This document shows positions 1 through 64,000 of a DNA stretch of 64,000 nt, one piece after another. The position numbers were made by a program, and so were the translations under genes. The first letter of the stretch is position 1; each line of letters begins with the position of its first letter. The stretch spans positions 24,841 through 88,840 of the IMG/VR virus record IMGVR_UViG_2541047117_000001. One strand, 5' to 3'. The notes below the pieces were generated by a model, which was given only the letters and a program-made list of their open reading frames with translations, was not told the origin of the DNA and ran no database searches. This stretch comes from a virus. Taxonomy: Duplodnaviria; Heunggongvirae; Uroviricota; Caudoviricetes.

Positions 1-199
1 ACTCACCTTTAAAATTATTTTCCAACACCGTCTTAGGATTTGCTTTGTAATCCATTAGTGTAGAACCAACCTTGAATGTCTTTGCGTCCTGCATATCATC
101 GGACAGTCGTATACTCCTGATTTTCCCTTCTTTATCTACTAAGAAAGTTACAACATATTCTCCTCGAATTTTTACGATGAAATTTTGGTCTTTGTGCAT
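1..199 (-). CDS. hypothetical protein; start codon at 199, 3' end lies beyond the window start
   Basis: ATG at 199..197 with GGAGAAAA RBS 5 nt upstream; the open frame MHKDQNFIVKIRGEYVV... runs off the window; conserved motif lies 60 nt upstream. Confidence 0.45.
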   Translation of the reverse strand, partial: MHKDQNFIVKIRGEYVVTFLVDKEGKIRSIRLSDDMQDAKTFKVGSTLMDYKANPKTVLENNFKGE

Positions 200-261
200 G
201 TTCGTTTTCTCCATTCTGTTTGTTATTATTTGCAGAAGCATCACTTGGACGCCTCTGCAAA

Positions 262-282
262 TTCATTATTTTTTACACTTGT
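262..282 (-). promoter_or_regulatory. conserved repeated element (minus-strand consensus TACAAGTGTAAAAAATAATGAA), copy 1
   Basis: near-exact match; followed by a leader hairpin 251..283. Confidence 0.6.
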
Positions 283-291
283 TGTTAAAAA

Positions 292-2040
292 TTAAAAGCT
301 CTTAGCCACTCGCTCACGAATCTCTTGTAAGCTTTCGTCACGATGCAGTTGACCATTGAAGAATACCTGCTCTAATTGGTCTTTGCCGAAGTAGCTTACT
401 TGCTGTTCCTTGTTTAAGCCATCAATTAATTTCAATTCGCCATCTTCTTCGATTACTACTACTCGACCTTTTTGAGATTTCTTCGTACCATCATCTGTTT
501 TCGGGTCTTTGTAGATTAATTTTTCTTCGCCATTAATCACTGCATACGTAGCCTTCATAGCAAATCCGAACGTGTCTCGTGTATTAAACTGGTATGTATA
601 TGAACCGATACCGAACACTACGTTAGTAGATGCGAAACCTTTATCTGCAAGACGTTTACAAATAGTCTTACAACGCTCTAATGTGATTGCATCTCCATAA
701 ATTGCTCCGATACAAGGTGCTAATACTTTGTATCCTTGCTCTGTAACAGTTCCACCAAAAATGTTCCAAAGTGCTTCAATTAATCCTAAATCTGCAACAC
801 TTGGAGTGAACTCTTCAAAGCGTTTTACTTTGTCTTCACAAATGTAATAGAATCGCTTGTCGTGACGGTCATACTCAACTTCGATTTCTAATTCATAATA
901 TTTACCATCATACTTAAATTGCCCTGAGATTTCAGTATCTCCATGTTCACCATGTGGAGTATCTTCACGCAATTCCTCCAATAGAGATTCATAGAAGTCC
1001 TGTTTAGCCTCTTCTAAGTTGCTTACATATTTTGAACCTGTAAGGTCAGGAATGTGAGCGCCACAAAGAATATCTTCAGGAATACCACTGTCAGGTCGGA
1101 TAACAACTTTACCATCACGGTTTTCAATTACTTCTTTCAGTCGTGGAATAATCTCACCGACAATGTTCCAAAAGTCCCATGTGTCAGAAACGATAGATAC
1201 AAAGCCTTTTGGGTAAACCTCTGTAATCATACGCTTGAATACTTCATACTCATTTTGACCATTCGCACACATTACTGAATGCTCTGTAGCAGGAATACTC
1301 GTTCCTACAAGTTCTTTCTCAATGTTTGCATTGTAGAACTGCTCCAAGTATAAGATTGCAGGGACAGTATCCGTTCCTACGAATGATAACAAGTGACCTG
1401 CTCCACTTTTCTGTGCTGATTGTAAAGAACTCATTCCACGCATTGAGAAATCGTGTCCTTGGAATACAACACCGTCAGTAGTTCCAACTGTCTTCATAGC
1501 GTACTCATTTAAAATCTTACGGTACTGCAACGCAATTGAAGCAGAAGTCATCCCTTGCCAAATCTCAGTGCTAAGTAATGTTTCCAAGTAATTAGTAATC
1601 CAAAAGAACTTTGGCATCGTATTTTCAATAGTCATCACTGGAACTTTCATTGGTGCTAATGTACCTTCTTTTAAAGCTTTGATTCGTACTGGTAAATATC
1701 CTAAATCATGAAGCTCGGCAATGTGAGTTGTATCAGGATTCTCTTCGCCTAAGCAGAATTTGATAACTCGTGCGTACTCTGCTAAGACAACTTCTTTCTT
1801 ACGTGCAAAGAAGTATTTGTTAAAGTAGCCGATTAAGAACTCCTTGATGAATGATTGAATCTCAAATACTACTACCTTATCAATCATAGGCATATGCTTA
1901 TTTGAACGTGGTGTCATAGTTGAATAGATTGCTTCTGTACCTTTTGGATACTGTGGGCGATGAGATAGTTTGTAGAAATCGCACAGTAAAGTTGGTGGAA
2001 GAAAGTTTTCCGTTTCAGTTGAATGAATAAAATCTGTCAT
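292..2040 (-). CDS. nadV: nicotinamide phosphoribosyltransferase family protein (NAMPT/NadV-like; could instead be a Namat-type ADPR-PP:nicotinamide transferase)
   Basis: 582 aa with the NAMPT signatures GTDTVPAI and IRPDSG; carries a ~100-aa insertion relative to canonical ~490-aa NAMPT. Confidence 0.85.
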   Translation of the reverse strand: MTDFIHSTETENFLPPTLLCDFYKLSHRPQYPKGTEAIYSTMTPRSNKHMPMIDKVVVFEIQSFIKEFLIGYFNKYFFARKKEVVLAEYARVIKFCLGEENPDTTHIAELHDLGYLPVRIKALKEGTLAPMKVPVMTIENTMPKFFWITNYLETLLSTEIWQGMTSASIALQYRKILNEYAMKTVGTTDGVVFQGHDFSMRGMSSLQSAQKSGAGHLLSFVGTDTVPAILYLEQFYNANIEKELVGTSIPATEHSVMCANGQNEYEVFKRMITEVYPKGFVSIVSDTWDFWNIVGEIIPRLKEVIENRDGKVVIRPDSGIPEDILCGAHIPDLTGSKYVSNLEEAKQDFYESLLEELREDTPHGEHGDTEISGQFKYDGKYYELEIEVEYDRHDKRFYYICEDKVKRFEEFTPSVADLGLIEALWNIFGGTVTEQGYKVLAPCIGAIYGDAITLERCKTICKRLADKGFASTNVVFGIGSYTYQFNTRDTFGFAMKATYAVINGEEKLIYKDPKTDDGTKKSQKGRVVVIEEDGELKLIDGLNKEQQVSYFGKDQLEQVFFNGQLHRDESLQEIRERVAKSF

Positions 2041-2055
2041 AATTATTAGCCCCTT

Positions 2056-2556
2056 TTAACCTTCGTATTTATAAATTGTTACACCGTAATCCTTGAAAAT
2101 ATCTTGAATCATTGGATACACAACGTTATCCCAGTCACCGTTAGCTAGACCGCATCCTAGATTGTATGGGATAGCAATTGATATCCCTAATGCGCTAGCA
2201 TCATCTCTAAGTACTGCTAAACCTTTTCGTAATGCTTCATAATTTGTGTATAAAACATTTTCTCGTCCATAGTTTAATTGACCAAAAATATTCACTACAT
2301 ACTCGTATTTATCCTCAGGCTTACTGTTTTCGTCTCGAAGATATACAGCATGAATACTTCCAAGTAAATCTTGTGGACGTTTACCGTGACATTGTGCTTG
2401 ATACATTCTATACACTTCGGGGTGTTTAGCTCTAATCTGCTTAGCTAATCCACTTCCCATCACGCCTTGGCAATTTACTTGTTGTACAATGACTTGTTCT
2501 GTTGCTTCTAGTAAGTTACCCTCTACAATTCCAATCATAGTAATGGTCGCACCCAC
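2056..2556 (-). CDS. macro domain (ADP-ribose binding/processing) protein
   Basis: 166 aa; VQQVNCQGVMGSGLAKQI resembles the MacroD VNAAN..GGGV core; translationally coupled between the NAMPT-like and Prs-like genes. Confidence 0.7.
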   Translation of the reverse strand: MGATITMIGIVEGNLLEATEQVIVQQVNCQGVMGSGLAKQIRAKHPEVYRMYQAQCHGKRPQDLLGSIHAVYLRDENSKPEDKYEYVVNIFGQLNYGRENVLYTNYEALRKGLAVLRDDASALGISIAIPYNLGCGLANGDWDNVVYPMIQDIFKDYGVTIYKYEG

Positions 2557-3344
2557 AATCTGTCGTCGTACTCTTCTTCATTTAAGATGCTGTCAGTTGT
2601 AAAGATTTTATCAATCAAATCAGTCTTTAACAGTTCACCCTTGTAAATAGAGTTCTCACAGTGAGTAACTACTAGATAGATTCTAGAAGCCCCTAATTTT
2701 TTTAACTCTGTAGCACTTCGTAGGAATGTACCACCGAATGAGCAAAGGTCATCCACAATAATTGCTGTAAATCCTGCGCCATCAACTTTACCCATCACTT
2801 CAAGACTCTCGATATTTCCGCTATCGAAATCACGTTGTTTATGACCTACGAGGTGACGGTACTTTTTAGCGGACTTGTAACGTTTAGATGCACCTGCATC
2901 GGGGAAGAAGACATAATCCGCTTCCTCATCAAACCCAACAATTTCAATCGCATCCTTTAAGATTTGCTCAGAGTAATCAATAACCTCGCATCGGTCTAAT
3001 AGAGCAGGTGTTACATCTGAGTGAGCTTCATAAACATAGACTTTCTTGAATTTCAACTTGTTAATGAAGTTTGCAACATCCTTTAGAGTGAATGCAGAAA
3101 CACCTTCGACTCTATCCATACGGCTGTAAGGCATGTACATAATCTTCAATTCTGCATTTAAGCCCATGTTTTCTAAGTAGTTTTTAACAAACATTAATCT
3201 GATTAAATCTCCATCTGTTTCATATTTGAACATGATGGTATTTTGAGTAGGATGAGCATTGGCTTTAATAAGCTTTGCATCCACTTTGGTTTCACCATTT
3301 GGAAACTCTGGAAAATCAAGTCTTGCACCATTAATTTTAATCAT
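2535..3344 (-). CDS. prs: ribose-phosphate pyrophosphokinase family protein (Prs-like; could instead be an Adps-type ADPR pyrophosphate synthetase)
   Basis: 269 aa; type I PRTase PRPP-binding loop IIVDDLCSFGGT; GGAGAGGG RBS; conserved motif 15 nt upstream. Confidence 0.7.
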   Translation of the reverse strand: MIKINGARLDFPEFPNGETKVDAKLIKANAHPTQNTIMFKYETDGDLIRLMFVKNYLENMGLNAELKIMYMPYSRMDRVEGVSAFTLKDVANFINKLKFKKVYVYEAHSDVTPALLDRCEVIDYSEQILKDAIEIVGFDEEADYVFFPDAGASKRYKSAKKYRHLVGHKQRDFDSGNIESLEVMGKVDGAGFTAIIVDDLCSFGGTFLRSATELKKLGASRIYLVVTHCENSIYKGELLKTDLIDKIFTTDSILNEEEYDDRLWVRPLL

Positions 3345-3358
3345 TTCATTCCCTCTCC

Positions 3359-3380
3359 TTCATTATTTTTTACACTTGTA
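3359..3380 (-). promoter_or_regulatory. conserved repeated element, copy 2
   Basis: exact consensus, 15 nt before the prs-like start. Confidence 0.65.
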
Positions 3381-3388
3381 ATAAAAAA

Positions 3389-3595
3389 TTAAAGCTTTTC
3401 GTTCTTAATAATCGCTGTGTTGCACAGGATGTGTCCCAACATGAAGATAACAATCATCTCAAAAGCATTGTCACAGAATGCATTTCCAATAAGGTATACA
3501 ACCCAAAATGCCATCCCTATTACTATGAACCTTAAATCAATACTGATTGTTTTAGGCTCATTATCTTTATTCGTTGTTTCTATCTTCATGTTCAT
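3389..3595 (-). CDS. small membrane protein
   Basis: 68 aa with hydrophobic helices; GGAGAGG RBS. Confidence 0.4.
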   Translation of the reverse strand: MNMKIETTNKDNEPKTISIDLRFIVIGMAFWVVYLIGNAFCDNAFEMIVIFMLGHILCNTAIIKNEKL

Positions 3596-4013
3596 GTGAA
3601 ACCTCTCCTCTCGCTACTTGGATGCCTGTTAAACAGATGGCTTGCATTGGAGTATTTGCAACTGATTCATGTGAATCAAAAATGAAGAACTCTCCTGTTT
3701 CTTTGTATATGCGACAAAGCGTATCGCCTAACCCTATGATTTCAAGTTCAAGGAACTCAACTAACTCTTTCGTCACCTCGACTAAATTGTAGGTAAAACC
3801 TTTCTTCTTGAAGTGTTCGATAACTTTCCAAGATTGGTTTAAGTTTTCTATAGGATTCCAGTCATGCTTTTCCATAACTCGTGACTTAGCTCCACATGTA
3901 ACCTCATAATAACAACCTTCTTCTGAATTAAATTCCCATCCAAGAACCTCAGTTGCTACTTGATGATTTACTGTCTCATTGCAAATACTTAATGTATCCA
4001 TTGTGTTAGCCAT
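3567..4013 (-). CDS. hypothetical protein
   Basis: 148-aa ORF co-oriented with the surrounding minus-strand genes. Confidence 0.5.
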   Translation of the reverse strand: MANTMDTLSICNETVNHQVATEVLGWEFNSEEGCYYEVTCGAKSRVMEKHDWNPIENLNQSWKVIEHFKKKGFTYNLVEVTKELVEFLELEIIGLGDTLCRIYKETGEFFIFDSHESVANTPMQAICLTGIQVARGEVSHEHEDRNNE

Positions 4014-4148
4014 CCTTTCTATCTATCAATCCATATAATTTAAAAGCATCTGCTAGTGAACCGATTGTCATTTGGTGAAACGGGTTATTTGTGTCTAAAC
4101 TCTCTAGAGCTTCTATTAATTTCCGCTTCAAATCATCACATTCAGTCA

Positions 4149-4436
4149 TTAGCTTGCCTCACTTACCTCTTCAACTTTTTGCATCACTGCAATCCATTTT
4201 TGATTGAACATCGCACCTTCTCCGCTCCTCATCTTGAGTCTAGTTGGTTTGAGTCCATCTTCTTTAAAACTGTATATCTTACCGCTATTGGCTACTTCGA
4301 AGATTGGTCTAATGCATTCATATCCTCTTCCTTCTAGCTCAATAACACGTTTAACACACTCAAGCTTATCCCCACCAGTGACGGTGATTCTAAAAGGTTG
4401 GTCTTTATCCTTATGGTTGGTCGCCATTTCATACAT
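4149..4436 (-). CDS. hypothetical protein
   Basis: 95 aa; three tandem copies of the conserved motif lie upstream. Confidence 0.5.
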   Translation of the reverse strand: MYEMATNHKDKDQPFRITVTGGDKLECVKRVIELEGRGYECIRPIFEVANSGKIYSFKEDGLKPTRLKMRSGEGAMFNQKWIAVMQKVEEVSEAS

Positions 4437-4438
4437 CC

Positions 4439-4461
4439 TTTTATTATTTTTTACACTTGTA
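4439..4461 (-). promoter_or_regulatory. conserved repeated element, copy 3a
   Basis: first of three tandem copies at 4439..4599. Confidence 0.6.
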
Positions 4462-4504
4462 TGTAATTTTTAAAGTTCACCCGCTTGTGAACTTCTTTAT
4501 ATTA

Positions 4505-4525
4505 TCATTAATTTTTACACTTGTC
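4505..4525 (-). promoter_or_regulatory. conserved repeated element, copy 3b (variant)
   Basis: GACAAGTGTAAAAATTAATGA. Confidence 0.5.
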
Positions 4526-4577
4526 AACATATTCTAAGAAAATTAAGCATTTTGCTCCCCTTCCCTCATCTGATATA

Positions 4578-4599
4578 TTCATTATATATTACACTTGTA
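4578..4599 (-). promoter_or_regulatory. conserved repeated element, copy 3c (variant)
   Basis: TACAAGTGTAATATATAATGAA. Confidence 0.5.
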
Positions 4600-4627
4600 T
4601 CAACTGTCAATGCTTCGGTCAAAAGTT

Positions 4628-4668
4628 TTTAAAATAAAAAAGTGAGATAAACACTAGGCTTATCTCAC
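4628..4668 (-). terminator. rho-independent terminator
   Basis: hairpin GTGAGATAA / TTATCTCAC with TTTTTTATTTT on the minus strand. Confidence 0.6.
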
Positions 4669-4880
4669 TCTCCTGCATATAGATATCTTAAATAAAATTC
4701 CCCTTTTAAATAATCCATGAGACAGTCCTCATGCACGTATGCCTCGTCCAATACAAGGATGCAGTACTCACCATAACTGATGTCTTCATCGCATGAAGCA
4801 CAACGACAAAAACGCCTCAATGCATTATCGGGCGTATCTGTCTTGTAATCATCGTAATGATTAGAGTTTATATAACTCAT
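4665..4880 (-). CDS. hypothetical Cys-rich protein
   Basis: 71 aa with CRCASCDED...HEDC; followed by an intrinsic terminator. Confidence 0.45.
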   Translation of the reverse strand: MSYINSNHYDDYKTDTPDNALRRFCRCASCDEDISYGEYCILVLDEAYVHEDCLMDYLKGEFYLRYLYAGE

Positions 4881-5160
4881 CCTCTACGTGTTTATTAAAT
4901 AGATTCATATCCTTTGCATACTCATCATAGTATTTCATGAAATATCCATAGAATACAATGATGCATAGAACATCTTCATACCGTTTATTAGGGGCTTTTA
5001 AATTAGGGAATAATACAAGACTCTTACTCTCGCTTGCTTTATTAATCATGAATCCTCGTAAAATATCTTTCTGATAACCTTTCACTGCTACACCACACAA
5101 CTCTTTGGCGAATAAAAGGATATCATTCTTATAATCTTCTAAGTTGTGAGTCTTGTTCAT
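4861..5160 (-). CDS. hypothetical protein
   Basis: 99-aa ORF. Confidence 0.45.
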   Translation of the reverse strand: MNKTHNLEDYKNDILLFAKELCGVAVKGYQKDILRGFMINKASESKSLVLFPNLKAPNKRYEDVLCIIVFYGYFMKYYDEYAKDMNLFNKHVEDELYKL

Positions 5161-5163
5161 TAC

Positions 5164-5595
5164 TTATTCCTCCTCTTCGGACATTTCACAAGCATCTCCA
5201 TAACCTTCCCAGTTATCTACACCCATTGCTTCTAGACAATTTAAGAAGTGTTGGCTCTCTAGTAATCCTTCATATTCTCCTTTAGAGATGGTTGCTGTCT
5301 TAACATTGCCCTTATTCTCTTTGTACAGCTCTACTAACTCCTCACGGCTCTTGCCTAGCAATCCTTGTGTAAACTTAAATAGTTCCCAGTCGGGGAAGTC
5401 GTCATTTCGACAGAAATTACATGTCCCACTATCGTCAATGGTTTCCTGTGTTTCCTCATCAATCTCTTCTCTGAATCCTTCTGCTTTTGCACACTTGTCA
5501 GAACACCAATCATTTCCACATGGACAGCCTACATAATAGCCACAGTCAGCGAAAGTATCCTCACATTTGTTACAACATAAATAATCTACACCCAT
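5164..5595 (-). CDS. Cys-rich hypothetical protein (probable metal-binding)
   Basis: 143 aa; many CxxC pairs and an acidic C-terminal tail; conserved motif upstream. Confidence 0.5.
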   Translation of the reverse strand: MGVDYLCCNKCEDTFADCGYYVGCPCGNDWCSDKCAKAEGFREEIDEETQETIDDSGTCNFCRNDDFPDWELFKFTQGLLGKSREELVELYKENKGNVKTATISKGEYEGLLESQHFLNCLEAMGVDNWEGYGDACEMSEEEE

Positions 5596-5612
5596 TTATT
5601 TCTTCCTTTCAA

Positions 5613-5634
5613 TTCATTATTTTTTACACTTGTA
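5613..5634 (-). promoter_or_regulatory. conserved repeated element, copy 4
   Basis: exact consensus; abuts the dnaE stop codon. Confidence 0.65.
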
Positions 5635-5644
5635 AGGAATTAGA

Positions 5645-8600
5645 TTAATCCCTTACAAGCTTCTTACAGTGAGTGATGTATGAGTCGTACTCATCAATCT
5701 TCACCCATTTACCATCTACTTTACGGCTCTTCTGACGCAACTCTGTATCTAAGAGCTTGATAGTATCTCCTACTTCTAGAGCAGGGTTACCCATACCATC
5801 AAAGTAGTGAACTTTCTTCATCTTCATAGGTACTTCTTGTCCAGTTCTCACTTGGTATAAAGTAATAACTGGTGTGTATTTTGTATTAACATCTACTACA
5901 ACATAGAATGAAGGCTTCACATTCGGCTTCTTAAATGTTGAGTATCCTAAATACTCCTTCTCAAAGCTAATCTGCTCGAATAAATCTAAAGGCGGAAACT
6001 CTAGAGATTTAATGATTTGAATCTCCTCAATTAACAATCCAATACGTTTAACTTTTGTATTAGCCTTATGAGTTTTACTGTATCGGTTCTTACCTTTATA
6101 CACTAATTCTGCAATCTTCAATAACTCCTCAGGTGTTCCATATTCACTAAAGAAGTTCAATCGAATCAAGATATCAAGCTGTTTCGAGTTAACAGATGTT
6201 CTCTCCATGATGTCGATGAATAGCTTTAGGATTGGCTCATCAACTGTTAACACTTCGTCACCCACTAGAATACTTGCCGTATCCTCTTGGTGAGCAATAT
6301 CATACAGCTCATTTGCAATACGCTCATTTAAGAACTTAACAGATTTCAATCCTTTATAGATTGTCTTCGTATTCTTATCAGGTGAATAAGAGCTTAAAGA
6401 TTTACCGAAATGAATCGGAGCAACCTTGATTCCAAATTGGTCAAGCTCTTTCATAATCTTGGCTGTCATAACTGTATCATCTTGATATAGATTCAGAACA
6501 ACCGTGTAATATTCAAGTGGATATTCTGCTTTCAAGTAAGCTCCATAGATTGAATCTAGTGCTACTGATAAGGCATGTGATGCGTTAAATCCATATCCAA
6601 CTGCATCCTCAATGATTTTCCATACCTTTAGAGCTTGTTCATGACTACCTGTTTTCTCAACGAATCCATTGATGAACTTGTCATGGATAGGCTCAATTAC
6701 ACCTTCTACCTTCTTGGAAATGGCTTTTAGGAGTCCATAGGTGACGTCCTCACTAAAGCCTGCGAATACCAGTGCTGACATGATGTTCTCCTGATAGAGT
6801 ACAAAGTTATCACTCTCTTTAAGGATTTCATCAAAAGCAGGAATCCCATATGAGAACGGCTGTCGATTTAAGAATACATCTTTCATAGATGCAAACGATG
6901 GTCGAATCGCTGATACCCATGCGGATAACTCACGGATGCCCTTTGGCATATATCGCTTAACTTGAGGTGTTCCACTATCTGTTCCTGCTTGGTTCAGTGT
7001 AGCGGTTAATCCTTTCTCATATAACTCCCATACTTTAGGGTTATTTTCTACTAACTTAGTTAGTTCACGAATATCGGGAATTGGTGCGCCAATTAGCTCA
7101 AACGTTTCTGCAATAATCCGCCAAACACTTACTGTTAAGAAGTCATTCTTTAGAAATTTCCATACATCTGACGTGTATGAATCTATAACTGCACACATCT
7201 CAGTTCCAACTTTGATAACTCCAACCTCTTCTGAAATCGGCTTATTTAGTAGCAAGAATGCACATGGATGAGGTGATACAGAATCAATTACTCCAACAAA
7301 TCGGTTAGCTTCTTCAATTAAGTCTTTCCATTGTGGATGATTCTCATAGTCCTCAAGATTCTTCGCTACATCGTTGTATTCACTCAGCTTCATGCCTCGT
7401 GAACGACATAAGTTACGGAATGAGGATGAACGCTTCATTGTGCCGAAAGCAGTCATGTAGTAGACATTATCTTCACCAAGGATTTCTTTACATGCCTCTG
7501 CGAACGGTGTCGAGTCAGCAGTATTAAAATCAATATCAGGAAGTGATTTTGTCTCAAGGATACGTGACTTGGACATGAAACGTGTTGGATACAGCGTAAC
7601 AGGAGCATCAACTCTATCAATCTCTGTGAATCCTAATAACTTATTCAAGTAGAATGATGGTGCAGAACCACGACCTGTACGGGTTAAGACTCCACCTTTT
7701 TCTTTTGCTAGTTTGATTCCTTTATAGTTCAGTAGGAAGTAATCTTCCATTTTCGTAGTTTCAATGATATCCATCTCAAACTTAATCGCTTCAATGTATT
7801 CTGCATGGTGACTAACTGGGATGTGCTGTTTATCCTTGTTCCACTCTTTCTGAACAATCTTCTTGAGCTTATTTACCTTCTCTTTATGTGATAGATGAGG
7901 GTAAATCGTAGGCATCTTAATATCCTTATTCAGTACAATCTCTTCAAAGTCATCTACAATACATGTATTCTGCAAGGCTTGTGTGACCTGTTCCTGTGTG
8001 AATACGCCTTGTGCATCATAACGCTCATATAATGTCTCTGAGCTTGGATAATCTAAGATGAATCCATCTTCATCATCATAGAAGATTCCTTTACCCTGTA
8101 GGAGTAAATCACGATACTTAGCATCTTCGGGATAGATATAATGCGTATCATTAGCATGTACTAATGGAATATTATATTTCTCGTGGAATGCTAAAATCTT
8201 TTCGTTGTATGCTTTCTGTACTGGGTGAACGTGAGGTTGAATCTCTAGATAGAAATTATCACCGAAGTACTTATGACATTTGCAAATGAAGCAGTCAGCA
8301 TATTCGCTGTCATACTTATTAACTGGACTCGCCACACATGTTGATGTGACAACTACATCTTTCGGATTCAATGAGAATAATAACTCTTCATCAATACGTG
8401 GCTTGTAGTAATAGCCTGTCTTATTTGCTTCTGACATAATACTAATCAACTGCTTCATACCTCGCTCATTACGAGCCATAACTAATAGATGGGTATTCGT
8501 CTTATCTTTCTCGAAGCGGTTCTTAACGTAATAGAACTCGATTCCAAAGATGTATTTTAATCCGTATTTCTTAGCTACATCATAGTATTCAAAAATATTT

Positions 8601-8794
8601 CCTGCATATCCATGTTCAACAGTAGATAATGTTTTGTGTCCTAGCTCCACTGCACGCTTAGCGATATCTTCGGGCTTGATAATACAATCGACCGTAAAGA
8701 TGTTGCTGTAGTGAGTGTGTTTGTGCCAGTTCTCATATCTAATATCGAAATTTGTAAGGACATTTCTATGTTCCACAAGTCTCACTAGCATCAC
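5645..8794 (-). CDS. dnaE: DNA polymerase III alpha subunit (DnaE-like, PHP domain)
   Basis: 1049 aa; N-terminal PHP histidines (HTHYSNIF, VEHGY); DnaE-like size and architecture; conserved motif immediately upstream. Confidence 0.85.
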   Translation of the reverse strand: MMLVRLVEHRNVLTNFDIRYENWHKHTHYSNIFTVDCIIKPEDIAKRAVELGHKTLSTVEHGYAGNIFEYYDVAKKYGLKYIFGIEFYYVKNRFEKDKTNTHLLVMARNERGMKQLISIMSEANKTGYYYKPRIDEELLFSLNPKDVVVTSTCVASPVNKYDSEYADCFICKCHKYFGDNFYLEIQPHVHPVQKAYNEKILAFHEKYNIPLVHANDTHYIYPEDAKYRDLLLQGKGIFYDDEDGFILDYPSSETLYERYDAQGVFTQEQVTQALQNTCIVDDFEEIVLNKDIKMPTIYPHLSHKEKVNKLKKIVQKEWNKDKQHIPVSHHAEYIEAIKFEMDIIETTKMEDYFLLNYKGIKLAKEKGGVLTRTGRGSAPSFYLNKLLGFTEIDRVDAPVTLYPTRFMSKSRILETKSLPDIDFNTADSTPFAEACKEILGEDNVYYMTAFGTMKRSSSFRNLCRSRGMKLSEYNDVAKNLEDYENHPQWKDLIEEANRFVGVIDSVSPHPCAFLLLNKPISEEVGVIKVGTEMCAVIDSYTSDVWKFLKNDFLTVSVWRIIAETFELIGAPIPDIRELTKLVENNPKVWELYEKGLTATLNQAGTDSGTPQVKRYMPKGIRELSAWVSAIRPSFASMKDVFLNRQPFSYGIPAFDEILKESDNFVLYQENIMSALVFAGFSEDVTYGLLKAISKKVEGVIEPIHDKFINGFVEKTGSHEQALKVWKIIEDAVGYGFNASHALSVALDSIYGAYLKAEYPLEYYTVVLNLYQDDTVMTAKIMKELDQFGIKVAPIHFGKSLSSYSPDKNTKTIYKGLKSVKFLNERIANELYDIAHQEDTASILVGDEVLTVDEPILKLFIDIMERTSVNSKQLDILIRLNFFSEYGTPEELLKIAELVYKGKNRYSKTHKANTKVKRIGLLIEEIQIIKSLEFPPLDLFEQISFEKEYLGYSTFKKPNVKPSFYVVVDVNTKYTPVITLYQVRTGQEVPMKMKKVHYFDGMGNPALEVGDTIKLLDTELRQKSRKVDGKWVKIDEYDSYITHCKKLVRD

Positions 8795-8797
8795 TCT

Positions 8798-8819
8798 TTC
8801 ATTATTTTTTACACTTGTT
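8798..8819 (-). promoter_or_regulatory. conserved repeated element, copy 5
   Basis: AACAAGTGTAAAAAATAATGAA, directly upstream of dnaE. Confidence 0.6.
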
Positions 8820-9012
8820 TAGCAACGTAACTAACGACCTGTCGCATGTAATACGGAACAAAGAACGGGTCTCTGCTTAAATCTCCATACCACATGCATC
8901 TCAAGTATCGTAATTCCTCTTTGCCAATATTTATATTTGGGTCTTTGAGGATATCCTTAATCGAATATCCTTTTAAACCACGTAACTCCTCATATTGTTG
9001 CTTTGTAATCAT
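8809..9012 (-). CDS. hypothetical protein
   Basis: 67-aa ORF. Confidence 0.4.
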   Translation of the reverse strand: MITKQQYEELRGLKGYSIKDILKDPNINIGKEELRYLRCMWYGDLSRDPFFVPYYMRQVVSYVAKQV

Positions 9013-9043
9013 TGCTGTTAACCTCTCCTACTTGTGTAGGTGA

Positions 9044-9262
9044 TTAATAAGCGTGGCGCAACTCTTTCTCAAAAGCAGAAATCTCAACATAGTCAAATTT
9101 ACCATTAGCAAACGGATGCTTTTCAACAGACTTCAACTGAAACTGCAACAATCCATTCTCTACGCTAACCTTACTTTTTAAAGTGATACCAACGATTTCA
9201 TAGAGAATATCATCATCGCCACCACGTAATATAACTTCATCACCTTTTTGAAACTTTAACAT
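9044..9262 (-). CDS. hypothetical protein
   Basis: 72 aa; GAGGTG RBS; conserved motif upstream. Confidence 0.45.
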   Translation of the reverse strand: MLKFQKGDEVILRGGDDDILYEIVGITLKSKVSVENGLLQFQLKSVEKHPFANGKFDYVEISAFEKELRHAY

Positions 9263-9279
9263 TTTTAAACACCTCTAGT

Positions 9280-9300
9280 TTCATTATTTTTTACATTTGA
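9280..9300 (-). promoter_or_regulatory. conserved repeated element, copy 6
   Basis: TCAAATGTAAAAAATAATGAA; overlaps the last codons of tdk. Confidence 0.55.
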
Positions 9301-9872
9301 GAGGTGGCTTGGAAAGAGTTATAGCATTCACGACAAATACTACGATAACTCTCTTCGAAACCGACTTGAACCACTTCTCCGTGGAACACTGGTCTACTGT
9401 TAAGTAATCGCATGTTTCGGATTGCTTTGTTCGTACAATAGATGCACACGTTAGGCATATCAGAAATTGTATCAGCATTCTCAATTAATGCTTTAGAGCC
9501 TTCAAATAGAACTCCTCTGAAATCAACTAGCAGTCCATAACTGTACACATCAATCTTCAATTCATCAACGATGCTTACTAATTCTAGTACTTGCTCTGCT
9601 GTTAAGAACTGAGCCTCATCAACAAAGATATAAAGCGGACGATGCTTTTTCGCTAATTCAAACATCTTACCCTTCTCTTCTCCACCAACTAATGTTGCAG
9701 GGATTTCCGTGTCCAATGCTCGTGATTTAACTGCATCTCCATCTCGTGTATCTAATCTTGGCTTGAATACAAGAACCTCTTTCTGTTGTCCTTGTAAGCT
9801 GAAAACTCGCATGATAAGTTCTGCTGATTTTCGACCATTCATTGTTGTGTGGATATACTGTAATTCAGCCAT
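9291..9872 (-). CDS. tdk: thymidine kinase
   Basis: TK fold with a C-terminal CxxC...CxxC zinc ribbon; start placed at MAELQY (ATG 9872) after a GAGGAGAG RBS. Confidence 0.8.
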   Translation of the reverse strand: MAELQYIHTTMNGRKSAELIMRVFSLQGQQKEVLVFKPRLDTRDGDAVKSRALDTEIPATLVGGEEKGKMFELAKKHRPLYIFVDEAQFLTAEQVLELVSIVDELKIDVYSYGLLVDFRGVLFEGSKALIENADTISDMPNVCIYCTNKAIRNMRLLNSRPVFHGEVVQVGFEESYRSICRECYNSFQATSQM

Positions 9873-9887
9873 TCTTAAATCTCTCCT

Positions 9888-9918
9888 CATTATATTATCA
9901 TTATTTATTACACTTGTA
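9888..9918 (-). promoter_or_regulatory. conserved repeated element, copy 7 (variant with duplicated AATAATG half)
   Basis: TACAAGTGTAATAAATAATGATAATATAATGA, upstream of tdk. Confidence 0.5.
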
Positions 9919-9964
9919 AAGTGTTTGATTCATTATTAACCATACTAAAGGGCAGTAAAATTAA

Positions 9965-10366
9965 TCACTGCCCTTCAAACCATCGCTCTGAAATCGTTCG
10001 ATTAAATAGCGAAACTTTAATTTCATCTTTTGTCATATCTAATAATCTTAAAGCGTGTTCTAGAAGCTCTGTATCATCTGCTTCCTTCTCACGGAATGAG
10101 TCAACGTTGAGTGTAAAATCGCAAACATTGTCTGACGCATGGTCACGGTAATCCATTTCAAACTTTCGTCCTTTGTACTCGATTACATAGCGACCGTGTT
10201 CATACCATCCGTCAACTGAATCTGTTTCTTGGCTATATTCGACATCCTCGTGACACTCAAGAAGAGATTGAATATCACCACCAAATTCCTCCTCGAATAC
10301 CTCTTCACCAAATACAGCATGAATTAACTCTTCGCCTTTTCTAGTCATTACTTCACAACCTTCCAT
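9965..10366 (-). CDS. hypothetical acidic protein
   Basis: 133-aa ORF. Confidence 0.45.
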   Translation of the reverse strand: MEGCEVMTRKGEELIHAVFGEEVFEEEFGGDIQSLLECHEDVEYSQETDSVDGWYEHGRYVIEYKGRKFEMDYRDHASDNVCDFTLNVDSFREKEADDTELLEHALRLLDMTKDEIKVSLFNRTISERWFEGQ

Positions 10367-10641
10367 ACATGAGATGCTACTTCAATTTTCTCTACTTCAT
10401 TGCATTCAATGTATCCGTCTGAATCGGTTACATATTGCTCTTCCCATCCATAAGAACGTTCAACACGTTTTCCTTTACATGCATAATGCTTACCACCATG
10501 CATAAAGATTACTGTGCGCTCTTGATAACTATCATGTTCGCCTTGAGTCCATTTAGGTGATTCAATTTCATATAAATCACTTGCACCGTGACTCCATCCA
10601 CTCAGAACTGTATCTTTTAAGTCTTCTAATAGGAATTTCAT
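10348..10641 (-). CDS. hypothetical protein
   Basis: 97-aa ORF. Confidence 0.45.
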   Translation of the reverse strand: MKFLLEDLKDTVLSGWSHGASDLYEIESPKWTQGEHDSYQERTVIFMHGGKHYACKGKRVERSYGWEEQYVTDSDGYIECNEVEKIEVASHVWKVVK

Positions 10642-10943
10642 TATTTCACAGCCTCAAATTCATATGTAGAGTTACGTGTAGCTACAATCAATCCGCCATC
10701 AATGCTACTCGCTACATTTACAACAGTTGAAGTACGAAGACCTCTTCCGCTACCGTCCACCAATGTGAAAATTGCTGATAATCCAAGTTCTACTCTTTGT
10801 ACAGTGAACTCTTGTCCAACATATTCTTCTTGCCAATTACTCGTGTCATTGTTTGATTTAAAGTTTACTAATGTGTATGTCATTTTTCTTCCTCCCATAA
10901 TTGATTTGCAGTAGAATTTCCTACCACAAATCATCTGCATCAT
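10641..10943 (-). CDS. hypothetical protein
   Basis: 100-aa ORF. Confidence 0.45.
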   Translation of the reverse strand: MMQMICGRKFYCKSIMGGRKMTYTLVNFKSNNDTSNWQEEYVGQEFTVQRVELGLSAIFTLVDGSGRGLRTSTVVNVASSIDGGLIVATRNSTYEFEAVK

Positions 10944-11229
10944 TCATTGTTTCTACTACTTTTTTACGTGGCACAAGTTGCATATCATACTCACTTGCAC
11001 GGTAAAGCTTCTGCGCTCCACGAAGAACATTAACTTTTACAGACTGTGTTAATCGCCCTAGTGATTGAAATGTACCGTTGTAGGCATTTCGTCCGCTCAT
11101 AGAGTGGAAGCGGAAGAGTCCTGAGATTTCCATACAAACATATGTATCCTTATTTGTTACTAACATATCTCCTAGCTCTACTCGTGGAAATTGCTCTTCT
11201 TGTTGTGTTTGTGGTTCTAATACTCGCAT
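10921..11229 (-). CDS. hypothetical protein
   Basis: 102 aa; conserved motif upstream. Confidence 0.45.
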   Translation of the reverse strand: MRVLEPQTQQEEQFPRVELGDMLVTNKDTYVCMEISGLFRFHSMSGRNAYNGTFQSLGRLTQSVKVNVLRGAQKLYRASEYDMQLVPRKKVVETMNDADDLW

Positions 11230-11246
11230 TGTTTCCTCTCCCTTAA

Positions 11247-11268
11247 TTCATTATTTTTTACACTTGTA
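11247..11268 (-). promoter_or_regulatory. conserved repeated element, copy 8
   Basis: exact consensus. Confidence 0.65.
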
Positions 11269-11302
11269 ATTAATGCTATAGAAAGCAACATTTTATTGAT
11301 TT

Positions 11303-12091
11303 CTATGCGTTGTTGTTCAAATATGATTTTAGTCGCTCTTTTGCTTCTTCCAATTCATTTTCTTTGAAAGTTCCAATTCGCTTCTTCTTACCATTTTCCA
11401 AAACATTAATTACCCATCTTTCGGATTTCTTGTTCCATATAATTCCCTTTACACCTGATTTCTTAGTCGCTACAGGTCTAGGGTTCTTCGTAATCAAATC
11501 ATTACCCTTGACTCCTGCTTCATACCTGCACCATATAGTACTCTCTGCTATTCCTGTAGTTTCAGACCATTCCCACAACTGTTTGACTTCCCCTTCGATA
11601 TCTATGTATCTATTGTTTCGTCTGTTATTTGATTGCACTTTCATGTTTACCCACCTACAGTTTTCTTTACAATAGCCTTTGTTGAAATCAATTCTATCTA
11701 GGGTTAATCCTTCTTCCCAACTCTCAGCCATATCTGCGAAGAAATTCTCTACATCTTCCCACCTTGAATCGTATGTAATGCCTCTACCACCATAATATTC
11801 ATTGTCAGGATTACTACATCTCTTTTTCATATTTTGCCAAGCATTGTACAACTGTGGATTCTTCTTGTGTCCACGGCTAGGATTCAACTTACTTGCTCTC
11901 TCTTTTTTAACACATCCACAGCTTACTACCTGTCCGCTTTCCAATAAGTAAGCAGTTAAATATTTTTGAGTTTTATTTTTACATTGACACTCACATAGCC
12001 ATAAAACTTTTCCCCACTTATCTCGACCTGCTTCACGTACTACTATGAAGTTCCCGAAAACCTTTCCGTTCAAATCTTTCTTTTTAGCCAT
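11303..12091 (-). CDS. putative homing-endonuclease-like DNA-binding protein (zinc finger plus AP2-like domain)
   Basis: 262 aa; CxC..C..C cluster near the N-terminus; C-terminal segment IIWNKKSERWVINVLENGKKKRIGTFKENELEEAKERL resembles an AP2/HNH-associated domain. Confidence 0.45.
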   Translation of the reverse strand: MAKKKDLNGKVFGNFIVVREAGRDKWGKVLWLCECQCKNKTQKYLTAYLLESGQVVSCGCVKKERASKLNPSRGHKKNPQLYNAWQNMKKRCSNPDNEYYGGRGITYDSRWEDVENFFADMAESWEEGLTLDRIDFNKGYCKENCRWVNMKVQSNNRRNNRYIDIEGEVKQLWEWSETTGIAESTIWCRYEAGVKGNDLITKNPRPVATKKSGVKGIIWNKKSERWVINVLENGKKKRIGTFKENELEEAKERLKSYLNNNA

Positions 12092-12106
12092 ACGTCCTCC
12101 ATGTAT

Positions 12107-13408
12107 TTAATAATAACTTGGCTCATCTTTGCCTGTTACGCATTTGAAAACAGGGAATCTAAGTGACAATCCTCCTGATTCATTTTTACTCTCTTCGAAG
12201 TAGCTTACTGCAATAATCTTTCCAAGTAAAACATTTTGATTTTTCCAGTAGTATTCTCGCTCTTGGTCTGTGAATCCACTACCTACTTTAACCTCATAAT
12301 CTTCCTTGTATTGAATGACAACAGCTCCAAGTTTGCCAGTATTCTTCCCCGTACCTTCTTCGAGTCGAATAACACGCTCATCTATCTCATGCATCTTCTT
12401 AACTTTCAACAGATTGCTTGTACGCTTACATTCGTAAACTCCATCTACTCGGTTTACCATGACACCTTCTTTGTTTTCTAGAATCATTTGGTCAAGATAA
12501 TGAGCAATCATGTTTTTGTCTGAGCCAACATAAAGCAATGGAACTAATTCTAGATGTTTGAATTGTACAAATGTAGATGCGAAGATTTCCATTAACTTTT
12601 TACGACGCTTCTTGTAAATTACCTCCGAACGTCCCTCATGGAACTCATCTGCTGTTAAGATATCAAAGATATGGAACGTTAAGCCCATCTTCTCTCCGTC
12701 TTTTCTAACAACCTTTTGCGTAGCTCGGAATAGGTCATCGCTTGATAATCCCTCTTCATTTTTAAGAAGCAGTTCTCCATCATATACAAAGCCATCGGGC
12801 AATAATGCAATCTCTGCTGTAATTTCAACTAAATCTAGCACTGGTTGTCCTTGACGTGTGAAGAATTTAATCGTTCCACTCTCCTTAACACATACTACTC
12901 GGTTTCCATCTAACTTCTCTGTGACAGCAAATTCACCTGTTAACTTGTTCGCCTCATCTGAGTAAGCTTTAGCTAGTTGTACATTAAACTCAGGAATGAA
13001 TTTCTCTCCGAACGACTTATTGATTGTTTTTGCAGTAATACCGCTCTTAAATGACTTCGTGAACAGCTCTTTAAAGAATACAATCTCACTTGGAATCATT
13101 AATGTTCCCAAGAAATATTGAACTACAGCAATGTCACTATCACGACCGCTATTGTGTGCTTTTAAATATTCAAGTACATCTAACCCATTTTCAAATTTAT
13201 GCTCAGCAGGCAACTCTAAGAATCGCTCTGTGCTTAGCTTTTTATTAACCTTCTTCTTGCTTAGTCCTGTAATAACATATGGATTGTAAAGGAAGTCCAA
13301 TACATATCGTAGTTCCTCATTCTCCTTATGTTGCTTTAGGATTGTCTCCTTGACAGTTCTACTAGAGTCCGCTTTGATTCGCTCTAGAATTTCAATTACA
13401 TTTTCCAT
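12107..13408 (-). CDS. ATP-dependent DNA ligase
   Basis: 433 aa; nucleotidyltransferase motif I KLDGNR. Confidence 0.7.
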   Translation of the reverse strand: MENVIEILERIKADSSRTVKETILKQHKENEELRYVLDFLYNPYVITGLSKKKVNKKLSTERFLELPAEHKFENGLDVLEYLKAHNSGRDSDIAVVQYFLGTLMIPSEIVFFKELFTKSFKSGITAKTINKSFGEKFIPEFNVQLAKAYSDEANKLTGEFAVTEKLDGNRVVCVKESGTIKFFTRQGQPVLDLVEITAEIALLPDGFVYDGELLLKNEEGLSSDDLFRATQKVVRKDGEKMGLTFHIFDILTADEFHEGRSEVIYKKRRKKLMEIFASTFVQFKHLELVPLLYVGSDKNMIAHYLDQMILENKEGVMVNRVDGVYECKRTSNLLKVKKMHEIDERVIRLEEGTGKNTGKLGAVVIQYKEDYEVKVGSGFTDQEREYYWKNQNVLLGKIIAVSYFEESKNESGGLSLRFPVFKCVTGKDEPSYY

Positions 13409-13591
13409 TTAACCCCTCCTGCTACTCTTGGCTGTGCTAGACATCAATATTGGAACTATGATAGAACCAACAAGTGCAATCACACATGCAAAACCTAACA
13501 CTGGTGAACCTCCGATGATGAGAACTGGGATAGCAATTGTTAGTGCCATCCCTATGAAAATCCCAAACAGAAACACTGTTGGCTTAGTCAT
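13409..13591 (-). CDS. small membrane protein
   Basis: 60 aa, two TM helices; conserved motif upstream. Confidence 0.4.
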   Translation of the reverse strand: MTKPTVFLFGIFIGMALTIAIPVLIIGGSPVLGFACVIALVGSIIVPILMSSTAKSSRRG

Positions 13592-14003
13592 TTTCTACGC
13601 TCTCATTTCCATTATTTTTTACACTTGCATTATTTTTTTGAAGCTCTCTGATGATGTCGTAGACTTCTTCATCTTTAAGCCTTTTAAATCGTTCAACATA
13701 TCTGCCTTCAAATTCCACATGCTCAAGGAACATGCTTAATGGTCGCAACCATTTCTCGCCTTTGATACCTTCATAGAGAATCAACGGTTTTTCCATGACA
13801 TATTGCTTGTCTACCGAATAGAAGTTTAATCCATATCCTTCTGACCATTTAGTTAGATAGACGGGAATCTCTTCCTCTGTCTCAGTGTGTTTAGCAATGA
13901 AAATTTGCTCTCTCCCGAATTGTTCTCCTAAATATGTTTCACGGACACTTACGGGCTTTTGCAGTACATTGTAATAGTCACCTTTATAATGTTGGTAAAT
14001 CAT
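13584..14003 (-). CDS. hypothetical protein
   Basis: 139-aa ORF. Confidence 0.45.
   Translation of the reverse strand: MIYQHYKGDYYNVLQKPVSVRETYLGEQFGREQIFIAKHTETEEEIPVYLTKWSEGYGLNFYSVDKQYVMEKPLILYEGIKGEKWLRPLSMFLEHVEFEGRYVERFKRLKDEEVYDIIRELQKNNASVKNNGNESVEND
13607..13629 (-). promoter_or_regulatory. conserved repeated element, copy 9
   Basis: TGCAAGTGTAAAAAATAATGGAA. Confidence 0.55.
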
Positions 14004-14007
14004 TTGC

Positions 14008-14268
14008 TCACCCCATTTGGCTTTTTAATGTGATATCCTTTGGATTCACAAACTGTCGAAGTCCATCATCTACACTCACACATTCATAATTCCCTGTCTT
14101 ATCTTTGCTATCGACATTTACGATTGTATCCATAGGGTAGTAATGATGAAGGCTGTCTGAATCATTGCCTGTGATAATTCCTTGATTGTCACCTAAATTT
14201 CCCACAAACTTTTTGTACGCTTTCATCTCTTGCTTTTTTGCTTGCTTTTTCTTCTGTCTCTTATTCAT
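14008..14268 (-). CDS. hypothetical protein
   Basis: 86 aa, Lys-rich N-terminus. Confidence 0.45.
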   Translation of the reverse strand: MNKRQKKKQAKKQEMKAYKKFVGNLGDNQGIITGNDSDSLHHYYPMDTIVNVDSKDKTGNYECVSVDDGLRQFVNPKDITLKSQMG

Positions 14269-14411
14269 CCAATCATCCCTTCCAAAATAGCCACAATAAT
14301 TTCACAGATAATCTCTAGGATGAAGAAATCCTTCCCAGTAGATTTATCCCATATATAGTAAAGTGCAAACAGCACGGATAAACATAACATGATAATCCCA
14401 AATACTAACAT
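14265..14411 (-). CDS. small membrane protein (48 aa, absent from the ORF track)
   Basis: MLVFGIIMLCLSVLF...; stop overlaps the downstream start (ATGA). Confidence 0.3.
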   Translation of the reverse strand: MLVFGIIMLCLSVLFALYYIWDKSTGKDFFILEIICEIIVAILEGMIG

Positions 14412-14430
14412 CTATATCAAAGCCTTTCGC

Positions 14431-14649
14431 TTAGTCACAAGAGATTGAGCCTCCGCCATCTCCGCAACTTGAACTTGAACCTCCACCATCTCCATCGCCA
14501 AAAGCAAAGAATGAGGAGCTATCGTGATGACTGTTTCCGCCACTTGAACCATTTCGACGTTTTCTACTTGATGAACTACTTGATACTGATGATGCCATTG
14601 CAATAAGCACTAAAAGTAATACAACTATAATTAATGCAATCCAAACCAT
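14431..14649 (-). CDS. membrane-anchored Gly/Ser-rich protein
   Basis: 72 aa; TM helix followed by S/G/D low-complexity; GGAGG RBS. Confidence 0.45.
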   Translation of the reverse strand: MVWIALIIVVLLLVLIAMASSVSSSSSSRKRRNGSSGGNSHHDSSSFFAFGDGDGGGSSSSCGDGGGSISCD

Positions 14650-14660
14650 TGTTAATCCTC

Positions 14661-14885
14661 CTAAGCTACTAAAGTTACTGTTAATGCCAACTCTCCGCCT
14701 TCTTTCAGCAGGCTGACAATATATCCCTCTCTATGTAAACCGACAACGAGAAATCCGTAGTCGAAATCATCCTTCATACCTTCAAAATTGCCAACTTTAA
14801 TTTCATATCTTTCACCTTTAACTTTATCGACCTTGGCAAAAGAATTAATTACTTTTTCAATCATTAACTGCTCTTCATAAAACAC
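14661..14885 (-). CDS. hypothetical protein
   Basis: 74-aa ORF. Confidence 0.4.
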   Translation of the reverse strand: MFYEEQLMIEKVINSFAKVDKVKGERYEIKVGNFEGMKDDFDYGFLVVGLHREGYIVSLLKEGGELALTVTLVA

Positions 14886-15076
14886 TAACTTTCATTTCCT
14901 CTCACTACTTTTTCAACGGTTATATCTCTATTTAAATTTACGTGGAGTCCATACTTTAAAAATACGGCTTCTGCAATAAGCTCGTCCGACTCCGCTATAC
15001 TCATTGAATTAGTTGAGATATCTTCTGCATCAATTTCAACACAAAATCTAACTGTAGCTGTGCCGATAACTTTCAT
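14885..15076 (-). CDS. hypothetical protein
   Basis: 63-aa ORF. Confidence 0.4.
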   Translation of the reverse strand: MKVIGTATVRFCVEIDAEDISTNSMSIAESDELIAEAVFLKYGLHVNLNRDITVEKVVRGNES

Positions 15077-15080
15077 TCTA

Positions 15081-15365
15081 TTAACTCCTTACTTCAACTT
15101 CATAGAAGTTCTTTGCTTTTAGATAATCGTAATCTAGGAACTCCGTTACCATGAATCCGATAAACTCTGAATCTATTACGTCAAACTCATGAATAGATAC
15201 ATATATGTTATCAACGCCCCACTCTTCCTCATTAAAGACAACCGTTCTTGTCACGCCATCTTTCAGCATGTTTTCATAGACTTCTTGCTTATCGAATTTC
15301 TTTTCAAAATTCATAGCATCAAAATCTCCATCACCGCTGACTAATAAAAATACTCTTTTCGTCAT
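15081..15365 (-). CDS. hypothetical protein
   Basis: 94-aa ORF. Confidence 0.45.
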   Translation of the reverse strand: MTKRVFLLVSGDGDFDAMNFEKKFDKQEVYENMLKDGVTRTVVFNEEEWGVDNIYVSIHEFDVIDSEFIGFMVTEFLDYDYLKAKNFYEVEVRS

Positions 15366-15565
15366 TCGTTTCGCTCCTTAAATCAAATCATCTTCCTATT
15401 CACTCTTTATGTTCTGCAAAATTATCAAACTGGTGTTTTAAAGCTTCTTCTAGTGCTTCATCAAATAATGCAAATACTGTATCAACTCTTTCTTTACCTA
15501 GCTTTTCGCACAGATGACTATAACAGCGTTGATATTCTTGGTATATTGCTTCCTTCAACATTGCT

Positions 15566-15814
15566 TTATTCATTTGTCATATTCTGTATTTGAAGAAACT
15601 CAACAACAGACAAGTCTTGAATCTTCACTCGGCTAAGAGGAATCTCTTTCTTATAAGTGATTTTTGAATAACTACATGTCGCTTTAAAGTCCTTTGACGA
15701 CTTCGCTTCAAGGGCTGTCTCTAAATCTTTCTCATCGTTAACAAGTAATACTTCTGCAAATCCTGACGTTCCTGCTGTGTCAAATCGCACAAAATAAGCT
15801 TTCATTCTTATCAC
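15566..15814 (-). CDS. hypothetical protein
   Basis: 82-aa ORF. Confidence 0.4.
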   Translation of the reverse strand: MIRMKAYFVRFDTAGTSGFAEVLLVNDEKDLETALEAKSSKDFKATCSYSKITYKKEIPLSRVKIQDLSVVEFLQIQNMTNE

Positions 15815-16006
15815 CTCTATGTAAAATGTTTGAGTTATTCATCAAGTATCTTGTTGTACTCCTTGATGCGTCTCTCCCATATTCCTAACTGAATCTTATA
15901 GGTTCTCGAACAATATTCACTCTTGCCACTCTTCCAATCCGCTTTCAACTTATCGACTTGCGACTGGTAAATATTCCTTAGATTCATAGTTGTTTCATCC
16001 ATATAA

Positions 16007-16216
16007 TCACCTTGACTCTCGTGGCTTCACATTCGCATAATTGTCGTAGTCGATTGCGAACCGCCAAATATTCATTGCCCAACCTAGAGGAGTTTTTCTG
16101 AATGAGAAGAACTTAAAATCTTCTTTATCCCATTCGCTTCCAAATACGAAGCCAAGATATTTTGGTTTATCTTTATTGCCCCATTGCATATAATCACTCC
16201 TTGGACAATTCCTCAT
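16007..16216 (-). CDS. hypothetical protein
   Basis: 69-aa ORF. Confidence 0.35.
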   Translation of the reverse strand: MRNCPRSDYMQWGNKDKPKYLGFVFGSEWDKEDFKFFSFRKTPLGWAMNIWRFAIDYDNYANVKPRESR

Positions 16217-16451
16217 AATTCAAATCTATTCTTTGGTTTAAGTACCCTAGAAGTTGTTCTGTAATTTCACCATTCTGTGGTACATACCATGCTAACTGGA
16301 AGAACCCTTTTAAGTCACTCCCACATTCACATTTTGTAAATCTCACAGGTTGACCATATCCGTCAGTACACAGCTTTGTTAACTCAGGGAAGTCTTCTAC
16401 AACTTTTACCTCTTTATGGTTGCACTTTGGACAATACTCATAGATTTCCAT
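16194..16451 (-). CDS. zinc-ribbon protein
   Basis: start moved to MEIYEY (ATG 16451) after an AAGGAGTG RBS; CPKC...CECG. Confidence 0.45.
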   Translation of the reverse strand: MEIYEYCPKCNHKEVKVVEDFPELTKLCTDGYGQPVRFTKCECGSDLKGFFQLAWYVPQNGEITEQLLGYLNQRIDLNYEELSKE

Positions 16452-16595
16452 CAAATCACTCCTTGAAAAATTCTTTATTACACTTTTGGCAAAATGACCA
16501 AGGGTAATGCATTCCAATTCTTATGTTGTGAATCATGTCTCGCTTTTTGAAATACTTGGTACATAAATCACATTTCTTCCAAAGAAACAACATAA

Positions 16596-16889
16596 CTATG
16601 CCTCACTAACTAACTCATAAGTCTTTTCAAAGATGTCAGGTTTGCAAGGATATTTCTCACCATTGATTCCAGTGACGATGTAGTCACCATTTGAAACCTT
16701 CATTCTTCCTTCTAATGTTTCAATTACTGGAACTCTATTTGCTTTCGGATATGGGCTTGTTTTCATTTCTTCATTCGTCATATAACAAATATAATTTCCG
16801 CCTATACCGTAAAACTCAAACCCATCTTCTAATCCTGCCCTATACAACTCAGCTTCGATGACAATTGGTTTCTTTCTGTATTTAGCCAT
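16596..16889 (-). CDS. hypothetical protein
   Basis: 97-aa ORF. Confidence 0.45.
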   Translation of the reverse strand: MAKYRKKPIVIEAELYRAGLEDGFEFYGIGGNYICYMTNEEMKTSPYPKANRVPVIETLEGRMKVSNGDYIVTGINGEKYPCKPDIFEKTYELVSEA

Positions 16890-16971
16890 AACAACGTTCC
16901 CTTCTTTGCTTGATAAAGGATAGTTTGTGTCCTACTGTAATCATAGGACACAAACTTTAACCCTTATATCA

Positions 16972-19023
16972 TCAATCCCATCTATCAATCTTGATGATTC
17001 GAGTAGAATTACCTGTAGTTACTTTTACAGTCAAGTTCCACTCAGTATCCTTAGAATAACCAACTCCACATGCGTCAGCTTTATCGCCACCCTCGATTGG
17101 AGTGTTAGCAGTGAATGCTTCCAATGTCTTACGGATTTGACGTAAGTCAGCTTTTAACATTTCGTTAAAGAATCCTCGACCTTTACCTTCTGACATGTCT
17201 TTCATGCCATCTAGTAAGAAGAATACATGAGTTCCTGCACCAGTAACTTGCTTCTCTTCCCATAGGTTAGGTGAAGTCGTGATGCCATTTACTTTCACAA
17301 ATTCTCCTGTTCCGATAGACCAAGAATCATTAGAAGAATAAGAGTTGCCTTGGATGTTTGGTTGCTGTCCTTGTACATAATCAAACTCAAACACTGTGAT
17401 ATCCTTATACTCCTGTAAAGCTTGACCTTCATAGTGATAAACTTGACCGTGAATCTCTAACTCTACTCGGAATGGAGTACCTTGACGGTGATTTACTCGC
17501 TCACTGAAATTATTAACATAGAAACGGTAGCGCCCCTCAGGTACATTTTGAGACCATCTCATGTTTTCAACTGGTGTTGTACTCTTCTTATCAAGACCAT
17601 TCATATCCAAGTCTAAGTGACCGCCACAGCGACCTCGCTTATGGTTGTACATGATATGCTCTCCTGATGGAGTGATACAGTGTAGGTCAAGGTCAGTTAA
17701 GCCTTCCCATAATAATGAGCAACGCATTGCGTTGTTTTCATAACGTCCGCCTGCATCTTCTACACGACGCTTCATTTCTCCGTCAATTCCACCGTGATAG
17801 TACCAACTAAATGTGTTGTCCCATCGCAAGATGTTTGGAGCTGTTTTATCCATCGCGGTGATTAGAGCCATAAGGCGATTCGGGTTGTCAATTAAGACTT
17901 CCATCTTATCTGCTGTTGGCATTACTGTGCGTTGGAATTTATCCCATGTCATCACTGATGTTGGCAATGTCATTACATTTGATTGAGTTTTACCTCTTGG
18001 TGTAATGTGACCAAATACTCCACCTCTAGCCTGCTCACCTTTTAATCTATTAACTGTGTCATTGTTCTTCCATAAGAAGTGTGGTAACTCTCCAAACATT
18101 GCATATCGTCTCTGTAGAGAGTTTTCAATACCTAACTTTGCAACAATCTTTTCTGCTTCAAGAATTGCATTTGCAGTTGGAGCAGATTGTGAACGCATGT
18201 GATTCTCAGGGTTCATCTTCTCAGCGAATCGAGCTGAAATAACTCGTGCTGATAATCCATCTTGGATATCATCAAGCAATGTGCCAAGCATACCACTTCG
18301 GATATGAGTGAATCCTGTAGGCGCATTAGCAACAGCTTGCCAAACGATATTTCGCTTCTGCTCAGAAGTTAAACGGCTTTCACGTTTCACAATTACCTTC
18401 TTGAACCATCTAGCAGTATCAAATACTTTATCCGCACGATACAGTGTTTCTGATTGAATTAATGCTAGTGCTTGCTCAACATCTTCAAGAGAATAGCTTG
18501 ATAATGCATTGATTAGCATGTTGTACTCTTCACGTTTCTGAGCCATAGCTTGTCCTGCTGTTTTTAGCATGTCACTGAATTGCATATGTCTTGGAATATC
18601 CACAGAAAGATGTGTCCATTTCCCAGTCTTCGGAGTACCTAATCGTCGTTCCTCAGTTAAGAACACACCAGTCACTTTTGCATTTAGCACCAAATTCTTC
18701 ATAGCTTGAACTGCTTTCTTGAAGAATGGTGGTACAGCAAGTACATCCCACATTACAGATTGAGAATTACCTTCCACATCAATTGTTACTAGACCGCCAA
18801 AACGATTAATGAATCGTCGGCATTCATTACAGCTATAGTTCTGACGAGATTCCTGTGGAAGATGGCTTAAATATACTTCGTATAGGTCTTCTACATTAGT
18901 AGTGAATAGCTTCTGTCCGCCATCAATTGCCTCTTCGAAAGATACTTTTAAGCTATCTTCAAACTCAGGGTATCTATCCTTTTTATCGTTGTAAGCTCCG
19001 TTAAAGTTAGTGATGTTTGTCAT
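16972..19023 (-). CDS. large hypothetical protein of unknown function
   Basis: 683 aa from MTNITNF (ATG 19023) after a GAGGAGCG RBS; the track's N-terminal extension was rejected; no motif recognised with confidence. Confidence 0.55.
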   Translation of the reverse strand: MTNITNFNGAYNDKKDRYPEFEDSLKVSFEEAIDGGQKLFTTNVEDLYEVYLSHLPQESRQNYSCNECRRFINRFGGLVTIDVEGNSQSVMWDVLAVPPFFKKAVQAMKNLVLNAKVTGVFLTEERRLGTPKTGKWTHLSVDIPRHMQFSDMLKTAGQAMAQKREEYNMLINALSSYSLEDVEQALALIQSETLYRADKVFDTARWFKKVIVKRESRLTSEQKRNIVWQAVANAPTGFTHIRSGMLGTLLDDIQDGLSARVISARFAEKMNPENHMRSQSAPTANAILEAEKIVAKLGIENSLQRRYAMFGELPHFLWKNNDTVNRLKGEQARGGVFGHITPRGKTQSNVMTLPTSVMTWDKFQRTVMPTADKMEVLIDNPNRLMALITAMDKTAPNILRWDNTFSWYYHGGIDGEMKRRVEDAGGRYENNAMRCSLLWEGLTDLDLHCITPSGEHIMYNHKRGRCGGHLDLDMNGLDKKSTTPVENMRWSQNVPEGRYRFYVNNFSERVNHRQGTPFRVELEIHGQVYHYEGQALQEYKDITVFEFDYVQGQQPNIQGNSYSSNDSWSIGTGEFVKVNGITTSPNLWEEKQVTGAGTHVFFLLDGMKDMSEGKGRGFFNEMLKADLRQIRKTLEAFTANTPIEGGDKADACGVGYSKDTEWNLTVKVTTGNSTRIIKIDRWD

Positions 19024-19055
19024 GATTAATTCGCTCCTCGTTATTTGTTTTAGTT

Positions 19056-19271
19056 TTATTTGAACAATAATTTGTTTTGTTGGATAATCTTGATTAAATC
19101 CTTTTGAATGGAAATTGCACCTTTTAGAAATTCGATACAATCACCTTCCCATCCGTCACGATTCTTTCGCTTTTGATAACGTAGATAGTTCTCTACAAAC
19201 TTATAGTTACTTTTCTGCATCTTATCTTTAAAGTCAATGAGATGCTTGTATTCAGCTAGTAACTCATTCAC
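19056..19271 (-). CDS. hypothetical protein
   Basis: 71-aa ORF. Confidence 0.4.
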   Translation of the reverse strand: MNELLAEYKHLIDFKDKMQKSNYKFVENYLRYQKRKNRDGWEGDCIEFLKGAISIQKDLIKIIQQNKLLFK

Positions 19272-19273
19272 TT

Positions 19274-19996
19274 TTAGACCTCCTGTAATACATCTTTGTT
19301 TCGTGCCTCTTTAATCCACTGTGGGAACTCATTTAACACTCTATCCATGAACTCTTCATCACTAATTTGACGTAAGTCATTAACGTGGAAGAAGTTTGCA
19401 TTGTCTAGGAATCTTCCTGACATATCATCAAGCTTTTGTAAGAAGTCGAATCTCGCTCTTCCAACTCCGATAAATTGCCAAAAGATTGCTTGATTTGATG
19501 ATTCACGGATAATCTTTTCAGTTTCCTCTTTGTCAAAGTTATCACCATCTGTTACAAAGAATACTAAGGTAGGTACAGTTGGTTTTTCAGCAGTTTTACT
19601 TCCCATTAGTCGTGAAAGGAATCCTTGTTTCTGTACAGGTTGACCATACTTCTTCACGATTCTATCCATGACTCCTGCATAGTATGTATAGCTTTCGAGC
19701 GATACCTGTCGTAGCAGAACGTTGTTAATGAATCCTTGATGATTCCCTTCTGTTACAGAGCCAATCTCATGTGAATGCTTACCAAACGCAAATACATCAA
19801 TACTCTTATCAACGTCTAGATTCATACCGATACTTAGCAATCTATCGTTTAGCTCTTGCATTGTACCGTTCGTGTAGAGTGTGTCCATAGAAATAGAGAT
19901 GTCATCGACTACTGCAACCTGAGCCTTTTCACCGAAGATTTCCTTCTTCTCTAAAACTATCTGTGCTTTCTTGCTTAAATCAATTAAGTTGACCAT
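19274..19996 (-). CDS. von Willebrand factor A (vWA) domain protein with intact MIDAS (TerY/TerF-like)
   Basis: DDISISM (DxSxS), then T and D (VTDGDN) MIDAS residues. Confidence 0.6.
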   Translation of the reverse strand: MVNLIDLSKKAQIVLEKKEIFGEKAQVAVVDDISISMDTLYTNGTMQELNDRLLSIGMNLDVDKSIDVFAFGKHSHEIGSVTEGNHQGFINNVLLRQVSLESYTYYAGVMDRIVKKYGQPVQKQGFLSRLMGSKTAEKPTVPTLVFFVTDGDNFDKEETEKIIRESSNQAIFWQFIGVGRARFDFLQKLDDMSGRFLDNANFFHVNDLRQISDEEFMDRVLNEFPQWIKEARNKDVLQEV

Positions 19997-20043
19997 TGTT
20001 GTTTCGCCCCTTTGTTGTTTGTTTTGTTTGAGATGAGTTTCAC

Positions 20044-20229
20044 TTACTCATACCTACTGCCAAATTTTAAACCTTTGATTCTATCTTCTCTTTTAAGAAT
20101 CTCTTTTTTGTTGAGGTATATGATAATCTCATTTACCTTCTTGACCACTTCTTCATGGTTCGGCAACCTTGTTACTTGTGTACCGTCTGCATTATTCTCG
20201 ATAATTACTCGCCTCAAGGGTTCAATCAT
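20044..20229 (-). CDS. hypothetical protein
   Basis: 61-aa ORF. Confidence 0.35.
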   Translation of the reverse strand: MIEPLRRVIIENNADGTQVTRLPNHEEVVKKVNEIIIYLNKKEILKREDRIKGLKFGSRYE

Positions 20230-20263
20230 TTCTCACCCTCCTTGGATAAAATCGTACTTTTCT

Positions 20264-20452
20264 TCAATTATTCTTTGAAAAGCTATCTATGATTTCGACT
20301 GTCACCTTAACAGTTTTTCCTGTGAATCCGTTGAAATAGTTCTCAACCTCTAAGCCATTCAAAAATAATTTCTGTTCAAATCCATTACTGTGAGACCACG
20401 TTTGTTTTTCTCGAAGATTTCCTACAATCTCCAAGCGCTCTCTAGATTTCAT
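20264..20452 (-). CDS. hypothetical protein
   Basis: 62-aa ORF. Confidence 0.4.
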   Translation of the reverse strand: MKSRERLEIVGNLREKQTWSHSNGFEQKLFLNGLEVENYFNGFTGKTVKVTVEIIDSFSKNN

Positions 20453-20458
20453 AGTAAA

Positions 20459-20710
20459 TTACCCTCCTATTTTCATTACCTGAAATTCATTTGTGGATAA
20501 AGTGACATTAACACTAATTTTCTCTTCATCACCTTTGCCACAGTGAGTATAGCTAGCACCTTCACGAGCATGAACACCATTCTCTTCACAGAATCTAGCA
20601 ATCGTTTTACTAATCTCGGCACATAGCTCACTTTGCATCTTAGAAAGAGATTTCTCGCCTCTCTTACTTGCTCTATGAGTTCTGATATGACCTGCTCCAA
20701 AACAACACAT
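20459..20710 (-). CDS. hypothetical protein
   Basis: 83 aa; preferred over the overlapping 20476..20751 frame on RBS quality, but the frame choice is uncertain. Confidence 0.3.
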   Translation of the reverse strand: MCCFGAGHIRTHRASKRGEKSLSKMQSELCAEISKTIARFCEENGVHAREGASYTHCGKGDEEKISVNVTLSTNEFQVMKIGG

Positions 20711-20723
20711 CGTTTACACCGTC

Positions 20724-20918
20724 CTAGATAAAGATTTTTGAAATTAACCATAAGAATCCTGTCATGGCTAATGCGTAAATAACACCTACAAATCCATACT
20801 TACCAATGAGTATCCCTACTATAAAAATGAAGAAACAGATAAATATGATTGCTCCGAATATTAACCTTTGTAATTGCTCCATCTTAATACAACACCCAAT
20901 ATTCCTTGATACATCCAA
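20724..20918 (-). CDS. small membrane protein
   Basis: 64 aa, two TM helices. Confidence 0.4.
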   Translation of the reverse strand: MDVSRNIGCCIKMEQLQRLIFGAIIFICFFIFIVGILIGKYGFVGVIYALAMTGFLWLISKIFI

Positions 20919-21081
20919 TCATGATGATGGCATAGATAATTGCGAACACCATCACCACTATGAAGTCAATAAATTTTGATTTCTTAACCATCAACGCTAT
21001 GTCAACAAATCCGAAGGTGAACATGAAGCCCATAATGATTGCTCCGCACACTAAGATATTCATTACAAGTAACGCATCCAA
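20884..21081 (-). CDS. small membrane protein
   Basis: 65 aa, two TM helices. Confidence 0.4.
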   Translation of the reverse strand: MDALLVMNILVCGAIIMGFMFTFGFVDIALMVKKSKFIDFIVVMVFAIIYAIIMIGCIKEYWVLY

Positions 21082-21443
21082 CCATGTTTGATAATTTTGT
21101 CTTGCAACGCATCAATCTCTGTCTCTAAGCGCTTCATATCAATCTTGGTATTCATTAAGTCCTTCATGCTTTCTTGCATAATCCAAATGTCTTTCACATC
21201 ACAGTTCTTCGTATAATCATTGATATAAACATCGAGTGCCATGTTGCTTTTTGCATCTCTTAGTCCGTTATAATCAAACATTTTCTTTACCATAAACATT
21301 TGTATGCCTTTGAATTTCTCTACAAGTGAAGCTCGTTCTTTCTTCTTTGCGTTAAATAGCTCAATCGTTTTCTTGAACTCTTCAACTTCCTGCTCACCTT
21401 TATATGTAATTTCAATAGGAATCCACTTAATCGTTTCAGTCAT
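21063..21443 (-). CDS. hypothetical protein
   Basis: 126-aa ORF. Confidence 0.45.
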   Translation of the reverse strand: MTETIKWIPIEITYKGEQEVEEFKKTIELFNAKKKERASLVEKFKGIQMFMVKKMFDYNGLRDAKSNMALDVYINDYTKNCDVKDIWIMQESMKDLMNTKIDMKRLETEIDALQDKIIKHGWMRYL

Positions 21444-21456
21444 TGTTGTTTCTCCT

Positions 21457-21867
21457 TTAAAACATGCTTAATTGTTCTTCTACTGGTTCTTTCACAGGTT
21501 CATCTAACACTTCCATGTCGTCGGTGCGGAACGCTACTAGCATAGTTACGATTGTTGGTTCTTTATGACGTTTTTTCAATACGGTATATGAAATTTTACA
21601 GCCATAAAATTCTCCCTTACTCGCAATCTTACTAATCTCCACAACCTCAGTTTGTGTTTTATCCATCTTGGCATGTGATGGTCTTGCTGTACCTGTTCTT
21701 GTATCTATAAACGAAGCTTCAAACTTGTAGAACTCATCCACCTCTTTGAATTTCTTGCTATCCAACATTTCAATCATTTTGTTTTCTGCAACTGTTAGCA
21801 GATTATCTTCTACTACTTTCAAAGTTGGTTTCTTTTCCACCTGTTTGTTAACTTGCTTCTTCGCCAT
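21457..21867 (-). CDS. hypothetical protein
   Basis: 136-aa ORF. Confidence 0.45.
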   Translation of the reverse strand: MAKKQVNKQVEKKPTLKVVEDNLLTVAENKMIEMLDSKKFKEVDEFYKFEASFIDTRTGTARPSHAKMDKTQTEVVEISKIASKGEFYGCKISYTVLKKRHKEPTIVTMLVAFRTDDMEVLDEPVKEPVEEQLSMF

Positions 21868-22324
21868 ATTTCTTTTCTCTCGCTTTCTTTACTGCTGATT
21901 TCGCCAATTGGTCACAGCGTTCGTTCAGAGGAATACCTATATGTCCTTTGACCTTCACGAACTCTACATCTCTCTGCTTCTCAACCAATTCAATCATTCG
22001 TTCCCATATCTCCTTGTTCTCGACAGCCTTCTTTTTGCTGTTCTTCCAACCGTTCTTACGCCAGTTCACATACCACTTTTGTAGGAAGCAGTTCACAACA
22101 TAAGCGCTGTCGCTATGGATTTTTATAGGAATGTTTGTTGTTGCGATATTTTCTAGAGCTACTACGACAGCCATCATTTCCATCGTGTTATTGGTTTGTC
22201 CTCCACCAAATGCTTTAGAAATTTCTCTATTATGGCTCTTGTAATTCATGACAATGCCAACGCCACCAAACTCGTTGTTCTTGTTGTCACATGAGCCGTC
22301 AGTCCATACGTCAATGTAATCCAC
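21848..22324 (-). CDS. rnhA: ribonuclease HI
   Basis: 158 aa; VWTDGSC ... TNNTMEMMA ... HSDSAYV catalytic DEDD pattern. Confidence 0.8.
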   Translation of the reverse strand: MDYIDVWTDGSCDNKNNEFGGVGIVMNYKSHNREISKAFGGGQTNNTMEMMAVVVALENIATTNIPIKIHSDSAYVVNCFLQKWYVNWRKNGWKNSKKKAVENKEIWERMIELVEKQRDVEFVKVKGHIGIPLNERCDQLAKSAVKKAREKKYGEEAS

Positions 22325-22679
22325 TCGTTGTAACCTTGTGCGTACCTGCCTTATATCTGAGATTCAATCCCAACCCATCGAGTAAAGATGCTAGTGACTC
22401 AGCAGAGACATTATCACCAAACCGATTCTTAACTTCCTCAAGTAGCAAGTCTCGTGCAGGTTTACGTGATTCTCTTTCTGTTTCGGGTTCAGATACTAAT
22501 ATGTATCGGTAAACATTTGAACCTTCTGATATGGTATTGACTTCGTAGCCTTTTTCATATAATCGACCAAGATAACCGCCATAACGTAAAGCGATATCTG
22601 ATAGTTGAACATTTGTTAAACCTTTTGTACCTGCAACACGTAATGCATCTAATATTCTTTCTGATTGAGATAAAGACAT
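22311..22679 (-). CDS. winged-helix DNA-binding protein
   Basis: 122 aa; wHTH-like N-terminal region; two motif copies upstream. Confidence 0.45.
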   Translation of the reverse strand: MSLSQSERILDALRVAGTKGLTNVQLSDIALRYGGYLGRLYEKGYEVNTISEGSNVYRYILVSEPETERESRKPARDLLLEEVKNRFGDNVSAESLASLLDGLGLNLRYKAGTHKVTTSGLH

Positions 22680-22692
22680 TCACAGCATCCCT

Positions 22693-22714
22693 TTCGTTAT
22701 TTTTTATACCTGTT
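22693..22714 (-). promoter_or_regulatory. conserved repeated element, copy 10 (degenerate)
   Basis: AACAGGTATAAAAAATAACGAA. Confidence 0.35.
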
Positions 22715-22776
22715 GAGTTTTAAATGACTCTTTGGTTAAGAGTACTATTTCTAAAACGACAATCAGCGTATCTATA

Positions 22777-22798
22777 TTCATTATTTTTAACACTTATA
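22777..22798 (-). promoter_or_regulatory. conserved repeated element, copy 11 (variant)
   Basis: TATAAGTGTTAAAAATAATGAA. Confidence 0.5.
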
Positions 22799-22799
22799 A

Positions 22800-23363
22800 T
22801 TAATTTTCATCGAGAGCATCTGCACTCTCTAACAATTCCCAAACAACTTGTTTTACTATTCCATCATGCAATAACCATTCAGTGTGACAGTCAAGGCAAT
22901 AGGAATTATAGATATTGTTATCTTCCACAATATCTTCTTCTATGTACGTGTTGTTTAGTTGATTTACATTTGAACCTTTACATGTCGGGCATGCATTCCA
23001 ACTGTCCCAATTAATCGGTTTGAATGCATCATCTTCATTCTCTTCGACTTTCTTGGACTCAGTAGTTCCAAATTCCCGATTAATCTTGGTCATCGTTGAG
23101 TTCGACATATCAAACAACTTTGCGATTGCCGATAAAGTTTCATTCGTGTTGTTAAAACGCTCCATCAAGAACATCTTGAAGTCATCACTCAACTTCTTCC
23201 CGATAACCCTACTAGAACTTTTGTAACGTAACAATTCTGCTTTAATCTCCGATTCGGTAATACCGAACTCGTCTGATATATCTCTCAAGCTCCAACCATA
23301 CTTGTAAAGCTTTAAGAGCTTTTGATTCAACCATTTCACTCCTTCCCTCAACCTTGTATACAC
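22800..23363 (-). CDS. DNA-binding protein with two HTH-like segments and a C-terminal zinc finger
   Basis: 187 aa; WSLRDISDEFGITESEIK and LSAIAKLFDMSNSTMTKI; CPTC...CLDCH. Confidence 0.5.
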   Translation of the reverse strand: MYTRLREGVKWLNQKLLKLYKYGWSLRDISDEFGITESEIKAELLRYKSSSRVIGKKLSDDFKMFLMERFNNTNETLSAIAKLFDMSNSTMTKINREFGTTESKKVEENEDDAFKPINWDSWNACPTCKGSNVNQLNNTYIEEDIVEDNNIYNSYCLDCHTEWLLHDGIVKQVVWELLESADALDEN

Positions 23364-23397
23364 ATTGTAACATCTAATTTATGCACTTGCAATACCT

Positions 23398-23421
23398 TTT
23401 TTATTATTTTTTACATCTGTA
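23398..23421 (-). promoter_or_regulatory. conserved repeated element, copy 12 (variant)
   Basis: TACAGATGTAAAAAATAATAAAA. Confidence 0.5.
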
Positions 23422-23435
23422 TTTAAACAAATAAA

Positions 23436-23460
23436 AAGAGAGAGGATTTCTCCCTCTCTC
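23436..23460 (-). terminator. rho-independent terminator after nupC
   Basis: GGAGAGAGGGA / TCCTCTCTC hairpin then TTTTTATTT. Confidence 0.55.
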
Positions 23461-23464
23461 CATG

Positions 23465-24655
23465 TTACAGCAACCAAATACCAACGATAGTTGCACTGAT
23501 TAAATTTGCTAAAAGTCCTGCTACAATTGCACGAAGTCCGTACTTAGCAACAATACCTCGTTTCTCAGGAGCGAGAACACCAAGACTTCCCAATAAAATA
23601 CCAATAGATGAGAAGTTTGCGAAGCCACCGATACCAATAGTCAGCATAGCAATTGTACGAGTATCCATTTGTGCCATCTCTTTTGCCATTGCAGAATAAG
23701 CAATAAACTCATTCGTTGCGAACTTCTGACCTAATAATTGACTTGCTGTCATTACTTGGTCATGGCTTACATTCATTAGGAATGCGAGTGGATAGAATAA
23801 GTATCCAAGCAACTGTTCAAGTGATACACCAAAGTTTCCTAAGATACCATTTACTAATGCAATTAATGCTACGAAAGCAATTAACATTGTAGCTGTAGCA
23901 CAAGCGATTTGCATACCACTCATTGCACCATTTGAAATTGCTTCGAAAATATTAGCCGAACCTTGCTTACGGTCAAGTTCAATCTTGCCGTTCGTTTGGC
24001 TCTCTTCTGTTTCGGGAACAATTAGTTTTGCTACCAATAAACTAGAACCTGTAACCATGAAACACGCCACAAGTAACCATTCTAACGGGATACCCATTAA
24101 GTTGTATCCGATTAAGATTGAACCTGCCATAGAACCTGTTCCTGCAACCATTACCGCAAACAGCTCTGCTTTCGTCAGATGTTTTAGATATGGTTTAATG
24201 AATGTCGGAACTTCGTTTTGTGATGCAAAGATATTCATAACTGCACTAAATGTTTCTACTCGTGTAGTACCAAGTAGTTTAGATAATGCACCACCCACAT
24301 ATTTAACAAAGAACTGAATGACATTCAGATAGAATAACACAGCGAATAACGCTCCAAAGAATACGATTACCATCAATACATTGATTGCAAATACAAATGT
24401 TGTATGCTCATTAAAGAATCCGCCAAATACGAACATGATTCCATCTGTTGCATAGCTTGAGATTTTTGTATAACCATCCGATAACCATTTCATTGCTTGT
24501 TGACCTGCGCTTGTTACTAATAAGTAAGCTAATAGGAATTGCATAGCTAAAGCCGTTCCAATCGTTCGCCACTTAATTTTCTTCTTATTTTCAGATAGCA
24601 AGAATGCTAATCCCATTAGACCAATAAGACCTAATACTGATATTAAAATCTGCAC
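23465..24655 (-). CDS. nupC: concentrative nucleoside transporter (NupC/CNT family)
   Basis: 396 aa polytopic membrane protein; N-terminus MQILISVLGLIGLMGLAFLLSENKKKIKWRT matches the NupC pattern. Confidence 0.7.
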   Translation of the reverse strand: MQILISVLGLIGLMGLAFLLSENKKKIKWRTIGTALAMQFLLAYLLVTSAGQQAMKWLSDGYTKISSYATDGIMFVFGGFFNEHTTFVFAINVLMVIVFFGALFAVLFYLNVIQFFVKYVGGALSKLLGTTRVETFSAVMNIFASQNEVPTFIKPYLKHLTKAELFAVMVAGTGSMAGSILIGYNLMGIPLEWLLVACFMVTGSSLLVAKLIVPETEESQTNGKIELDRKQGSANIFEAISNGAMSGMQIACATATMLIAFVALIALVNGILGNFGVSLEQLLGYLFYPLAFLMNVSHDQVMTASQLLGQKFATNEFIAYSAMAKEMAQMDTRTIAMLTIGIGGFANFSSIGILLGSLGVLAPEKRGIVAKYGLRAIVAGLLANLISATIVGIWLL

Positions 24656-24668
24656 TTCTAATTTCCTC

Positions 24669-25340
24669 CTAGATACCTAATTCCTCTAATTTCTCTTTTA
24701 CAAGCTTAACTACATACTCTTTGTCCGATTCGTTATGAACATAGTCTAGATTGTCCACTTCAATGATTAAGACTTCGCTAGCTTTATAGTGTTTCATTAC
24801 CCACTCGTCGTACTTTTCCCATAGGAATCTGTAGTACTCGACTAGTTTTTCATCTAATTCAAACTCACGTCCACGTTGCTTGATTCGCTTTATTACCGTT
24901 TCAAAACTTCCTTTTAGATAAACCATAAGGTCAGGAGATTTCTTCGGTAATTCCTCAAGTTCCTCCATCATGTTTTCAAAGAGTCCCATGTAGATTGTTT
25001 CCTCTAAATCAGTAATTCGGTTTTCTCCAATTAATCGTCCGTATTGCTGATTACGCTTCATGAAATAGATATCTTCATAGATACTGCGGTCTAATACGTT
25101 GTGAGAGTGTATCAAGGCTCTCTTAATAGAATCAAATCTCGTATTTAAGAACCACAGTTGCAGTAGGAATGTTAAGCGCTCTGCTTCTGCTTCCTCTTTA
25201 CTTGCTGTATAGAATCGCTCCAATACAGGGTTGTTGTCTACTGATTCGTAGAACACTTCACTTTCTAATGTTTCGCCTAATAATTTAGCCATGCTAGATT
25301 TCCCTAAAGAAATCATTCCGCCTACACAGATAATAGCCAT
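24669..25340 (-). CDS. deoxynucleoside kinase (dCK/dGK family)
   Basis: 223 aa with the family's N-terminal nucleotide-binding segment. Confidence 0.65.
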   Translation of the reverse strand: MAIICVGGMISLGKSSMAKLLGETLESEVFYESVDNNPVLERFYTASKEEAEAERLTFLLQLWFLNTRFDSIKRALIHSHNVLDRSIYEDIYFMKRNQQYGRLIGENRITDLEETIYMGLFENMMEELEELPKKSPDLMVYLKGSFETVIKRIKQRGREFELDEKLVEYYRFLWEKYDEWVMKHYKASEVLIIEVDNLDYVHNESDKEYVVKLVKEKLEELGI

Positions 25341-25408
25341 CGCCCACTTCCTTAATGTTAGTTATTTATTAGCCATGGAGCATAAAGCCCCACAGCAATT
25401 AACAGTAA

Positions 25409-25864
25409 TTAGCGAACTCCGCCATGCCAGTAGTTAGTCGGTAGGTTCTTCCAGTCATAATCTAGAGCTTCTTGACGACCTTTTAGGAATGCGTGACAAG
25501 AATCAGTAAGCATTAAGTTGATGCCATCATGTTTCTCTGTGAATACAATCACAAATTTACCTGCTACGATACCTGCTCCAACTTCAAAGATTGTTCCTTG
25601 GTCAGAACCTTCACCTTCGCCATCGTAAATAGCTACTACCATGTCAGCTTCCATTAAGTGCTTCATGTCATTTAAGTACACTACTTCACGCCATTCTTTA
25701 GAGAAAAGCTCGTACTGGTCAAATTGATGTTCTCGTGGAGAGAATACATCAAATCCTTGCTCACGCAATACTTTCTCCATGAATGCTACTCTTTCAATTT
25801 CTTCCTCACAGAAGAAAGGTGATGCTAAATAAATTTTCTTTGCGCCTGTATTTTCGTATGCCAT
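25409..25864 (-). CDS. nucleoside 2-deoxyribosyltransferase-like protein
   Basis: 151 aa; KIYLASPFF and TIFEVGAG motifs. Confidence 0.55.
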   Translation of the reverse strand: MAYENTGAKKIYLASPFFCEEEIERVAFMEKVLREQGFDVFSPREHQFDQYELFSKEWREVVYLNDMKHLMEADMVVAIYDGEGEGSDQGTIFEVGAGIVAGKFVIVFTEKHDGINLMLTDSCHAFLKGRQEALDYDWKNLPTNYWHGGVR

Positions 25865-25884
25865 ATATAATTGCTCCTCTAGTT

Positions 25885-26607
25885 TTATTTACCGCTTGAA
25901 CCTAACTTGCCTTCACCACGCTCAGACGGAATCGCTTTTAATTCTTCAAATGAAATTTCCTTCACTCGTACTGGTGGCACATACTCAATTGTTGCTTGAG
26001 CAATTGCCTTATTGTATGGGTAAAGAATCATATTCTCATGCTCTTCAACTTCTGTTACAGCGGATGTAAGAACGATGTCTTTATAAAGAGGTACAATGTT
26101 AATGAAGATTTCTCCACGATATCCGCTATCCACGACACCACTTAAAATGTTCATGCCTACTTTCCCAGTAGAACCACGCTCATGTTTCAGATTCATGTAG
26201 TACTTAGGAAGCATAGATGTTGCAATACCTGTTGGTACTAACGTCGGTTTACCCTTTGGAAGTAACAGCTCACGTACATGAACTTGCTCTTCTCCTTCTT
26301 GAACCACCCGTGCAGTCTCTAAGTTTGCATATAAATCAAAACCTGCATCCTCATCACGTTTAGTCGGGATAATTGCATCCTCACGAACTCGTGCAAATAA
26401 CACTGTATCTTTGTGAGAGTCTTTGCGAATTGGTAACTTACGGATGTCCCATAACTTAATAACTTTCTCTTTACCATCTTTGTATGTAACAGTAGCTTCA
26501 TAGCTAGTAAGATTTACATCTTTAACTTTCACAATCTCCTTAGTTTCCTTTAGGGTTACTAACTCGCCTGCTTTGTAATAATTTTTCTTCTTCTTTAATT
26601 TTGTCAT
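25885..26607 (-). CDS. dut: dUTP diphosphatase (trimeric dUTPase) with an N-terminal extension
   Basis: GFDLYA motif, GSTGKVGMN motif, DSGYRGEI motif. Confidence 0.8.
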   Translation of the reverse strand: MTKLKKKKNYYKAGELVTLKETKEIVKVKDVNLTSYEATVTYKDGKEKVIKLWDIRKLPIRKDSHKDTVLFARVREDAIIPTKRDEDAGFDLYANLETARVVQEGEEQVHVRELLLPKGKPTLVPTGIATSMLPKYYMNLKHERGSTGKVGMNILSGVVDSGYRGEIFINIVPLYKDIVLTSAVTEVEEHENMILYPYNKAIAQATIEYVPPVRVKEISFEELKAIPSERGEGKLGSSGK

Positions 26608-26645
26608 TGTATTTCCCTCCGCTTCCCCTCATTACGAGGGGTAAA

Positions 26646-26667
26646 TTCATTATTTTTTACACTTGTG
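26646..26667 (-). promoter_or_regulatory. conserved repeated element, copy 13
   Basis: CACAAGTGTAAAAAATAATGAA, upstream of dut. Confidence 0.6.
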
Positions 26668-26674
26668 ATGTTTT

Positions 26675-26977
26675 TTAAAACGATACGTCCCACACGTTAC
26701 CTTCTGCATCCGTGTACTCTACTTCAATACTCTCTAATGAGTGACAGCCATGCTCACAAAATGGCATGTCTAGGTAGCCATAATCAAAGCCTTCTAATTG
26801 ATAGTGACCGCTATGGTTTTCCTGCAAATCAATTAACTCACCAATAATACCGTCTTCAAATTCCTTCTTTGTGTATGTATTGATTGTTGTGATGTAATCA
26901 GCGTCATTTGAATCAGCAACAATTGTTACTTTAAACCCTTCAACAGCAGATTTCTTAACTAAACTATAATTACTCAC
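26675..26977 (-). CDS. hypothetical acidic protein
   Basis: 100-aa ORF. Confidence 0.45.
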   Translation of the reverse strand: MSNYSLVKKSAVEGFKVTIVADSNDADYITTINTYTKKEFEDGIIGELIDLQENHSGHYQLEGFDYGYLDMPFCEHGCHSLESIEVEYTDAEGNVWDVSF

Positions 26978-27349
26978 TCTATTTTCTCCTCACTAGTTTT
27001 CGTATTTTTGCAGAGCTACTAATACCTTTGCCTTAGCAATCAGAAGGATTCCGTATTGTTCGTGGTTGTAAGTGCGTTGTTGTAACTCCTCTTTGATTTC
27101 TTCAAGAGTGTTTTCAAGCTCTTTTTTGATATTCATGAAGCTCCCTCCCTTAAATAAAATTGTCATTTTAACTTAATTACAATAGGAATCCGCAATCTTC
27201 TCCAACCTTGATTCCCTCAGCAAAAGCAAAGAGAAATACTTCTCTTTCAGTCTGTGATAACTTGACCTTATGCTTTCTTTCGAACTCTGCTAAGCATTGT
27301 TCCATCCAACTTTTCAAAGGATTGCTTTCCATATTCCCATCTCCTTAAT

Positions 27350-27550
27350 TTAATTGACTCGGATGTACCAAGAACCATTGATTAGAAAATCGAATCTGAT
27401 ATAATCGGGCGGAACATCTGTCTTTTCAATGAAAAAGAACTCTTTGCCATACTTGCACATCAAATCCTCTTTACCTACACACTTCTTAACGTAATCAACG
27501 CTAATTTCACGCCAATTAAAACCAAATTCATTAATCATAATATCCTCCAA
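27350..27550 (-). CDS. hypothetical protein
   Basis: 66-aa ORF. Confidence 0.35.
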   Translation of the reverse strand: MEDIMINEFGFNWREISVDYVKKCVGKEDLMCKYGKEFFFIEKTDVPPDYIRFDFLINGSWYIRVN

Positions 27551-27705
27551 TCACTAACGTCAGGTGGCTCAAAAACAACCTTTATCATCTTTTCTTGACG
27601 TGGTAGAACAAGTACCATATCTTCACTAACAGGTACAATCTCCCAGTCAGGATTCTTCTCTATCAATTCCTTGAGTTCTTCATTTTCTTGTACATCAATC
27701 ATTGC

Positions 27706-27963
27706 TTACAATAATCCACGTTTTGTAAAGATTTCAGTCACTTTTGATTGACCTACACCTTGATAACGTTGTACTTCTGCACCAGTATCGTCTAACAGAA
27801 TTAGTACTGGTGTTTTTACAACTCCAAACTCTCCTGCCATTTCCATACCTTTTTCTTCTTTTACGTTGTATTCCTCATCTGCTGTCACACCTAAACGGCT
27901 CATAGTGTCAACAAGCATGTTACATGGTGTACATGGTGTTTGATAAAACTTCATTACTTTCAT
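27706..27963 (-). CDS. thioredoxin/NrdH-like redoxin
   Basis: 85 aa with a CTPC active site. Confidence 0.6.
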   Translation of the reverse strand: MKVMKFYQTPCTPCNMLVDTMSRLGVTADEEYNVKEEKGMEMAGEFGVVKTPVLILLDDTGAEVQRYQGVGQSKVTEIFTKRGLL

Positions 27964-27986
27964 TACTGTACTTCCTTTCGTTTTGT

Positions 27987-28961
27987 TTATTTATTTTCAG
28001 CTTCCAATTGTGGGAAGTAGAAATCATCGTCATTTAAATCTTCGTAAATGGCTTTTAAATATCCATTACCTTTAGTTGAGAAGAAATCATGATTCTTCGT
28101 ATCTGTCTTCAATCCATTCTCAACGATAGGGTTAATCTTCTTCTCTTCATAGATTGGCTCAAGACCTAAATTCATCATCGCTTTGTTAGCGTTGTAGAGT
28201 AGGAAATTCTTTACTTCATGGTCTAATCCAATTGGAGCATAGATTTCCTCAGTGTAGCGGAACTCAATTTCCATCAACTCTTCTAACAGCTCGATTACCA
28301 TATTGTGTGCATGTTGCTTCTCTTCTTCTGTTAGCTCTTCGAATACTTCCTGAGCTAGAAGACCAACATAAACTCCGTGAATACTTTCATCACGTAAAAT
28401 TAGATTGATAATCTCACCACTAGCAACCATCTTTCCTTGACCTGCAAGATACAGAGGATAGAAGAATCCACTATAGAATAAGTAACTTTCTAGGAATACA
28501 CTCGCTACCATAGCCATATACAGGCTTAGCTCATCATTGATATTCTGATACAAGCTATCAATGCGGTCTGCTTTCTGTTGCAGTCGTGGATGTGCATTTA
28601 CCCATTCGAACACTTCATCAATTTCTTGTGGACTGATAAGTGTTGTAAAAATAGTAGAATAAGATTTTGCATGTACTGCTTCCATAGTTCCCATGAATGA
28701 TAGAACTGCTTTACGCTGTAAATCGGGAATATGTTCGGAAATCTTAGGCATCCCTGCGATAGATTGCTTGGTATCTAGCAGTGTTAAACCACCTAATACT
28801 TTCTTATAAGTCTCTTGCTGTTCGGGAAATAGTAGTCTCCAAGACTTTAAATCATTGGAAATAGGAATTTCCGTATCTAGCCAAAATTGAGCAACGTTTT
28901 GTTGCCAAAACATCTGTGTAAAACTATCTTCTTCAATGTTCCAATTAACTGCTTTATGCAT
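27987..28961 (-). CDS. nrdF: ribonucleotide reductase class Ib beta subunit
   Basis: 324 aa with the ferritin-like di-metal carboxylate architecture. Confidence 0.85.
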   Translation of the reverse strand: MHKAVNWNIEEDSFTQMFWQQNVAQFWLDTEIPISNDLKSWRLLFPEQQETYKKVLGGLTLLDTKQSIAGMPKISEHIPDLQRKAVLSFMGTMEAVHAKSYSTIFTTLISPQEIDEVFEWVNAHPRLQQKADRIDSLYQNINDELSLYMAMVASVFLESYLFYSGFFYPLYLAGQGKMVASGEIINLILRDESIHGVYVGLLAQEVFEELTEEEKQHAHNMVIELLEELMEIEFRYTEEIYAPIGLDHEVKNFLLYNANKAMMNLGLEPIYEEKKINPIVENGLKTDTKNHDFFSTKGNGYLKAIYEDLNDDDFYFPQLEAENK

Positions 28962-29005
28962 AAATTCACCTCTGTTTAATATAAGTTCAGCCTAACGGAA
29001 ACCCG

Positions 29006-31114
29006 TTAAACTGAACATGAACTACATTCGCTGATATCTGATTTCTTTGTACGTGTGTAGTACAGAGATTTCAGTCCTTTTTTCTGTGCATAGATAAAGT
29101 ATCTAGCTAAATCTCGTGTCGTCGTTGTCATTCCATCTACATATAATGTTGTTGAAATTCCTTGGTCAACGTGACCTTGAATTACAGCCATTAAGTCAAT
29201 CAGCTTATACATATCAACGTCATATGCTGATTGGTAGAAGAAGAAATTCTCATTTGAGATGTACGGCATTGGATAATGCGTTGTACTATCTTCATATGTA
29301 CGAGTCTCGATTTGTTCGATGACAGGAAGTACACTTTGAGTAGCGTTCTGAACATATGAGATAGATTGAGTCGGAGCAATTGCCATGTTGTAAGCATTGA
29401 ACAGTCCGTGTCTCTGAATCTTTTCATTTAATTCAGCCCAGTCCTCTTGAGTTGGAATATAAATTCCCTCAAATAATTTCTGTACTTTCTCAGTCTTCGG
29501 AGCAAAACTCTTTTCCAAGTATTTCTTGAGAGCATTTCCGTTTGCGTACTCACTCTTCTCGAATCCTGTAAATGTTTCGCCCGTCTCTTTGGCTATGTCA
29601 TTACTTTCTTCTAATGCATAGAAACGCATCATCATAAAGAATGTGTCAGCAAAGTCTCTTGCAGATTCGCTACTGTATAGGATTTTATTCTTAGCTAAAT
29701 ATCCATGCAGGTTCATCGCTCCAAGACCAACAGAGTGAAGTGCTTCATTTGCTTTCTTAACAGTTGGTACTTCATCAATTGCAGATTCGATAGATACTGT
29801 CGTTAAAGCGTTAGTCGCTAATCGTACAGCCTCTTTAATATTCTTGTGTTCCATGACATTTACGATGTTGATAGAACCTAAATTACAGTTAACATCGTAC
29901 CCAAACTTATCTTCGCCTTTGTATCCTTGGATATCAGACTCGGTTTGTAGTTGGAAAATTTCGACACACAGATTAGACATTTTGACTTTACCTAACCCTT
30001 TAAGTGTGTGTTGTTCATTCGCATTATCAATGTTGATTAGGTATGGATAACCACTCTCAATCTGAGTTTTAGCGATGTCTGTAAGCATTTTACGAGCAGG
30101 AATCATTTGCTTCTTACGTACTCGTGGATTATTAAGTAACTTCTCATACCATTCATCCATATCCATGTCATCAAGGTACATATCGTACTCTTTTCGTACT
30201 GAATTAGGATAGAATGTGAAGTACGGCTCATTCTTCTCAGCAAGCTCGTAGAACTTGTTTGGGATAATAAGACCAAGAGAAAGTGTTTTTAATCGGATAT
30301 TCTCATCGGCATTAATCTTTTTCGTAGACAGGAACTCGATGATATCAGGATGAAAAATGTTTAAATAAACCGCACCTGCACCTTTACGTTGACCTTTTTG
30401 GTCGAACTGGTTGAATACACCTTCAAATAATTTAGCTACACCGACAACACTCTTAGAAGCATTCTCAGTTCCACTAATGTCTTCCCCTGCGCTACGTAGT
30501 TTAGATAAGTTGATTGCAACTCCTCCACCCATACGTGACAAGTGACCTGCTGATTGTAGTGCATAGAAGATACTTTCCGTTGTATCCTGTGTATCTAATA
30601 GGAAGCATGATACGTATTTACCACCACGATAGCGTCCTACATTCAAGAATGTTGGTGTTGCAGGCTGATAATCTTGTTGGATTAATACAGTCGCAAATCG
30701 CTTAGCCTTCTCTACATCGCCTTTACCAAAGAACAATGCATTTACAGCTACTCGGTCTTCGTATCGCTCTAGGTAACGTGTGCCATCATCTGTCTTCAAC
30801 GAGTAATTGTTGTAGAATTTAAATGCTGACATGAATGATGCGAATCTAAATTTCTTGTCATACACATATTTGAAGATTTCTTCTACTTCTTCGAATGTAT
30901 ACATGTCAAAGATTTTCTTGTCATAGTAGATTGATTCAGTTGAGTTCTCGCCAAACATGTACTCTAATTGCTCATTGATAGTGTGGAAGTATTGCATGTT
31001 CTGATTAACATGGTCTACAAAGTAACTCTTTACTGCTTCCAAGTCTTTCTCGAATTGGAATCTTCCATCTTTCTCAATCTTTACTTCATTATTCAGTTCA
31101 TAATATTTTGCCAA
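29006..31114 (-). CDS. nrdE: ribonucleotide reductase class Ib alpha subunit
   Basis: 702 aa; canonical length, so no intein or intron. Confidence 0.9.
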   Translation of the reverse strand: MAKYYELNNEVKIEKDGRFQFEKDLEAVKSYFVDHVNQNMQYFHTINEQLEYMFGENSTESIYYDKKIFDMYTFEEVEEIFKYVYDKKFRFASFMSAFKFYNNYSLKTDDGTRYLERYEDRVAVNALFFGKGDVEKAKRFATVLIQQDYQPATPTFLNVGRYRGGKYVSCFLLDTQDTTESIFYALQSAGHLSRMGGGVAINLSKLRSAGEDISGTENASKSVVGVAKLFEGVFNQFDQKGQRKGAGAVYLNIFHPDIIEFLSTKKINADENIRLKTLSLGLIIPNKFYELAEKNEPYFTFYPNSVRKEYDMYLDDMDMDEWYEKLLNNPRVRKKQMIPARKMLTDIAKTQIESGYPYLINIDNANEQHTLKGLGKVKMSNLCVEIFQLQTESDIQGYKGEDKFGYDVNCNLGSINIVNVMEHKNIKEAVRLATNALTTVSIESAIDEVPTVKKANEALHSVGLGAMNLHGYLAKNKILYSSESARDFADTFFMMMRFYALEESNDIAKETGETFTGFEKSEYANGNALKKYLEKSFAPKTEKVQKLFEGIYIPTQEDWAELNEKIQRHGLFNAYNMAIAPTQSISYVQNATQSVLPVIEQIETRTYEDSTTHYPMPYISNENFFFYQSAYDVDMYKLIDLMAVIQGHVDQGISTTLYVDGMTTTTRDLARYFIYAQKKGLKSLYYTRTKKSDISECSSCSV

Positions 31115-31485
31115 ATTCGTTTCACCTCTGATTTAACTTTTTCAACGTCGCTGTCTAGCCCCGACATCTCGAATTTGTGCAATATATTTACTTCAAACTC
31201 CTCTGAGATTCTGTCGGCACTAAAAGCGAATCTCATGCCCCAATTCTTGTTGCCACTAGCACAAACACCTATGATGTTCTCAGCGTGCTTGGGGTTCTTT
31301 CTCAAAAAATCCATAGTAGACTTAGGGACAGCACCAAAGCCCGTCGTATATGTAATCAAGACGAACTTCTCGCTAATCTCTAAGTCTCTATGAATCTTCA
31401 TGTTGGGCATGTCTAGCTTTTGTACGAATCTCTCAACGTTTTTCGTCTTTGAGTCATATACAATAAGCAACTCAGCCAACTCCAA
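31093..31485 (-). CDS. nrdI: flavodoxin-like NrdI
   Basis: NrdI-like N-terminus (LIVYDSKTKNVERFV) and VLITYTTGFG; start uncertain: TTG at 31485 immediately after the motif, or TTG at 31470 after GGAG. Confidence 0.7.
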   Translation of the reverse strand: MELAELLIVYDSKTKNVERFVQKLDMPNMKIHRDLEISEKFVLITYTTGFGAVPKSTMDFLRKNPKHAENIIGVCASGNKNWGMRFAFSADRISEEFEVNILHKFEMSGLDSDVEKVKSEVKRIWQNIMN

Positions 31486-31507
31486 TTCATTATTTTTTAC
31501 ACTTGTA
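31486..31507 (-). promoter_or_regulatory. conserved repeated element, copy 14
   Basis: exact consensus; abuts the nrdI start region. Confidence 0.65.
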
Positions 31508-31553
31508 AGTTAAACTATGGAGCAGAGTATCCACTCCATAGTAGTTTTATTGC

Positions 31554-32381
31554 TTATTTTCCTTGAGGAATTGTTACCATAGGTGTTGAACCACCTGTAA
31601 CGCTTGGTAATTTACCGTCCCATTTCTTGATAGATTCGTAGTTCACAATCTCAGCAGATAATGATTGCTTAACAGTTTCGTTAGCTTTTGCTTCTGCTTC
31701 TGATTTAATGCGCTTAGATTCTGCTTCACCTTTTGCTTCTTCAACCGCTTTCTCAGCTCTTACAACAGCTTGTTTCTTCTCAATTTCTAAAGCTTCTAAT
31801 TCTTGTTGTCGGTCGATTACCTTTTGCAGTGCTTGCTCAGTTTGACCGTCAGCTTTTGGATTTCCTAATGTAACGTTCTCAACGATGAAACCATGCTTCT
31901 TAACGTCAGATTGGAAATTCTTTTGAATCTCAGTACGGATATTTTCTCGGTTTTGGAATACTTCAAGAATTGTGTACTTAGATGTTACCGATAAAGCACT
32001 CTCTTTTAGACGTGATTTTAACCATGAATCTTCAATCGCCTCAGGCTTTGCACCTTTGAACTTGTTGAAGATATGAGGTAATTTCTCTACATCATTGAAG
32101 TAGTCGTATGTAATTTCCATTGTTAACGGCTTACCGTCTTTCGTAGCGATTGCTAAATCTTTGTAATTAACTGTAGATGTAGAAATCGGATATTCCGTAA
32201 CTCGGCTAAATGGAGATACTGTTTGCCAACCTTGAGATAATGTTTCACCTTTAACACCACCGCTTGCACTGTAAACAACACCTGCTTGACCTTGTGAAAT
32301 CTTAGTCGTACACATACCTACAACTGAACCCACTAAAATACTACCTGCTAAGAAAATTACTGCACCTTTTTTCATTACCAT
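31554..32381 (-). CDS. SPFH/band-7 (stomatin/prohibitin-like) membrane protein
   Basis: 275 aa; N-terminal TM, SPFH core, coiled-coil C-terminus. Confidence 0.65.
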   Translation of the reverse strand: MVMKKGAVIFLAGSILVGSVVGMCTTKISQGQAGVVYSASGGVKGETLSQGWQTVSPFSRVTEYPISTSTVNYKDLAIATKDGKPLTMEITYDYFNDVEKLPHIFNKFKGAKPEAIEDSWLKSRLKESALSVTSKYTILEVFQNRENIRTEIQKNFQSDVKKHGFIVENVTLGNPKADGQTEQALQKVIDRQQELEALEIEKKQAVVRAEKAVEEAKGEAESKRIKSEAEAKANETVKQSLSAEIVNYESIKKWDGKLPSVTGGSTPMVTIPQGK

Positions 32382-32383
32382 TG

Positions 32384-32536
32384 TTAAATACTCTCCTTTT
32401 TCTCTTCTTTTTTTAATGTGTTTTTTGCTTTCTCTGACGCCTTTTCAACCTTGTCTAAGATTCCTAACTTTCCAAGAATCATTGCAATGATTACAAGAAC
32501 AACGCCAATTAAGATGAAACCTGCAACTACAGGCAA
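32384..32536 (-). CDS. small single-TM protein directly upstream of the SPFH gene
   Basis: 50 aa from TTG after a GAGGTAGGTG RBS; stop abuts the SPFH RBS. Confidence 0.3.
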   Translation of the reverse strand: MPVVAGFILIGVVLVIIAMILGKLGILDKVEKASEKAKNTLKKEEKKESI

Positions 32537-32554
32537 TTCAAACACCTACCTCAA

Positions 32555-32577
32555 ATCATTATTTTTATCACCTGTGG
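32555..32577 (-). promoter_or_regulatory. conserved repeated element, copy 15 (degenerate)
   Basis: CCACAGGTGATAAAAATAATGAT; overlaps a long inverted repeat. Confidence 0.35.
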
Positions 32578-32635
32578 TTGGTGGTTAGAAGATACCTTCC
32601 TTACAATAGAAGCAAAGCATCTTCTAACCACCAAC
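32577..32635. repeat. perfect 17-bp inverted repeat with a 25-nt loop
   Basis: GTTGGTGGTTAGAAGAT ... ATCTTCTAACCACCAAC; no U-run on either strand. Confidence 0.5.
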
Positions 32636-32649
32636 AATACAGGATTAAC

Positions 32650-32688
32650 TCATTATTTATTGCATTATTTATTATTATTTACACTTGT
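32650..32688 (-). promoter_or_regulatory. conserved repeated element, copy 16 (variant with a triplicated AATAATG/AATAAATAATG half)
   Basis: TACAAGTGTAAATAATAATAAATAATGCAATAAATAATGAG. Confidence 0.45.
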
Positions 32689-32693
32689 AATAA

Positions 32694-33782
32694 TTATTTT
32701 AAGCTAACATGTACCTCTTTAGCCTTCTTGTCTATTAGTTCTTTTGCCATTCTCACAAACCCACTCTTACCTTTAGTGTGTAAAGAATCACATGGGATAT
32801 CATTATCCTTACAAAGCTGATTTGCTAAGATAGTACCTCTATGCTTGACGTAGCTCAGCATTAACACAACTGCGTCTGCATCTTTCATAGTTGCTTCAAA
32901 TCTTGACTCATCTTCCATTCCATGAAGACATTCGAATTGTCCACCATGTCTTTCAACTGCATCCTTGAAGCTAGCCTTTTCTACATCGAATCCAACCATA
33001 ACAACCTTTTTACCTGCAAGGAATTGTTCGTACTTCTTCTTCTCTATGATAGGCTTCTTAGGTTCTTTCCTGATGTTTGATGTGTACTGTCTTTTGTATT
33101 CATCTGCTGTTGCATGTTTCCAAACAACACGGCTGAAATCAAGGTCATTTTTATCTACGCTGATATCAACAATATCTCCTGTCATGATGTTAAAACTTCT
33201 AAAATCACTGTCTGAGATAATAATCTCCGTTTCATTACCATTGACTATAATGGGATTATCCATCCAATCCTTACTAGCCTTATAATGATTGCTTGCAGGG
33301 TCAAGTTCTACAACAGCCATTTTAATTGAAATTACATCGGATAGACTATCACAACCGCAATCATCTAATACTGTGTACTTATATCGCTTGTCACCAATCT
33401 TCTCGGCTTTAACGATGTCTCCATGCTGTAGTCCAAGCTCTCTGATAAATCTTTCGGGAACATATATGTCCGTTCCTTCTAAAAATCCACCTTTGATATT
33501 TCTCCTAAACTCGTAACCCTCAGCTTTGTTCTCTGTATGTAACTGAATTGTATCTCCACTTAAACTAACGACATTTGATTGATTAGGCTCATTCGCTTCT
33601 TCGCTCACTTCATTTATCCCATTAATAATATGAGGCAATTGGCTATAAGCTTTTGCAAAGTCTAAGTATTTCACAACATCACTATAAACTTGGTCTATAT
33701 TTGCAACTTCTAAAGAGTCTACTATTTTTATAATGTTTTGTTTTGCTGATTCTATAATTTGTTTTTCCATTTGTAGTACCAT
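32694..33782 (-). CDS. hypothetical protein
   Basis: 362 aa; three motif copies upstream. Confidence 0.5.
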   Translation of the reverse strand: MVLQMEKQIIESAKQNIIKIVDSLEVANIDQVYSDVVKYLDFAKAYSQLPHIINGINEVSEEANEPNQSNVVSLSGDTIQLHTENKAEGYEFRRNIKGGFLEGTDIYVPERFIRELGLQHGDIVKAEKIGDKRYKYTVLDDCGCDSLSDVISIKMAVVELDPASNHYKASKDWMDNPIIVNGNETEIIISDSDFRSFNIMTGDIVDISVDKNDLDFSRVVWKHATADEYKRQYTSNIRKEPKKPIIEKKKYEQFLAGKKVVMVGFDVEKASFKDAVERHGGQFECLHGMEDESRFEATMKDADAVVLMLSYVKHRGTILANQLCKDNDIPCDSLHTKGKSGFVRMAKELIDKKAKEVHVSLK

Positions 33783-33817
33783 CCCTATGTCTGTAATATT
33801 ATAAGCAAGTTAGTGAT

Positions 33818-33839
33818 GTTATTATTTTTCTCACTTGTA
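33818..33839 (-). promoter_or_regulatory. conserved repeated element, copy 17 (variant)
   Basis: TACAAGTGAGAAAAATAATAACA. Confidence 0.45.
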
Positions 33840-33913
33840 AACCGTGTCTGCAATGTCTTAACTCACTTACAATAGCTATTGTACAACATAAGAATATCTT
33901 TGGCAATACCTTT

Positions 33914-33935
33914 TTAATTATTTTTCACACTTGTA
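33914..33935 (-). promoter_or_regulatory. conserved repeated element, copy 18a (variant)
   Basis: TACAAGTGTGAAAAATAATTAA. Confidence 0.45.
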
Positions 33936-33940
33936 TTAAA

Positions 33941-33959
33941 AATAATTTTTACACCTGTG
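33941..33959 (-). promoter_or_regulatory. conserved repeated element, copy 18b (degenerate)
   Basis: CACAGGTGTAAAAATTATT. Confidence 0.35.
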
Positions 33960-33970
33960 TTTAAGATAAT

Positions 33971-34249
33971 TTACTTCTTTCGATAAATAAACACTTGAAC
34001 CAACACTATCATTGCTAGACCTAAATTAAATGTCTCTGTAATCAGATAGCCATATGTTCCAAATTTGTTATAAATCATAAATGCATTTGTGAACATAAGA
34101 GTTAATGCAATGTTTAACAATACCCAAAACCATAATGAGATACTACTAACATCTTTAGTCTTATAGTTTTTAACAATCTGAGGAATATAACAGATTGATA
34201 GGAATACCGTTGCAATAATCGGCACCAATTCTAGTAATAACTTTTCCAT
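33971..34249 (-). CDS. PQ-loop (SemiSWEET-like) small membrane transporter candidate
   Basis: 92 aa, three TM helices, PQ motif YIPQIVKNYKTKD in TM1. Confidence 0.45.
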   Translation of the reverse strand: MEKLLLELVPIIATVFLSICYIPQIVKNYKTKDVSSISLWFWVLLNIALTLMFTNAFMIYNKFGTYGYLITETFNLGLAMIVLVQVFIYRKK

Positions 34250-34290
34250 GTATTACTCACCTCCTTCAAAAAGGTGTGACTTCGTTTAAT

Positions 34291-34704
34291 TCATAGAGAG
34301 GGTTTGCCTCCTACAATCTGCTCTATACAGTCGTGATACATCTTTCTATTGTGCGCTCTATAAAATTCTCTACCTGCACGGAATCTATTAATTGCCATGA
34401 CCTTGTACGTTTGAATCTCATTTACAAAGCGATTATAATAAATGACAATGTAATTTTTCAGCACAAAGTTATCATCTTTACAAAACTCTTTGTGCAACTG
34501 TTTCTCGTAATCTGTTGAGCTATCAATTCTTAGATTTGGAGCGTAAATAGTATTAGTAGTAATCTTATAATCAATACTATGCTTCCTACTAAACTCATTT
34601 AACACTTCCATTACATCTTTTAGTAATGTGCTATTCGGATTGTCATTCAATCTTCTCCTACAAACCTCATGAAGCTCATTCCAGTCTTCGCCTAGTGAAT
34701 ACAT
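34291..34704 (-). CDS. hypothetical protein
   Basis: 137-aa ORF. Confidence 0.45.
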   Translation of the reverse strand: MYSLGEDWNELHEVCRRRLNDNPNSTLLKDVMEVLNEFSRKHSIDYKITTNTIYAPNLRIDSSTDYEKQLHKEFCKDDNFVLKNYIVIYYNRFVNEIQTYKVMAINRFRAGREFYRAHNRKMYHDCIEQIVGGKPSL

Positions 34705-34740
34705 GCCTTACACACCTCCTTAAAGTAAGAGGATAATTTA

Positions 34741-34944
34741 CTAAATCAATCTCCAAACGTTGTCTGCAATTTCGCTATACGGGACATAATCTATGTATCC
34801 ATCGCTATCATACATTACTTTGAAACACGGTCTTTCTTCATACCCTTTTGGTGTAAAGTTCACAAGCCTAATTACTCTCGGATTCTCTTCACCATATCTA
34901 AAGCATTTTGCATTTAGAGATTCTAAATATAATGGTCTTTCCAT
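34741..34944 (-). CDS. hypothetical protein
   Basis: 67-aa ORF. Confidence 0.4.
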   Translation of the reverse strand: MERPLYLESLNAKCFRYGEENPRVIRLVNFTPKGYEERPCFKVMYDSDGYIDYVPYSEIADNVWRLI

Positions 34945-34946
34945 AT

Positions 34947-35282
34947 TTACTCTTCTTCCTCTTCATCATCTAGTTCAACATCTAGATTCTCTTCCGCTTC
35001 ATATATAGAGACATTCGTCACCATCTCTTTTTCCAGTTCTAACATTACATCAAATGAACCCTCAATGTGATAGTACCTGTCTAAGAAGCGACTAAGATTA
35101 TAGTAGCTATTGTATTCTTCTTGCTTTTCATTGTTTAAGATGATAAATGTATCTCCAACAACTTCTCCAAATGTCGTAATAATCTTTTCTAGGAAGTCTC
35201 GGTCTTCGATTCTATATTTCTCCACTAATTCATTTACGAACTTCGTGAAAGGAATCTTATGTAATTCAACATATGTACCCAT
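34947..35282 (-). CDS. hypothetical acidic protein
   Basis: 111-aa ORF. Confidence 0.45.
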   Translation of the reverse strand: MGTYVELHKIPFTKFVNELVEKYRIEDRDFLEKIITTFGEVVGDTFIILNNEKQEEYNSYYNLSRFLDRYYHIEGSFDVMLELEKEMVTNVSIYEAEENLDVELDDEEEEE

Positions 35283-35347
35283 ATAAATCTCCTTCTCTTC
35301 TTAGAATAAAAACATCCTTTTATTTGATAATCATGCTCCTTGCACCA

Positions 35348-36352
35348 TTACCATCCACGCCAATAATGCCTGCGTCTATCTTCATAATCTCGTTGTGCCT
35401 TAACAACTTCCGACAGACCTTCATTACCTATATTCATGTCTTTCTTATTAGTGACAAGGCATCCTAATCTGTGACCTTCAAGAGCATCACTATGGTATGT
35501 CGTTTTTAGATATCTTTGACGCTTAGCTTCACCGAAAGCATTTATCTTCTCTAATACTTTACTTGTCTCAATATCTACGTGTCTCCCATTCTCGATTTTA
35601 AATGAATGAGTTTTTAATATTTTGAAATCCCATAAATACAGATTTTCTTTCTTCGCTAGAGCATCCTTGTCATCGCTTCTCAAATCTTTGCTCATCTCTT
35701 CGAAGTTGTGACCACTTTTCACAAATAACATAGCTTTGTACGGCTTAGATAATTCTCCTGTATGAATATCCACGTCAGCAGTGTATACGAATCCTAAGAA
35801 AATACTTTTACTTCCGCTTAGAGTTTCATATTCATAACCCACCTTCAAGTCACTCTTCTTGATATTCTTTGTGAAAGTTTCTTTCTTATCAGTATCTTTA
35901 ACAGCTTCTTGATGGTCTTTTGAACCTTCTCGTACAAGGTTAGTCTGTGCGCCATCTTTAATGAAGCAAAACGTTCCATTGAGTTTTCCGCCTGCTAAAA
36001 TACCTGCATTATTAATTACATCCATTAACGCCTTCTCACGTAAATCTACACGTACCTTATGTTCTCCAAGGTCTAAGACTACTTGATAAGCTCTTCCACC
36101 GTTTCCACGTTGCTTGAGGTCTGTGATAGCAACATTATCAAAAGCTTTGTTTTCTAATTCGAACACAGTCGGTGGAATAGTCCGCTCATTTTCTCGGCTA
36201 TGAGTTTCATAATTGTAATCAAATTTATTCTCAGTAGCCCACTTCTCTGCTGTATCATGATTAGTCGCCTCTGAATCAATAGGGAACGCATGAAGAACAT
36301 CATCTGCACTCTCAGACTTACAATAGAAGGTTACTTTCTTTGGTAATAACAT
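35348..36352 (-). CDS. hypothetical protein
   Basis: 334-aa ORF. Confidence 0.5.
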   Translation of the reverse strand: MLLPKKVTFYCKSESADDVLHAFPIDSEATNHDTAEKWATENKFDYNYETHSRENERTIPPTVFELENKAFDNVAITDLKQRGNGGRAYQVVLDLGEHKVRVDLREKALMDVINNAGILAGGKLNGTFCFIKDGAQTNLVREGSKDHQEAVKDTDKKETFTKNIKKSDLKVGYEYETLSGSKSIFLGFVYTADVDIHTGELSKPYKAMLFVKSGHNFEEMSKDLRSDDKDALAKKENLYLWDFKILKTHSFKIENGRHVDIETSKVLEKINAFGEAKRQRYLKTTYHSDALEGHRLGCLVTNKKDMNIGNEGLSEVVKAQRDYEDRRRHYWRGW

Positions 36353-36715
36353 TTACTCACCTTCTTCTAGGAACTTTGTAAATCTTCGAATATATGTAGG
36401 ACTCTCAGAAATGAACTCAGCTACAATCATGTAAGCCTTCTTCCAATCATCTTCAAGATATCTATCGTCCGTTTTGACGATTGCGTATGGAGTGTCCTCA
36501 CTGCAAACATAATAATTTGCACATTCAGCCTCAAGCTTACTTTTTCGCCATTCAGCTTCCCATAGTCCAAAATTCTCTTTGCTGATATATCTTCTACCCA
36601 TACACCAAAACATGAAATTATTAGCCCTCAGATAGCCATCGAAATAATCCAAGAAGTCTTCACCTGCTTCGGATTCCCATTCAACTATCTTATCGAATAT
36701 CTCCTGTTTCTCCAC
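36353..36715 (-). CDS. hypothetical protein
   Basis: 120-aa ORF. Confidence 0.45.
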   Translation of the reverse strand: MEKQEIFDKIVEWESEAGEDFLDYFDGYLRANNFMFWCMGRRYISKENFGLWEAEWRKSKLEAECANYYVCSEDTPYAIVKTDDRYLEDDWKKAYMIVAEFISESPTYIRRFTKFLEEGE

Positions 36716-36850
36716 TTTGATTACGCCTCCTCTTCATAAATTTCGTCAACTTTACTTTAAGCTTCGGATTCAGCTTAGGTGGCTTCTCTAAATACTGTTG
36801 AAGCCACTCTGCTTGCTCCTCGGTTATTGTCATCGGTTCAATCTTTCTCA

Positions 36851-37045
36851 TTACTTCTTATCCAACCACTCATGGATTTTATCGTCCACTGCATACATAA
36901 GTAGCAGTGTACAAGTCATTGAAAAACAGGTTGACATAATTGATTCCATTGCATCACTACTATCCGCAAAGCTTAAACCAAAACTCAGAACACTTACCCA
37001 TATAACAGTAATCCAGTTTCTTTCCACAAAAGCTAAAAAATTCAT
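36851..37045 (-). CDS. small membrane protein (paralog A)
   Basis: 64 aa; clear paralog of the adjacent 60-aa ORF (F-E-F/LKRN ... FSMT/S). Confidence 0.4.
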   Translation of the reverse strand: MNFLAFVERNWITVIWVSVLSFGLSFADSSDAMESIMSTCFSMTCTLLLMYAVDDKIHEWLDKK

Positions 37046-37224
37046 TTTGCACCAAACTTTCTATCAAAGAAATATAAGACTATTGACGTAAAACTCATTG
37101 AAAATATAGTTGAAAAAATGGAGTAAATTATATCGAAACTCGTTGCAAATGCCAACACGAAATTGCAAATGCATAGAGCAATCATAAAGGTGCGATTTCT
37201 TTTTAAAAACTCGATAAACTTCAT
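37042..37224 (-). CDS. small membrane protein (paralog B)
   Basis: 60 aa; tandem paralog of 36851..37045. Confidence 0.4.
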   Translation of the reverse strand: MKFIEFLKRNRTFMIALCICNFVLAFATSFDIIYSIFSTIFSMSFTSIVLYFFDRKFGAK

Positions 37225-37237
37225 CTAATACACTCCT

Positions 37238-37348
37238 CTAAAAGCGTTCGTCACACCATTCCCAAAAGTATTTAATGGCACAAACCACTGACGTCCCAAT
37301 GAGAGCTAGCCATCCTGTAATTACAACGAATCCGCCTACAAAGCCCAT
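37238..37348 (-). CDS. hydrophobic micro-protein (36 aa; paralog 1; absent from the ORF track)
   Basis: MGFVGGFVVITGWLALIGTSVVCAIKYFWEWCDERF; AGGAGG RBS 7 nt upstream. Confidence 0.4.
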   Translation of the reverse strand: MGFVGGFVVITGWLALIGTSVVCAIKYFWEWCDERF

Positions 37349-37361
37349 GTAAATCCTCCTG

Positions 37362-37472
37362 CTATCTTTTTTTCCTATTCTTAGTTTCCATCCAATGGAT
37401 GAAATAACCTATTCCGCATCCAAGAACAGCTAACCATCCTGTGATTATAATGAATCCCATTACAAAACCCAT
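37362..37472 (-). CDS. hydrophobic micro-protein (36 aa; paralog 2; absent from the ORF track)
   Basis: MGFVMGFIIITGWLAVLGCGIGYFIHWMETKNRKKR; AAGGAGG RBS. Confidence 0.4.
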   Translation of the reverse strand: MGFVMGFIIITGWLAVLGCGIGYFIHWMETKNRKKR

Positions 37473-37484
37473 TGTTTTTCCTCC

Positions 37485-37844
37485 TTAACCGTGTCTGACG
37501 CTTCCTCCTGCATCTATAGAGCCTCCAACTTTACCACATCGAACTGAACCACCTGCATCTACATCTCCGCCTACATCATGAGCTGTTACGCTACCGCCTG
37601 CATCTACATAACCTTGTACATTACGACAGGTAACAGAGCCTCTGCTTCGTAGATTTCCTAATACATTTCCATCAATAGTTGTTGGAGCATCCGTGATTAA
37701 CTGACCGATGTCTCCTTCAACCTTAATGTTTAAGTTTCCTTTTAGCCCTTCTGTTTGAAGGACACCATCAATGAAAACTGCTCCATTGCTGATTTGAATG
37801 CTATTACCGTAATACGTGTTACCGTTATATGTAATACTTCCCAT
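37485..37844 (-). CDS. beta-helix repeat protein (bactofilin-like?)
   Basis: 119 aa; five tandem ~10-residue repeats V-x-G-x-V-DAGGSV. Confidence 0.45.
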   Translation of the reverse strand: MGSITYNGNTYYGNSIQISNGAVFIDGVLQTEGLKGNLNIKVEGDIGQLITDAPTTIDGNVLGNLRSRGSVTCRNVQGYVDAGGSVTAHDVGGDVDAGGSVRCGKVGGSIDAGGSVRHG

Positions 37845-37856
37845 TTCATTCGCTCC

Positions 37857-38861
37857 TTAGTGTGCTAGAGTATCCGCATCTCGCAAGATTTCTAACATCT
37901 CGTATGTTTCATCTCCTACAAGTCGTCTTAGTCTCTTCTGACCTTTTTCACCTGCATTAAGCAGAACCATGTGGAACTGAATCAGTTTAGTGACTTGAAG
38001 GATAAAATCATCATTATGTACTGCTTTAGCAAGAATTGAGCTAGCCATTTGCGCTCCTACATTCTCATGTGAGATGAAGTTTGCATAGCGTGTTTCCTCA
38101 CCGTCACGGCTCTCAAAATTCTTACAGTATGGTTTGCCAATATCATGAAGCAGTGCAGTCCACAGCATCACTAATCGGTCATATTCACTTCCATTATCAA
38201 AGTTGTCAAAGACATATTTGTATACATGGTATACATGGCGACTCACAGAGAATGAATGGTATTTCGAATCCTGTGGCATGTTATACATGGCTAAGAACTC
38301 AGGGAAATACCCCATAAGACCTGTCATGATTTCTTCATGAGTTCCGCCACTTTGAACAATCTTCATAATGTTTCTGCGGTCTTCAATATCAAATACACCC
38401 TCTTGACGTTGAATGATATATACATCATCCCAACCTTCCTCTTTGATTGGTACATTTAAGCTCTTGTATGAGCGCTCAATCACGAAAGGTGGTACTGGTT
38501 TTCCTCTTAATCCATTATCTAAAAGAGCTACTTCAACAGCCGTATTAATGTAATACACAAACTTCATAGCACCAGTCGCTTTAAAAGTCTTATTAAGTCG
38601 TTGAAGTAATCCGATTCTACGGTTACGATTGATATTTGTTGCATCATATACAACACTTTTTCCTTGCATTAGAGCTTCCACGGTTCGCTCAAACATTAGA
38701 GCAAACACATCCTGACTATTGCGCTCATGGTCTTCACCATTTAACTCTTTACCAATCACGTCAGAGGAAAGCAGAACTGCATTATCTCTTTCTGCTAGAA
38801 GCTCTGCGAATGATGTTTTTCCGCTTGCAGGGATGCCTACCATCATCATAAATTTAAGCAT
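37857..38861 (-). CDS. pnk: polynucleotide 5'-kinase fused to an HD-domain phosphohydrolase (RNA end-healing enzyme)
   Basis: N-terminal P-loop GIPASGKTSF; C-terminal HD motif ALLHDIGKP. Confidence 0.65.
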   Translation of the reverse strand: MLKFMMMVGIPASGKTSFAELLAERDNAVLLSSDVIGKELNGEDHERNSQDVFALMFERTVEALMQGKSVVYDATNINRNRRIGLLQRLNKTFKATGAMKFVYYINTAVEVALLDNGLRGKPVPPFVIERSYKSLNVPIKEEGWDDVYIIQRQEGVFDIEDRRNIMKIVQSGGTHEEIMTGLMGYFPEFLAMYNMPQDSKYHSFSVSRHVYHVYKYVFDNFDNGSEYDRLVMLWTALLHDIGKPYCKNFESRDGEETRYANFISHENVGAQMASSILAKAVHNDDFILQVTKLIQFHMVLLNAGEKGQKRLRRLVGDETYEMLEILRDADTLAH

Positions 38862-39990
38862 CTTCTTCCTCTCCCTCTTTGATGAACTCTCTGTAGTTTT
38901 TGTAGATATACATCTTGATTACATCAATGTTAATCTCCTTGCTGTCGTAGCCTGTGAAGATTAGAGATTGATATTTCTTCTCTAGAGATTCATTATTTTT
39001 TACATTTGTAGCGAAATCTTTACGAGTCTCTGCATTAGCAAGACACTCTTCTAATATGTATTGAAGATTCGTAGTAATCGTCACAGCAAGTGCATCCCAT
39101 TGCTCTTGGAATGATTCCACTTCCTTGCGGAACTCTTCGGGAACTTGCTCGATTAATTCTTTCATTTTGCCAGTATGCCAAGCTTCTAGTTTTCGCTTGA
39201 GTGATAATCCGTAAGCTACACGGTGTACAGCCATATAATCATCGCCTTTTACCTTTAATCGCTTACCACTATCCCACTGCAATACCCAACCTTCTTCATT
39301 GGCAGGGATTTCACTCTTCATTTTGATTGCTTCATCAATGGTTAAATCTACTTGCTCAGTCACGGGCATATCTAACATTTGACCGACAGCTTTCAACGAA
39401 TCCATTGTTAAATCAATTGGAAACTTACCTCGGATGTCGATAGCTCCGATAAGAACTAAGTCAGACATTCCTTCGTAATCCACGACGATTCTTGTCTTAG
39501 GGTCGATGATTTCAACTAAAAGAGTAATTCCTCGTAGTGTTTCACGAAGCTTCTCATCTTTAATTATTTTGGTAGCATACTTTCTATCCCAAATTTCATT
39601 CGCAATAAATGCCTGCTTAGATTCGAAAGAGCCTCTAGTAGCCCAAAATAAAGCATTACCCATCATATAACTAATGCCTAATGAGCCATCGTGCTTCACT
39701 GTTAATGTCGGCGGATTACAATCACATCGTGGAATATCACGCTGATACTCTAAATTCTCATCTACATTGAAGAACTTTGGAAACGGCTTAGCAACGACTT
39801 CTAATGTATTCGTATCAAGGATTAATCCTCGTGCCATCATTGTTTCATTATTCCATCGACGGTCAACAACAGCTCGGTTTGTATAATTGAGAATTACTAG
39901 ATTCTTAAACCAAGGATGTCGTTTTTCAGCAATGTAGCCCTCTTCCTTTTCAAGTTGGAACTTCTTATAGTCCGCTAAAGTGAACTGCAT
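38854..39990 (-). CDS. rnl: RNA ligase (Rnl1-type nucleotidyltransferase)
   Basis: 378 aa; motif I KHDGSL, as in T4 RnlA KEDGSL; overlaps and is co-transcribed with pnk. Confidence 0.65.
   Translation of the reverse strand: MQFTLADYKKFQLEKEEGYIAEKRHPWFKNLVILNYTNRAVVDRRWNNETMMARGLILDTNTLEVVAKPFPKFFNVDENLEYQRDIPRCDCNPPTLTVKHDGSLGISYMMGNALFWATRGSFESKQAFIANEIWDRKYATKIIKDEKLRETLRGITLLVEIIDPKTRIVVDYEGMSDLVLIGAIDIRGKFPIDLTMDSLKAVGQMLDMPVTEQVDLTIDEAIKMKSEIPANEEGWVLQWDSGKRLKVKGDDYMAVHRVAYGLSLKRKLEAWHTGKMKELIEQVPEEFRKEVESFQEQWDALAVTITTNLQYILEECLANAETRKDFATNVKNNESLEKKYQSLIFTGYDSKEINIDVIKMYIYKNYREFIKEGEEEDA
38989..39010 (-). promoter_or_regulatory. conserved repeated element, copy 19; lies inside the RNA ligase coding sequence
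   Basis: TACAAATGTAAAAAATAATGAA, encoding ...ATNVKNNES... of the ligase; ~125 nt upstream of pnk. Confidence 0.55.
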
Positions 39991-40000
39991 TCTAGCACCT

Positions 40001-40228
40001 CTATTCTTTATTCTGTTTTTCGTACTCTTTGATAATTTGACATTTCTTCAAATACCTGTACCATGCTTTAGAACCTATCTCGTCAACAGCTTTGCATTTA
40101 GGACAGAAGCAAGTAACCATAACGATTCTTTTGTACTTCCCATAGCTACCGATGGTCTCTGTTCTTTCGTCGAGATATTTCCATTCATGTTCACATCTCT
40201 TAAACAAGTTGCTTAACCACTTGAACAT
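40001..40228 (-). CDS. zinc-ribbon protein
   Basis: 75 aa with CEHEW...CFCPKC. Confidence 0.4.
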   Translation of the reverse strand: MFKWLSNLFKRCEHEWKYLDERTETIGSYGKYKRIVMVTCFCPKCKAVDEIGSKAWYRYLKKCQIIKEYEKQNKE

Positions 40229-40232
40229 CTAA

Positions 40233-40814
40233 TTACATCTCTTTTACGTCAACTTTGTACTCAATTGAGTTACATAGCATCTTAGCGAACTTCTCAATCT
40301 CTTCTTTGACAGTACGAGTTTTAGTGAATAATGACTTGCGCTCACTCGCTTTCGCTTTCTTTCGGCTCTCTACTACTTCTACTTGAGCTTTTAAAGACTT
40401 CAATTGAGCATCTAATCCATCAAGCTCGATATCAACCTTATTTACTTCTTCTTGCATTGCTAACTCAGCAACTTCTAACTCTGTATTTAAACCTTGAATA
40501 TCTTCAAGTAAATCTTTTGCAATCTTGCGGTTTGTCTTGTCAGAATAACCGTAATCCGTTTTATATAATGTAACTAACGCTGTGTTGTCAGTATCGGCTA
40601 CTAAAATGATGTCACCGTTAATATAGAAATTTCGAGTGATATTTGACTCACCCAACTGTCCCTTCCAAATGAAGATGGCATGTTCCATCATCTTTTTGGC
40701 GTCCTCTGTAATCTTGTCATGATTTGCAGTTACGAAGACATTGATTTCCTCTTTACCTTTGATGCCCTTGATACGTTGAGCATATCGTCTTTTGCAATGT
40801 TTTGTTACGTTCAT
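40233..40814 (-). CDS. coiled-coil hypothetical protein
   Basis: 193 aa; GAGGGG RBS; motif upstream. Confidence 0.5.
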   Translation of the reverse strand: MNVTKHCKRRYAQRIKGIKGKEEINVFVTANHDKITEDAKKMMEHAIFIWKGQLGESNITRNFYINGDIILVADTDNTALVTLYKTDYGYSDKTNRKIAKDLLEDIQGLNTELEVAELAMQEEVNKVDIELDGLDAQLKSLKAQVEVVESRKKAKASERKSLFTKTRTVKEEIEKFAKMLCNSIEYKVDVKEM

Positions 40815-40828
40815 TGTTTACCCCTCGT

Positions 40829-40850
40829 TTCATTATTTTTTATACTTGCA
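40829..40850 (-). promoter_or_regulatory. conserved repeated element, copy 20
   Basis: TGCAAGTATAAAAAATAATGAA. Confidence 0.55.
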
Positions 40851-40871
40851 ATGAAGGAAGATAGCTCTCCC

Positions 40872-41015
40872 TCAGTATTGTTTAAAGAAAGTGTAATATG
40901 CACAAACAGCAAGTAATAGAAGAGTAACTACTCCCCAAAACATGCTCTTGAACAAACTCACTATACCAAGTAGAAGAGCTATAATCAATATGATTCCTAC
41001 GATTACTAAGCACAT
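40872..41015 (-). CDS. small membrane protein (47 aa; absent from the ORF track)
   Basis: [21 protein letters not shown]...; GGAGGG RBS; own sigma-A-like promoter. Confidence 0.4.
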
Positions 41016-41044
41016 ATTTAGTCCCTCCTAAAAGGTATATATTC

Positions 41045-41073
41045 ATTATATTTCACACAAAAGCATAAGTCAA
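41045..41073 (-). promoter_or_regulatory. sigma-A-type promoter (TTGACT, 17 bp, TATAAT) for the small membrane protein gene at 40872..41015
   Basis: -35 TTGACT at 41073..41068 and -10 TATAAT at 41050..41045, exact 17-bp spacer. Confidence 0.5.
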
Positions 41074-41081
41074 CAATATAT

Positions 41082-41103
41082 TTCATTATTTTTTACACTT
41101 ATT
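41082..41103 (-). promoter_or_regulatory. conserved repeated element, copy 21
   Basis: AATAAGTGTAAAAAATAATGAA; a second, degenerate copy at 41042..41060 overlaps a sigma-A-type -10. Confidence 0.55.
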
Positions 41104-41367
41104 GACCTCACCTTTAATTTTCCTTACTATAGTAGTTGAGCTTATTTTTGCTCTGATAAACTATCTATTTTTCTCTTGTTCGTGTTCTTCCCATAACAGC
41201 CACGAGCAAAAATGCAATAAGGATGATTGTATTTACAGTCATCACAAACCTATCGTGTTGGCGCACGGTGGGTTATTTTTTTGCATAAAACTCATCTTTT
41301 ACACAAGGTATATTTGTTTCCAACTATATCCATACTAAGAGAAACATACATAAAAGAGGTGTAATAT

Positions 41368-41601
41368 ATGAGTACAAATGATACTATGTTGAAACTCATT
41401 CCGCATATTGCAAAGCACATGAGTGTTATCAGGCATCATCAAGAATGGATAAAAAATAATCCCGATGAAAAAGAGGAAATAAAAAACCGAACAAAGGTTA
41501 TTAATGCTGAGAAAGAGCAGATAGAGATGATGGACTTTCTAATCAGACTCCGCCAGTCAATTGAGGAAACAAATGAAGAGTGGAATGAGAAGCAGGCATA
41601 A
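41368..41601 (+). CDS. hypothetical protein; the only convincing plus-strand gene
   Basis: 77 aa; AAAAGAGGTG RBS; followed by a bidirectional intrinsic terminator. Confidence 0.5.
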   Translation: MSTNDTMLKLIPHIAKHMSVIRHHQEWIKNNPDEKEEIKNRTKVINAEKEQIEMMDFLIRLRQSIEETNEEWNEKQA

Positions 41602-41602
41602 A

Positions 41603-41640
41603 AAAAGAACCCTCCTAATGGAAGGTTCTTCTTCTGTGTA
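41603..41640. terminator. bidirectional rho-independent terminator at the only strand switch
   Basis: GAACCCTCC / GGAAGGTTC hairpin flanked by A-run and T-run. Confidence 0.6.
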
Positions 41641-41697
41641 TTTTGCAATACACGCCTATGGTTTCTTATTATATTAGATGTAACCCATCAAGTCAAT

Positions 41698-41913
41698 CTA
41701 AGCTGACTCTTCATATTTTTCCAATTTCACTTTCATCGTAACATTCTCTATAATCAACTCTTTATTTGACTCTTCTTTGCGCTTAACCTCATTTTGAAGA
41801 TAAGTAATGTATTCTTTGATATCTCTTACTGTAGAGTCTTCCACTATCTTATCTACTGACAGCTTTGCTCCATGACTAGATAAATGAGATAAAGCTTTTG
41901 CTATCTTGCTCAT
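41698..41913 (-). CDS. hypothetical protein
   Basis: start moved to MSKIAK (ATG 41913) after an AGAGAGGG RBS; the upstream extension would include a terminator hairpin. Confidence 0.45.
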   Translation of the reverse strand: MSKIAKALSHLSSHGAKLSVDKIVEDSTVRDIKEYITYLQNEVKRKEESNKELIIENVTMKVKLEKYEESA

Positions 41914-41939
41914 ATATATCGCCCTCTCTTTAAATAACG

Positions 41940-42005
41940 AAAAAGAGCTTCGCTTTCGCAAAGCTCCTTCCCTCACCTGCTAACGCCACTAGCAGGTGTT
42001 TTGTT
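41940..42005. terminator. back-to-back terminator hairpins (minus: GAGCTT / AAGCTC plus TTTTT; plus: CACCTGCT / AGCAGGTG plus TTTTGTTGT)
   Basis: two adjacent stem-loops, each followed by a U-run on its own strand. Confidence 0.5.
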
Positions 42006-42157
42006 GTGTGTGTCGTAGTTGGTTGGTAGTAATTTCTTTCTTCATGAGACAAACTTTTGAATCCAAACTCGAAAAATAATAGGAAATAGTATAAAAAAGT
42101 AATTCAACTTATGTTCTGTGTAAGCTTTGATTTGTTTTGCTTACAAGATATATATTA

Positions 42158-42178
42158 TCATTATTTTAAACACTTGTA
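42158..42178 (-). promoter_or_regulatory. conserved repeated element, copy 22 (variant)
   Basis: TACAAGTGTTTAAAATAATGA; sits ~180 nt upstream of a terminator, so it may drive a short non-coding transcript. Confidence 0.45.
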
Positions 42179-42204
42179 AACCATAAAATTAATTATTTTT
42201 TATA

Positions 42205-42420
42205 TTAGTGTGCGTACAGCAAACCTTTGTCTTCTACCTGCCTCATTACATCTCCATACGTCATCGTATGATTGTACAAGACCATCGCACTATATCGCTG
42301 ATTAGAAGACATTTGATAACTTACTTTAACTACTTGGTCTCCTAATGTTTCTAGTACTTTGTTTAAGTCACGTTCTAATCCTAAATCTGTATGAGATTCG
42401 ACAATCTTGGCTCTAAGCAT
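42205..42420 (-). CDS. hypothetical protein
   Basis: 71-aa ORF. Confidence 0.45.
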   Translation of the reverse strand: MLRAKIVESHTDLGLERDLNKVLETLGDQVVKVSYQMSSNQRYSAMVLYNHTMTYGDVMRQVEDKGLLYAH

Positions 42421-42432
42421 TCTTTCCCTCTC

Positions 42433-42747
42433 CTAACTCTTAAATTTAAATAGTTTTACCTTCAAGAACTTCTTCAAACATCCTTGCAAGAACAGTACAA
42501 ATACACCTAATACAATTGCAGGTAATACTAACGGTGTGCGAAGTAAATCATACAAAGTAAAGTATTCACGCTCGAAGAAAGTCTGTCTGATTGCACTTGT
42601 CATCGGAAACGGTTGTCGCTTCGTATAGTAGTGATACTTACTGTATAGTCCGAATGCATTTACTAATGTGAAAATCACATAGACAATCCATAATAAGAAC
42701 AACCACCATTGCATTCCAAAGATTTCAAACGTTAAAAATTGATACAT
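42433..42747 (-). CDS. membrane protein
   Basis: 104 aa, two or three TM helices. Confidence 0.45.
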   Translation of the reverse strand: MYQFLTFEIFGMQWWLFLLWIVYVIFTLVNAFGLYSKYHYYTKRQPFPMTSAIRQTFFEREYFTLYDLLRTPLVLPAIVLGVFVLFLQGCLKKFLKVKLFKFKS

Positions 42748-42836
42748 ACCCTTTTCTCTCCTCTTCTGTCATCCCTAAATGAATAGGGTTCTCTTCTTTA
42801 ATTGCAGTAACTAAGACACTGCTCAATACACTGACA

Positions 42837-43100
42837 TTAATTTCGTGCGATACTTGCATTAGCCCAAAACACCGCTTCCTCAATTTTTGTAATAGCTAAT
42901 GACTTCTCACGGCTATTAGGACATAAGCCATCAATTAAGTTAGCAAAATGCAAACCTTCATTTCTAATATCTACATACTTCTCCACTTGCCCCTCTTTTG
43001 GTGGGTGATGTGTGAAGTTATTTTTCAATTGTTCTTTCATAATATTAATCTCCTCTCTATCCAAGAATGCCACTTTTAACATAAACACAGTCAAATTCAT
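42837..43100 (-). CDS. hypothetical protein
   Basis: 87-aa ORF. Confidence 0.4.
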   Translation of the reverse strand: MNLTVFMLKVAFLDREEINIMKEQLKNNFTHHPPKEGQVEKYVDIRNEGLHFANLIDGLCPNSREKSLAITKIEEAVFWANASIARN

Positions 43101-43323
43101 GTCCCGTATTCAGTGCTTCTTCAAAATCCTTTAGTGTTTCAATTCTTTTATTATGTTGAATTACTCCACTTGGAGGATTTGGATGCTTATCGCATGGATA
43201 AATAAGAACCTGATGTGAACCTTTCCATGCCATATATTCATTGCCATTCGCTCCAAACCAAAACATATTTGTATGACTATCCCAATGCAAAGTATTCACT
43301 CCTATCTCTTTGGATGACCACAT
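43057..43323 (-). CDS. hypothetical protein
   Basis: 88-aa ORF. Confidence 0.4.
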   Translation of the reverse strand: MWSSKEIGVNTLHWDSHTNMFWFGANGNEYMAWKGSHQVLIYPCDKHPNPPSGVIQHNKRIETLKDFEEALNTGHEFDCVYVKSGILG

Positions 43324-43556
43324 GCCTCTTCATAACTCCAATAGCCTCTGCACTCTGTTGAACTTGGTGTCATTTTAAAATCAGTTAAACTTTCAGAAAC
43401 ACATACTTTAGAATCAGAACGATTAGGAAAGTACAAATTCCAATAACATTCTGTACAACTGCAAGCTAAATCTTGACCTTCTTGAACCTTATCAATCTTA
43501 GCAAACAATTCATTTATACCTACTAAACCTTCGATTGTAATCACCTTTCCTTTCAA
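43302..43556 (-). CDS. hypothetical Cys-containing protein
   Basis: 84 aa; non-ATG start, poor RBS. Confidence 0.3.
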   Translation of the reverse strand: MKGKVITIEGLVGINELFAKIDKVQEGQDLACSCTECYWNLYFPNRSDSKVCVSESLTDFKMTPSSTECRGYWSYEEACGHPKR

Positions 43557-43672
43557 ATACTGAGCTATCTAACTGCTTCAACCACCTTATGCAAGGTTGT
43601 GGGTCTTTCTTCATGGAAGAGCAGGGTTACAGGTCTATAGCTCGCCTACTGTTAACCCTTGTTCGGCAAATC

Positions 43673-45292
43673 TTACATATGTCTGTAATCGTCTAAGATT
43701 ACTTGAATCGTTACGATATTTTTTCGATGTCCCCAATGGAAGAACTCATTGATGTTTAATTCTCCAACAATCTCGATATCATCGAATGTATCTACATCAT
43801 CTGCATATTCACTGTTCTCACGGAATCGAATCGCATCTAAGCAGTTTGTAACAAGCTTGACTGTATCCTTGTTTTTACCCATTACTTTGCGCTCATCAAC
43901 CATTAAATCGGTTACTCGGACTTTGACTTTCTCGAATCCGTTACCTGCAATACGGTTAATCTCTTGCAGTTCCTCTACGAATCCCATCGTTACATCTCGA
44001 CCTTTCATTTCTAAGTCGTATTCGATGTCATCTAAGAAGATATCCATATTGATGTGTTCATTGAAGTAGTCTCGTAGCTCTTCTACATTCTCAGCTACAA
44101 CCTCTACACCACCTGCAAATGGATGACCAACAGATTTCTTTACAAGTCCAGTTCGTTTTAGATAACTGTTCATGTTGAAATCTCCCATACTTCGGAAACT
44201 TCCTGCAATCTTATCTCCAAAATCACGAGCTACAATAGCAGGTCGCTTATATTTCTGAGCAATCTTATTAGCTACTAATCCATTAAATGATTTTGACGGG
44301 TCATTACCAATCGCAATGATAATCTTGTCATTCGGATTAACTTGCTCTTCGTACATCTTCATAAGCTCGATTTCCTTCTTCTTACGGTCATCATTTAGCT
44401 TAGCCATCTGTTTTACAATCTTCTTACACTCCAATGGGTCACGTTCTAATAGAAGTTCGATTGCTAATTCAATCTTATCCATTCGAGCTACACCATTAAT
44501 TAGAGGCGCAATACTGAATCCAATAGTAGTAGATGATACTTCATCAAACTTCACGTTGGCATTGTCTAAGATTGCTTTTAGCCCTTCATTTTGAATGTTT
44601 GTGATACCATCCATAATCAGGCGTCGATTCTCCATTACAGAGAGATTCATTACATCGGCTACAATACCAACTGCAACTAAATCTAAGTAATCTTCAATCA
44701 TTCCAGTACCAAAACTATCATCAAGCACTTGAACTACTTTATATGTAACTCCTGCACCACTGATTGCTTTATTCGGGTAATCGTCCATTTGCGGATTTAC
44801 AATCGTTGCATATGGATTCTCTACTTCAAAGTCATGGTGGTCAACTACGAGTACGTCCATGCCACGTTCTACAAGCTTTTTACATCCCTCTACTGAGTTT
44901 GTAGATGAATCTAGTACAACAACTAGCTTTGTCTCATCATCAATCTTATCCACTTGATACTCGACACCGTGACCTTCTGCACGCTGATGGTAAACGTAGT
45001 ATACATTGTCTGTGAACTGGGAAAGATAATCGACGAGGATTGCAGTGGATGTTACGCCATCGGCATCTACGTCAGCACTGACCGCAATTCTCTCTCCTTT
45101 TAATACAGCTTCTTTAATTCTCTCTGCGACTTCACGAATGTTATCCAACAAATACGGGTCATGTAAAACATTTACTGGTGGGTCTAGAAAATCCTCAATG
45201 TTCTCAATACCTCTTATCTTTGCAATCCTCTTCGTAAGCGAATCCGCTTTCAAGATTCTCTTAGTTGGTTTTCTTTTAATCCAATCCATCAA
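43673..45292 (-). CDS. RecJ-like single-strand DNA exonuclease (DHH/DHHA1 family)
   Basis: 539 aa; DHH motifs (VSADVDADG ... VVDHH). Confidence 0.75.
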   Translation of the reverse strand: MMDWIKRKPTKRILKADSLTKRIAKIRGIENIEDFLDPPVNVLHDPYLLDNIREVAERIKEAVLKGERIAVSADVDADGVTSTAILVDYLSQFTDNVYYVYHQRAEGHGVEYQVDKIDDETKLVVVLDSSTNSVEGCKKLVERGMDVLVVDHHDFEVENPYATIVNPQMDDYPNKAISGAGVTYKVVQVLDDSFGTGMIEDYLDLVAVGIVADVMNLSVMENRRLIMDGITNIQNEGLKAILDNANVKFDEVSSTTIGFSIAPLINGVARMDKIELAIELLLERDPLECKKIVKQMAKLNDDRKKKEIELMKMYEEQVNPNDKIIIAIGNDPSKSFNGLVANKIAQKYKRPAIVARDFGDKIAGSFRSMGDFNMNSYLKRTGLVKKSVGHPFAGGVEVVAENVEELRDYFNEHINMDIFLDDIEYDLEMKGRDVTMGFVEELQEINRIAGNGFEKVKVRVTDLMVDERKVMGKNKDTVKLVTNCLDAIRFRENSEYADDVDTFDDIEIVGELNINEFFHWGHRKNIVTIQVILDDYRHM

Positions 45293-45330
45293 ACACTCTC
45301 CTTATTTAAAGACGAGCCGAAGCTCGCCTA

Positions 45331-45352
45331 TTCATTATTTTTTACACTTGTA
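45331..45352 (-). promoter_or_regulatory. conserved repeated element, copy 23
   Basis: exact consensus upstream of the RecJ-like gene; a leader hairpin follows at 45310..45330. Confidence 0.65.
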
Positions 45353-45368
45353 AGACATTTATTAGAGC

Positions 45369-46427
45369 CTATAGCTCCTTTCCACGTACAAAGAAACAGT
45401 TCTCTTCAAGTAATTTCTCAAAGACTTCTTGTCCTTTATCCACTGGTGCTTCCTTACCTTGTAGCAAGTCTTCTACATCGAAAATTGCATGTATTTCACG
45501 ATTTGTAATCTTCTCAGCTTGGCTGTATACAAATTCAGCATCCTTATCTTTGTCCATCGCAAAGATTATTTGTACATCGTGACCAAGATTCTTAATTAAT
45601 TGAGCCTGCACATCACTTAATTCATCACCACAGATTGCTATGCACTCTCCGTATCCATATTGATGAGCAAACATTACACTCTTCTCAGATTCAAAGATGA
45701 TAACTCTCTTAATGTCTTTGATTATTGGCGTTGCACGATATAGATTGAACAGTTCAATACTCTTATTACATGGATATAAATAAAGGTATTTTCTTGAATC
45801 ATTCACCACTGTTCTTCCTTTGACTCCAACTAATTCTCCTCTTACATCTCTAATGGCAAATACAATGCGTTCACTTAAAATATCGAATCCTACTTCAAAT
45901 TCACACTGTGTTTCCCATGATAACCCTTCATCTATCCACCATTTAGCAGGATACATGTCGTAGTATTTGTAGGTTTCCTCTACATCTAATACATCATTAG
46001 GCGTTATCTCAGCTAAGTCTACGACTCTTGTACGCTTCTTTTTAATTGGTTTCAACCAATGTAATAAGTCTGCTCTCTTTTTCTTGTCCTTGCTTAGCAA
46101 GTGATGACAATCAAGAATATCGACTAACCATTCCTTTGCTCTGTAGAGGTCATTTTGCATCTCATCTTCTGTTTTGCAGTCATGTTTGATGTAAGATACC
46201 AATGAATAAATATCCCCTGTCATACCTCTAGAGCGTATATGAGCAGATAGATTGTCATTGACACGGATTTGAACACTTCGCCTATTGTTACTATTAAACT
46301 TATCAGGTAATTGAGCCTCATAGCGGTTGTTTCGTAATTCAATATGACTACATCCAAGCTCCTCAAGGACGAAATCTATCTTTTCTTTTTCTAAGATAAA
46401 CTGTTTAATCTTTTTTAAATCAGACAC
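45369..46427 (-). CDS. DNA primase (Toprim-domain)
   Basis: 352 aa; Toprim-like E ... DxD (IIFESEKS, AMDKDKD). Confidence 0.5.
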   Translation of the reverse strand: MSDLKKIKQFILEKEKIDFVLEELGCSHIELRNNRYEAQLPDKFNSNNRRSVQIRVNDNLSAHIRSRGMTGDIYSLVSYIKHDCKTEDEMQNDLYRAKEWLVDILDCHHLLSKDKKKRADLLHWLKPIKKKRTRVVDLAEITPNDVLDVEETYKYYDMYPAKWWIDEGLSWETQCEFEVGFDILSERIVFAIRDVRGELVGVKGRTVVNDSRKYLYLYPCNKSIELFNLYRATPIIKDIKRVIIFESEKSVMFAHQYGYGECIAICGDELSDVQAQLIKNLGHDVQIIFAMDKDKDAEFVYSQAEKITNREIHAIFDVEDLLQGKEAPVDKGQEVFEKLLEENCFFVRGKEL

Positions 46428-46442
46428 CGCAATACCAACTTC

Positions 46443-47987
46443 CTACTTACTGTTTCTATCGTCATCTACCATTGTGAATCCTCTTTCAATCCAAGTATTT
46501 GTTGCCATATTGACTTCAAACACCAACATATTCAAGCCTGTGTTATTTGCTTTCCCTCGTCGGTTCTTAGGAACAAAGAGAATCTGATACTTCTTCTTAG
46601 GGTCTAATGTAAACTCTTCTTTTACCCATCCATTCTTAGCAAAAGGATTGCTTTCATTTTTCACATAGTGATAGCACAGTAATTCGTTCTTACCACCTTC
46701 ATACTCAGATTGATAAGCCCAACGAGCCAGTAATAGTTGCCCTGCTTCGTTCTTAATTTTCTTAGATTCACCAAGACACGTTTCATCTAGGTATCTACGA
46801 CCAATCGTATTGTCTCCTAATTGGACATTAATCCAACATCTCATGTTGAGACCATTCGCATTTTTACGTGAAAGTTGATACATCTTCTTGATAGATTCGT
46901 AGAAGCTCTCCCAACGAGAAGAATACATATCATCCTCAGGTGGCTTAGCTGTATCGACAATGACACTTCCTGTCCCTCTTCGAGCATGTCTACGCATTAC
47001 ACGTTCAACATTTTTTGTTGTGTAGTTCTCTAAGAATACAAGAGTAATAAGTTTATCGTTACCCTCTGTGAATTGCTTCAACCATGCAGAAGCATCTTTA
47101 AGTTTCTTCTTCTCTTCTGCTGTAAATTCACCCTCATTCAACCTTTGACGGTCAATTATATTACCACTCTGTCCCATTGCTGTGATGAGTAGCATCTTCT
47201 TCCATTCCATTTCATCCTGCTCATTCGCAATGATAAGTAACTTCTCTTTCTGTTCAATGTGAGACATAATAACTTTACTGATAGTGAAAGATGTTTTACC
47301 ACCACCCGAATAGTTGGCTAATATGTATGTAGTTCCTCGTGCAAATCCACTAAATATCTTTGTTAACTGTGGACTACGATAGAAAGGCATTCCTGCATCG
47401 ACATTTTTATCCCAAATATCAATTGCTTCATCCATTCCTTCTAATAAGCTACACTCATCGAATTTCTCACCTTGTGTGGTGCTTACGTTACTAACCTTAT
47501 CTACCCAGTAATTCCACACAGTCTCACTGTCTAGTAGCTTATAGTCATAGTTTCCATCTTTGGTAACGACCTTATCACCAAACAAGTCGTATAATTCCTT
47601 GACTGTGTTATATTTCTGAACCTCTTCATAATAGGCTTCGAAGTTCTCTGCACGCTGTTTCACTTCCACCATGACCTGCTTCATCGTATCGAATCCACCA
47701 AAGCTATCGTAAAGCTTAACGTGCTTCTTACTTAAATCATTCAACGTCTTTTGAGTTACGATATCGTCAAATACACGGATATCCGCATCAAACATTGTTC
47801 TTCCTAACTCAAAAAAGAATCCCCAGTGTGGATTTCTGAATGTTGAATGATTCAGCTTTTCTTTGCTGTATAAATTGTAATACTCTTCGGGGTTATGCCA
47901 AAACAAACCCGTCAACAGAGCCTCGGAGATTTCGGCTTCTTTAGCCAACTTTTTTGCGACTTCTTCTGCTGTATTCTTTTTAGTCAA
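46443..47987 (-). CDS. replicative DNA helicase (DnaB-like)
   Basis: 514 aa; Walker A GGGKTSF within a RecA-like C-terminal domain. Confidence 0.6.
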   Translation of the reverse strand: MTKKNTAEEVAKKLAKEAEISEALLTGLFWHNPEEYYNLYSKEKLNHSTFRNPHWGFFFELGRTMFDADIRVFDDIVTQKTLNDLSKKHVKLYDSFGGFDTMKQVMVEVKQRAENFEAYYEEVQKYNTVKELYDLFGDKVVTKDGNYDYKLLDSETVWNYWVDKVSNVSTTQGEKFDECSLLEGMDEAIDIWDKNVDAGMPFYRSPQLTKIFSGFARGTTYILANYSGGGKTSFTISKVIMSHIEQKEKLLIIANEQDEMEWKKMLLITAMGQSGNIIDRQRLNEGEFTAEEKKKLKDASAWLKQFTEGNDKLITLVFLENYTTKNVERVMRRHARRGTGSVIVDTAKPPEDDMYSSRWESFYESIKKMYQLSRKNANGLNMRCWINVQLGDNTIGRRYLDETCLGESKKIKNEAGQLLLARWAYQSEYEGGKNELLCYHYVKNESNPFAKNGWVKEEFTLDPKKKYQILFVPKNRRGKANNTGLNMLVFEVNMATNTWIERGFTMVDDDRNSK

Positions 47988-48008
47988 TAGCTACAACTCC
48001 ATTTCTAA

Positions 48009-48656
48009 TTACAACAAATCTGAGATATCTACTCTCTTCGTTTGCTTGCTCTTATCGTATTTAACATTTGTAAAGAAGGTCTCAGACTGCATTTCTTCCT
48101 GTACCTGCTCTCGGATTGCTTTTCTTTGTCGTTCCTCACGTTCAGCTTTATTTCTCACTTTCACGATGCTGTTAGCGATAATTGCCAATCCATACTGACA
48201 CTCCTGTAGAGTCCCTTTGAAATCCTTGGTCTTCTTTGCCCACTCAATATCTGATTCACAAGCTTTATATGTCTCAGCAATCAATTTGAATGGATAGCCA
48301 CGCTTAGTACGACGTCTCACTTTCCCTACTCGGATAGTGCCGTTTCGTAAATCCTGTAAGAATGGAACGAATCTCGATGGTACTGGGAATCCATAAACCT
48401 CTTCGAACACATTCCAAAGGTAATCCCATTCTTCATTCTCCTTATCGGTGAACGCTCTCTGTTCTTGGAATGTTTCCCAACACTCTCCTTCGTGGTAATA
48501 CTTTCGGGAAACCTTACCTGACTTTGGAGATATCTTTTCATCCACTTCCATTTCTTCTCTCGGTGACTTTTCTTTGCAAATCTGACACATCAACGGTCTT
48601 GCCATGCTACTCCTCCTCTTTGCAGTGGATGTTATCTCACCATAATAAACATCCAC
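48009..48656 (-). CDS. hypothetical protein
   Basis: 215 aa; motif upstream. Confidence 0.5.
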   Translation of the reverse strand: MDVYYGEITSTAKRRSSMARPLMCQICKEKSPREEMEVDEKISPKSGKVSRKYYHEGECWETFQEQRAFTDKENEEWDYLWNVFEEVYGFPVPSRFVPFLQDLRNGTIRVGKVRRRTKRGYPFKLIAETYKACESDIEWAKKTKDFKGTLQECQYGLAIIANSIVKVRNKAEREERQRKAIREQVQEEMQSETFFTNVKYDKSKQTKRVDISDLL

Positions 48657-48670
48657 TGATTTATGTATTT

Positions 48671-48692
48671 TGCATTATTTTTTACACTTGTC
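48671..48692 (-). promoter_or_regulatory. conserved repeated element, copy 24
   Basis: GACAAGTGTAAAAAATAATGCA. Confidence 0.55.
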
Positions 48693-48951
48693 AGGAAAGC
48701 AATTTCACACTAAATTTAATGTGATTTAATTGTTCCTCATAGTATTTATCAATAGCTTCACTAGGCGTATATCCTTGCTTGTAGAAGTCAAATATCGTAG
48801 GATATTTCCCGTCACTCGCCTTCTCGGAATACTCTAAGCAAGCTAATTGGAATGCATATTCTTCTGCTTGCTCTTGATTCTCAAAATGACATAACCCTGT
48901 TGCTATGACAATATCATCTATACTCGAATGGTATTCGTATGATTTAAGCAT
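48691..48951 (-). CDS. hypothetical protein
   Basis: 86-aa ORF. Confidence 0.45.
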   Translation of the reverse strand: MLKSYEYHSSIDDIVIATGLCHFENQEQAEEYAFQLACLEYSEKASDGKYPTIFDFYKQGYTPSEAIDKYYEEQLNHIKFSVKLLS

Positions 48952-49297
48952 TCATGTACTCCTTTAGTTCTTTTGAAGTGATTTCGATTTTTAAACTTTG
49001 GTTGAAATCCGAAATTAGACCATCAAGATTGTTCTTTTTATGGCTTTTCTTTAAGTATTCCATTACCTTGACTTTCACCACATTCGCCAACTTTTCTTTA
49101 AGATATATCATGGCATTCTCCTCAAAATTACCTCTGTAATCATAACTATCGAATGACGCCTCCAACATAACAAACTTCTTAAATAAATTGGGTTCAAATG
49201 GATTAGTGAACCACATTCTAATGCGAAGCCATTCACTGATACGATAGTCATCAATTTTCATACGCTTTATTCGCACTTTAACTTTGACTGTATTCAT
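48944..49297 (-). CDS. hypothetical protein
   Basis: 117-aa ORF. Confidence 0.45.
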   Translation of the reverse strand: MNTVKVKVRIKRMKIDDYRISEWLRIRMWFTNPFEPNLFKKFVMLEASFDSYDYRGNFEENAMIYLKEKLANVVKVKVMEYLKKSHKKNNLDGLISDFNQSLKIEITSKELKEYMNA

Positions 49298-49700
49298 CCT
49301 GTTCTTTCTCCTCTTTTATGGTCACAATAACCTTGTGTCCCTGATTAACCTGTTTCATAATCGACTCTAGCTGATGCTTCTCCATATAATCACCCATAAA
49401 ATTACGAACTTCGTTTTCTACAAGTCTGTTCAGATGTTTTGTTTGCAGAAGTTCTGCAACTCTATCAAAAAATTTCGATTCAGCTTCCTTGTAGTTCTGT
49501 CCTATTTTGTAAACAATCTCTTCCTCTCCTAGTAGACGCTGAGGAAACAAAGAAACATCAAATATTTCACAAAATCTTTGTCTGAGTCCTAGAGGTGTAA
49601 ATCGTCTCTTTAACGGATTGATGAATCGAATTTGTATATTCATACAACGTCTATCTCTATACCAATCCAATTCAACTTTGACGCTTGCTTCGATTTTCAT
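49278..49700 (-). CDS. hypothetical protein
   Basis: 140-aa ORF. Confidence 0.45.
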   Translation of the reverse strand: MKIEASVKVELDWYRDRRCMNIQIRFINPLKRRFTPLGLRQRFCEIFDVSLFPQRLLGEEEIVYKIGQNYKEAESKFFDRVAELLQTKHLNRLVENEVRNFMGDYMEKHQLESIMKQVNQGHKVIVTIKEEKEQDEYSQS

Positions 49701-49706
49701 CTTCTC

Positions 49707-49867
49707 ACCTACTTCTTACGATATGTTTCTGTTTTAATATCATCCTTTATATCTTCATATGAAGGCATTTCGTTTAATGGTACGCAACTATGTTTCTCCA
49801 AATTCTCAAGCGTGAAGTCTTTCCCACATTCTTTGCATTTGTATGATTCGTTGTTTTTAATTGTCAT
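49707..49867 (-). CDS. small zinc-finger protein (52 aa; absent from the ORF track)
   Basis: MTIKNNESYKCKECGK...HSC; AAGGTGGA RBS. Confidence 0.35.
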
Positions 49868-50081
49868 AGTGTCCACCTTGTTATGTTATTTGTTATTCTT
49901 ATAATTTCACTCGCATAAATAGCTCTAGCTTTTCTTTCTTTTCTTTCTCTTTGCTTTTCTTTATTTCAAGAATTTCCAATAGATTGAAGTTGCTAAAAGT
50001 ATGAACTACTGCATTTTTATCATTAATTAACATCCAAGTTTGTCTCGTTGTTAAGTTTTCAAACATCTTAACCTCTCCCTG

Positions 50082-50381
50082 TTATTCTACTTCGATATAG
50101 AACTCTTGACGTTCTTCATCAAAATGATGAGTATATGCATTATCTCCTGTAGCTTCTACATTGTACACTGGAATACCAATTTCATTTCCATCCTTATGTA
50201 ATAAAGCACCAATCAACTTCGTAGTCCCTAACTCTAAGCGAATAGCATTATATACAATCTTCTGTAGTTGAAGAGCTTTTTCTTCATCTAATCCTTCTTG
50301 TTTTTCACGTAACCATTTAATTCGATTTACTGCATCTTCTGATGTTGATGTATAAAACTCTTCTGCATATAATCGTTTCAT
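50082..50381 (-). CDS. hypothetical protein
   Basis: 99-aa ORF. Confidence 0.45.
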   Translation of the reverse strand: MKRLYAEEFYTSTSEDAVNRIKWLREKQEGLDEEKALQLQKIVYNAIRLELGTTKLIGALLHKDGNEIGIPVYNVEATGDNAYTHHFDEERQEFYIEVE

Positions 50382-51024
50382 GTTCTTCTCTCCTTTAATA
50401 CTGTTTGTTTAACCACTGATTCAATCTGTATTCCATCTCTTTCGTCTCTTTGAAGGCAACATACATAAGGTATGCAAACATGCTCAACCATAGCGAGCCT
50501 GCGATTGCTATAATTGCTACAAGAGTATATGGTATCAACACTTTATTCACCTCTTATTAAGTATCCCAATGCTCTGTCAAACTTAATAATGTCCAATACC
50601 CATAATCCATTTTTAAACTTGAAACTAGCACCATCTAATTCTTCTATCATGGACAGGTATTCTATCATTTTCCCGTATGAATCAAACTCTTTTTGAATTA
50701 TGTTCATTTGACCATCCCTCTTATTTATGTTCTTGGATTACCCTGATAGCATTCTTTAAACCTCTGATATGCCCACTGCCTTTTATGGCATTAGGTTTCT
50801 GTCTTTGCTCAGCTTTCTTGATTTCCTTCTTTAATTTAAATAGAATATCTTTCTTACGCATCTCGTTTCTCCTTAAATAACTTCACTATCAAAACGATGA
50901 GAACAATTAGTAAGGAAAAATTGATAAAACCGAAAATATTCATATTAGACACCCCTCAAAAGCCTTTGATTTACTGCTATTTTTGGATCTGATTTTTCCT
51001 GATTTATTAAGTAAAATATCTCTT

Positions 51025-51180
51025 TTATTTAATTAAAGGCTCTACTTTGAACACTCGTCCGTCCGATATATCATAGCTCTCACAGAAAGGGCAATGCTCA
51101 GCAACATCTCCTAAAATCGTATAGAAGACTTTTTCGCAATCATCTTCATCACAGTGCCATTGATTAAGTAACTCTGTCAT
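51025..51180 (-). CDS. zinc-ribbon micro-protein
   Basis: start moved to MTELLNQWHC (ATG 51180) after a GGAGAGGAAGAG RBS; HC...C...CPFC. Confidence 0.4.
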   Translation of the reverse strand: MTELLNQWHCDEDDCEKVFYTILGDVAEHCPFCESYDISDGRVFKVEPLIK

Positions 51181-51184
51181 ACAA

Positions 51185-51607
51185 TCACTCTTCCTCTCCA
51201 ACGAACTTAATGATTGTTCTACCTTCGTGACCATGAATATGCTGTACTGACTGCACATTAGGATAAATGTTATGAGAAATAACATAAGACTGTGACCACT
51301 CATGAATGCATTTACCACTAGGCATAACAACACCTTCGGCTACAATTCCAGTACCACTCACTCCACTGAAATCTTCATTTCTTTGCAGATAGTATTCTCG
51401 CAATCTATCCTTGCCCTTTGATTTTAACGGCACTAACTTTGTACCTTTATCTCTATTACAAACGAACTCTTTCACTTGTTCGATATTGTCATAGAATGAT
51501 AATGTCTTTATAGCGCTAGTCCACTCTAACAATGTGATGTTTGATTTCAGCGTTACACCTACAGCTAAAACCTTTTCATGTTCATCTATAATCTTAAATT
51601 GTTCCAA
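51185..51607 (-). CDS. hypothetical protein
   Basis: 140 aa; TTG start after AAGGAG. Confidence 0.45.
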   Translation of the reverse strand: MEQFKIIDEHEKVLAVGVTLKSNITLLEWTSAIKTLSFYDNIEQVKEFVCNRDKGTKLVPLKSKGKDRLREYYLQRNEDFSGVSGTGIVAEGVVMPSGKCIHEWSQSYVISHNIYPNVQSVQHIHGHEGRTIIKFVGEEE

Positions 51608-51622
51608 TGTTAATACTCCTTC

Positions 51623-51778
51623 TTACTTATTGAATCTGCACTGACTGCACACATTGTTACTCCAACTGTTATCACAAGATTTACATTCTTTTAATCTACA
51701 GTTTCCACAGTCTATGCCTTCCTTATCAATACACTTGTCAGTATGTATAAATTTGCAATAAAACATATCCTTAGTCAT
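51623..51778 (-). CDS. Cys-rich micro-protein (51 aa; absent from the ORF track)
   Basis: MTKDMFYCKF...CGNCRLKECKSC...CSQC; start overlaps the upstream stop. Confidence 0.3.
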   Translation of the reverse strand: MTKDMFYCKFIHTDKCIDKEGIDCGNCRLKECKSCDNSWSNNVCSQCRFNK

Positions 51779-51881
51779 CGTCGATGCATCCTACATATTC
51801 ATACTCATATTCATCGCCACAGCGACATATTTCACTTGAGCTAGCGCAAATATTGCATCTATAATCATCTAAATCCCACAT
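51771..51881 (-). CDS. Cys-rich micro-protein (36 aa; absent from the ORF track)
   Basis: MWDLDDYRCNICASSSEICRCGDEY...; GAGGTG RBS. Confidence 0.3.
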   Translation of the reverse strand: MWDLDDYRCNICASSSEICRCGDEYEYEYVGCIDDD

Positions 51882-51893
51882 ACAATCACCTCA

Positions 51894-52085
51894 TCATTTA
51901 GTGCCTGTTCTTAATTTCAACTCTAGCTCAGCCTTCTTTAGATAGAGCGTCGCTAATTTAGATTCTATAAACTCTACAACATCATCCTGACACACATTGG
52001 CTAGGTCAGACTCTAGGATGACTATATCTAAATTTATATCCTTTAATTTCTCTTCCATAGCGTTTCTCCTTAACATGACTAACAT
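51894..52085 (-). CDS. hypothetical protein
   Basis: 63-aa ORF. Confidence 0.35.
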   Translation of the reverse strand: MLVMLRRNAMEEKLKDINLDIVILESDLANVCQDDVVEFIESKLATLYLKKAELELKLRTGTK

Positions 52086-52267
52086 TTAATAGGACATTCA
52101 TTTGGAATTGGTGACTTATCGTACCAATCTAGATATTCATGCACATCCTTATTTAGCTTAGTGCAATGGATTTTTCTAACATCATCCCATGAATCCCGTG
52201 TGTATACCTTTGACACCTGAGCTAAAGGACACTGGTCACAGTTCTCTATCTCTATTTTCACTTGCAT
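52079..52267 (-). CDS. hypothetical Cys-containing protein
   Basis: 62-aa ORF. Confidence 0.4.
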   Translation of the reverse strand: MQVKIEIENCDQCPLAQVSKVYTRDSWDDVRKIHCTKLNKDVHEYLDWYDKSPIPNECPIKC

Positions 52268-52281
52268 CTACTTCACCTCTC

Positions 52282-52554
52282 CTACGTGATGTTGTCTCTG
52301 TATGAATAAATCAAGATTTTGCTTCGAAACTTCTCTGTGAGTCTCCTTGATTCTTCTTCGTCACCATAGATAACTACTTTGGTAATCAATAAATCGTCAC
52401 CTAGATATACTGAGTGCCAATCTATGTAACCAATCCATTCTTTATTTTTTACAATCATGACTCCTAATCCCATTTGTAAGTAAGCAAATAAACTATCTGC
52501 ATCACATTCTCGCTTTATATCTTCTGCACTTACACAGCTATCTGATATCCTCAC
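52282..52554 (-). CDS. hypothetical protein
   Basis: 90-aa ORF. Confidence 0.4.
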   Translation of the reverse strand: MRISDSCVSAEDIKRECDADSLFAYLQMGLGVMIVKNKEWIGYIDWHSVYLGDDLLITKVVIYGDEEESRRLTEKFRSKILIYSYRDNIT

Positions 52555-52566
52555 GTTAACACCTCT

Positions 52567-53295
52567 TTATGCGACATTTTCAATCGAGTGATTGAACACT
52601 TTATTAATCTTCGTCATGCCATGATGTATTTGCATTGAGATAGTTGCCCTGCTCTTCCCTAGCATCTCTCCAATTTCTGTTGGAGTATATCCTTGCAATC
52701 GAAGTTCAATGCAGGTTCTTTGCGTTTCAGATACTACAGCTAATCGTTGGGAAAGCCCTGTTTTGAGACCTGCTAATTCCATATCATGATGAGCGCTCTC
52801 ATCACTCAGTGTATCAATTAGCTTCAAGTTCTCTCCTTCTTTACTGTTACCAACTGTTGTCTCAATGCTCATTACTGTCATGTCCATAAATGACAAAGCT
52901 CTTTTCATAACCTCATCTGACGCATCAAATGTCTTTTGAATCTCTTCTAGAGTTTTCTTCCCTCGATGCTTACGCATGTATTTCGCAATCCGTGTAACCT
53001 CATAGCTTACTCGAACACCTTTGTATGTACTTCGTATTGCATTATAGATTTCCGTTCGGATATATCTAACGGCTATCGTTGAGAGTTTGCCTTTTGATTC
53101 ATCATAAGCATCTAATGACTTCATCCACCCAATGATTCCAAATTGCGCTAAATCATCAAATGTATAACCATGTGTCTTTTCATAATAAGAATAGTAAGTA
53201 AAATATTTACGTATCGTATCAGCTACTAATTTATATCCGTTTTCGGGCAATGTTAAATCTTTTTCTTCTATAGCTTGTAATTCATCTATTTGCAT
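52567..53295 (-). CDS. sigma-70-family RNA polymerase sigma factor
   Basis: 242 aa; region-2-like FGIIGWMKSLDAYDESKG...IRTEIYNAIR and region-4 HTH TPTEIGEMLGKSRATISMQIHHG. Confidence 0.65.
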   Translation of the reverse strand: MQIDELQAIEEKDLTLPENGYKLVADTIRKYFTYYSYYEKTHGYTFDDLAQFGIIGWMKSLDAYDESKGKLSTIAVRYIRTEIYNAIRSTYKGVRVSYEVTRIAKYMRKHRGKKTLEEIQKTFDASDEVMKRALSFMDMTVMSIETTVGNSKEGENLKLIDTLSDESAHHDMELAGLKTGLSQRLAVVSETQRTCIELRLQGYTPTEIGEMLGKSRATISMQIHHGMTKINKVFNHSIENVA

Positions 53296-53310
53296 TGTTA
53301 TTTTCTCCGA

Positions 53311-53332
53311 TTCATTATTTTTTACATTTGTA
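53311..53332 (-). promoter_or_regulatory. conserved repeated element, copy 25a, upstream of the sigma factor gene
   Basis: TACAAATGTAAAAAATAATGAA. Confidence 0.6.
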
Positions 53333-53388
53333 TCATATCAAATGGGGAATAGCATGTCAACTACCAATGCATAGAAAAAGGAGATAAG

Positions 53389-53410
53389 TTCATTATTTTT
53401 TACACTTATC
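53389..53410 (-). promoter_or_regulatory. conserved repeated element, copy 25b
   Basis: GATAAGTGTAAAAAATAATGAA. Confidence 0.55.
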
Positions 53411-53423
53411 TCCTTGGTACTTA

Positions 53424-53948
53424 TTATTTATTCAATTGGTAAGCCTCTTTGTGACGGATATTTGCAATGATGATATCTACAATGTAGTCACTTGTAAGCT
53501 CTTCTGTACTTAGGCTCAACACATCTAGCTCAGAACCCACGATAATACGCTCAAATCCTTTGTTAATCGTATCAAACATATTGTCCGCTATCTCTTTCTC
53601 TTCACGCTCCTGTTTGCGCTTAATAAGCGTTTCGGGGCTTGCATAAAGGTAAACCACTAGAGCCTTCTCTTTCAGTTGTTCTTCAAGGTATTTGACTTGC
53701 TCTTCATCTAATCGTGAGTAACCATCGTATAACTCTGTATACACGAGATTTGACATGTAATATCTATCTACAATTAGATTGTCAGCATGGTCAGCGATTC
53801 CTTTTACATACTGGAATAAATCCGTAGTAGGAAGCTGTGCAATTTGGAATGAGTTACCCTTGATGACACCGTATTTTAGTCTCTCAGCTAACTTCTGAGC
53901 AACGGTTGTTTTAAAATTCAGCTCATTTCCTTCTAAAATAATAAGCAT
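53424..53948 (-). CDS. dNMP (thymidylate-type) kinase-like protein
   Basis: 174 aa; degenerate P-loop ILEGNELNFKTT; NMP-kinase-like layout; low certainty. Confidence 0.4.
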   Translation of the reverse strand: MLIILEGNELNFKTTVAQKLAERLKYGVIKGNSFQIAQLPTTDLFQYVKGIADHADNLIVDRYYMSNLVYTELYDGYSRLDEEQVKYLEEQLKEKALVVYLYASPETLIKRKQEREEKEIADNMFDTINKGFERIIVGSELDVLSLSTEELTSDYIVDIIIANIRHKEAYQLNK

Positions 53949-53966
53949 ATGTATTCCCCTTTTTCT

Positions 53967-54788
53967 CTATTTAATAATACGAACCTTCGCACCACGTTTA
54001 CCGATGCTATTCATTTCACTTGCACTACCGACTAGAATATCAATTCTATTCCCTTTGATAGCTCCGCCTGTATCAATCGCCACGAAGCGTCCATATCCTT
54101 CGATTTCTACGGTTGAACCCAATGGGATTACAGATGGGTCTACAGCAATGATTCGCTGTCCATTGTGATGAATCGTATTCGTGATGTCGTGACCGCTTTT
54201 CGTCAATACTTTACCACCATATGTCCCACCGTTCTCTGACGGATGATTTGTGTAAGCTGTGATAACGAAATTCATCCAACTACCACTAGACTCACTCTCC
54301 TCTTTTTGAGGTGTTGGAGCTGACTGCATCACGGGAGTTTGTGCAGGTTCTTTTTTCGCTTCTTCCTTCTTTACTTCTTTTGGTTTCTCTTCGGATTTCT
54401 TCTGAATAGGAGTATAGCTCACTTTTTCTAGTGAGCTAACTTTCTCCTGTAATTTCTGCTTGTCCGATTCGAGCTCAGAAATCTTAGCATCTCTCTGCTT
54501 GATTTCTTCTTCAAGGTTAGACTTTTGCTGTTCTAGGTCATTCTTCATGTTGTCTAAGTCTGTTTTTTCCTTCTCTAACCCTTCAACCTTCTCTTTTGAA
54601 GACGATAGTTCTCCCTCGATTTTTTGAATTTTGGAATCACCCTCAGTTAACTTCTCTTGATATGATTGAATCTGTTGCTGTGTGGAATTATAGTAATCAT
54701 ATGAAAGTTTGCTAGCAGTGCCAATTACGACAACTGCTAGCAGAGTAGTTAAAATAATAAAGAGCTTTTTCTTGCTAAAGGTGGGCAT
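53967..54788 (-). CDS. 3D-domain (MltA-like) cell-wall-associated protein with N-terminal TM and coiled coil
   Basis: 273 aa; C-terminal 3D-domain signature (conserved Asp residues ...IAVDP...IDTGGAI...). Confidence 0.55.
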   Translation of the reverse strand: MPTFSKKKLFIILTTLLAVVVIGTASKLSYDYYNSTQQQIQSYQEKLTEGDSKIQKIEGELSSSKEKVEGLEKEKTDLDNMKNDLEQQKSNLEEEIKQRDAKISELESDKQKLQEKVSSLEKVSYTPIQKKSEEKPKEVKKEEAKKEPAQTPVMQSAPTPQKEESESSGSWMNFVITAYTNHPSENGGTYGGKVLTKSGHDITNTIHHNGQRIIAVDPSVIPLGSTVEIEGYGRFVAIDTGGAIKGNRIDILVGSASEMNSIGKRGAKVRIIK

Positions 54789-54790
54789 TA

Positions 54791-55906
54791 TCAGCCGATT
54801 AATTCCTTAACAGCTTCCACACCTTGTTTTAATACGTCTACATCTTCTACACTTGTGTAGTCAGTAGTACCTAGAGTCTTCTCAAAGATTCCTTTTAATT
54901 TACGCTTTTGAACTGGTTTCAGAGTACCAATGCTTTCTTTCAACCAAGCGTGCATTTCTTCTGCTGTCATTTCAGCCTTTTGAGTTTTAGCAAACTTCTC
55001 AGCTTGACGCTCAGTCTCTACTTTTTGCTCAGCTTTTGCTTTCTCTACAGCTTTTTCATCGTTGTCATATTCTTTTAGAACTGCATTCTCAAATGCTTCT
55101 AAGAACTCATCAACACTGTTGTTGATTTTGTCAGGCATATGACGGAAACGTGAACCACAGATTACATTACCTTCTGAACGGAATCGTAGGAAACGTTCTG
55201 ATTTAGCGACACCCTTTTTAGCTGTCGTTACTAAGTCACCATAGATGATTAAGTCACTTTCACGAAGAACGATATCCGATGTTTTACCTAAGCAGTTAAG
55301 CGTAGTTAAATCATAAGAAGAACCATCACGTTGCTCAACCTTCTTTGTCTTACTGTGACCAATGATGAATACTCCAAATCCTGCTTTCTTTAAACGGTCG
55401 ATTTGCTCATAGATTACATCTGCAACTAGGTTGTAACCTTTACCGTATGCGATATCAGAAATATCTTCAATTTTCGCAGTAGACTTAATCTTCTGTTTTT
55501 TAATGATGTGTTTCTCCGCTAAGTCCTCAAGTGCTGTAATTGTATCAATAACAATTAACTTGTATGGAATTGTCTTACGGTTCTCGATTAACTCATCAAT
55601 AACCTCAACGAATCCTCTTGCGTCATTGTCAGTCTTCTCTTCTTTTACTTCTTCATCTTCGTCCTCATCATCTTCTTCTACATACTCGAAAACAGAGATT
55701 GGAAGTGCGTGGATTCCATTTAAAGCTTTGTAACCTACTTCTGTACCAAGTAGTAACATCTTGCTTAAATCTCCACCGTAATACTTCATAGCTAAATCAT
55801 ATAGAAATGTTGTTTTACCAAATTTACTTGGTGCAAACAGACACATAAGATACTGTTCTAATTCTGCTTTTACTTTATTCGGGTTTAATGCATGTAAAAA
55901 TGACAT
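54791..55906 (-). CDS. RecA-fold P-loop ATPase (phage AAA/Sak4-like)
   Basis: 371 aa; Walker A APSKFGKTTF; Walker B LIVIDTI; acidic linker. Confidence 0.5.
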   Translation of the reverse strand: MSFLHALNPNKVKAELEQYLMCLFAPSKFGKTTFLYDLAMKYYGGDLSKMLLLGTEVGYKALNGIHALPISVFEYVEEDDEDEDEEVKEEKTDNDARGFVEVIDELIENRKTIPYKLIVIDTITALEDLAEKHIIKKQKIKSTAKIEDISDIAYGKGYNLVADVIYEQIDRLKKAGFGVFIIGHSKTKKVEQRDGSSYDLTTLNCLGKTSDIVLRESDLIIYGDLVTTAKKGVAKSERFLRFRSEGNVICGSRFRHMPDKINNSVDEFLEAFENAVLKEYDNDEKAVEKAKAEQKVETERQAEKFAKTQKAEMTAEEMHAWLKESIGTLKPVQKRKLKGIFEKTLGTTDYTSVEDVDVLKQGVEAVKELIG

Positions 55907-55922
55907 TCAATCACGCTCTCTT

Positions 55923-55946
55923 TTCAATTATTTTTTATATTTGTGG
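55923..55946 (-). promoter_or_regulatory. conserved repeated element, copy 26a (variant)
   Basis: CCACAAATATAAAAAATAATTGAA. Confidence 0.4.
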
Positions 55947-55985
55947 AGAAGAAAAGGATATACTTCTCCCCTCCATGTATGTAAT

Positions 55986-56007
55986 TCATTATTTTTTACA
56001 CTTGTAA
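55986..56007 (-). promoter_or_regulatory. conserved repeated element, copy 26b
   Basis: exact consensus; a 7-bp-stem hairpin at 55944..55968 lies between the two copies. Confidence 0.65.
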
Positions 56008-56022
56008 GTATAAGTTAACGGC

Positions 56023-57081
56023 TTACCACAGGTCGTCCCCTTCTTCACTGTCACCAGTGTCAGCAAATGGATTGTCATCGCCAGTGTCCTCAGCCTTTTC
56101 TTCTTCTACTGGTAGAACGAAGTCTTCTTCTTTGTACTTAGCAGTAACAAATGACTCAGCTTCTACACCTTCAATTTGAAGTTCGTTTGTGTACTCTCGT
56201 GAAGTACGTTTCTCAAGAGATTTATGCTTCTCTTTACCTACTGTAGCAAACGGGTTCTTCTTATCTACTGGTTTTGCATCTGTTTCCTCAGCCTCTACGA
56301 ACTCCACTCGGTTTACTACTTTACCGTAAACTTTCATGAATGCACCGAATTTAAGCTTCTTGAACGCCTTGATAAGACCTTCTAAGTCCTTGTCGTTGCC
56401 ATCAATGATGAATGAACCGTTAGCAAATTTACCGCCATATCCAATTGTACGACCAAGTACTTTGGCTTTCTTCGTTTCACGGTCTACTTCCATGCCTACG
56501 AATACCATTTCTTGTTCAAATACTGCTGTCTCTTCGAAATTTTCTGCCTCGAAATCAATGTCTTTCTTTAGTAAACCTAGAGATTTCATGACAAAACGTT
56601 TTTGCTCTTTCTTCTCGCCATCTTTCTCGTACTCAGAGATTTCAACCTCACCGTTTAAGTAGATGTGCATTCCATCTTGAAGCTCATTGAAGATTTCTTC
56701 AACTGCATCATAAGGATGTAGATTTTCAGTGATAATCTTTCCTTCTTCGTCACGTTGTAAGCCAACTCGAACACCGAATAGGTGATAACCGTCAGGTAAG
56801 TTGTCACGGCTTTCAAATGGGAAGCGCTTACCTTCTTTCTTCTTCATATTGTAAGCGTATACTTCATCTTGCTCCATACCGAATAGTTCAACAGGTACTT
56901 CATTCTTTTCGCCCTCAGCATCATTTGTGATTACTGTGAAACGTAAGCTCTTATAAGGCTTTCCTGAGCCTGTTTCTCCCTCTTTAAAAGCATGGTCGCT
57001 ATCCATACGAGATACAACACCTTGTAATTTGATTGCACTCTTAGTTTGTTCTAATACTACTTCTTCCTTCTTCTTCGCCAT
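56023..57081 (-). CDS. putative single-stranded DNA-binding protein (tandem OB-folds?) with an acidic C-terminal tail
   Basis: 352 aa; acidic tail ...DTGDSEEGDDLW ending in an aromatic residue; sits in the replication module. Confidence 0.4.
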   Translation of the reverse strand: MAKKKEEVVLEQTKSAIKLQGVVSRMDSDHAFKEGETGSGKPYKSLRFTVITNDAEGEKNEVPVELFGMEQDEVYAYNMKKKEGKRFPFESRDNLPDGYHLFGVRVGLQRDEEGKIITENLHPYDAVEEIFNELQDGMHIYLNGEVEISEYEKDGEKKEQKRFVMKSLGLLKKDIDFEAENFEETAVFEQEMVFVGMEVDRETKKAKVLGRTIGYGGKFANGSFIIDGNDKDLEGLIKAFKKLKFGAFMKVYGKVVNRVEFVEAEETDAKPVDKKNPFATVGKEKHKSLEKRTSREYTNELQIEGVEAESFVTAKYKEEDFVLPVEEEKAEDTGDDNPFADTGDSEEGDDLW

Positions 57082-57099
57082 TTACTGCACTCCTTAAAA

Positions 57100-57121
57100 T
57101 TCATTATTTTTTATACTTGTA
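57100..57121 (-). promoter_or_regulatory. conserved repeated element, copy 27
   Basis: TACAAGTATAAAAAATAATGAA, upstream of the SSB-like gene; a degenerate half-copy lies at 57189..57207. Confidence 0.6.
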
Positions 57122-57278
57122 AAGAAAACAAAAACCCCTAATTTATTTATTAGAGGTTGAAAGAAGCCCTCCACACAATAAATAACTTTTCATTATTTAT
57201 TACGTTTAAAGGGCTTTTCCTTAACAACTGCATTCATTATATCATTCATTTGTAAGCATTGTCAAATTGGCTTTTATC

Positions 57279-57668
57279 TTACGGCAACATTTTTGCCAAT
57301 TTCATTGCTCTCGCATGAATGTCTTTCTTATGTAATAAGAAGATATCCTTTGGAGATAGGCTGTTCTTCTTTACTATGCTTTGGAACAAAGCGAAATCAT
57401 CTGCATTCAAGTCAAATCGGAATAATTTTACAAGAGAGATGTGAGGGTCTTCACCATAAAGGACTTCAAAATCCTCTATAGCAATGCTTGTGTTGCGTAG
57501 TTTATACATTCGCATGTCGAAGAGATGTTCCCATTTTTGTTTTTCAATGTTTAATACTTCATTAGTGAAATATTTTATATCATCTTCGTCATCAAACAAG
57601 ACTGAAAAATCTTTCTCCTCTGTGTGAGTTAGTCCTAAGATGAGCGAAAATCCTTTCAAATCCTGCAT
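57279..57668 (-). CDS. hypothetical protein
   Basis: 129-aa ORF. Confidence 0.45.
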   Translation of the reverse strand: MQDLKGFSLILGLTHTEEKDFSVLFDDEDDIKYFTNEVLNIEKQKWEHLFDMRMYKLRNTSIAIEDFEVLYGEDPHISLVKLFRFDLNADDFALFQSIVKKNSLSPKDIFLLHKKDIHARAMKLAKMLP

Positions 57669-57970
57669 TGTATCGACTTCCTTCCATTATTAAATTTTCT
57701 GACCGCTACGTTTACTAAGTCAAATAATAAAACATTATTACCTAATATGTACGTATAACAATTTTTATAGCTGTAACCCAACAGCTAGATTATGTACTTT
57801 GGCATAAAGATGCACTCATCGTTCCTTTGAATCTGAGATGAACGACGTCCGACATCGACCAAATATAACAACATTTGTTAAAAACCTTATATAGACCTTA
57901 ATGATATTAACATTCAATGAAGGATTTTGCAACGATTTTATGCATATTTTATCCATTTATTAAATACTTT

Positions 57971-57995
57971 TTCATTATTTATAACTTCTGTTGCA
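57971..57995 (-). promoter_or_regulatory. degenerate copy of the repeated element in the 57668..58069 regulatory intergenic region
   Basis: TGCAACAGAAGTTATAAATAATGAA. Confidence 0.3.
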
Positions 57996-58068
57996 AGACG
58001 AGACACCCTTAGCTATACTTTTGCTAAAGGTGTCTCAGCAATAACAGTGGTTCGACATGGTTGCTCCA

Positions 58069-58341
58069 TCATTCCTCACCTTCTTCCGCTGTTGGCTTTA
58101 ATTCGAAGATATCTTTAATATCTATCTCTAAAGCTTCACAAATTACATATGCATAAGTTAGCTTCCACAGGTTTTGTTTATTAATTAGAGCAATGAACCC
58201 CCTATACTTGATATGGATACCGTATTCATCAACAATCTTCTCCCATAGTTGTTTCGCATTCATATCTTTTCTTTCTAGATACATTTTGAATTTATCTTTA
58301 TTCATCCTTGCTTCGAGTTTATGCTCAACTTTATAACCCAT
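58069..58341 (-). CDS. XRE-family helix-turn-helix transcriptional regulator
   Basis: 90 aa; C-terminal HTH-like LTYAYVICEALEIDIKDIFEL. Confidence 0.5.
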   Translation of the reverse strand: MGYKVEHKLEARMNKDKFKMYLERKDMNAKQLWEKIVDEYGIHIKYRGFIALINKQNLWKLTYAYVICEALEIDIKDIFELKPTAEEGEE

Positions 58342-58356
58342 AATTCAAATCGCTCC

Positions 58357-59373
58357 TTAATTGTCTTGTCCTAAAAAGTCACCATATAATTCTTTTATAT
58401 TTTTAACATTACAATATTTTTTCATTGGATAGAAATTATTAATATCAAATCTAATTGCTATATTTTTATAATCTTCTGTGCTTAGGTAGTACTCGCCTTT
58501 TTCTTCCATTATTTTCTTAGCCATATATAATTGTCCACTTTTTATGATGCTTTTAGTTTTTAATTGAGGATATCCTAAAACTTCACCGATTAAATTAACA
58601 CGTCTATAGATAACAGATTCTTTAATAGCTTGATGATAACTTCCTGTTCTTGTTATAGAAGGACGGAATACATATTCATTATCAACCAATTCAGTAACGG
58701 CACGGATATTTTCCCTTTGCTCCATGTCTCCGTTTTTCTTCCAGTATCTCTTCTCTTGCATAGCTTGTTCTAGCATAAGTACAGTACGAGCATCAACTTC
58801 TGTGAAAGCTCCACCAATATTTAAAGGCACTTTTGTATCTTCTATATCACTATTAAGTCCTTTTTCTTGCATAAATTCTAGAGCCTGTTCTACGTCTGAC
58901 TTTTTCAGTTCTCTAATTTCTATAGCTTTTTCTCCACAAATTCCTTCAAATAATAATCTAATTATTGTTGAGTCTTGATAGTTATAACAATCTGATTCGA
59001 TTTTTAGTAGTTGTTTTTTAGTTATATATAGATTTTTTACATTTTCACTGATATTTTCAAACCATTTAGCGCTAACATCTAGTAGAGGATTATTAGTTTT
59101 TTTGTAGTTATTTTCTACTGCCCATTTCATATACGCTGAAATTACACGACCGTAAACTTCTGTTGCCTGTGCGCTTCCACGTAATTGAATTAAAAGCTCT
59201 TCAATTTCTTCTAATGTAAAATCATATAAATCTTTATTTAGAGTTTCTTCCATTTGTTCAGCTTTGGTGAATATTCTATTGTAGTATGATTTAGTTGTAT
59301 CGTTAGTATAGTTAGTTAAAAATAAGTCTTTTGCAGTTTCACCGTTCTTTAGCTCATCCATTCCGTGAGTCAT
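58357..59373 (-). CDS. hypothetical protein; candidate SPbeta MrpR/YopR-type repressor (recombinase-like fold), low certainty
   Basis: 338 aa and AT-rich; N-terminus faintly resembles an integrase SAM-like domain; no catalytic R..H..R..Y tetrad recognised. Confidence 0.35.
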   Translation of the reverse strand: MTHGMDELKNGETAKDLFLTNYTNDTTKSYYNRIFTKAEQMEETLNKDLYDFTLEEIEELLIQLRGSAQATEVYGRVISAYMKWAVENNYKKTNNPLLDVSAKWFENISENVKNLYITKKQLLKIESDCYNYQDSTIIRLLFEGICGEKAIEIRELKKSDVEQALEFMQEKGLNSDIEDTKVPLNIGGAFTEVDARTVLMLEQAMQEKRYWKKNGDMEQRENIRAVTELVDNEYVFRPSITRTGSYHQAIKESVIYRRVNLIGEVLGYPQLKTKSIIKSGQLYMAKKIMEEKGEYYLSTEDYKNIAIRFDINNFYPMKKYCNVKNIKELYGDFLGQDN

Positions 59374-59559
59374 TTCTTACCACTTCTCCTTTATACCTCT
59401 GTAACTTTGTAATTTCTACTTTACCTGTAACTCAACTGTTTAAATTGGTTTAAGTTGACTATGTTCGTAGTCTATGTATGTGTATGTGTGTGTATGTTCG
59501 CTGACTATTGCCAGCAGTCAAATTATACCATATATAAAATCCATTGCCAATACCAAATT

Positions 59560-59580
59560 TCCTTATTTTTTCCATTTGTC
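59560..59580 (-). promoter_or_regulatory. degenerate copy of the repeated element upstream of the 338-aa candidate regulator gene
   Basis: GACAAATGGAAAAAATAAGGA. Confidence 0.3.
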
Positions 59581-59863
59581 TAGATATTAACAGAGAATTT
59601 ATACATTAAATGTATATTCAACGTATATTATAGATGTTAATTTAACGATATATATTGTGTGTGTGCTACCTTAACATCCTATGTTTACTGCATACAAATA
59701 GTATACAATCATAATATGTACACTGTCAATGCATTATTGTCGGTTTTTAAGTTCGATTTATTATTATTTACACTATATGCTAGATTTTAATTATTTTTTA
59801 TATCTCCGACTTAGATATATATAACATATGAGACCTTCGCATTCAAGTAATAAAAATTCAAAT

Positions 59864-59897
59864 TAACAAAAAAAATAAGACAGTGTAATACTGTCTT
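59864..59897 (-). terminator. rho-independent terminator
   Basis: AAGACAGT / ACTGTCTT hairpin then a run of 8 T on the minus strand. Confidence 0.6.
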
Positions 59898-59941
59898 AAT
59901 AATTGCCTTTACATTTGAAACATTTCAGTAAATATTAACCT

Positions 59942-60277
59942 TTATTTTAGAGAGTCAGATGTCGATTCCGTTTGAGGTGTCTGAGAAGCCGTTTGAGCGT
60001 CTGATTTTTTTAAAGCTATAATTTCATTTAGTTTCTTTAGAATAAGCCCTAGAGCTAAGAATAATGCTCCTACAAGCAATCCTGAGAATATCATTGTATA
60101 TCCGTATAAACTATATGACCTTGCTATTCCTTTATAAACTTCGTTATAGAACTCTAGCTCATAGTAAGATTCCTTCATTTCGTTTGCTACGTTTAAATTA
60201 GCGTTTCCAACATTCATCATTATTAGGCATGAAATAATCCCGATTGCTATAAATATAAGGTGTAAGTACTTCTTCAT
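59942..60277 (-). CDS. membrane protein
   Basis: 111 aa, two TM helices; followed by an intrinsic terminator. Confidence 0.45.
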   Translation of the reverse strand: MKKYLHLIFIAIGIISCLIMMNVGNANLNVANEMKESYYELEFYNEVYKGIARSYSLYGYTMIFSGLLVGALFLALGLILKKLNEIIALKKSDAQTASQTPQTESTSDSLK

Positions 60278-60493
60278 TAGTTTAATTCTCCTGTTGTAAT
60301 GTAATATTTGTTAAATACATTATAGCAATCAATAAAGTTTACAGTCAATCTGAGTAAATGAGATTCGGTTTATTGTTTTTTGAATGAATCCTTTGATGAT
60401 TATTTTTAGATGCAGGCGAAGCCTATATATTAATTAATTATTAAGGTCTTTTTAAAAGATTTGTTTTTTTAAAAGAATATTGTCTTATTATAC

Positions 60494-60750
60494 TATCACC
60501 GTGTGATAGGCGGTCGTGTATCATGTGGTGATAGGTGGGTACTATCATGCTGTGATAGGCGGAAATCCCGTGTATCATTTCATGATAGGCGGAAATTGTG
60601 GATAATTTCAAAAAATCTGTGGATAAGTCGCCTATCATATGGTGATAGGCGTCGCCTATCATGTGGTGATAGGCAGTGTATCACACGGTGATAGGCGGGA
60701 ATCGTTTCGTGTATCATGTGGTGATAGGCAGTGTATCATACCGTGATAGG
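60494..60750. repeat. iteron array: nine 17-bp palindromic units TATCA-N5-TGATAGG(C) spaced ~23-32 bp, interrupted by two DnaA boxes
   Basis: units at 60494, 60519, 60543, 60573, 60633, 60657, 60679, 60712, 60734; each has inverted arms (GCC)TATCA / TGATAGG(C). Confidence 0.7.
60597..60626. promoter_or_regulatory. two direct perfect DnaA boxes (TGTGGATAA = TTATCCACA) 21 bp apart inside the iteron array
   Basis: 60597..60605 and 60618..60626. Confidence 0.6.
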
Positions 60751-60803
60751 CGGAAGGATTATTTTTCTGAAAAAATAAAAAAGCAAGAGGAAAATCCCCT
60801 TGC

Positions 60804-61811
60804 TTAAATTTCTACGATATATTCATCGTGTGTTTTGAATATGTATGTTGTATCTTCTACGTTGAATCCGATTTGCTTTCCGACCTCTTCTGCGATAATT
60901 GTTTTAAACTTATCTTGAACGTGTGTTTTAGCAAAGTCATGAGCGCATAACACGTAGACTGAATTTTTCTCTGAATCTAAGGCAAGTACAGCGTCCTTAA
61001 ACCAAACATCGAATGATGGCTTAGCAATTCTCTCTTGAAGAGATGTGAGAATCTTCTCTCCTGCTTCGATGCACTCAGGAGCGATTTTTTCTCTTATGTA
61101 TGTTGCTTTATTTTCTTCTTCAATCTTTTCTTTGGCTTCACGAATCTGAGATTTGCTTCTAAATAACTCAGCGTTTTCAATTAACCCTTCGATTACTTTG
61201 CTGTTTTTTAGCTCATTAGTCGCAATGTCAATATCCTTATAATCTTCCATATATGTATCATGGTCTTTTTTTAGTTTAGCAGGTAGCTCTTCATAGAGTT
61301 CATTAGTTAATAGAGGTACAAACCTTCTAATCTTAAACAGAGGACTCACAGAGCGGTTGTTATCCTTTGTATCACGTCTGTTGAAGATGACAATAAAGTT
61401 ATGCTCTTCTAATGTCTTTAGACATCCTTTTACAAAGTTCTTACTCTTCTTCATCTTCAATGCGATAGTGTCTATGTCAGGGAAGCAGAAGTCTTTTTTG
61501 CCGTAAGCATGACGTCTTAGATGGATATACACTTGAATGCATTCTGAACCTAATACAGCTCCCCAAAAGTCTAGTAGATAGTTTTGAATCATAGTGAAGT
61601 CTTCTGCGTCCAATGTAGGAACACATTCACCAATCGAGTTAAGATTCAATGCTTTAATCTCTTCGAACTCTACAATACGTTGCTCTCTAATTGGTACACG
61701 TCTTGAGCCATTTCTAGTATTTTGAGTTGTGAATTTTCCTGTATGAACCTCTCTATAGTGAAGATATCGTTCATTTTTATATCCTGCATATAAATCTTTG
61801 TTATTTTCCAT
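60804..61811 (-). CDS. putative replication initiator (Rep-like winged-helix protein)
   Basis: 335 aa; sits 40 bp from an iteron array with two DnaA boxes; function inferred from context only. Confidence 0.45.
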   Translation of the reverse strand: MENNKDLYAGYKNERYLHYREVHTGKFTTQNTRNGSRRVPIREQRIVEFEEIKALNLNSIGECVPTLDAEDFTMIQNYLLDFWGAVLGSECIQVYIHLRRHAYGKKDFCFPDIDTIALKMKKSKNFVKGCLKTLEEHNFIVIFNRRDTKDNNRSVSPLFKIRRFVPLLTNELYEELPAKLKKDHDTYMEDYKDIDIATNELKNSKVIEGLIENAELFRSKSQIREAKEKIEEENKATYIREKIAPECIEAGEKILTSLQERIAKPSFDVWFKDAVLALDSEKNSVYVLCAHDFAKTHVQDKFKTIIAEEVGKQIGFNVEDTTYIFKTHDEYIVEI

Positions 61812-62057
61812 TTGTGTTTCCTCCTAAATGCGCTGTTTAGGAGCTTCACTCATATTTACTTATCCCATTGTTTATGATATTATAAACATACAAATCTAAT
61901 GTTAACGAGACTTGCATCTACTCATTTGAGTGAAGCTCCATTTTTGGGATACTTCGTAGATACAATCTCTCCAATGCCCATTCATAAAGTTTTGGTTGGT
62001 CGCCATTTCAACTTTGAGAGTGGGTTTTTTCATGCTCTTTTTTACCTCTTAAATCAA

Positions 62058-62357
62058 TCATGATGCTATATTCAACTCATAAACGTTGAAATTCTGTCTA
62101 CCATAGTAACGCATAACTTTCAAAAAACCCTTTTCTTCTAGTGATTTAATGAATTTAATGACGCTTCTGCGAGTTAAAGAGCATTTATGAGCGATTTCTT
62201 CATATGCCATTTCGATACTGCTTCCATTGCCTTCCACACATAGAGTCAATAAAACTAGCTTTTCGTTAGCAGTCAACTCTTCTGTTCGAATAATATTGTT
62301 TGCAATGTGTGTCATGTATCTCACCTCAACCTTCTTTAATAAGTGAATTTGATGCAC
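62058..62357 (-). CDS. winged-helix DNA-binding protein
   Basis: 99 aa with a wHTH (EIAHKCSLTRRSVIKFIKSLEEKGFL); degenerate motif upstream. Confidence 0.45.
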   Translation of the reverse strand: MHQIHLLKKVEVRYMTHIANNIIRTEELTANEKLVLLTLCVEGNGSSIEMAYEEIAHKCSLTRRSVIKFIKSLEEKGFLKVMRYYGRQNFNVYELNIAS

Positions 62358-62390
62358 CTATTCAACAAAAAAATATGGTGTATTTCAATC

Positions 62391-62417
62391 TTACATTATT
62401 TATTACATTTGTGCAAT
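62391..62417 (-). promoter_or_regulatory. degenerate copy of the repeated element upstream of the wHTH gene at 62058..62357
   Basis: TGCACAAATGTAATAAATAATGTAA. Confidence 0.35.
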
Positions 62418-62565
62418 GGAAGAATTGTAGAATCATAATGAAATTTGTAACCATTTGATTTTACGTGTCAAACTGTATCTCTAGCACTTTCATAGTATAG
62501 CACCCTTGAAATCCACTGTCAATGGATTTGTGTATAAAAAAAGAGAGATTATAATAATCTCCCTC

Positions 62566-63153
62566 TTATCTATTCAAATCACCAAGAGAAGGCATTACAG
62601 CAGGCTTACTTACTGGTTCTTCCTTCTTCACTTCAACTGGTTTTTCTTCTCCAAGCATTCGCTTAGGTTGAGCTTCTTGGCGTTTCTCTTTAATAACTTT
62701 TGGCACATCTAAACTACTAACCTCTTCTACAACAGGTTCTTCTACTTCATTTACTACTTCCTCTACGACCTCTTGTACAGGCTCTTGAGGAGTATCTGTT
62801 ACTTCCACAGTCTTTTCTTCAACTGTTGATGCTATTTCTTCTACAACTTCCTCTGCAACCTCTTGAACAGGTTCAGATTGTGTTTGTATTGGTGTTGCTT
62901 GTGTTTTAGCGACAGGAGTTGGTATTTGCACAGGTGTAGGATTGTCCAAATCGACCATTCCCATCTCTATCAGAAGTTTAAGTTTTTTAACGTCTATATC
63001 CCCGAATTTTTGCATGAAATAATCTAAAACAAATCGGAATGAATCTGAGAAGTTATCTTGGTTATTATACCAATCAACGAATTTTTGGTCGTCTACTCCA
63101 AACTTATAGATAATAGTTGAACCGACTTGTTTATCCTTTTTAGTTGCACTCAT
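62566..63153 (-). CDS. putative segregation adaptor (ParR/AlfB/Alp7R-like by position)
   Basis: 195 aa; ~70-aa folded N-terminus then acidic P/V/E-rich repeats; immediately downstream of the actin-like ATPase gene. Confidence 0.35.
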   Translation of the reverse strand: MSATKKDKQVGSTIIYKFGVDDQKFVDWYNNQDNFSDSFRFVLDYFMQKFGDIDVKKLKLLIEMGMVDLDNPTPVQIPTPVAKTQATPIQTQSEPVQEVAEEVVEEIASTVEEKTVEVTDTPQEPVQEVVEEVVNEVEEPVVEEVSSLDVPKVIKEKRQEAQPKRMLGEEKPVEVKKEEPVSKPAVMPSLGDLNR

Positions 63154-63195
63154 AATTGTAATACCCTCCTGTTAGTCAAAAGCAAAAGACGTAAT

Positions 63196-64000
63196 TTACG
63201 CCTTCTGCTTCTCTTTCTTAGCCATGTATTGTTCTTTTAATTGTGGAAGTAATACATTTAAGAATACATCCATGCCTTCTACGTTGATTGTTGTAGCGTA
63301 CTTCTCAGGAATCCATAGGAGCTTTCCACGGCAATCATCTGCAACTGCTTTAAGCGGGTTATATAGCTTGTCTTTAAGCGTGATAGAGCCACCACCGAAT
63401 ACAGAGATTAAACGAGGTTGTTTTCTAGCTCCATGAACAACTAATTGCTCAACAAATTTGTGAATTAGTGTTGCTTGGTCTGATGAATTGTCTTTCAGTG
63501 TAGCAACTGCTTCTACATGGAATGCATCATCTGAATCTTTTACGATTTCCATGTATTCATGTCGTGTTAATGCAGGGAATCTCATTGCCTTCTTGAACAC
63601 TGGAAGAGCTTTAGTGATTGCATAGCCAACTCCTAAGTCGTCTCCACCACTTAAATCATCAATTTGCTTATAGCCTTTTAAGATTCCAACGTCAGTTGTT
63701 CCCTCTCCGATATCAGTTCCACAAGTCATTTTCATGTTGAACACATCTTCACCTGTAAAGCTATCTAATTGATATTCCCATTTTAATTCTTCAAAAATAT
63801 CATCATTTCTCCATTGTCCTTTGTTATCAAGGATAAGTGCGTAGTTTGCACATGCACCCTCTTGTAATGCATAAACAAATTCAAAAGTGATTGATACTTT
63901 TACGAATGTTGTACCAACATGAACCATTACTTCGTGTGTATTATTCATGAAACGCTCTTCAAAGGCTTTTGCCGTAGTAGCGTCGTATTCTTTAATAGGT
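63196..64000 (-). CDS. actin-like segregation ATPase (ParM/Alp family); N-terminus lies beyond the window end
   Basis: phosphate-2 motif DIGEGTTDVGIL; frame stays open to position 64000. Confidence 0.6.
   Translation of the reverse strand, partial: PIKEYDATTAKAFEERFMNNTHEVMVHVGTTFVKVSITFEFVYALQEGACANYALILDNKGQWRNDDIFEELKWEYQLDSFTGEDVFNMKMTCGTDIGEGTTDVGILKGYKQIDDLSGGDDLGVGYAITKALPVFKKAMRFPALTRHEYMEIVKDSDDAFHVEAVATLKDNSSDQATLIHKFVEQLVVHGARKQPRLISVFGGGSITLKDKLYNPLKAVADDCRGKLLWIPEKYATTINVEGMDVFLNVLLPQLKEQYMAKKEKQKA

Follow-up and report, generated by a model that had tools for sequence, protein, structure and literature searches.

In this work, we have analysed a 22-bp element that is repeated along a 64-kb stretch of phage DNA (64,000 nucleotides, hereafter the window). 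Our results point to the element being the operator of the phage's own master repressor, a protein of the MrpR/YopR/SroF family encoded at 58357..59373, and on sequence grounds we consider this assignment reasonably probable. The preliminary description of this DNA had proposed such an operator, comparable to SPBRE and MrpR of phage SPbeta, and all predictions of that proposal that can be examined computationally are borne out.

A minus-strand repeat family ahead of genes

The sequence TACAAGTGTAAAAAATAATGAA has 27 matches with three or fewer mismatches in the 64-kb window, exclusively on the minus strand, and none across 100 dinucleotide-preserving shuffles. A weight matrix trained on these 27 sites, scanned over both strands of the whole window, gives 35 minus-strand sites at ≥14 bits and 38 at ≥10 bits, against 0.1 and 0.5 in block shuffles, and no plus-strand site at either threshold. 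The claim that the element recurs at least 30 times thus stands, and the coordinates first given for it were right to within 1 nt (13608 instead of 13607, and 55985 instead of 55986). The conserved core spans element positions 2–22 and has sharp edges: each core column is identical in at least 23 of the 27 sites, and the flanks hold nearly no information. The element is an asymmetric sequence of 21–22 bp with an A6 tract, conserved as a contiguous, non-palindromic 21-bp block; it has no intrinsic secondary structure or stem-loop and no match in Rfam, and a motif search found no other over-represented intergenic motif in the window.

All genes of the window lie on the minus strand, as do all copies, so that every copy is co-oriented with transcription, as had been claimed. 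Thirty-three of the 38 copies are fully intergenic, far more than the 12% non-coding share of the window would predict (binomial 1e-25). Since 17 of the 38 end 12–19 nt 5΄ of a start codon, the Shine-Dalgarno sequence (SD) directly follows the element in these cases. The genes headed by the element are replication and nucleotide-metabolism genes of a B. cereus-group phage-plasmid. Thus, a perfect copy at 3359..3380 (36.7 bits; coordinates here and below are on the minus strand) is followed directly by the SD and, 14 nt downstream, by the ATG of a PRPP-synthetase-like gene (2535..3344). The copy at 8798..8819 (34.1 bits) lies directly 5΄ of dnaE (5645..8794), and the perfect copies at 31486..31507 and 45331..45352 precede nrdI-nrdE-nrdF (directly) and a recJ-like gene (43673..45292), the latter copy with a GC-rich hairpin 3 nt downstream. 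Copy 48671..48692 (31.2 bits) precedes 48009..48656 and the DnaB-like helicase gene, and a weaker one at 55924..55945 (18.4 bits) lies 17 nt 5΄ of the ATG of a Sak4-like AAA_24 gene (54791..55906). Similar distances to an ATG are found for 9280..9301 (26.9 bits, 17 nt, ORF 9044..9262), 13608..13629 (30.3 bits, within the 3΄ end of ORF 13584..14003, 16 nt from 13409..13591), 22693..22714 (weaker, 19.8 bits, 13 nt, 22311..22679) and 40829..40850 (29.8 bits, 14 nt, 40233..40814).

Two further features of the preliminary description, copies adjoining upstream stop codons and copies in tandem, were confirmed. The perfect copy at 5613..5634 starts 10 nt past the dnaE stop and lies 17 nt 5΄ of the ATG of 5164..5595; others follow the stop of a NAMPT-like gene by 8 nt (262..283, AACAAGTGTAAAAAATAATGAA, 34.1 bits, with a strong hairpin 1 nt downstream), that of the gene upstream of 22777..22798 (29.7 bits) by 1 nt, that of 32694..33782 by 4 nt (32668..32689, 28.8 bits) and that of a yorF-like gene by 16 nt (55985..56006, perfect). 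Tandem copies occur at 4440/4504/4578, 53311/53389, 55924/55985 and 33818/33914, the third of the first array (4440..4461, 33.1 bits) being 12 nt 5΄ of the ATG of 4149..4436, and 33818..33839 (weaker, 16.8 bits) lying 5΄ of 32694..33782. Of 35 copies, 10 have a stable hairpin 5΄ of them, compared with 12.5% for background positions; examples are those of −17 kcal/mol ahead of 31486, −19 kcal/mol ahead of the weaker copy 32555..32576 (17.9 bits) and −13 kcal/mol ahead of 48671, and copy 26646..26667 (34.3 bits) has a hairpin 4 nt downstream. The weight matrix also gives a weak copy at 42189..42210 (15.6 bits), another at 57971..57992 (14.0 bits), downstream of the mrpR-HTH operon, a degenerate one in the maintenance region (62392..62413, 21.3 bits), and a marginal one within coding sequence that may be due to chance (52438..52459, 10.8 bits).

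Sigma-A promoters, related phages and concerted evolution

A minority of copies overlap sigma-A promoters, those of the sigma and mrpR genes included, and they do so in four fixed registers: over the −35 and the spacer, containing the −10, at −1..+21, and ending 8 nt 5΄ of the −35. Variant copies that form the promoter in the register of SPbeta and Tsamsa are found at 4504..4525 (TTGACA at position −1, a 17-nt spacer and a TG-extended TAATAT at position 22), 9897..9918 (TTTACA/17/TAATAT with TG) and 42157..42178. At 4578..4599, another variant, positions 14–19 read TATAAT with TTGACA 18 nt upstream (12/12 sigma-A consensus), and the weak copy 57233..57254 (12.1 bits) likewise supplies with positions 14–19 the TATAAT of a 12/12 promoter. 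The phage sigma gene (52567..53295) has an 11/12 sigma-A promoter at 53332..53360 (TTGACA/17/TATGAT, with TG); copy 53311..53332 (33.5 bits), 15 nt 5΄ of its ATG, begins directly after the −10 and so covers about −1 to +21, and 53389..53410 (31.2 bits) lies upstream of the promoter. A −35 begins 8 nt downstream of 33914..33935 (28.2 bits, sigma-A-like TTGCCA/17/TACAAT) and of 23400..23421 (26.2 bits, likewise sigma-A-like), the latter placed after a strong intrinsic terminator directly 5΄ of it (23437..23461), and 9 nt downstream of 41082..41103 (30.5 bits, 11/12 promoter); the degenerate copy 59559..59580 (18.8 bits) ends 8 nt ahead of the −35 of the mrpR promoter P2 (TTGGCA/17/TATAAT with TG) and is a candidate autoregulatory site. 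Five copies in total are located 5΄ of the −35 hexamer that belongs to their nearest sigma-A promoter. That the copies take four different fixed registers relative to these promoters is operator-like behaviour and supports the operator assignment.

Against it, no sigma-A promoter can be recognised within −45..+52 of about 17 copies, most of the perfect ones included, and the assignment has to account for operators that lack a promoter. The clearest case is 57100..57121 (32.5 bits), which stands alone between an intrinsic terminator (57133..57158, directly 5΄ of it) and the SD of the yorF-like gene 56023..57081, a further weak copy (57189..57210, 15.8 bits) lying in the short transcript ahead of the terminator. 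As the sole feature between a strong terminator and the gene, copy 57100 is suggested to promote transcription itself, which is beyond what a repressor model alone supplies. The stand-alone copies may be compact promoters lacking a −35, in which AATAAT (positions 14–19) would serve as the −10 and transcription would start about 4 nt past the element; we regard this as a serious possibility, somewhat short of probable.

Comparison with related phages ties the element to promoter-operators described before. SPBRE copies taken from the genome of SPbeta read TAGACA-N17-TATAAT and share a conserved spacer, and the Tsamsa genome has 23 promoters of the form TTGACA-A[AG]CA[CT]AAAAATTAATGA-TATAAT in 50 kb. 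The window consensus agrees with that of Tsamsa at 16 of 22 positions, including ACAAG, the A-tract and TAATGA, a value reached by only 11 of 2000 shuffles. The Tsamsa promoters, early sigma-A promoters of giant siphophages (Joanripponvirinae), share with the element its orientation, its gene junctions and a very short distance to the SD, and the two are positional orthologues: at the yorF-like, sak4-like and nrdI junctions (the last that of copy 31486..31507, with a sigma-A promoter in Tsamsa) Tsamsa has the promoter and the window phage the element. The copies differ in that the Tsamsa ones have the complete TTGACA-N17-TATAAT promoter and a TG-extended −10, while TTG and TATAAT are gone here, and in that positions 5–9, variable in Tsamsa, are nearly invariant (AGTGT) in the window. 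By contrast, the likeness of the consensus to that of SPBRE is not significant by itself: the consensus ACAAGTGTAAAAAATAATGAA agrees with SPBRE (ACAAATACAAAAAATATGTATA) at 14 of 22 positions, as do 346 of 2000 shuffles, and with the phi3T box at 12 of 22, no better than chance for A-rich sequences. What connects the element to SPBRE is therefore the protein, the anatomy and the Tsamsa intermediate.

The copies show concerted evolution. Between two phages whose flanking sequences are 80–90% identical, they are 97.7% identical. One copy (38989..39010, 33.5 bits) is embedded in the RNA-ligase coding sequence at nt 980 of 1137, 127 nt 5΄ of a PNK/HD gene; it occupies the same codon position in both lineages with a lineage-specific sequence, the codons having changed from K-N to N-F, following each lineage's consensus. 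In four cases, among them the perfect copy 11247..11268 and copies 31486 and 41082, the element's first base marks the exact point at which homology to a 90%-identical relative sets in; the DNA upstream of that point is unrelated.

The candidate repressor

The suggestion that the 338-aa ORF at 58357..59373 is the MrpR/YopR equivalent proved correct at the level of homology. It contains the Pfam domains MrpR_N_CB (70.8 bits) and MrpR_C_cat (58.1 bits; both cut-offs 27), is 30% identical to SPbeta YopR across 313 aa, over its full length, and matches PDB entries 8A0A, 8BJ6, 8BJV and 9RD5 with E values of 1e-22 to 1e-18 (best against the solved MrpR/YopR structures, 1.5e-22). No Arg or His is invariant in a 16-member family alignment, which is consistent with the loss of catalysis. 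Tsamsa-like phages encode an MrpR homologue as well, 38% identical. Directly 3΄ of mrpR there is a 90-aa ORF (58069..58341) for which no family was matched; the ORF at this position in lineage B has a weak HTH_26 match.

In SPbeta, MrpR was found by ChAP-seq and EMSA to bind SPBRE at 10 promoter regions (PMC10516654), and the phi3T protein SroF binds a 26-bp box as a monomer, contacting 24 bp and reading two A-tracts by shape (bioRxiv 10.1101/2025.11.27.690993). The length, asymmetry and central A-tract of our element fit this monomeric read-out of 24 of 26 bp, which would explain both the contiguous, non-palindromic 21-bp block with its A6 and the fact that positions 12–14 are merely 'A or T' in the sister lineage. 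A dimeric binder, which a partial dyad had been said to fit, is not needed: the dyad (ACAnnTGT) is present in the window element but is not kept in the sister lineage, which has ACAAACGT. We infer from these likenesses that the product of 58357..59373 binds the element.

As in the SPbeta SPBRE/MrpR and phi3T Phi3TRE/SroF systems, then, a homologous recombinase-fold repressor accompanies a repeated asymmetric A-tract element that lies 5΄ of early genes, co-oriented with them, with copies both where the repressor itself is encoded and at key regulatory genes, and the replication module of SPbeta is syntenic with the window (yorF, sak4, helicase, primase, recJ, dnaE, nrd). The differences are that SPBRE lies within −35/−10 sigma-A promoters, while most window copies are outside such a pair; that the window phage, with a B. 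cereus-group host and probably a plasmid, encodes a sigma factor of which no homologue was found in SPbeta; and that the window contains no LexA box of the tested consensus, hence no Sar-type antirepressor promoter. Density also differs: SPbeta has 10 ChAP-seq peaks over 134 kb, and the window has about 38 copies over 64 kb, 3–4 times the reported value. This weighs against the operator assignment, as does the absence of a LexA box.

Alternative explanations and a model for repression

The main alternative is that the element is a promoter for host RNA polymerase carrying the phage sigma, a sigma-70-family factor with regions 2 and 4, the repressor having no direct part there: sigma-A would transcribe the sigma gene early from its own 11/12 promoter, and the phage sigma would then activate some 35 element-headed middle genes. 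This would account for the replication genes having the element alone in front, for copy 57100 standing alone between terminator and gene in both lineages, and for the excess of hairpins ahead of copies; the motif search offers no other candidate. Moreover, homologues of the sigma were found only in the window lineage and in the sister lineage (44% identical), exactly the two in which most copies lack sigma-A hexamers, while SPbeta and the Tsamsa-like phages, in which no homologue was found, keep them. Conserved regions 2 and 4, however, predict −35 and −10 blocks about 17 bp apart, whereas the element is a single block with no conserved sequence 17 bp up- or downstream, and the SD-adjoining copies force a start within a few nt of the element's end, leaving no room for a −35 inside it. 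Nor does a sigma factor explain the conservation of spacer and A-tract or the four registers, and its targets may be late genes beyond the window. Recognition by the phage sigma thus fits the anatomy poorly, is disfavoured, and in our judgement is unlikely.

Compact phage promoters, such as the 23-bp T7-type promoters, the T4 late promoter TATAAATA and the −35-less extended −10 promoters of Thermus phage P23-45, do resemble the element in occurring as many near-identical, co-oriented, intergenic copies just 5΄ of genes. In the window, neither a single-subunit RNA polymerase nor a homologue of YonO was found (the YonO comparison covering ORF 16972..19140). The sole candidate factor, a two-domain sigma, would be expected to use a bipartite promoter, which is missing.

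A function in the 5΄ leader RNA, as a translational repressor site (T4 RegA-like), a processing site or an AU-rich translational enhancer, would suit the strict strand specificity, the closeness of 17 copies to start codons (the element-to-SD spacing is 4–5 nt in the sister lineage) and the Rho RNA-binding domain protein encoded at 32694..33782. We find it improbable, given that the related Tsamsa and SPbeta sequences are promoter DNA 5΄ of the transcript start, that five copies lie upstream of a −35 and tandem-array copies at over 100 nt from the nearest start codon, and that structure and Rfam match are lacking. Least credible of all is that the copies are mainly recombination or cassette-boundary repeats for module exchange among related phages, without a direct role in expression: the four breakpoints lie at one edge, as expected for any exchange-promoting repeated regulatory site, and neither the fixed positions ahead of the SD and relative to sigma-A promoters nor the retention of the RNA-ligase copy despite amino-acid changes would be explained. 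Repeated regulatory sequences at mosaic breakpoints are familiar from the T4 PeSL (promoter-early stem-loop) cassettes and the lambdoid 'boundary sequences', which the element resembles in this respect; unlike PeSL it has no stem-loop, and its breakpoints are just four, in one genome pair.

We propose that during lysogeny, when the phage probably exists as a plasmid, the tyrosine-recombinase-fold repressor would clamp the DNA as a monomer, as the SPbeta and phi3T proteins do, at an asymmetric A-tract box of about 24 bp, one monomer on each of some 35–38 copies. The copies head almost all genes or operons of the lytic early, replication or nucleotide-metabolism classes and also span the sigma-A promoter from which the phage sigma gene is read, and the bound repressor would silence transcription by promoter occlusion or by blocking RNA polymerase. 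Degenerate copies beside the mrpR promoters would permit autoregulation, and the maintenance genes (rep, par, mrpR), without strong copies, would remain on. The element itself probably arose from the spacer that is conserved among the early sigma-A promoters of the related phages Tsamsa and SPbeta, and the system is most likely a denser, rearranged version of the one known from the B. subtilis phage SPbeta.

A repeated element at minus-strand gene starts

Our scans show that the 22-mer TACAAGTGTAAAAAATAATGAA recurs in the window with 27 matches at three or fewer mismatches, every one on the minus strand, and that 100 shuffles contain none. With a weight matrix made from these matches, the scan of both strands proposed in the preliminary description returned 35 minus-strand sites at ≥14 bits, 38 at ≥10 bits and no plus-strand site (shuffles give 0.1-0.5). 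The conserved core spans element positions 2-22, each column being identical in at least 23 of the 27 matches, with a central A6 tract within its 21 bp and flanks of near-zero information. Intergenic DNA holds 33 of the 38 copies (87%), the non-coding share of the window being only 12% (binomial 1e-25), and 17 of the 38 end 12-19 nt 5' of a start codon, which places a Shine-Dalgarno (SD) sequence directly 3' of the copy. Since all plausible genes of the window lie on the minus strand, every copy is co-oriented with transcription. The recurrent element first described upstream of minus-strand operons is thus confirmed, and the tandem arrays and the copies abutting stop codons that had been listed with it are all present. 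A MITE or other mobile repeat is ruled out by the absence of terminal inverted repeats and the length of just 22 bp, and iterons, replication sites and Chi-like sites by the intergenic placement at gene starts. No match to an Rfam family and no tRNA was found in the window.

The window encodes a partition protein and a replication initiator, a MrpR-like protein and a sigma-70-family factor, a Sak4-like ATPase, a DnaB-like helicase, a primase and RecJ, an RNA ligase with a PNK/HD partner, NrdI, NrdE, NrdF and a DNA ligase, DnaE, and NAD-salvage genes. Its gene order is that of the early region of SPbeta from yorF to nrd, and also that of Tsamsa, a giant B. anthracis siphophage; similarity to Tsamsa-like phages at the nucleotide level consists of short, distant matches only. 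A 152,852-bp B. cereus contig encodes a sigma protein identical to that of the window, an IMG/VR relative on a 153.6-kb contig is 88-95% identical to the window (together, lineage A), and a sister lineage (lineage B), with MrpR 49% and sigma 44% identical, occurs as ~150-kb contigs in B. cereus and B. thuringiensis. This is an undescribed phage lineage of the B. cereus group, and the window phage is probably a temperate phage-plasmid of about 150 kb, as its rep and par genes and the ~150-kb contigs indicate.

Several other features of these genomes were observed. At 60441..64000, the genes of the partition-protein homologue and the replication initiator, and mrpR (the gene of the MrpR-like protein), are served by sigma-A promoters of consensus sequence, and all their element copies are degenerate, which fits a plasmid-like prophage with its maintenance genes on. 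In lineage B (L014, 9150..9470), the DNA separating mrpR from the replication-initiator gene contains about 12 palindromes of the CCTATCACAGTATGATAGG type, which are probably iterons or a centromere; no equivalent array was seen at the same place in the window. The 362-aa protein encoded at 32694..33782, with three element copies upstream, combines a Rho RNA-binding domain with DUF2325 and might affect termination or RNA. At 37857..39990, the gene of a T4 Rnl1-type RNA ligase precedes that of an AAA_33 kinase/HD phosphatase protein, a pair kept in lineage B; RNA-repair pairs of this ligase and kinase/phosphatase type counter anticodon nucleases. The auxiliary metabolism genes of the early region (292..3344 and 23465..24655) code for a NAMPT-like nicotinamide phosphoribosyltransferase, a PRPP-synthetase-like protein and a Na+-dependent nucleoside transporter.

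A MrpR-type protein as candidate binder

The 338-aa product of 58357..59373 had been suggested as the equivalent of the SPbeta repressor MrpR/YopR, and database comparison identifies it as a homologue of that protein. It matches PF22822 with 70.8 bits and PF22823 with 58.1 bits (cut-off 27 for each), the MrpR-type core-binding and catalytic-like domains of tyrosine-recombinase fold, shares 30% identity with SPbeta YopR/MrpR across 313 residues, and matches the solved structures 8A0A (MrpR, E 1.5e-22), 8BJ6, 8BJV and 9RD5. In an alignment of 16 family sequences, examined for loss of the recombinase catalytic residues, no Arg or His is invariant and a single C-terminal Tyr, Y329, is. In SPbeta, MrpR binds its element, SPBRE, at ten promoter regions, as established with reporter fusions, EMSA and ChAP-seq (PMC10516654). 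According to a 2025 preprint, SroF, the orthologue in phi3T, is a monomeric binder, both domains closing around a 26-bp box of which 24 bp are contacted, and two consecutive A-tracts are read partly by shape (10.1101/2025.11.27.690993). These properties predict a conserved stretch of about 21 bp that is directional, contiguous and non-palindromic and has an A6 tract at its centre, as is seen here. In the lineage B element, TACAAAYGTAAwwTTTAATwAA, both flanking halves are specific and the centre is merely 'A or T', a pattern that would fit shape read-out of the centre. Dimer binding to the partial dyad ACAnnTGT, which the preliminary description had seen as fitting a dimeric binder, is rejected, since lineage B has not kept the dyad and binding in this family is monomeric.

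How is the element related to the boxes already known? SPBRE, as extracted from the SPbeta genome, reads tagACAAATACAAA[A/T]AATATGTATATAAT and has the layout of a sigma-A promoter, TAGACA-N17-TATAAT, whose spacer is conserved. Tsamsa has within 50 kb 23 promoters of the form TTGACA-A[AG]CA[CT]AAAAATTAATGA-TATAAT, all co-oriented with genes, and the junctions 5' of the yorF-like, sak4-like and nrdI genes hold such a promoter in Tsamsa and an element in the window. Set in the same register against SPBRE and Tsamsa, the window consensus aligns so that its ACA coincides with the three final bases of the -35 and its TG with the extended -10; canonical copies lack the TTG of the -35 and the entire TATAAT, position 22 being A and positions 23-28 uninformative. 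The consensus agrees with that of Tsamsa at 16 of 22 positions, equalled by 11 of 2000 shuffles. The comparison with SPBRE that the preliminary description had called for gave 14/22, which 346 of 2000 shuffles equal, so that alone it is not significant, and agreement with the phi3T box (12/22) is not significant either. MrpR/SroF boxes are specific to each repressor, and divergence from SPBRE and the phi3T box is therefore expected. The element looks like a descendant of the SPbeta/Tsamsa promoter-operator family, on the basis of Tsamsa and of positional orthology and not of similarity to SPBRE. A literature search for studies of promoters in Tsamsa-like phages found nothing relevant.

The system shares with SPBRE/MrpR the repressor fold and the anatomy of the box, a 21-bp asymmetric A-tract sequence that lies upstream of genes and is mostly intergenic. 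It differs in that about half of the copies here lie outside sigma-A promoters and in that no LexA box (GAAC-N4-GTTC, as for the SOS-controlled small antirepressor Sar) was found in the 64-kb window; the sar gene could be located outside it. Judged from sequence, this is in function most likely an SPBRE/MrpR system, and not a new kind of system.

Promoter overlap and the phage sigma factor

About 12 copies, among them those of the sigma gene and of mrpR, overlap sigma-A promoters, and they do so in four fixed registers. Copies 4504, 9897 and 42157 keep the SPbeta/Tsamsa register. In 4578 and 57233 (both 12/12), an arrangement also found in lineage B, TATAAT occupies element positions 14-19 with TTGACA 18 nt upstream. 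At 53311, 5' of the sigma gene, the element lies directly 3' of the -10 and spans about -1 to +21, as in two lineage B examples. Finally, the element ends 8-9 nt 5' of the -35 at 59559 (mrpR promoter P2), 41082, 33914, 23400 and 57971. Such multiple registers relative to RNA polymerase point to an independent operator module and not to one promoter type. The last group was observed to have its -35 at element position 30-31, which would put a bound protein at about -65 to -44, the place of an activator or UP element and not of a classical repressor; 33914 and 23400 have the identical linker aaaggtattgc, and that of 59559 is similar.

Are the stand-alone copies promoters as well? Seventeen copies, most of the perfect ones among them, have no sigma-A-like promoter within -45 to +52. 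Nothing but copy 57100 separates the SD of the yorF-like gene from a strong intrinsic terminator (57133..57158); 10 of 35 copies are preceded by hairpins of ≤ -10 kcal/mol, the background rate being 12.5% of positions; and several copies have, 1-5 nt downstream, a stable hairpin that would form the 5' end of any transcript starting there. At the matching junctions Tsamsa has true promoters, with similarly short distances to the SD, and the two 12/12 hybrid copies indicate that a -10 can be formed by the AATAAT of positions 14-19. Against a promoter role, the stand-alone copies have no -35, TG is absent at the proper distance, and the conservation of TAAT is already accounted for by repressor binding, since it is equally conserved in Tsamsa, where it lies within the spacer. 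From these sequence features, promoter activity of the stand-alone copies seems possible, if slightly easier to doubt than to accept. The segments ACAAGTGT and AATAAT are those whose mutation would tell operator function from -10 function.

In both lineages (57265..57100 in the window and L014 11960..12125), we also observed the succession of a consensus sigma-A promoter, a transcript of ~80-100 nt, a strong intrinsic terminator, an element and the yorF-like SD. This short RNA, for which no Rfam match was found, may act as a small RNA or form the leader of an attenuator.

A more elaborate proposal, which we regard as doubtful, makes the stand-alone copies compact dual-purpose units, each a -35-less promoter fired by the phage sigma (or by sigma-A with a phage factor) and simultaneously the full site at which a monomeric repressor of recombinase fold encircles the DNA. 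A sigma-A promoter-operator like those of SPbeta and Tsamsa would, in an ancestor, have been re-wired to the phage sigma with the repressor site kept, and the ~38 identical units would also be junctions of cassette swaps between phages.

That the phage sigma (52567..53295) alone reads the element as a promoter, the other reading offered at the outset, is unlikely. The protein has regions 2 and 4 and gives superfamily-level matches only, nearest to the SigF/SigB/SigG and FliA types. Its gene possesses a sigma-A promoter, and its homologues were found in lineages A and B only, precisely those whose elements lack sigma-A hexamers, a co-occurrence of just two independent lineages. Searches of SPbeta and of Tsamsa-like phages gave no homologue; a scan of viral_contigs returned the same 90%-identical relative only, one of genome_contigs returned none, and PLSDB plasmids gave no match. 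A two-domain sigma-70-family factor should need -35 and -10 blocks about 17 bp apart (about 16-18), but this bipartite layout is absent: the element is one contiguous block, positions 2-22, with 12 uninformative nt upstream and 14 downstream, and the copies that abut an SD leave no space for a -10 downstream. The phage sigma could instead target late genes outside the window. No second over-represented motif that might mark a sigma regulon was found in the intergenic DNA of the window, where the element is the sole one. In the 153.6-kb relative, 11 of 12 exact 21-mer copies lie within DNA that aligns to the window; around the twelfth, in non-aligning DNA (L004), nearby ORFs resemble, by sequence look, a guanylate kinase, a RusA-type resolvase and a ligase. 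The 722-aa ORF at 16972..19140 has no similarity to YonO, the single-subunit RNA polymerase of SPbeta, and YonO homologues are absent from Tsamsa-like phages too, so that YonO is uninformative on the role of the sigma.

A third MrpR-bearing lineage, Psychrobacillus phage Perkons (L020, 8278..49210), was observed to encode both a MrpR and a YonO homologue. The k-mer method found no SPBRE-like element in it, and 41 kb searched on both strands held no TTGACA / 16-18 nt / TATAAT promoter. About 33 matches to [GAT]ATAATTAA were seen, roughly two dozen of them TATAATTAA, some with tgatat before and an SD directly after. This repeat looks, from its sequence, like a -35-less promoter family, and in its right half it is similar to the corresponding half of the element. 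Because only the TATAATTAA repeat and no SPBRE-like element was found, Perkons is neutral on the link between the sigma and the missing hexamers.

Selection on the copies and a proposed regulatory programme

The copies of the window share 97.7% identity with those of the 90%-identical relative, against 80.5% for the 40 nt upstream and 89.8% for the 40 nt downstream. One copy is embedded in the gene of the RNA ligase, at nucleotide 980 of the 1137 of its coding sequence in lineages A and B alike, and its codons read ATNVKNNE in one and ATNVNFNE in the other, each copy following the consensus of its own lineage. Conservation and codon change together are comparative evidence of selection by what would be a trans-acting factor. 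We also observed that homology blocks with the 88-95%-identical relative begin at the first base of four copies (5' edges at 31507, 11268, 41103 and about 3393; loci L005, L006, L008 and L011), the DNA 5' of the copies being unrelated or inserted. Such block starts suggest that elements mark the 5' boundaries of exchangeable gene cassettes, and the element can be used as a marker of gene starts and module boundaries when these phages are annotated.

Returning to the element as an operator of the MrpR-type protein, we propose that each copy would, in the carrier state, be bound by a single repressor monomer, and that the lytic early, replication, nucleotide-metabolism and sigma genes would thereby be silenced. 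The rep, par and mrpR genes, with only degenerate copies, would stay expressed from sigma-A promoters, and the degenerate copies adjoining the mrpR promoters could tune the amount of repressor. On derepression, the overlapping sigma-A promoters would fire, and probably also the elements themselves.

What does this mean for this family of repressors? MrpR/SroF proteins are a recently described and mechanistically unusual class, monomeric, of recombinase fold and DNA-encircling, which to our knowledge has hitherto been studied solely in SPbeta-like phages of B. subtilis. The ~38 putative operators form an exceptionally clean natural set for recognition rules, and as most copies are without host-sigma hexamers they offer a test of operators uncoupled from a canonical promoter and of the role of the phage sigma. 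Our analysis suggests that in an undescribed phage-plasmid of the B. cereus group, too, the lytic programme is run by a MrpR/SroF-type system; the Tsamsa-like anthrax phages carry homologous repressor genes, and their conserved early promoters may play the same role there.

What the first reader, a model, noticed from the sequence alone, without database searches (positions are those of the whole stretch)
292..3344. NAMPT-like, macro domain and Prs-like cassette: candidate phage NAD+ reconstitution module (NARP1-like, with an added macro domain)
Three translationally coupled genes encode a NAMPT-family enzyme (GTDTV and IRPDSG signatures, with a ~100-aa insertion), a macro domain protein and a PRPP-synthetase-family enzyme (DDLCSFGGT loop; short at 269 aa). 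Two phage NAD+ reconstitution pathways are known, NARP1 (Adps, a Prs homolog, plus Namat, a NAMPT homolog) and NARP2 (NadV plus NMNAT). They counter NAD+-depleting defences such as Thoeris, DSR, SEFIR and some CBASS effectors. This pair could be either classical NadV plus Prs or the Adps/Namat pair; sequence read by eye cannot tell them apart. The macro domain between them is not part of either described pathway. It could funnel ADPR derivatives (cADPR isomers, 1''-phosphate or O-acetyl-ADPR, protein or DNA ADP-ribose adducts) into ADPR for the Adps step, or reverse DarT-type DNA ADP-ribosylation. No NMNAT was seen in the window.
Basis: partly seen in the sequence, partly recalled or inferred. 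Interest (0 to 1): 0.8.

Follow-up and report, generated by a model that had tools for sequence, protein, structure and literature searches.

The report
Phage NAD+ rebuilding operon with phosphatase
This is a three-gene phage operon that most likely rebuilds the cell's NAD+ after bacterial immune systems destroy it; the same gene trio was described in 2026 as "NARP1-AP", so this is a new Gram-positive example of a known counter-defence system, not a new kind of system.

Summary
Three tightly packed minus-strand genes (3344..292) encode a Prs-like protein, a macro-domain protein and a NAMPT-like protein.

The Prs-like and NAMPT-like proteins are Adps and Namat (NARP1), not Prs and NadV:
- They are 54% and 67% identical to the biochemically validated SPβL1 enzymes.
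- The Namat-specific motif is present (GSYTYQFNTRD).
- All 22 NAD+/nicotinamide contact residues and the Adps catalytic lysine are conserved.
- Every curated Prs model scores below its cutoff.

The macro gene lies between adps and namat, in the same order as the published "NARP1-AP" operon of Vibrio phage Gary (bioRxiv, January 2026). There the macro protein, Adpp, converts ADPR-1''-phosphate (made by aRES defence) into ADPR for NARP1.

The DarG (anti-DarT) alternative is disfavoured, because the catalytic lysine is replaced by an invariant glutamine.

New details:
- This is the first operon-form example from a Firmicute (Bacillus cereus group) ~150-kb phage-like element.
- The macro subfamily was not sampled in the paper and has Gln where Poa1p and Gary have His.
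- Namat carries a folded ~85-aa insertion.
- The macro gene is a divergence hot spot.

Interest is modest.

The parts
3359..3379 (-). Upstream copy of a recurrent 21-nt promoter-like motif, ACAAGTGTAAAAAATAATGAA. It is followed directly by the RBS GGAGAGGG and the adps ATG.
   Evidence: 30 copies in the window, all on the coding strand, against 0.01 expected by chance. This copy ends 14 nt before the adps start.
2535..3344 (-). adps: ADP-ribose pyrophosphokinase (Adps, Prs-family), 269 aa. Predicted reaction: ADPR + ATP -> ADPR-PP.
   Evidence: 54% identical to validated SPβL1 Adps, 31% to Gary Adps, 24% to B. subtilis Prs. Catalytic K162 maps to K169. It falls in phrog_619 with both reference Adps. 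All NCBIfam Prs models score below their cutoffs, for example TIGR01251 at 90 against 113.
2056..2538 (-). adpp-like macro-domain gene, 160 aa (ATG 2538; the longest ORF starts at GTG 2556). Predicted ADPR-1''-phosphate phosphatase feeding ADPR to Adps.
   Evidence: ATGA overlap with the adps stop. P0001 is a 100% match over 160 aa. It falls in phrog_335 together with three published Adpp types. It scores 119 bits against an HMM of 11 published Adpps, versus 59-63 for DarG. Gln87 occupies the DarG K80 position. The model has pLDDT 94.9, and its fold matches DarG, Poa1p and TARG1 at TM 0.7-0.8.
292..2040 (-). namat: nicotinamide ADP-ribose transferase (Namat, NAMPT-family), 582 aa. Predicted reaction: ADPR-PP + nicotinamide -> NAD+.
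   Evidence: 67% identical to the crystallised SPβL1 Namat (717 bits to 9w5w/9w5x against 218 for human NAMPT). The SCH motif GSYTYQFNTRD is at aa 479-489. All 22 ligand contacts are conserved or conservatively replaced.
787..1056 (-). Insertion within namat (aa ~329-418). It is predicted as a folded alpha+beta subdomain: a helix at 342-360 and three strands at 370-377, 380-391 and 399-411.
   Evidence: block pLDDT 78-95. There is no Pfam or PDB sequence match. It is shared by more than 100 long-form Namat clusters. It is the most variable part of Namat within the lineage.
262..282 (-). Next copy of the 21-nt promoter-like motif, 10 nt after the namat stop codon. It marks the start of the following transcription unit.

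Best explanation
The cassette is a NARP1-AP operon (adps - adpp - namat) carried by a ~153-kb Bacillus cereus-group phage-like element. That element is distantly related to Geobacillus virus E3 and the Tsamsa-like siphoviruses.

Proposed mechanism: host NAD+-depleting defences cleave NAD+ during infection.
1. Canonical NADases (Thoeris ThsA, DSR, SIR2/TIR/SEFIR effectors) yield ADPR + nicotinamide.
2. Adps pyrophosphorylates ADPR with ATP to give ADPR-PP.
3. Namat joins ADPR-PP to nicotinamide to regenerate NAD+.
4. RES-type defences (aRES) instead yield ADPR-1''-phosphate, which Adps cannot use. The macro protein (Adpp) removes the 1''-phosphate and returns ADPR to the pathway.

Shown here: gene order and coupling, homology, and conservation of the catalytic and specificity residues of Adps and Namat. 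Also shown: the macro protein belongs to the same profile family as validated Adpp, and it lacks the DarG/TARG1 catalytic lysine.

Inferred from published work on homologs: all enzymatic activities, the ADPR-1''-P substrate of this particular macro subfamily, and the defence systems countered in Bacillus.
For: Published framework:
- NARP1 was defined in doi 10.1101/2024.02.11.579819.
- NARP1-AP was shown with the same gene order in Vibrio phage Gary. All three genes were required against aRES, and purified Adpp converts ADPR-1P to ADPR.

Namat:
- 67% identity to SPβL1 Namat and 45% to Gary Namat.
- Best PDB hits are the Namat crystal entries.
- The published Namat-only motif GS-X-phi-X-phi-X-phi-TRD reads GSYTYQFNTRD here, against GSGGGLLQKLTRD in human NAMPT.
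- Contact residues are conserved.

Adps:
- 54% identity to SPβL1 Adps and 49% to FADO Adps.
- K169 is conserved.
- The protein fails every curated Prs cutoff.
- It is adjacent to Namat, as are 97% of the Adps clade.

Macro:
- tblastn hit to Gary Adpp at 31% identity over 95% of the query, E = 2e-11.
- Same PHROG and same profile region as Gary, JG004 and RYC Adpps.
- 119 bits to the published-Adpp HMM, against 53-63 for DarG and TARG1.
- Active-site motifs are invariant across a fast-diverging lineage.

Operon:
- ATGA overlap and a 15-nt spacer at the two junctions.
- Bounded by two copies of the promoter-like motif.
- The same cassette occurs in at least four related ~150-kb elements.

Rationale: predicted aRES genes are listed for B. 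cereus genomes. No NMNAT homolog is present in the window.
Against: - No activity was measured for any of the three proteins.
- The macro protein belongs to a Firmicute-type subfamily absent from the published NARP1-AP list: its motifs QQVNC, HQVNC and FGQLNYG are not found in Table S1.
- The macro protein is only 31-37% identical to published Adpps. That is about the same raw identity as to DarG macrodomains (29-32%).
- It scores higher on DarG models than Gary Adpp does (74 against 35 bits).
- It has Gln19 where Poa1p (His23, a residue mutated in PDB 6lfs), TARG1 (His32), Gary Adpp (His24) and 85 of 117 of its own family have His. The effect on phosphatase chemistry is unknown.
- In all isolated Bacillus phages examined, the homologous macro gene lies 24-38 kb from NARP1. 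Its function may therefore not be tied strictly to NARP1.
- The residues Osterman et al. mutated in Adpp appear only in a figure, so I could not check them.
Confidence: 0.8

Rival explanations
1. The Adps/Namat core is as described, but this Firmicute-type macro protein (Gln19 variant) is not an ADPR-1''-P phosphatase. Instead it would process a different ADPR derivative into ADPR. Candidates are O-acetyl-ADPR, ADPR-2''-P, products of ADPR-cyclic-phosphate (the spontaneous decay product of ADPR-PP), or a Thoeris-type signal. Alternatively it might only bind or sequester such a molecule.
For: - Gln replaces the His conserved in Poa1p, TARG1, Gary and all sampled Gram-negative Adpps.
- The subfamily is not represented in the published set.
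- It groups with unlinked Firmicute phage macros rather than with Gram-negative Adpps, although bootstrap support is only 61%.
- ADPR-PP is reported to decay to ADPR-cP, which gives an alternative internal source of phosphorylated ADPR.
- The central part of the gene is swapped or diverged between otherwise 95%-identical relatives. This could reflect changing substrates or interactions.
Against: - His and Gln alternate freely (85 against 32 of 117) within one family whose other binding motifs are invariant. That suggests functional equivalence.
- NARP1-linked macros L014 and L020, from other lineages, also carry Gln.
- The protein has the same operon position as the validated Adpp and a strong match to the Adpp profile.
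- RyDEP, not a macro domain, is the only enzyme reported to cleave gcADPR.
Confidence: 0.12
2. The macro protein is a DarG-like DNA ADP-ribosyl glycohydrolase. It would protect phage DNA from DarT toxins and would be unrelated functionally to the flanking NAD+ genes.
For: - The best sequence and fold matches among solved structures are DarG macrodomains: 5m3i at 41 bits and TM 0.79.
- The best NCBIfam hit is antitoxin_DarG at 74 bits.
Against: - The DarG score is far below the 250-bit cutoff, and only the macro half aligns.
- The catalytic Lys (DarG K80, TARG1 K84) is Gln in 117 of 117 family members.
- TARG1 Asp125 is Ala here.
- The validated Gary Adpp also hits TARG1 and DarG better than Poa1p, so this similarity reflects the clade and not the function.
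- The gene start overlaps the adps stop inside the NARP1 operon.
Confidence: 0.04
3. The pair is a classical Prs + NadV (NAMPT) pair making PRPP and NMN. This would be a NARP2-like or generic salvage route that needs an NMNAT encoded elsewhere.
For: - Pfam, PHROG and NCBIfam names say Prs and NAMPT/NAPRTase.
- Namat enzymes retain some PRPP-dependent NMN synthesis in vitro.
- The window covers less than half of the element, so an NMNAT could lie outside it.
Against: - The Namat-specific SCH motif and adenine-stacking residues are present.
- Identity is 67% and 54% to enzymes shown not to act as NAMPT or Prs in the pathway.
- Every curated Prs model scores below its cutoff.
- No NatV-type NMNAT is present in the window.
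- Adps-Namat adjacency is the hallmark of NARP1.
Confidence: 0.03

Closest known systems
NARP1-AP of Vibrio phage Gary (Adps GARY_181 - Adpp GARY_182 - Namat GARY_183; Osterman et al., bioRxiv 2026, doi 10.64898/2026.01.28.702374)
   Same: - The same three families occur in the same order, with start/stop overlap between adps and the macro gene.
- All three proteins fall in the same PHROGs.
- Namat has an insertion at the same site.
- The macro protein has Gln at the DarG/TARG1 catalytic-Lys position and the GCGLAxGDW motif.
   Different: - Identities are only 31% (Adps), 31-33% (macro) and 45% (Namat).
- The host is Gram-positive.
- The macro protein belongs to a different subfamily, with Gln19 instead of His24 and no 4-residue insert after the GD motif.
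- The Namat insertion is about 40 aa longer.
NARP1 of Bacillus phage SPβL1 (Adps + Namat; Osterman et al. 2024; Namat crystal structures 9w5w/9w5x, PMC12774641)
   Same: These are the closest validated enzymes, at 54% and 67% identity. The catalytic Lys and His and all ligand contacts are conserved, and the SCH motif is present.
   Different: - SPβL1 has no macro gene between adps and namat.
- Its Namat is the short form, 491 aa with no insertion.
- Its SCL stacking residue is Arg40, where the window has Lys48-His49 (the Bas63/Gary type).
Tsamsa-like and FADO-like Bacillus phages (Tsamsa, Izhevsk, Kirov, PBC2, FADO, PJN02 and others)
   Same: - They carry long-form Namat with the same insertion (65-68% identity) and Adps at 47-49% identity.
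- A homologous macro protein is encoded in the same genome (36-42% identity), in places annotated 'Poa1p-like'.
- NARP1 lies near the Pol III alpha gene.
   Different: The macro gene lies 24-38 kb from NARP1, not inside the operon. An adjacency-based NARP1-AP search would miss these phages.
Saccharomyces cerevisiae Poa1p (ADPR-1''-phosphate phosphatase; PDB 6lfq-6lfu), with DarG and TARG1 macrodomains
   Same: They share the macro-fold class (TM 0.70-0.80). The N-terminal binding motif xNCxGxxGxGIA aligns with Poa1p.
   Different: - Identity to Poa1p is 18-20%.
- Poa1p His23 corresponds to Gln19 here.
- The DarG K80 / TARG1 K84 position is Gln87, and TARG1 D125 is Ala.

Membership tests
Namat (NARP1 nicotinamide ADP-ribose transferase) | [quoted passage not shown] The motif is absent from Nampt. 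| tested here: met
   The window has GSYTYQFNTRD (aa 479-489). SPβL1 has GSFTYQYNTRD, Gary has GSFTYQYVTRD, and human NAMPT has GSGGGLLQKLTRD.
Namat (NARP1 nicotinamide ADP-ribose transferase) | Selectivity-clamp loop (beta1-beta2) whose third residue is Arg, Lys or Tyr and supplies an adenine-stacking residue. | tested here: met
   SPβL1 R40 aligns with window K48, which is followed by H49 (TPRSNKH). This is the Lys-type loop described for Bas63 and also seen in Gary. Whether it actually stacks on adenine was not modelled.
Namat (NARP1 nicotinamide ADP-ribose transferase) | Conserved Nampt-like catalytic core (catalytic His, plus equivalents of R306, D215 and F189). | tested here: met
   H254, R315, D224 and F198 are present, along with the 18 other contact residues, identical or conservatively replaced.
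Namat (NARP1 nicotinamide ADP-ribose transferase) | Prefers ADPR-PP over PRPP and produces NAD+ directly. | not testable with these tools
   This needs an enzyme assay.
Adps (NARP1 ADP-ribose pyrophosphokinase) | Belongs to the phage Adps clade, separate from cellular Prs. | tested here: met
   Identity is 54% to SPβL1 Adps and 49% to FADO Adps, against 24% to B. subtilis Prs. The best PDB Prs hit is only 44 bits. All 11 NCBIfam Prs models score below their cutoffs. No full phylogeny was built.
Adps (NARP1 ADP-ribose pyrophosphokinase) | Encoded next to a Namat gene (true for 97% of the clade). | tested here: met
   adps and namat are in the same operon, separated only by the 483-nt macro gene.
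Adps (NARP1 ADP-ribose pyrophosphokinase) | Catalytic lysine equivalent to SPβL1 K162 / B. subtilis Prs K197. | tested here: met
   K162 maps to K169 in the motif GHKQR.
Adps (NARP1 ADP-ribose pyrophosphokinase) | Converts ADPR + ATP to ADPR-PP and does not make PRPP. | not testable with these tools
   This needs an enzyme assay.
Adpp (NARP1-AP macro-domain ADPR-1''-P phosphatase) | Macro-domain protein encoded within two genes of a NARP1 operon (the published detection criterion). | tested here: met
   It lies between adps and namat. It matches Pfam PF01661 above the gathering score (22.5 against 22). The macro fold is modelled at pLDDT 94.9.
Adpp (NARP1-AP macro-domain ADPR-1''-P phosphatase) | Homologous to validated Adpp (Gary) and to Poa1p. 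| tested here: met
   - tblastn to Gary Adpp gives E = 2e-11 over 95% of the query.
- It shares phrog_335 with published Adpp types.
- It scores 119 bits to the HMM of published Adpps.
- Poa1p matches with TM 0.76-0.80 and E about 1e-3 by sequence.
Adpp (NARP1-AP macro-domain ADPR-1''-P phosphatase) | Conservation of the residues shown by mutation to be needed for activity. | tested here: inconclusive
   The Adpp mutants are named only in a figure that is not held. As a proxy, the Poa1p residues mutated in the PDB entries were mapped. His23 corresponds to Gln19 here; Gary has His, and the family shows His in 85 and Gln in 32 of 117. Ser30 is not conserved even in Gary.
Adpp (NARP1-AP macro-domain ADPR-1''-P phosphatase) | Dephosphorylates ADPR-1''-P to ADPR and is required to overcome aRES. 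| not testable with these tools
   This needs enzyme and infection assays.
DarG (DNA ADP-ribosyl glycohydrolase antitoxin) | Catalytic lysine (K80) in the PTKxHW loop. | tested here: not met
   The window has FGQLNYG, with Gln87 at that position. Gln is invariant in 117 of 117 family members.
DarG (DNA ADP-ribosyl glycohydrolase antitoxin) | C-terminal DarT-binding domain, a neighbouring darT gene, and a full-length match to NF048014. | tested here: not met
   The protein is only 160 aa. It scores 74 bits against a cutoff of 250, with only profile positions 2-147 of 338 matched. Its neighbours are adps and namat.
Prs (ribose-phosphate pyrophosphokinase) | Score above the curated family cutoffs (TIGR01251 and the PRK equivalogs). 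| tested here: not met
   TIGR01251 scores 90 against a cutoff of 113. The equivalogs score 36-66 against cutoffs of 287-536.
NARP2 (Nampt + Nmnat) | An NMNAT (NatV-like) gene in the genome, and a Nampt-type SCH region. | tested here: not met
   No NatV homolog is present in the window, although the rest of the element was not examined. The SCH region is of the Namat type.

The most novel reading that the evidence does not exclude
Firmicute phages may have assembled NARP1-AP independently, using a distinct macro subfamily. That subfamily shows a His/Gln dimorphism at the Poa1p-His23 position and sits closer to DarG.

Its preferred substrate might not be aRES-derived ADPR-1''-P. It could instead be another phosphorylated or modified ADPR species produced by Gram-positive defences, or by decay of ADPR-PP itself.

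The folded ~85-aa Namat insertion and the hypervariable macro surface could be interaction or evasion surfaces in this arms race.

A corollary is that many Bacillus phages (FADO, Tsamsa-like) may run a 'split' NARP1-AP, with the macro gene 24-38 kb away. The published 15% prevalence would then be an underestimate.
Probability: 0.15. Interest if true: 0.6.

Novelty: new member of a known kind. Interest (0 to 1): 0.3.

Why it matters
The finding extends the recently described NARP1-AP counter-defence pathway from Gram-negative phages to a large Bacillus cereus-group phage-like element. This host group is where Thoeris and other NAD+-depleting defences are prominent and where aRES homologs are predicted.

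It also gives three practical leads:
1. Adjacency-based surveys probably undercount NARP1-AP, because related Bacillus phages encode the macro gene tens of kilobases away from NARP1.
2. The natural His/Gln dimorphism is a ready-made test of which residue matters for ADPR-1''-P phosphatase chemistry in this macro clade.
3. The long-form Namat carries an undescribed folded insertion whose role is unknown.

None of this changes the picture of how the pathway works.

Tried and rejected
- **The 21-nt repeat as a mobile-cassette boundary.** I first suspected the identical 21-nt strings flanking the cassette were recombination or moron boundaries. This was rejected: the motif occurs 30 times across the window, always upstream of genes.
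- **Fold search to separate Poa1p-like from DarG-like.** DarG, Poa1p and TARG1 all match at TM 0.7-0.8, so the test does not discriminate. Sequence search of the PDB fails in the same way, because the validated Gary Adpp also prefers TARG1 and DarG.
- **Finding the Adpp residues mutated by Osterman et al.** They are not in the text or in Table S4. The Poa1p structure paper is not in the library.
- **Identifying the Namat insertion by sequence.** There is no Pfam hit, and the only PDB hits are chance-level HDAC8 matches. The fold tools cannot search a sub-region of a model, so its fold class remains unassigned.
- **Plasmid collection.** No match, so the element is not a catalogued plasmid.
- **tRNA and Rfam scans.** Nothing was found.
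- **Tree building.** The first NJ bootstrap run timed out. The second was corrupted by NaN distances. It was redone with a Poisson correction. The deep split still has only 61% support, so 'independent recruitment' remains an inference.
- TARG1 reproduces the published K84 and D125 numbering, and the 24% identity of the window Adps to B. subtilis Prs is similar to the 27% the NARP1 paper reports for SPβL1 Adps. They should still be treated as approximate.

Full report
**Observation**

The window carries three consecutive minus-strand ORFs at the stated coordinates:
- a Prs-like protein, 3344..2535 (269 aa);
- a macro-domain protein, 2556/2538..2056;
- a NAMPT-like protein, 2040..292 (582 aa).

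Pfam, PHROG and NCBIfam scans assign them to Pribosyl_synth/phrog_619, Macro/phrog_335 ('phosphatase') and NAPRTase+NAMPT_N/phrog_448.

At base level, the adps stop and the macro ATG overlap as ATGA. A database protein identical over exactly 160 aa confirms ATG 2538 as the start (P0001). The macro stop is followed by a 15-nt spacer with an AAGGGG RBS and then the NAMPT-like ATG.

**What the flanking enzymes are**

The open question was Prs/NadV versus Adps/Namat. The evidence favours Adps/Namat.

For the 582-aa protein:
- It is 67% identical to SPβL1 Namat and 45% to Vibrio phage Gary Namat, but 32% to human NAMPT.
- Its best solved-structure matches are the Namat crystal entries 9w5w/9w5x at 717 bits, against about 215 bits for NAMPTs.
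- The structural paper on Namat (PMC12774641) defines a Namat-only 'selectivity clamp' helix motif, GS-X-phi-X-phi-X-phi-TRD, with aromatic residues that stack on the adenine of ADPR-PP. The window reads GSYTYQFNTRD, whereas NAMPT reads GSGGGLLQKLTRD.
- All 22 NAM/NAD+ contact residues of the crystal structure map to identical or conservative residues. These include the catalytic His254 and Arg315 (= R306). The clamp-loop residue is Lys48-His49, the Bas63/Gary type.

For the 269-aa protein:
- It is 54% identical to SPβL1 Adps, an enzyme shown to pyrophosphorylate ADPR and not to act as a Prs.
- It is 49% identical to FADO Adps and 24% to B. subtilis Prs.
- It keeps the catalytic lysine, K162 -> K169.
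- It falls below the curated cutoff of every NCBIfam Prs model.

A KVP40 NatV-type NMNAT is not detectable in the window.

**The macro gene and the literature**

A January 2026 preprint from the Sorek laboratory (doi 10.64898/2026.01.28.702374) reports the following:
- 15% of NARP1 operons carry a macro-domain gene.
- RES-domain defence proteins (aRES) cleave NAD+ to nicotinamide plus ADPR-1''-phosphate, which Adps cannot use.
- The macro protein, named Adpp and homologous to yeast Poa1p, dephosphorylates ADPR-1''-P to ADPR.
- The three-gene operon Adps-Adpp-Namat of Vibrio phage Gary ('NARP1-AP') overcomes aRES only when all three genes are intact.

The Gary locus has the same gene order and the same adps/macro overlap.

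**Is the window's macro protein an Adpp?**

Evidence that it is:
- It hits Gary Adpp at 31% identity over 95% of its length, E = 2e-11.
- As a positive control, the Gary, JG004 and RYC Adpps all fall in phrog_335 over the same profile region as the window protein.
- An HMM built from 11 published Adpps scores the window protein at 119 bits, against 59-63 for DarG macrodomains and 53 for TARG1.
- In a multiple alignment, the catalytic lysine of DarG (K80) and TARG1 (K84) is Gln in every Adpp and in the window protein (FGQLNYG). TARG1 Asp125 is Ala.
- In 117 homologs this Gln is invariant.

These points, together with the missing C-terminal DarG domain and a 74-bit score against a 250-bit cutoff, argue against a DarG-type anti-DarT role.

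Fold comparison does not help. A pLDDT-94.9 model matches DarG, Poa1p and TARG1 equally at TM 0.7-0.8. The validated Gary Adpp itself matches TARG1 and DarG better than Poa1p by sequence.

Caveats:
- The window protein belongs to a Firmicute-type subfamily whose motifs are absent from the paper's Table S1, which lists no Firmicute phage.
- This subfamily sits closer to DarG than the Gram-negative Adpps do. On the DarG model the window, E3, FADO and Izhevsk score 71-79 bits, against 35 for Gary.
- It has Gln19 where Poa1p His23 (mutated in PDB 6lfs), Gary His24 and 85 of 117 family members have His. The strict His/Gln alternation within a family of otherwise invariant binding motifs suggests equivalence, but this is untested.

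**Context and relatives**

- The window is the replication and nucleotide-metabolism arm of a large phage-like element. It encodes Pol III alpha, RNR, DNA and RNA ligases, a kinase-HD protein, RecJ, primase, DnaB, thymidine kinase, a nucleoside transporter, an integrase-family protein and a replication initiator.
- The exact macro protein occurs in Bacillus cereus assemblies on contigs of up to 152,852 bp.
- Pol III alpha is 62-64% identical to those of Geobacillus virus E3 and the Tsamsa-like phages.
- No plasmid record matches.
- The same adps-macro-namat cassette, at the same position downstream of Pol III alpha, occurs in related ~150-kb contigs from B. thuringiensis and B. bombysepticus and in an IMG/VR contig (L004, L033-L035). 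In L033 an extra 156-aa gene sits between adps and the macro gene.
- In every isolated Bacillus phage that has both genes, the macro homolog lies 24-38 kb from adps. These include FADO, PK-3, PJN02, 2S-4, Kirov, Izhevsk, Tsamsa, PBC2, BcoS-136, the Thrax phages, Skywalker, Chewbecca and KoopaTroopa.
- A bootstrapped NJ tree puts the cassette macros in one clade (97% support) among the unlinked Firmicute macros. The split from the Gram-negative Adpps has only 61% support. Independent capture of the macro gene into the operon is therefore plausible but not proven.
- Predicted aRES genes are listed for B. cereus genomes, so a target for Adpp exists in this host group.

**Additional features of the cassette**

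1. *Macro gene divergence.* Between the window and L034/L035, Adps, Namat and Pol III alpha are 94-97% identical, but the macro protein is only 62% identical. Nucleotide identity falls to 37-64% only across window ~2485-2215, with conserved gene ends. The binding and catalytic motifs stay invariant while residues ~37-82 and ~100-117 vary. This looks like allelic replacement or rapid surface divergence over a constrained active site.
2. *Namat insertion.* Residues ~329-418 form a confidently predicted helix plus three-stranded sheet. The insertion has no Pfam or PDB sequence match and is not mentioned in the Namat structure paper. It is shared by more than 100 long-form Namat clusters, including those of the Tsamsa-like phages. 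It is the most variable part of Namat within the lineage. Gary has a shorter insertion at the same site.
3. *Transcription unit.* The cassette is bracketed by two exact copies of a 21-nt motif that occurs 30 times in the window, all on the coding strand and typically 15-25 nt upstream of a start codon. This suggests the cassette is its own transcription unit.

**Mechanism and verdict**

The best-supported explanation is a NARP1-AP operon:
- Adpp converts ADPR-1''-P from RES-type NAD+ cleavage into ADPR.
- Adps converts ADPR + ATP to ADPR-PP.
- Namat joins ADPR-PP to nicotinamide to rebuild NAD+.

This would counter both canonical NADase defences and aRES. The identities of Adps and Namat are very well supported. 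The specific substrate of this macro subfamily is inferred. A possible secondary role is recycling phosphorylated ADPR that arises from the spontaneous decay of ADPR-PP to ADPR-cP; this is my own speculation.

The finding is a new Firmicute member of a known, recently published kind of system. Its interest is modest and lies in the details: the distinct macro subfamily with the His/Gln dimorphism, the possibility of 'split' NARP1-AP in other Bacillus phages, and the Namat insertion.

Noticed in passing
window, 30 sites on the minus strand (e.g. 3379..3359, 282..262, 5633..5613, 8818..8798, 11267..11247, 26666..26646, 31506..31486, 45351..45331, 56005..55985): The 21-nt motif ACAAGTGTAAAAAATAATGAA occurs 30 times (12 exact copies, the rest with up to 3 mismatches), against 0.01 expected by chance. 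Every copy is on the coding strand in an intergenic gap, usually 15-25 nt upstream of an RBS and start codon. There is no conserved -35-like element, and upstream it is only T-rich. It is probably a phage-specific promoter or 5' regulatory element.
   Followed up: partly
window 2215-2485 (central part of the macro gene), compared with L034/L035: The middle gene of the operon is a sharp divergence patch. Nucleotide identity is 37-64% there, against 93-99% in the flanking adps and namat. Protein identity is 62%, against 94-97% for the neighbours. The active-site motifs are nevertheless invariant.
   Followed up: yes
L033:5516-5986 (B. thuringiensis GCA_030547405.1 relative): In one related element an extra 156-aa gene sits between adps and the macro gene. 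It has only a weak match to phrog_2729 'virion structural protein' (3e-9) and a faint Pfam YomU_Tube hit. It has no homolog in the window.
   Followed up: partly
window 5164-5595 (-): A 143-aa protein about 1.8 kb upstream of the cassette has a C-terminal T7 gp5.9 RecBCD-inhibitor domain (PF25708, 2.8e-19). The stretch between Pol III alpha and the cassette therefore looks like an anti-defence region.
   Followed up: no
L032-L035, downstream of namat (beyond window position 1): In the source contig and its relatives, the genes just past the window edge include Pfam families YAcAr (a SLOG family), YqeY, Had1 and Acb5. The last two are named after anti-defence proteins.
   Followed up: no
window 37857-39990 (-): Adjacent genes encode a kinase (AAA_33) + HD-domain protein and an Rnl-type RNA ligase. 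This is a likely RNA/tRNA-repair pair. Gary also has RNA ligases flanking its NARP1-AP.
   Followed up: no
window 23465-24655 (-): The phage encodes a CNT/NupC-family Na+-dependent nucleoside transporter (PF07662 at 1.3e-62, PF01773, PF07670). This is an unusual auxiliary gene for a phage. Its substrate is unknown.
   Followed up: no
window 32694-33782 (-): A 362-aa protein combines a Rho RNA-binding-like domain (PF07497, 4e-08) with DUF2325 (2e-13). It has no PHROG match.
   Followed up: no
Bacillus phages FADO (macro at 13,008-13,478; adps at 39,523-40,293), Tsamsa, Izhevsk, Kirov, PBC2 and others: These isolated phages carry both NARP1 and an Adpp-like macro gene, but 24-38 kb apart. The published search (within two genes of NARP1) would not count them as NARP1-AP.
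   Followed up: partly
L021-L031 (cyanobacterial genomes): Macro domains of this family (35-41% identical, with the QQVNCQG motif) occur at the N-terminus or inside very long (640 to over 970 aa) multidomain proteins in Nostocales and Fischerella genomes.
   Followed up: no
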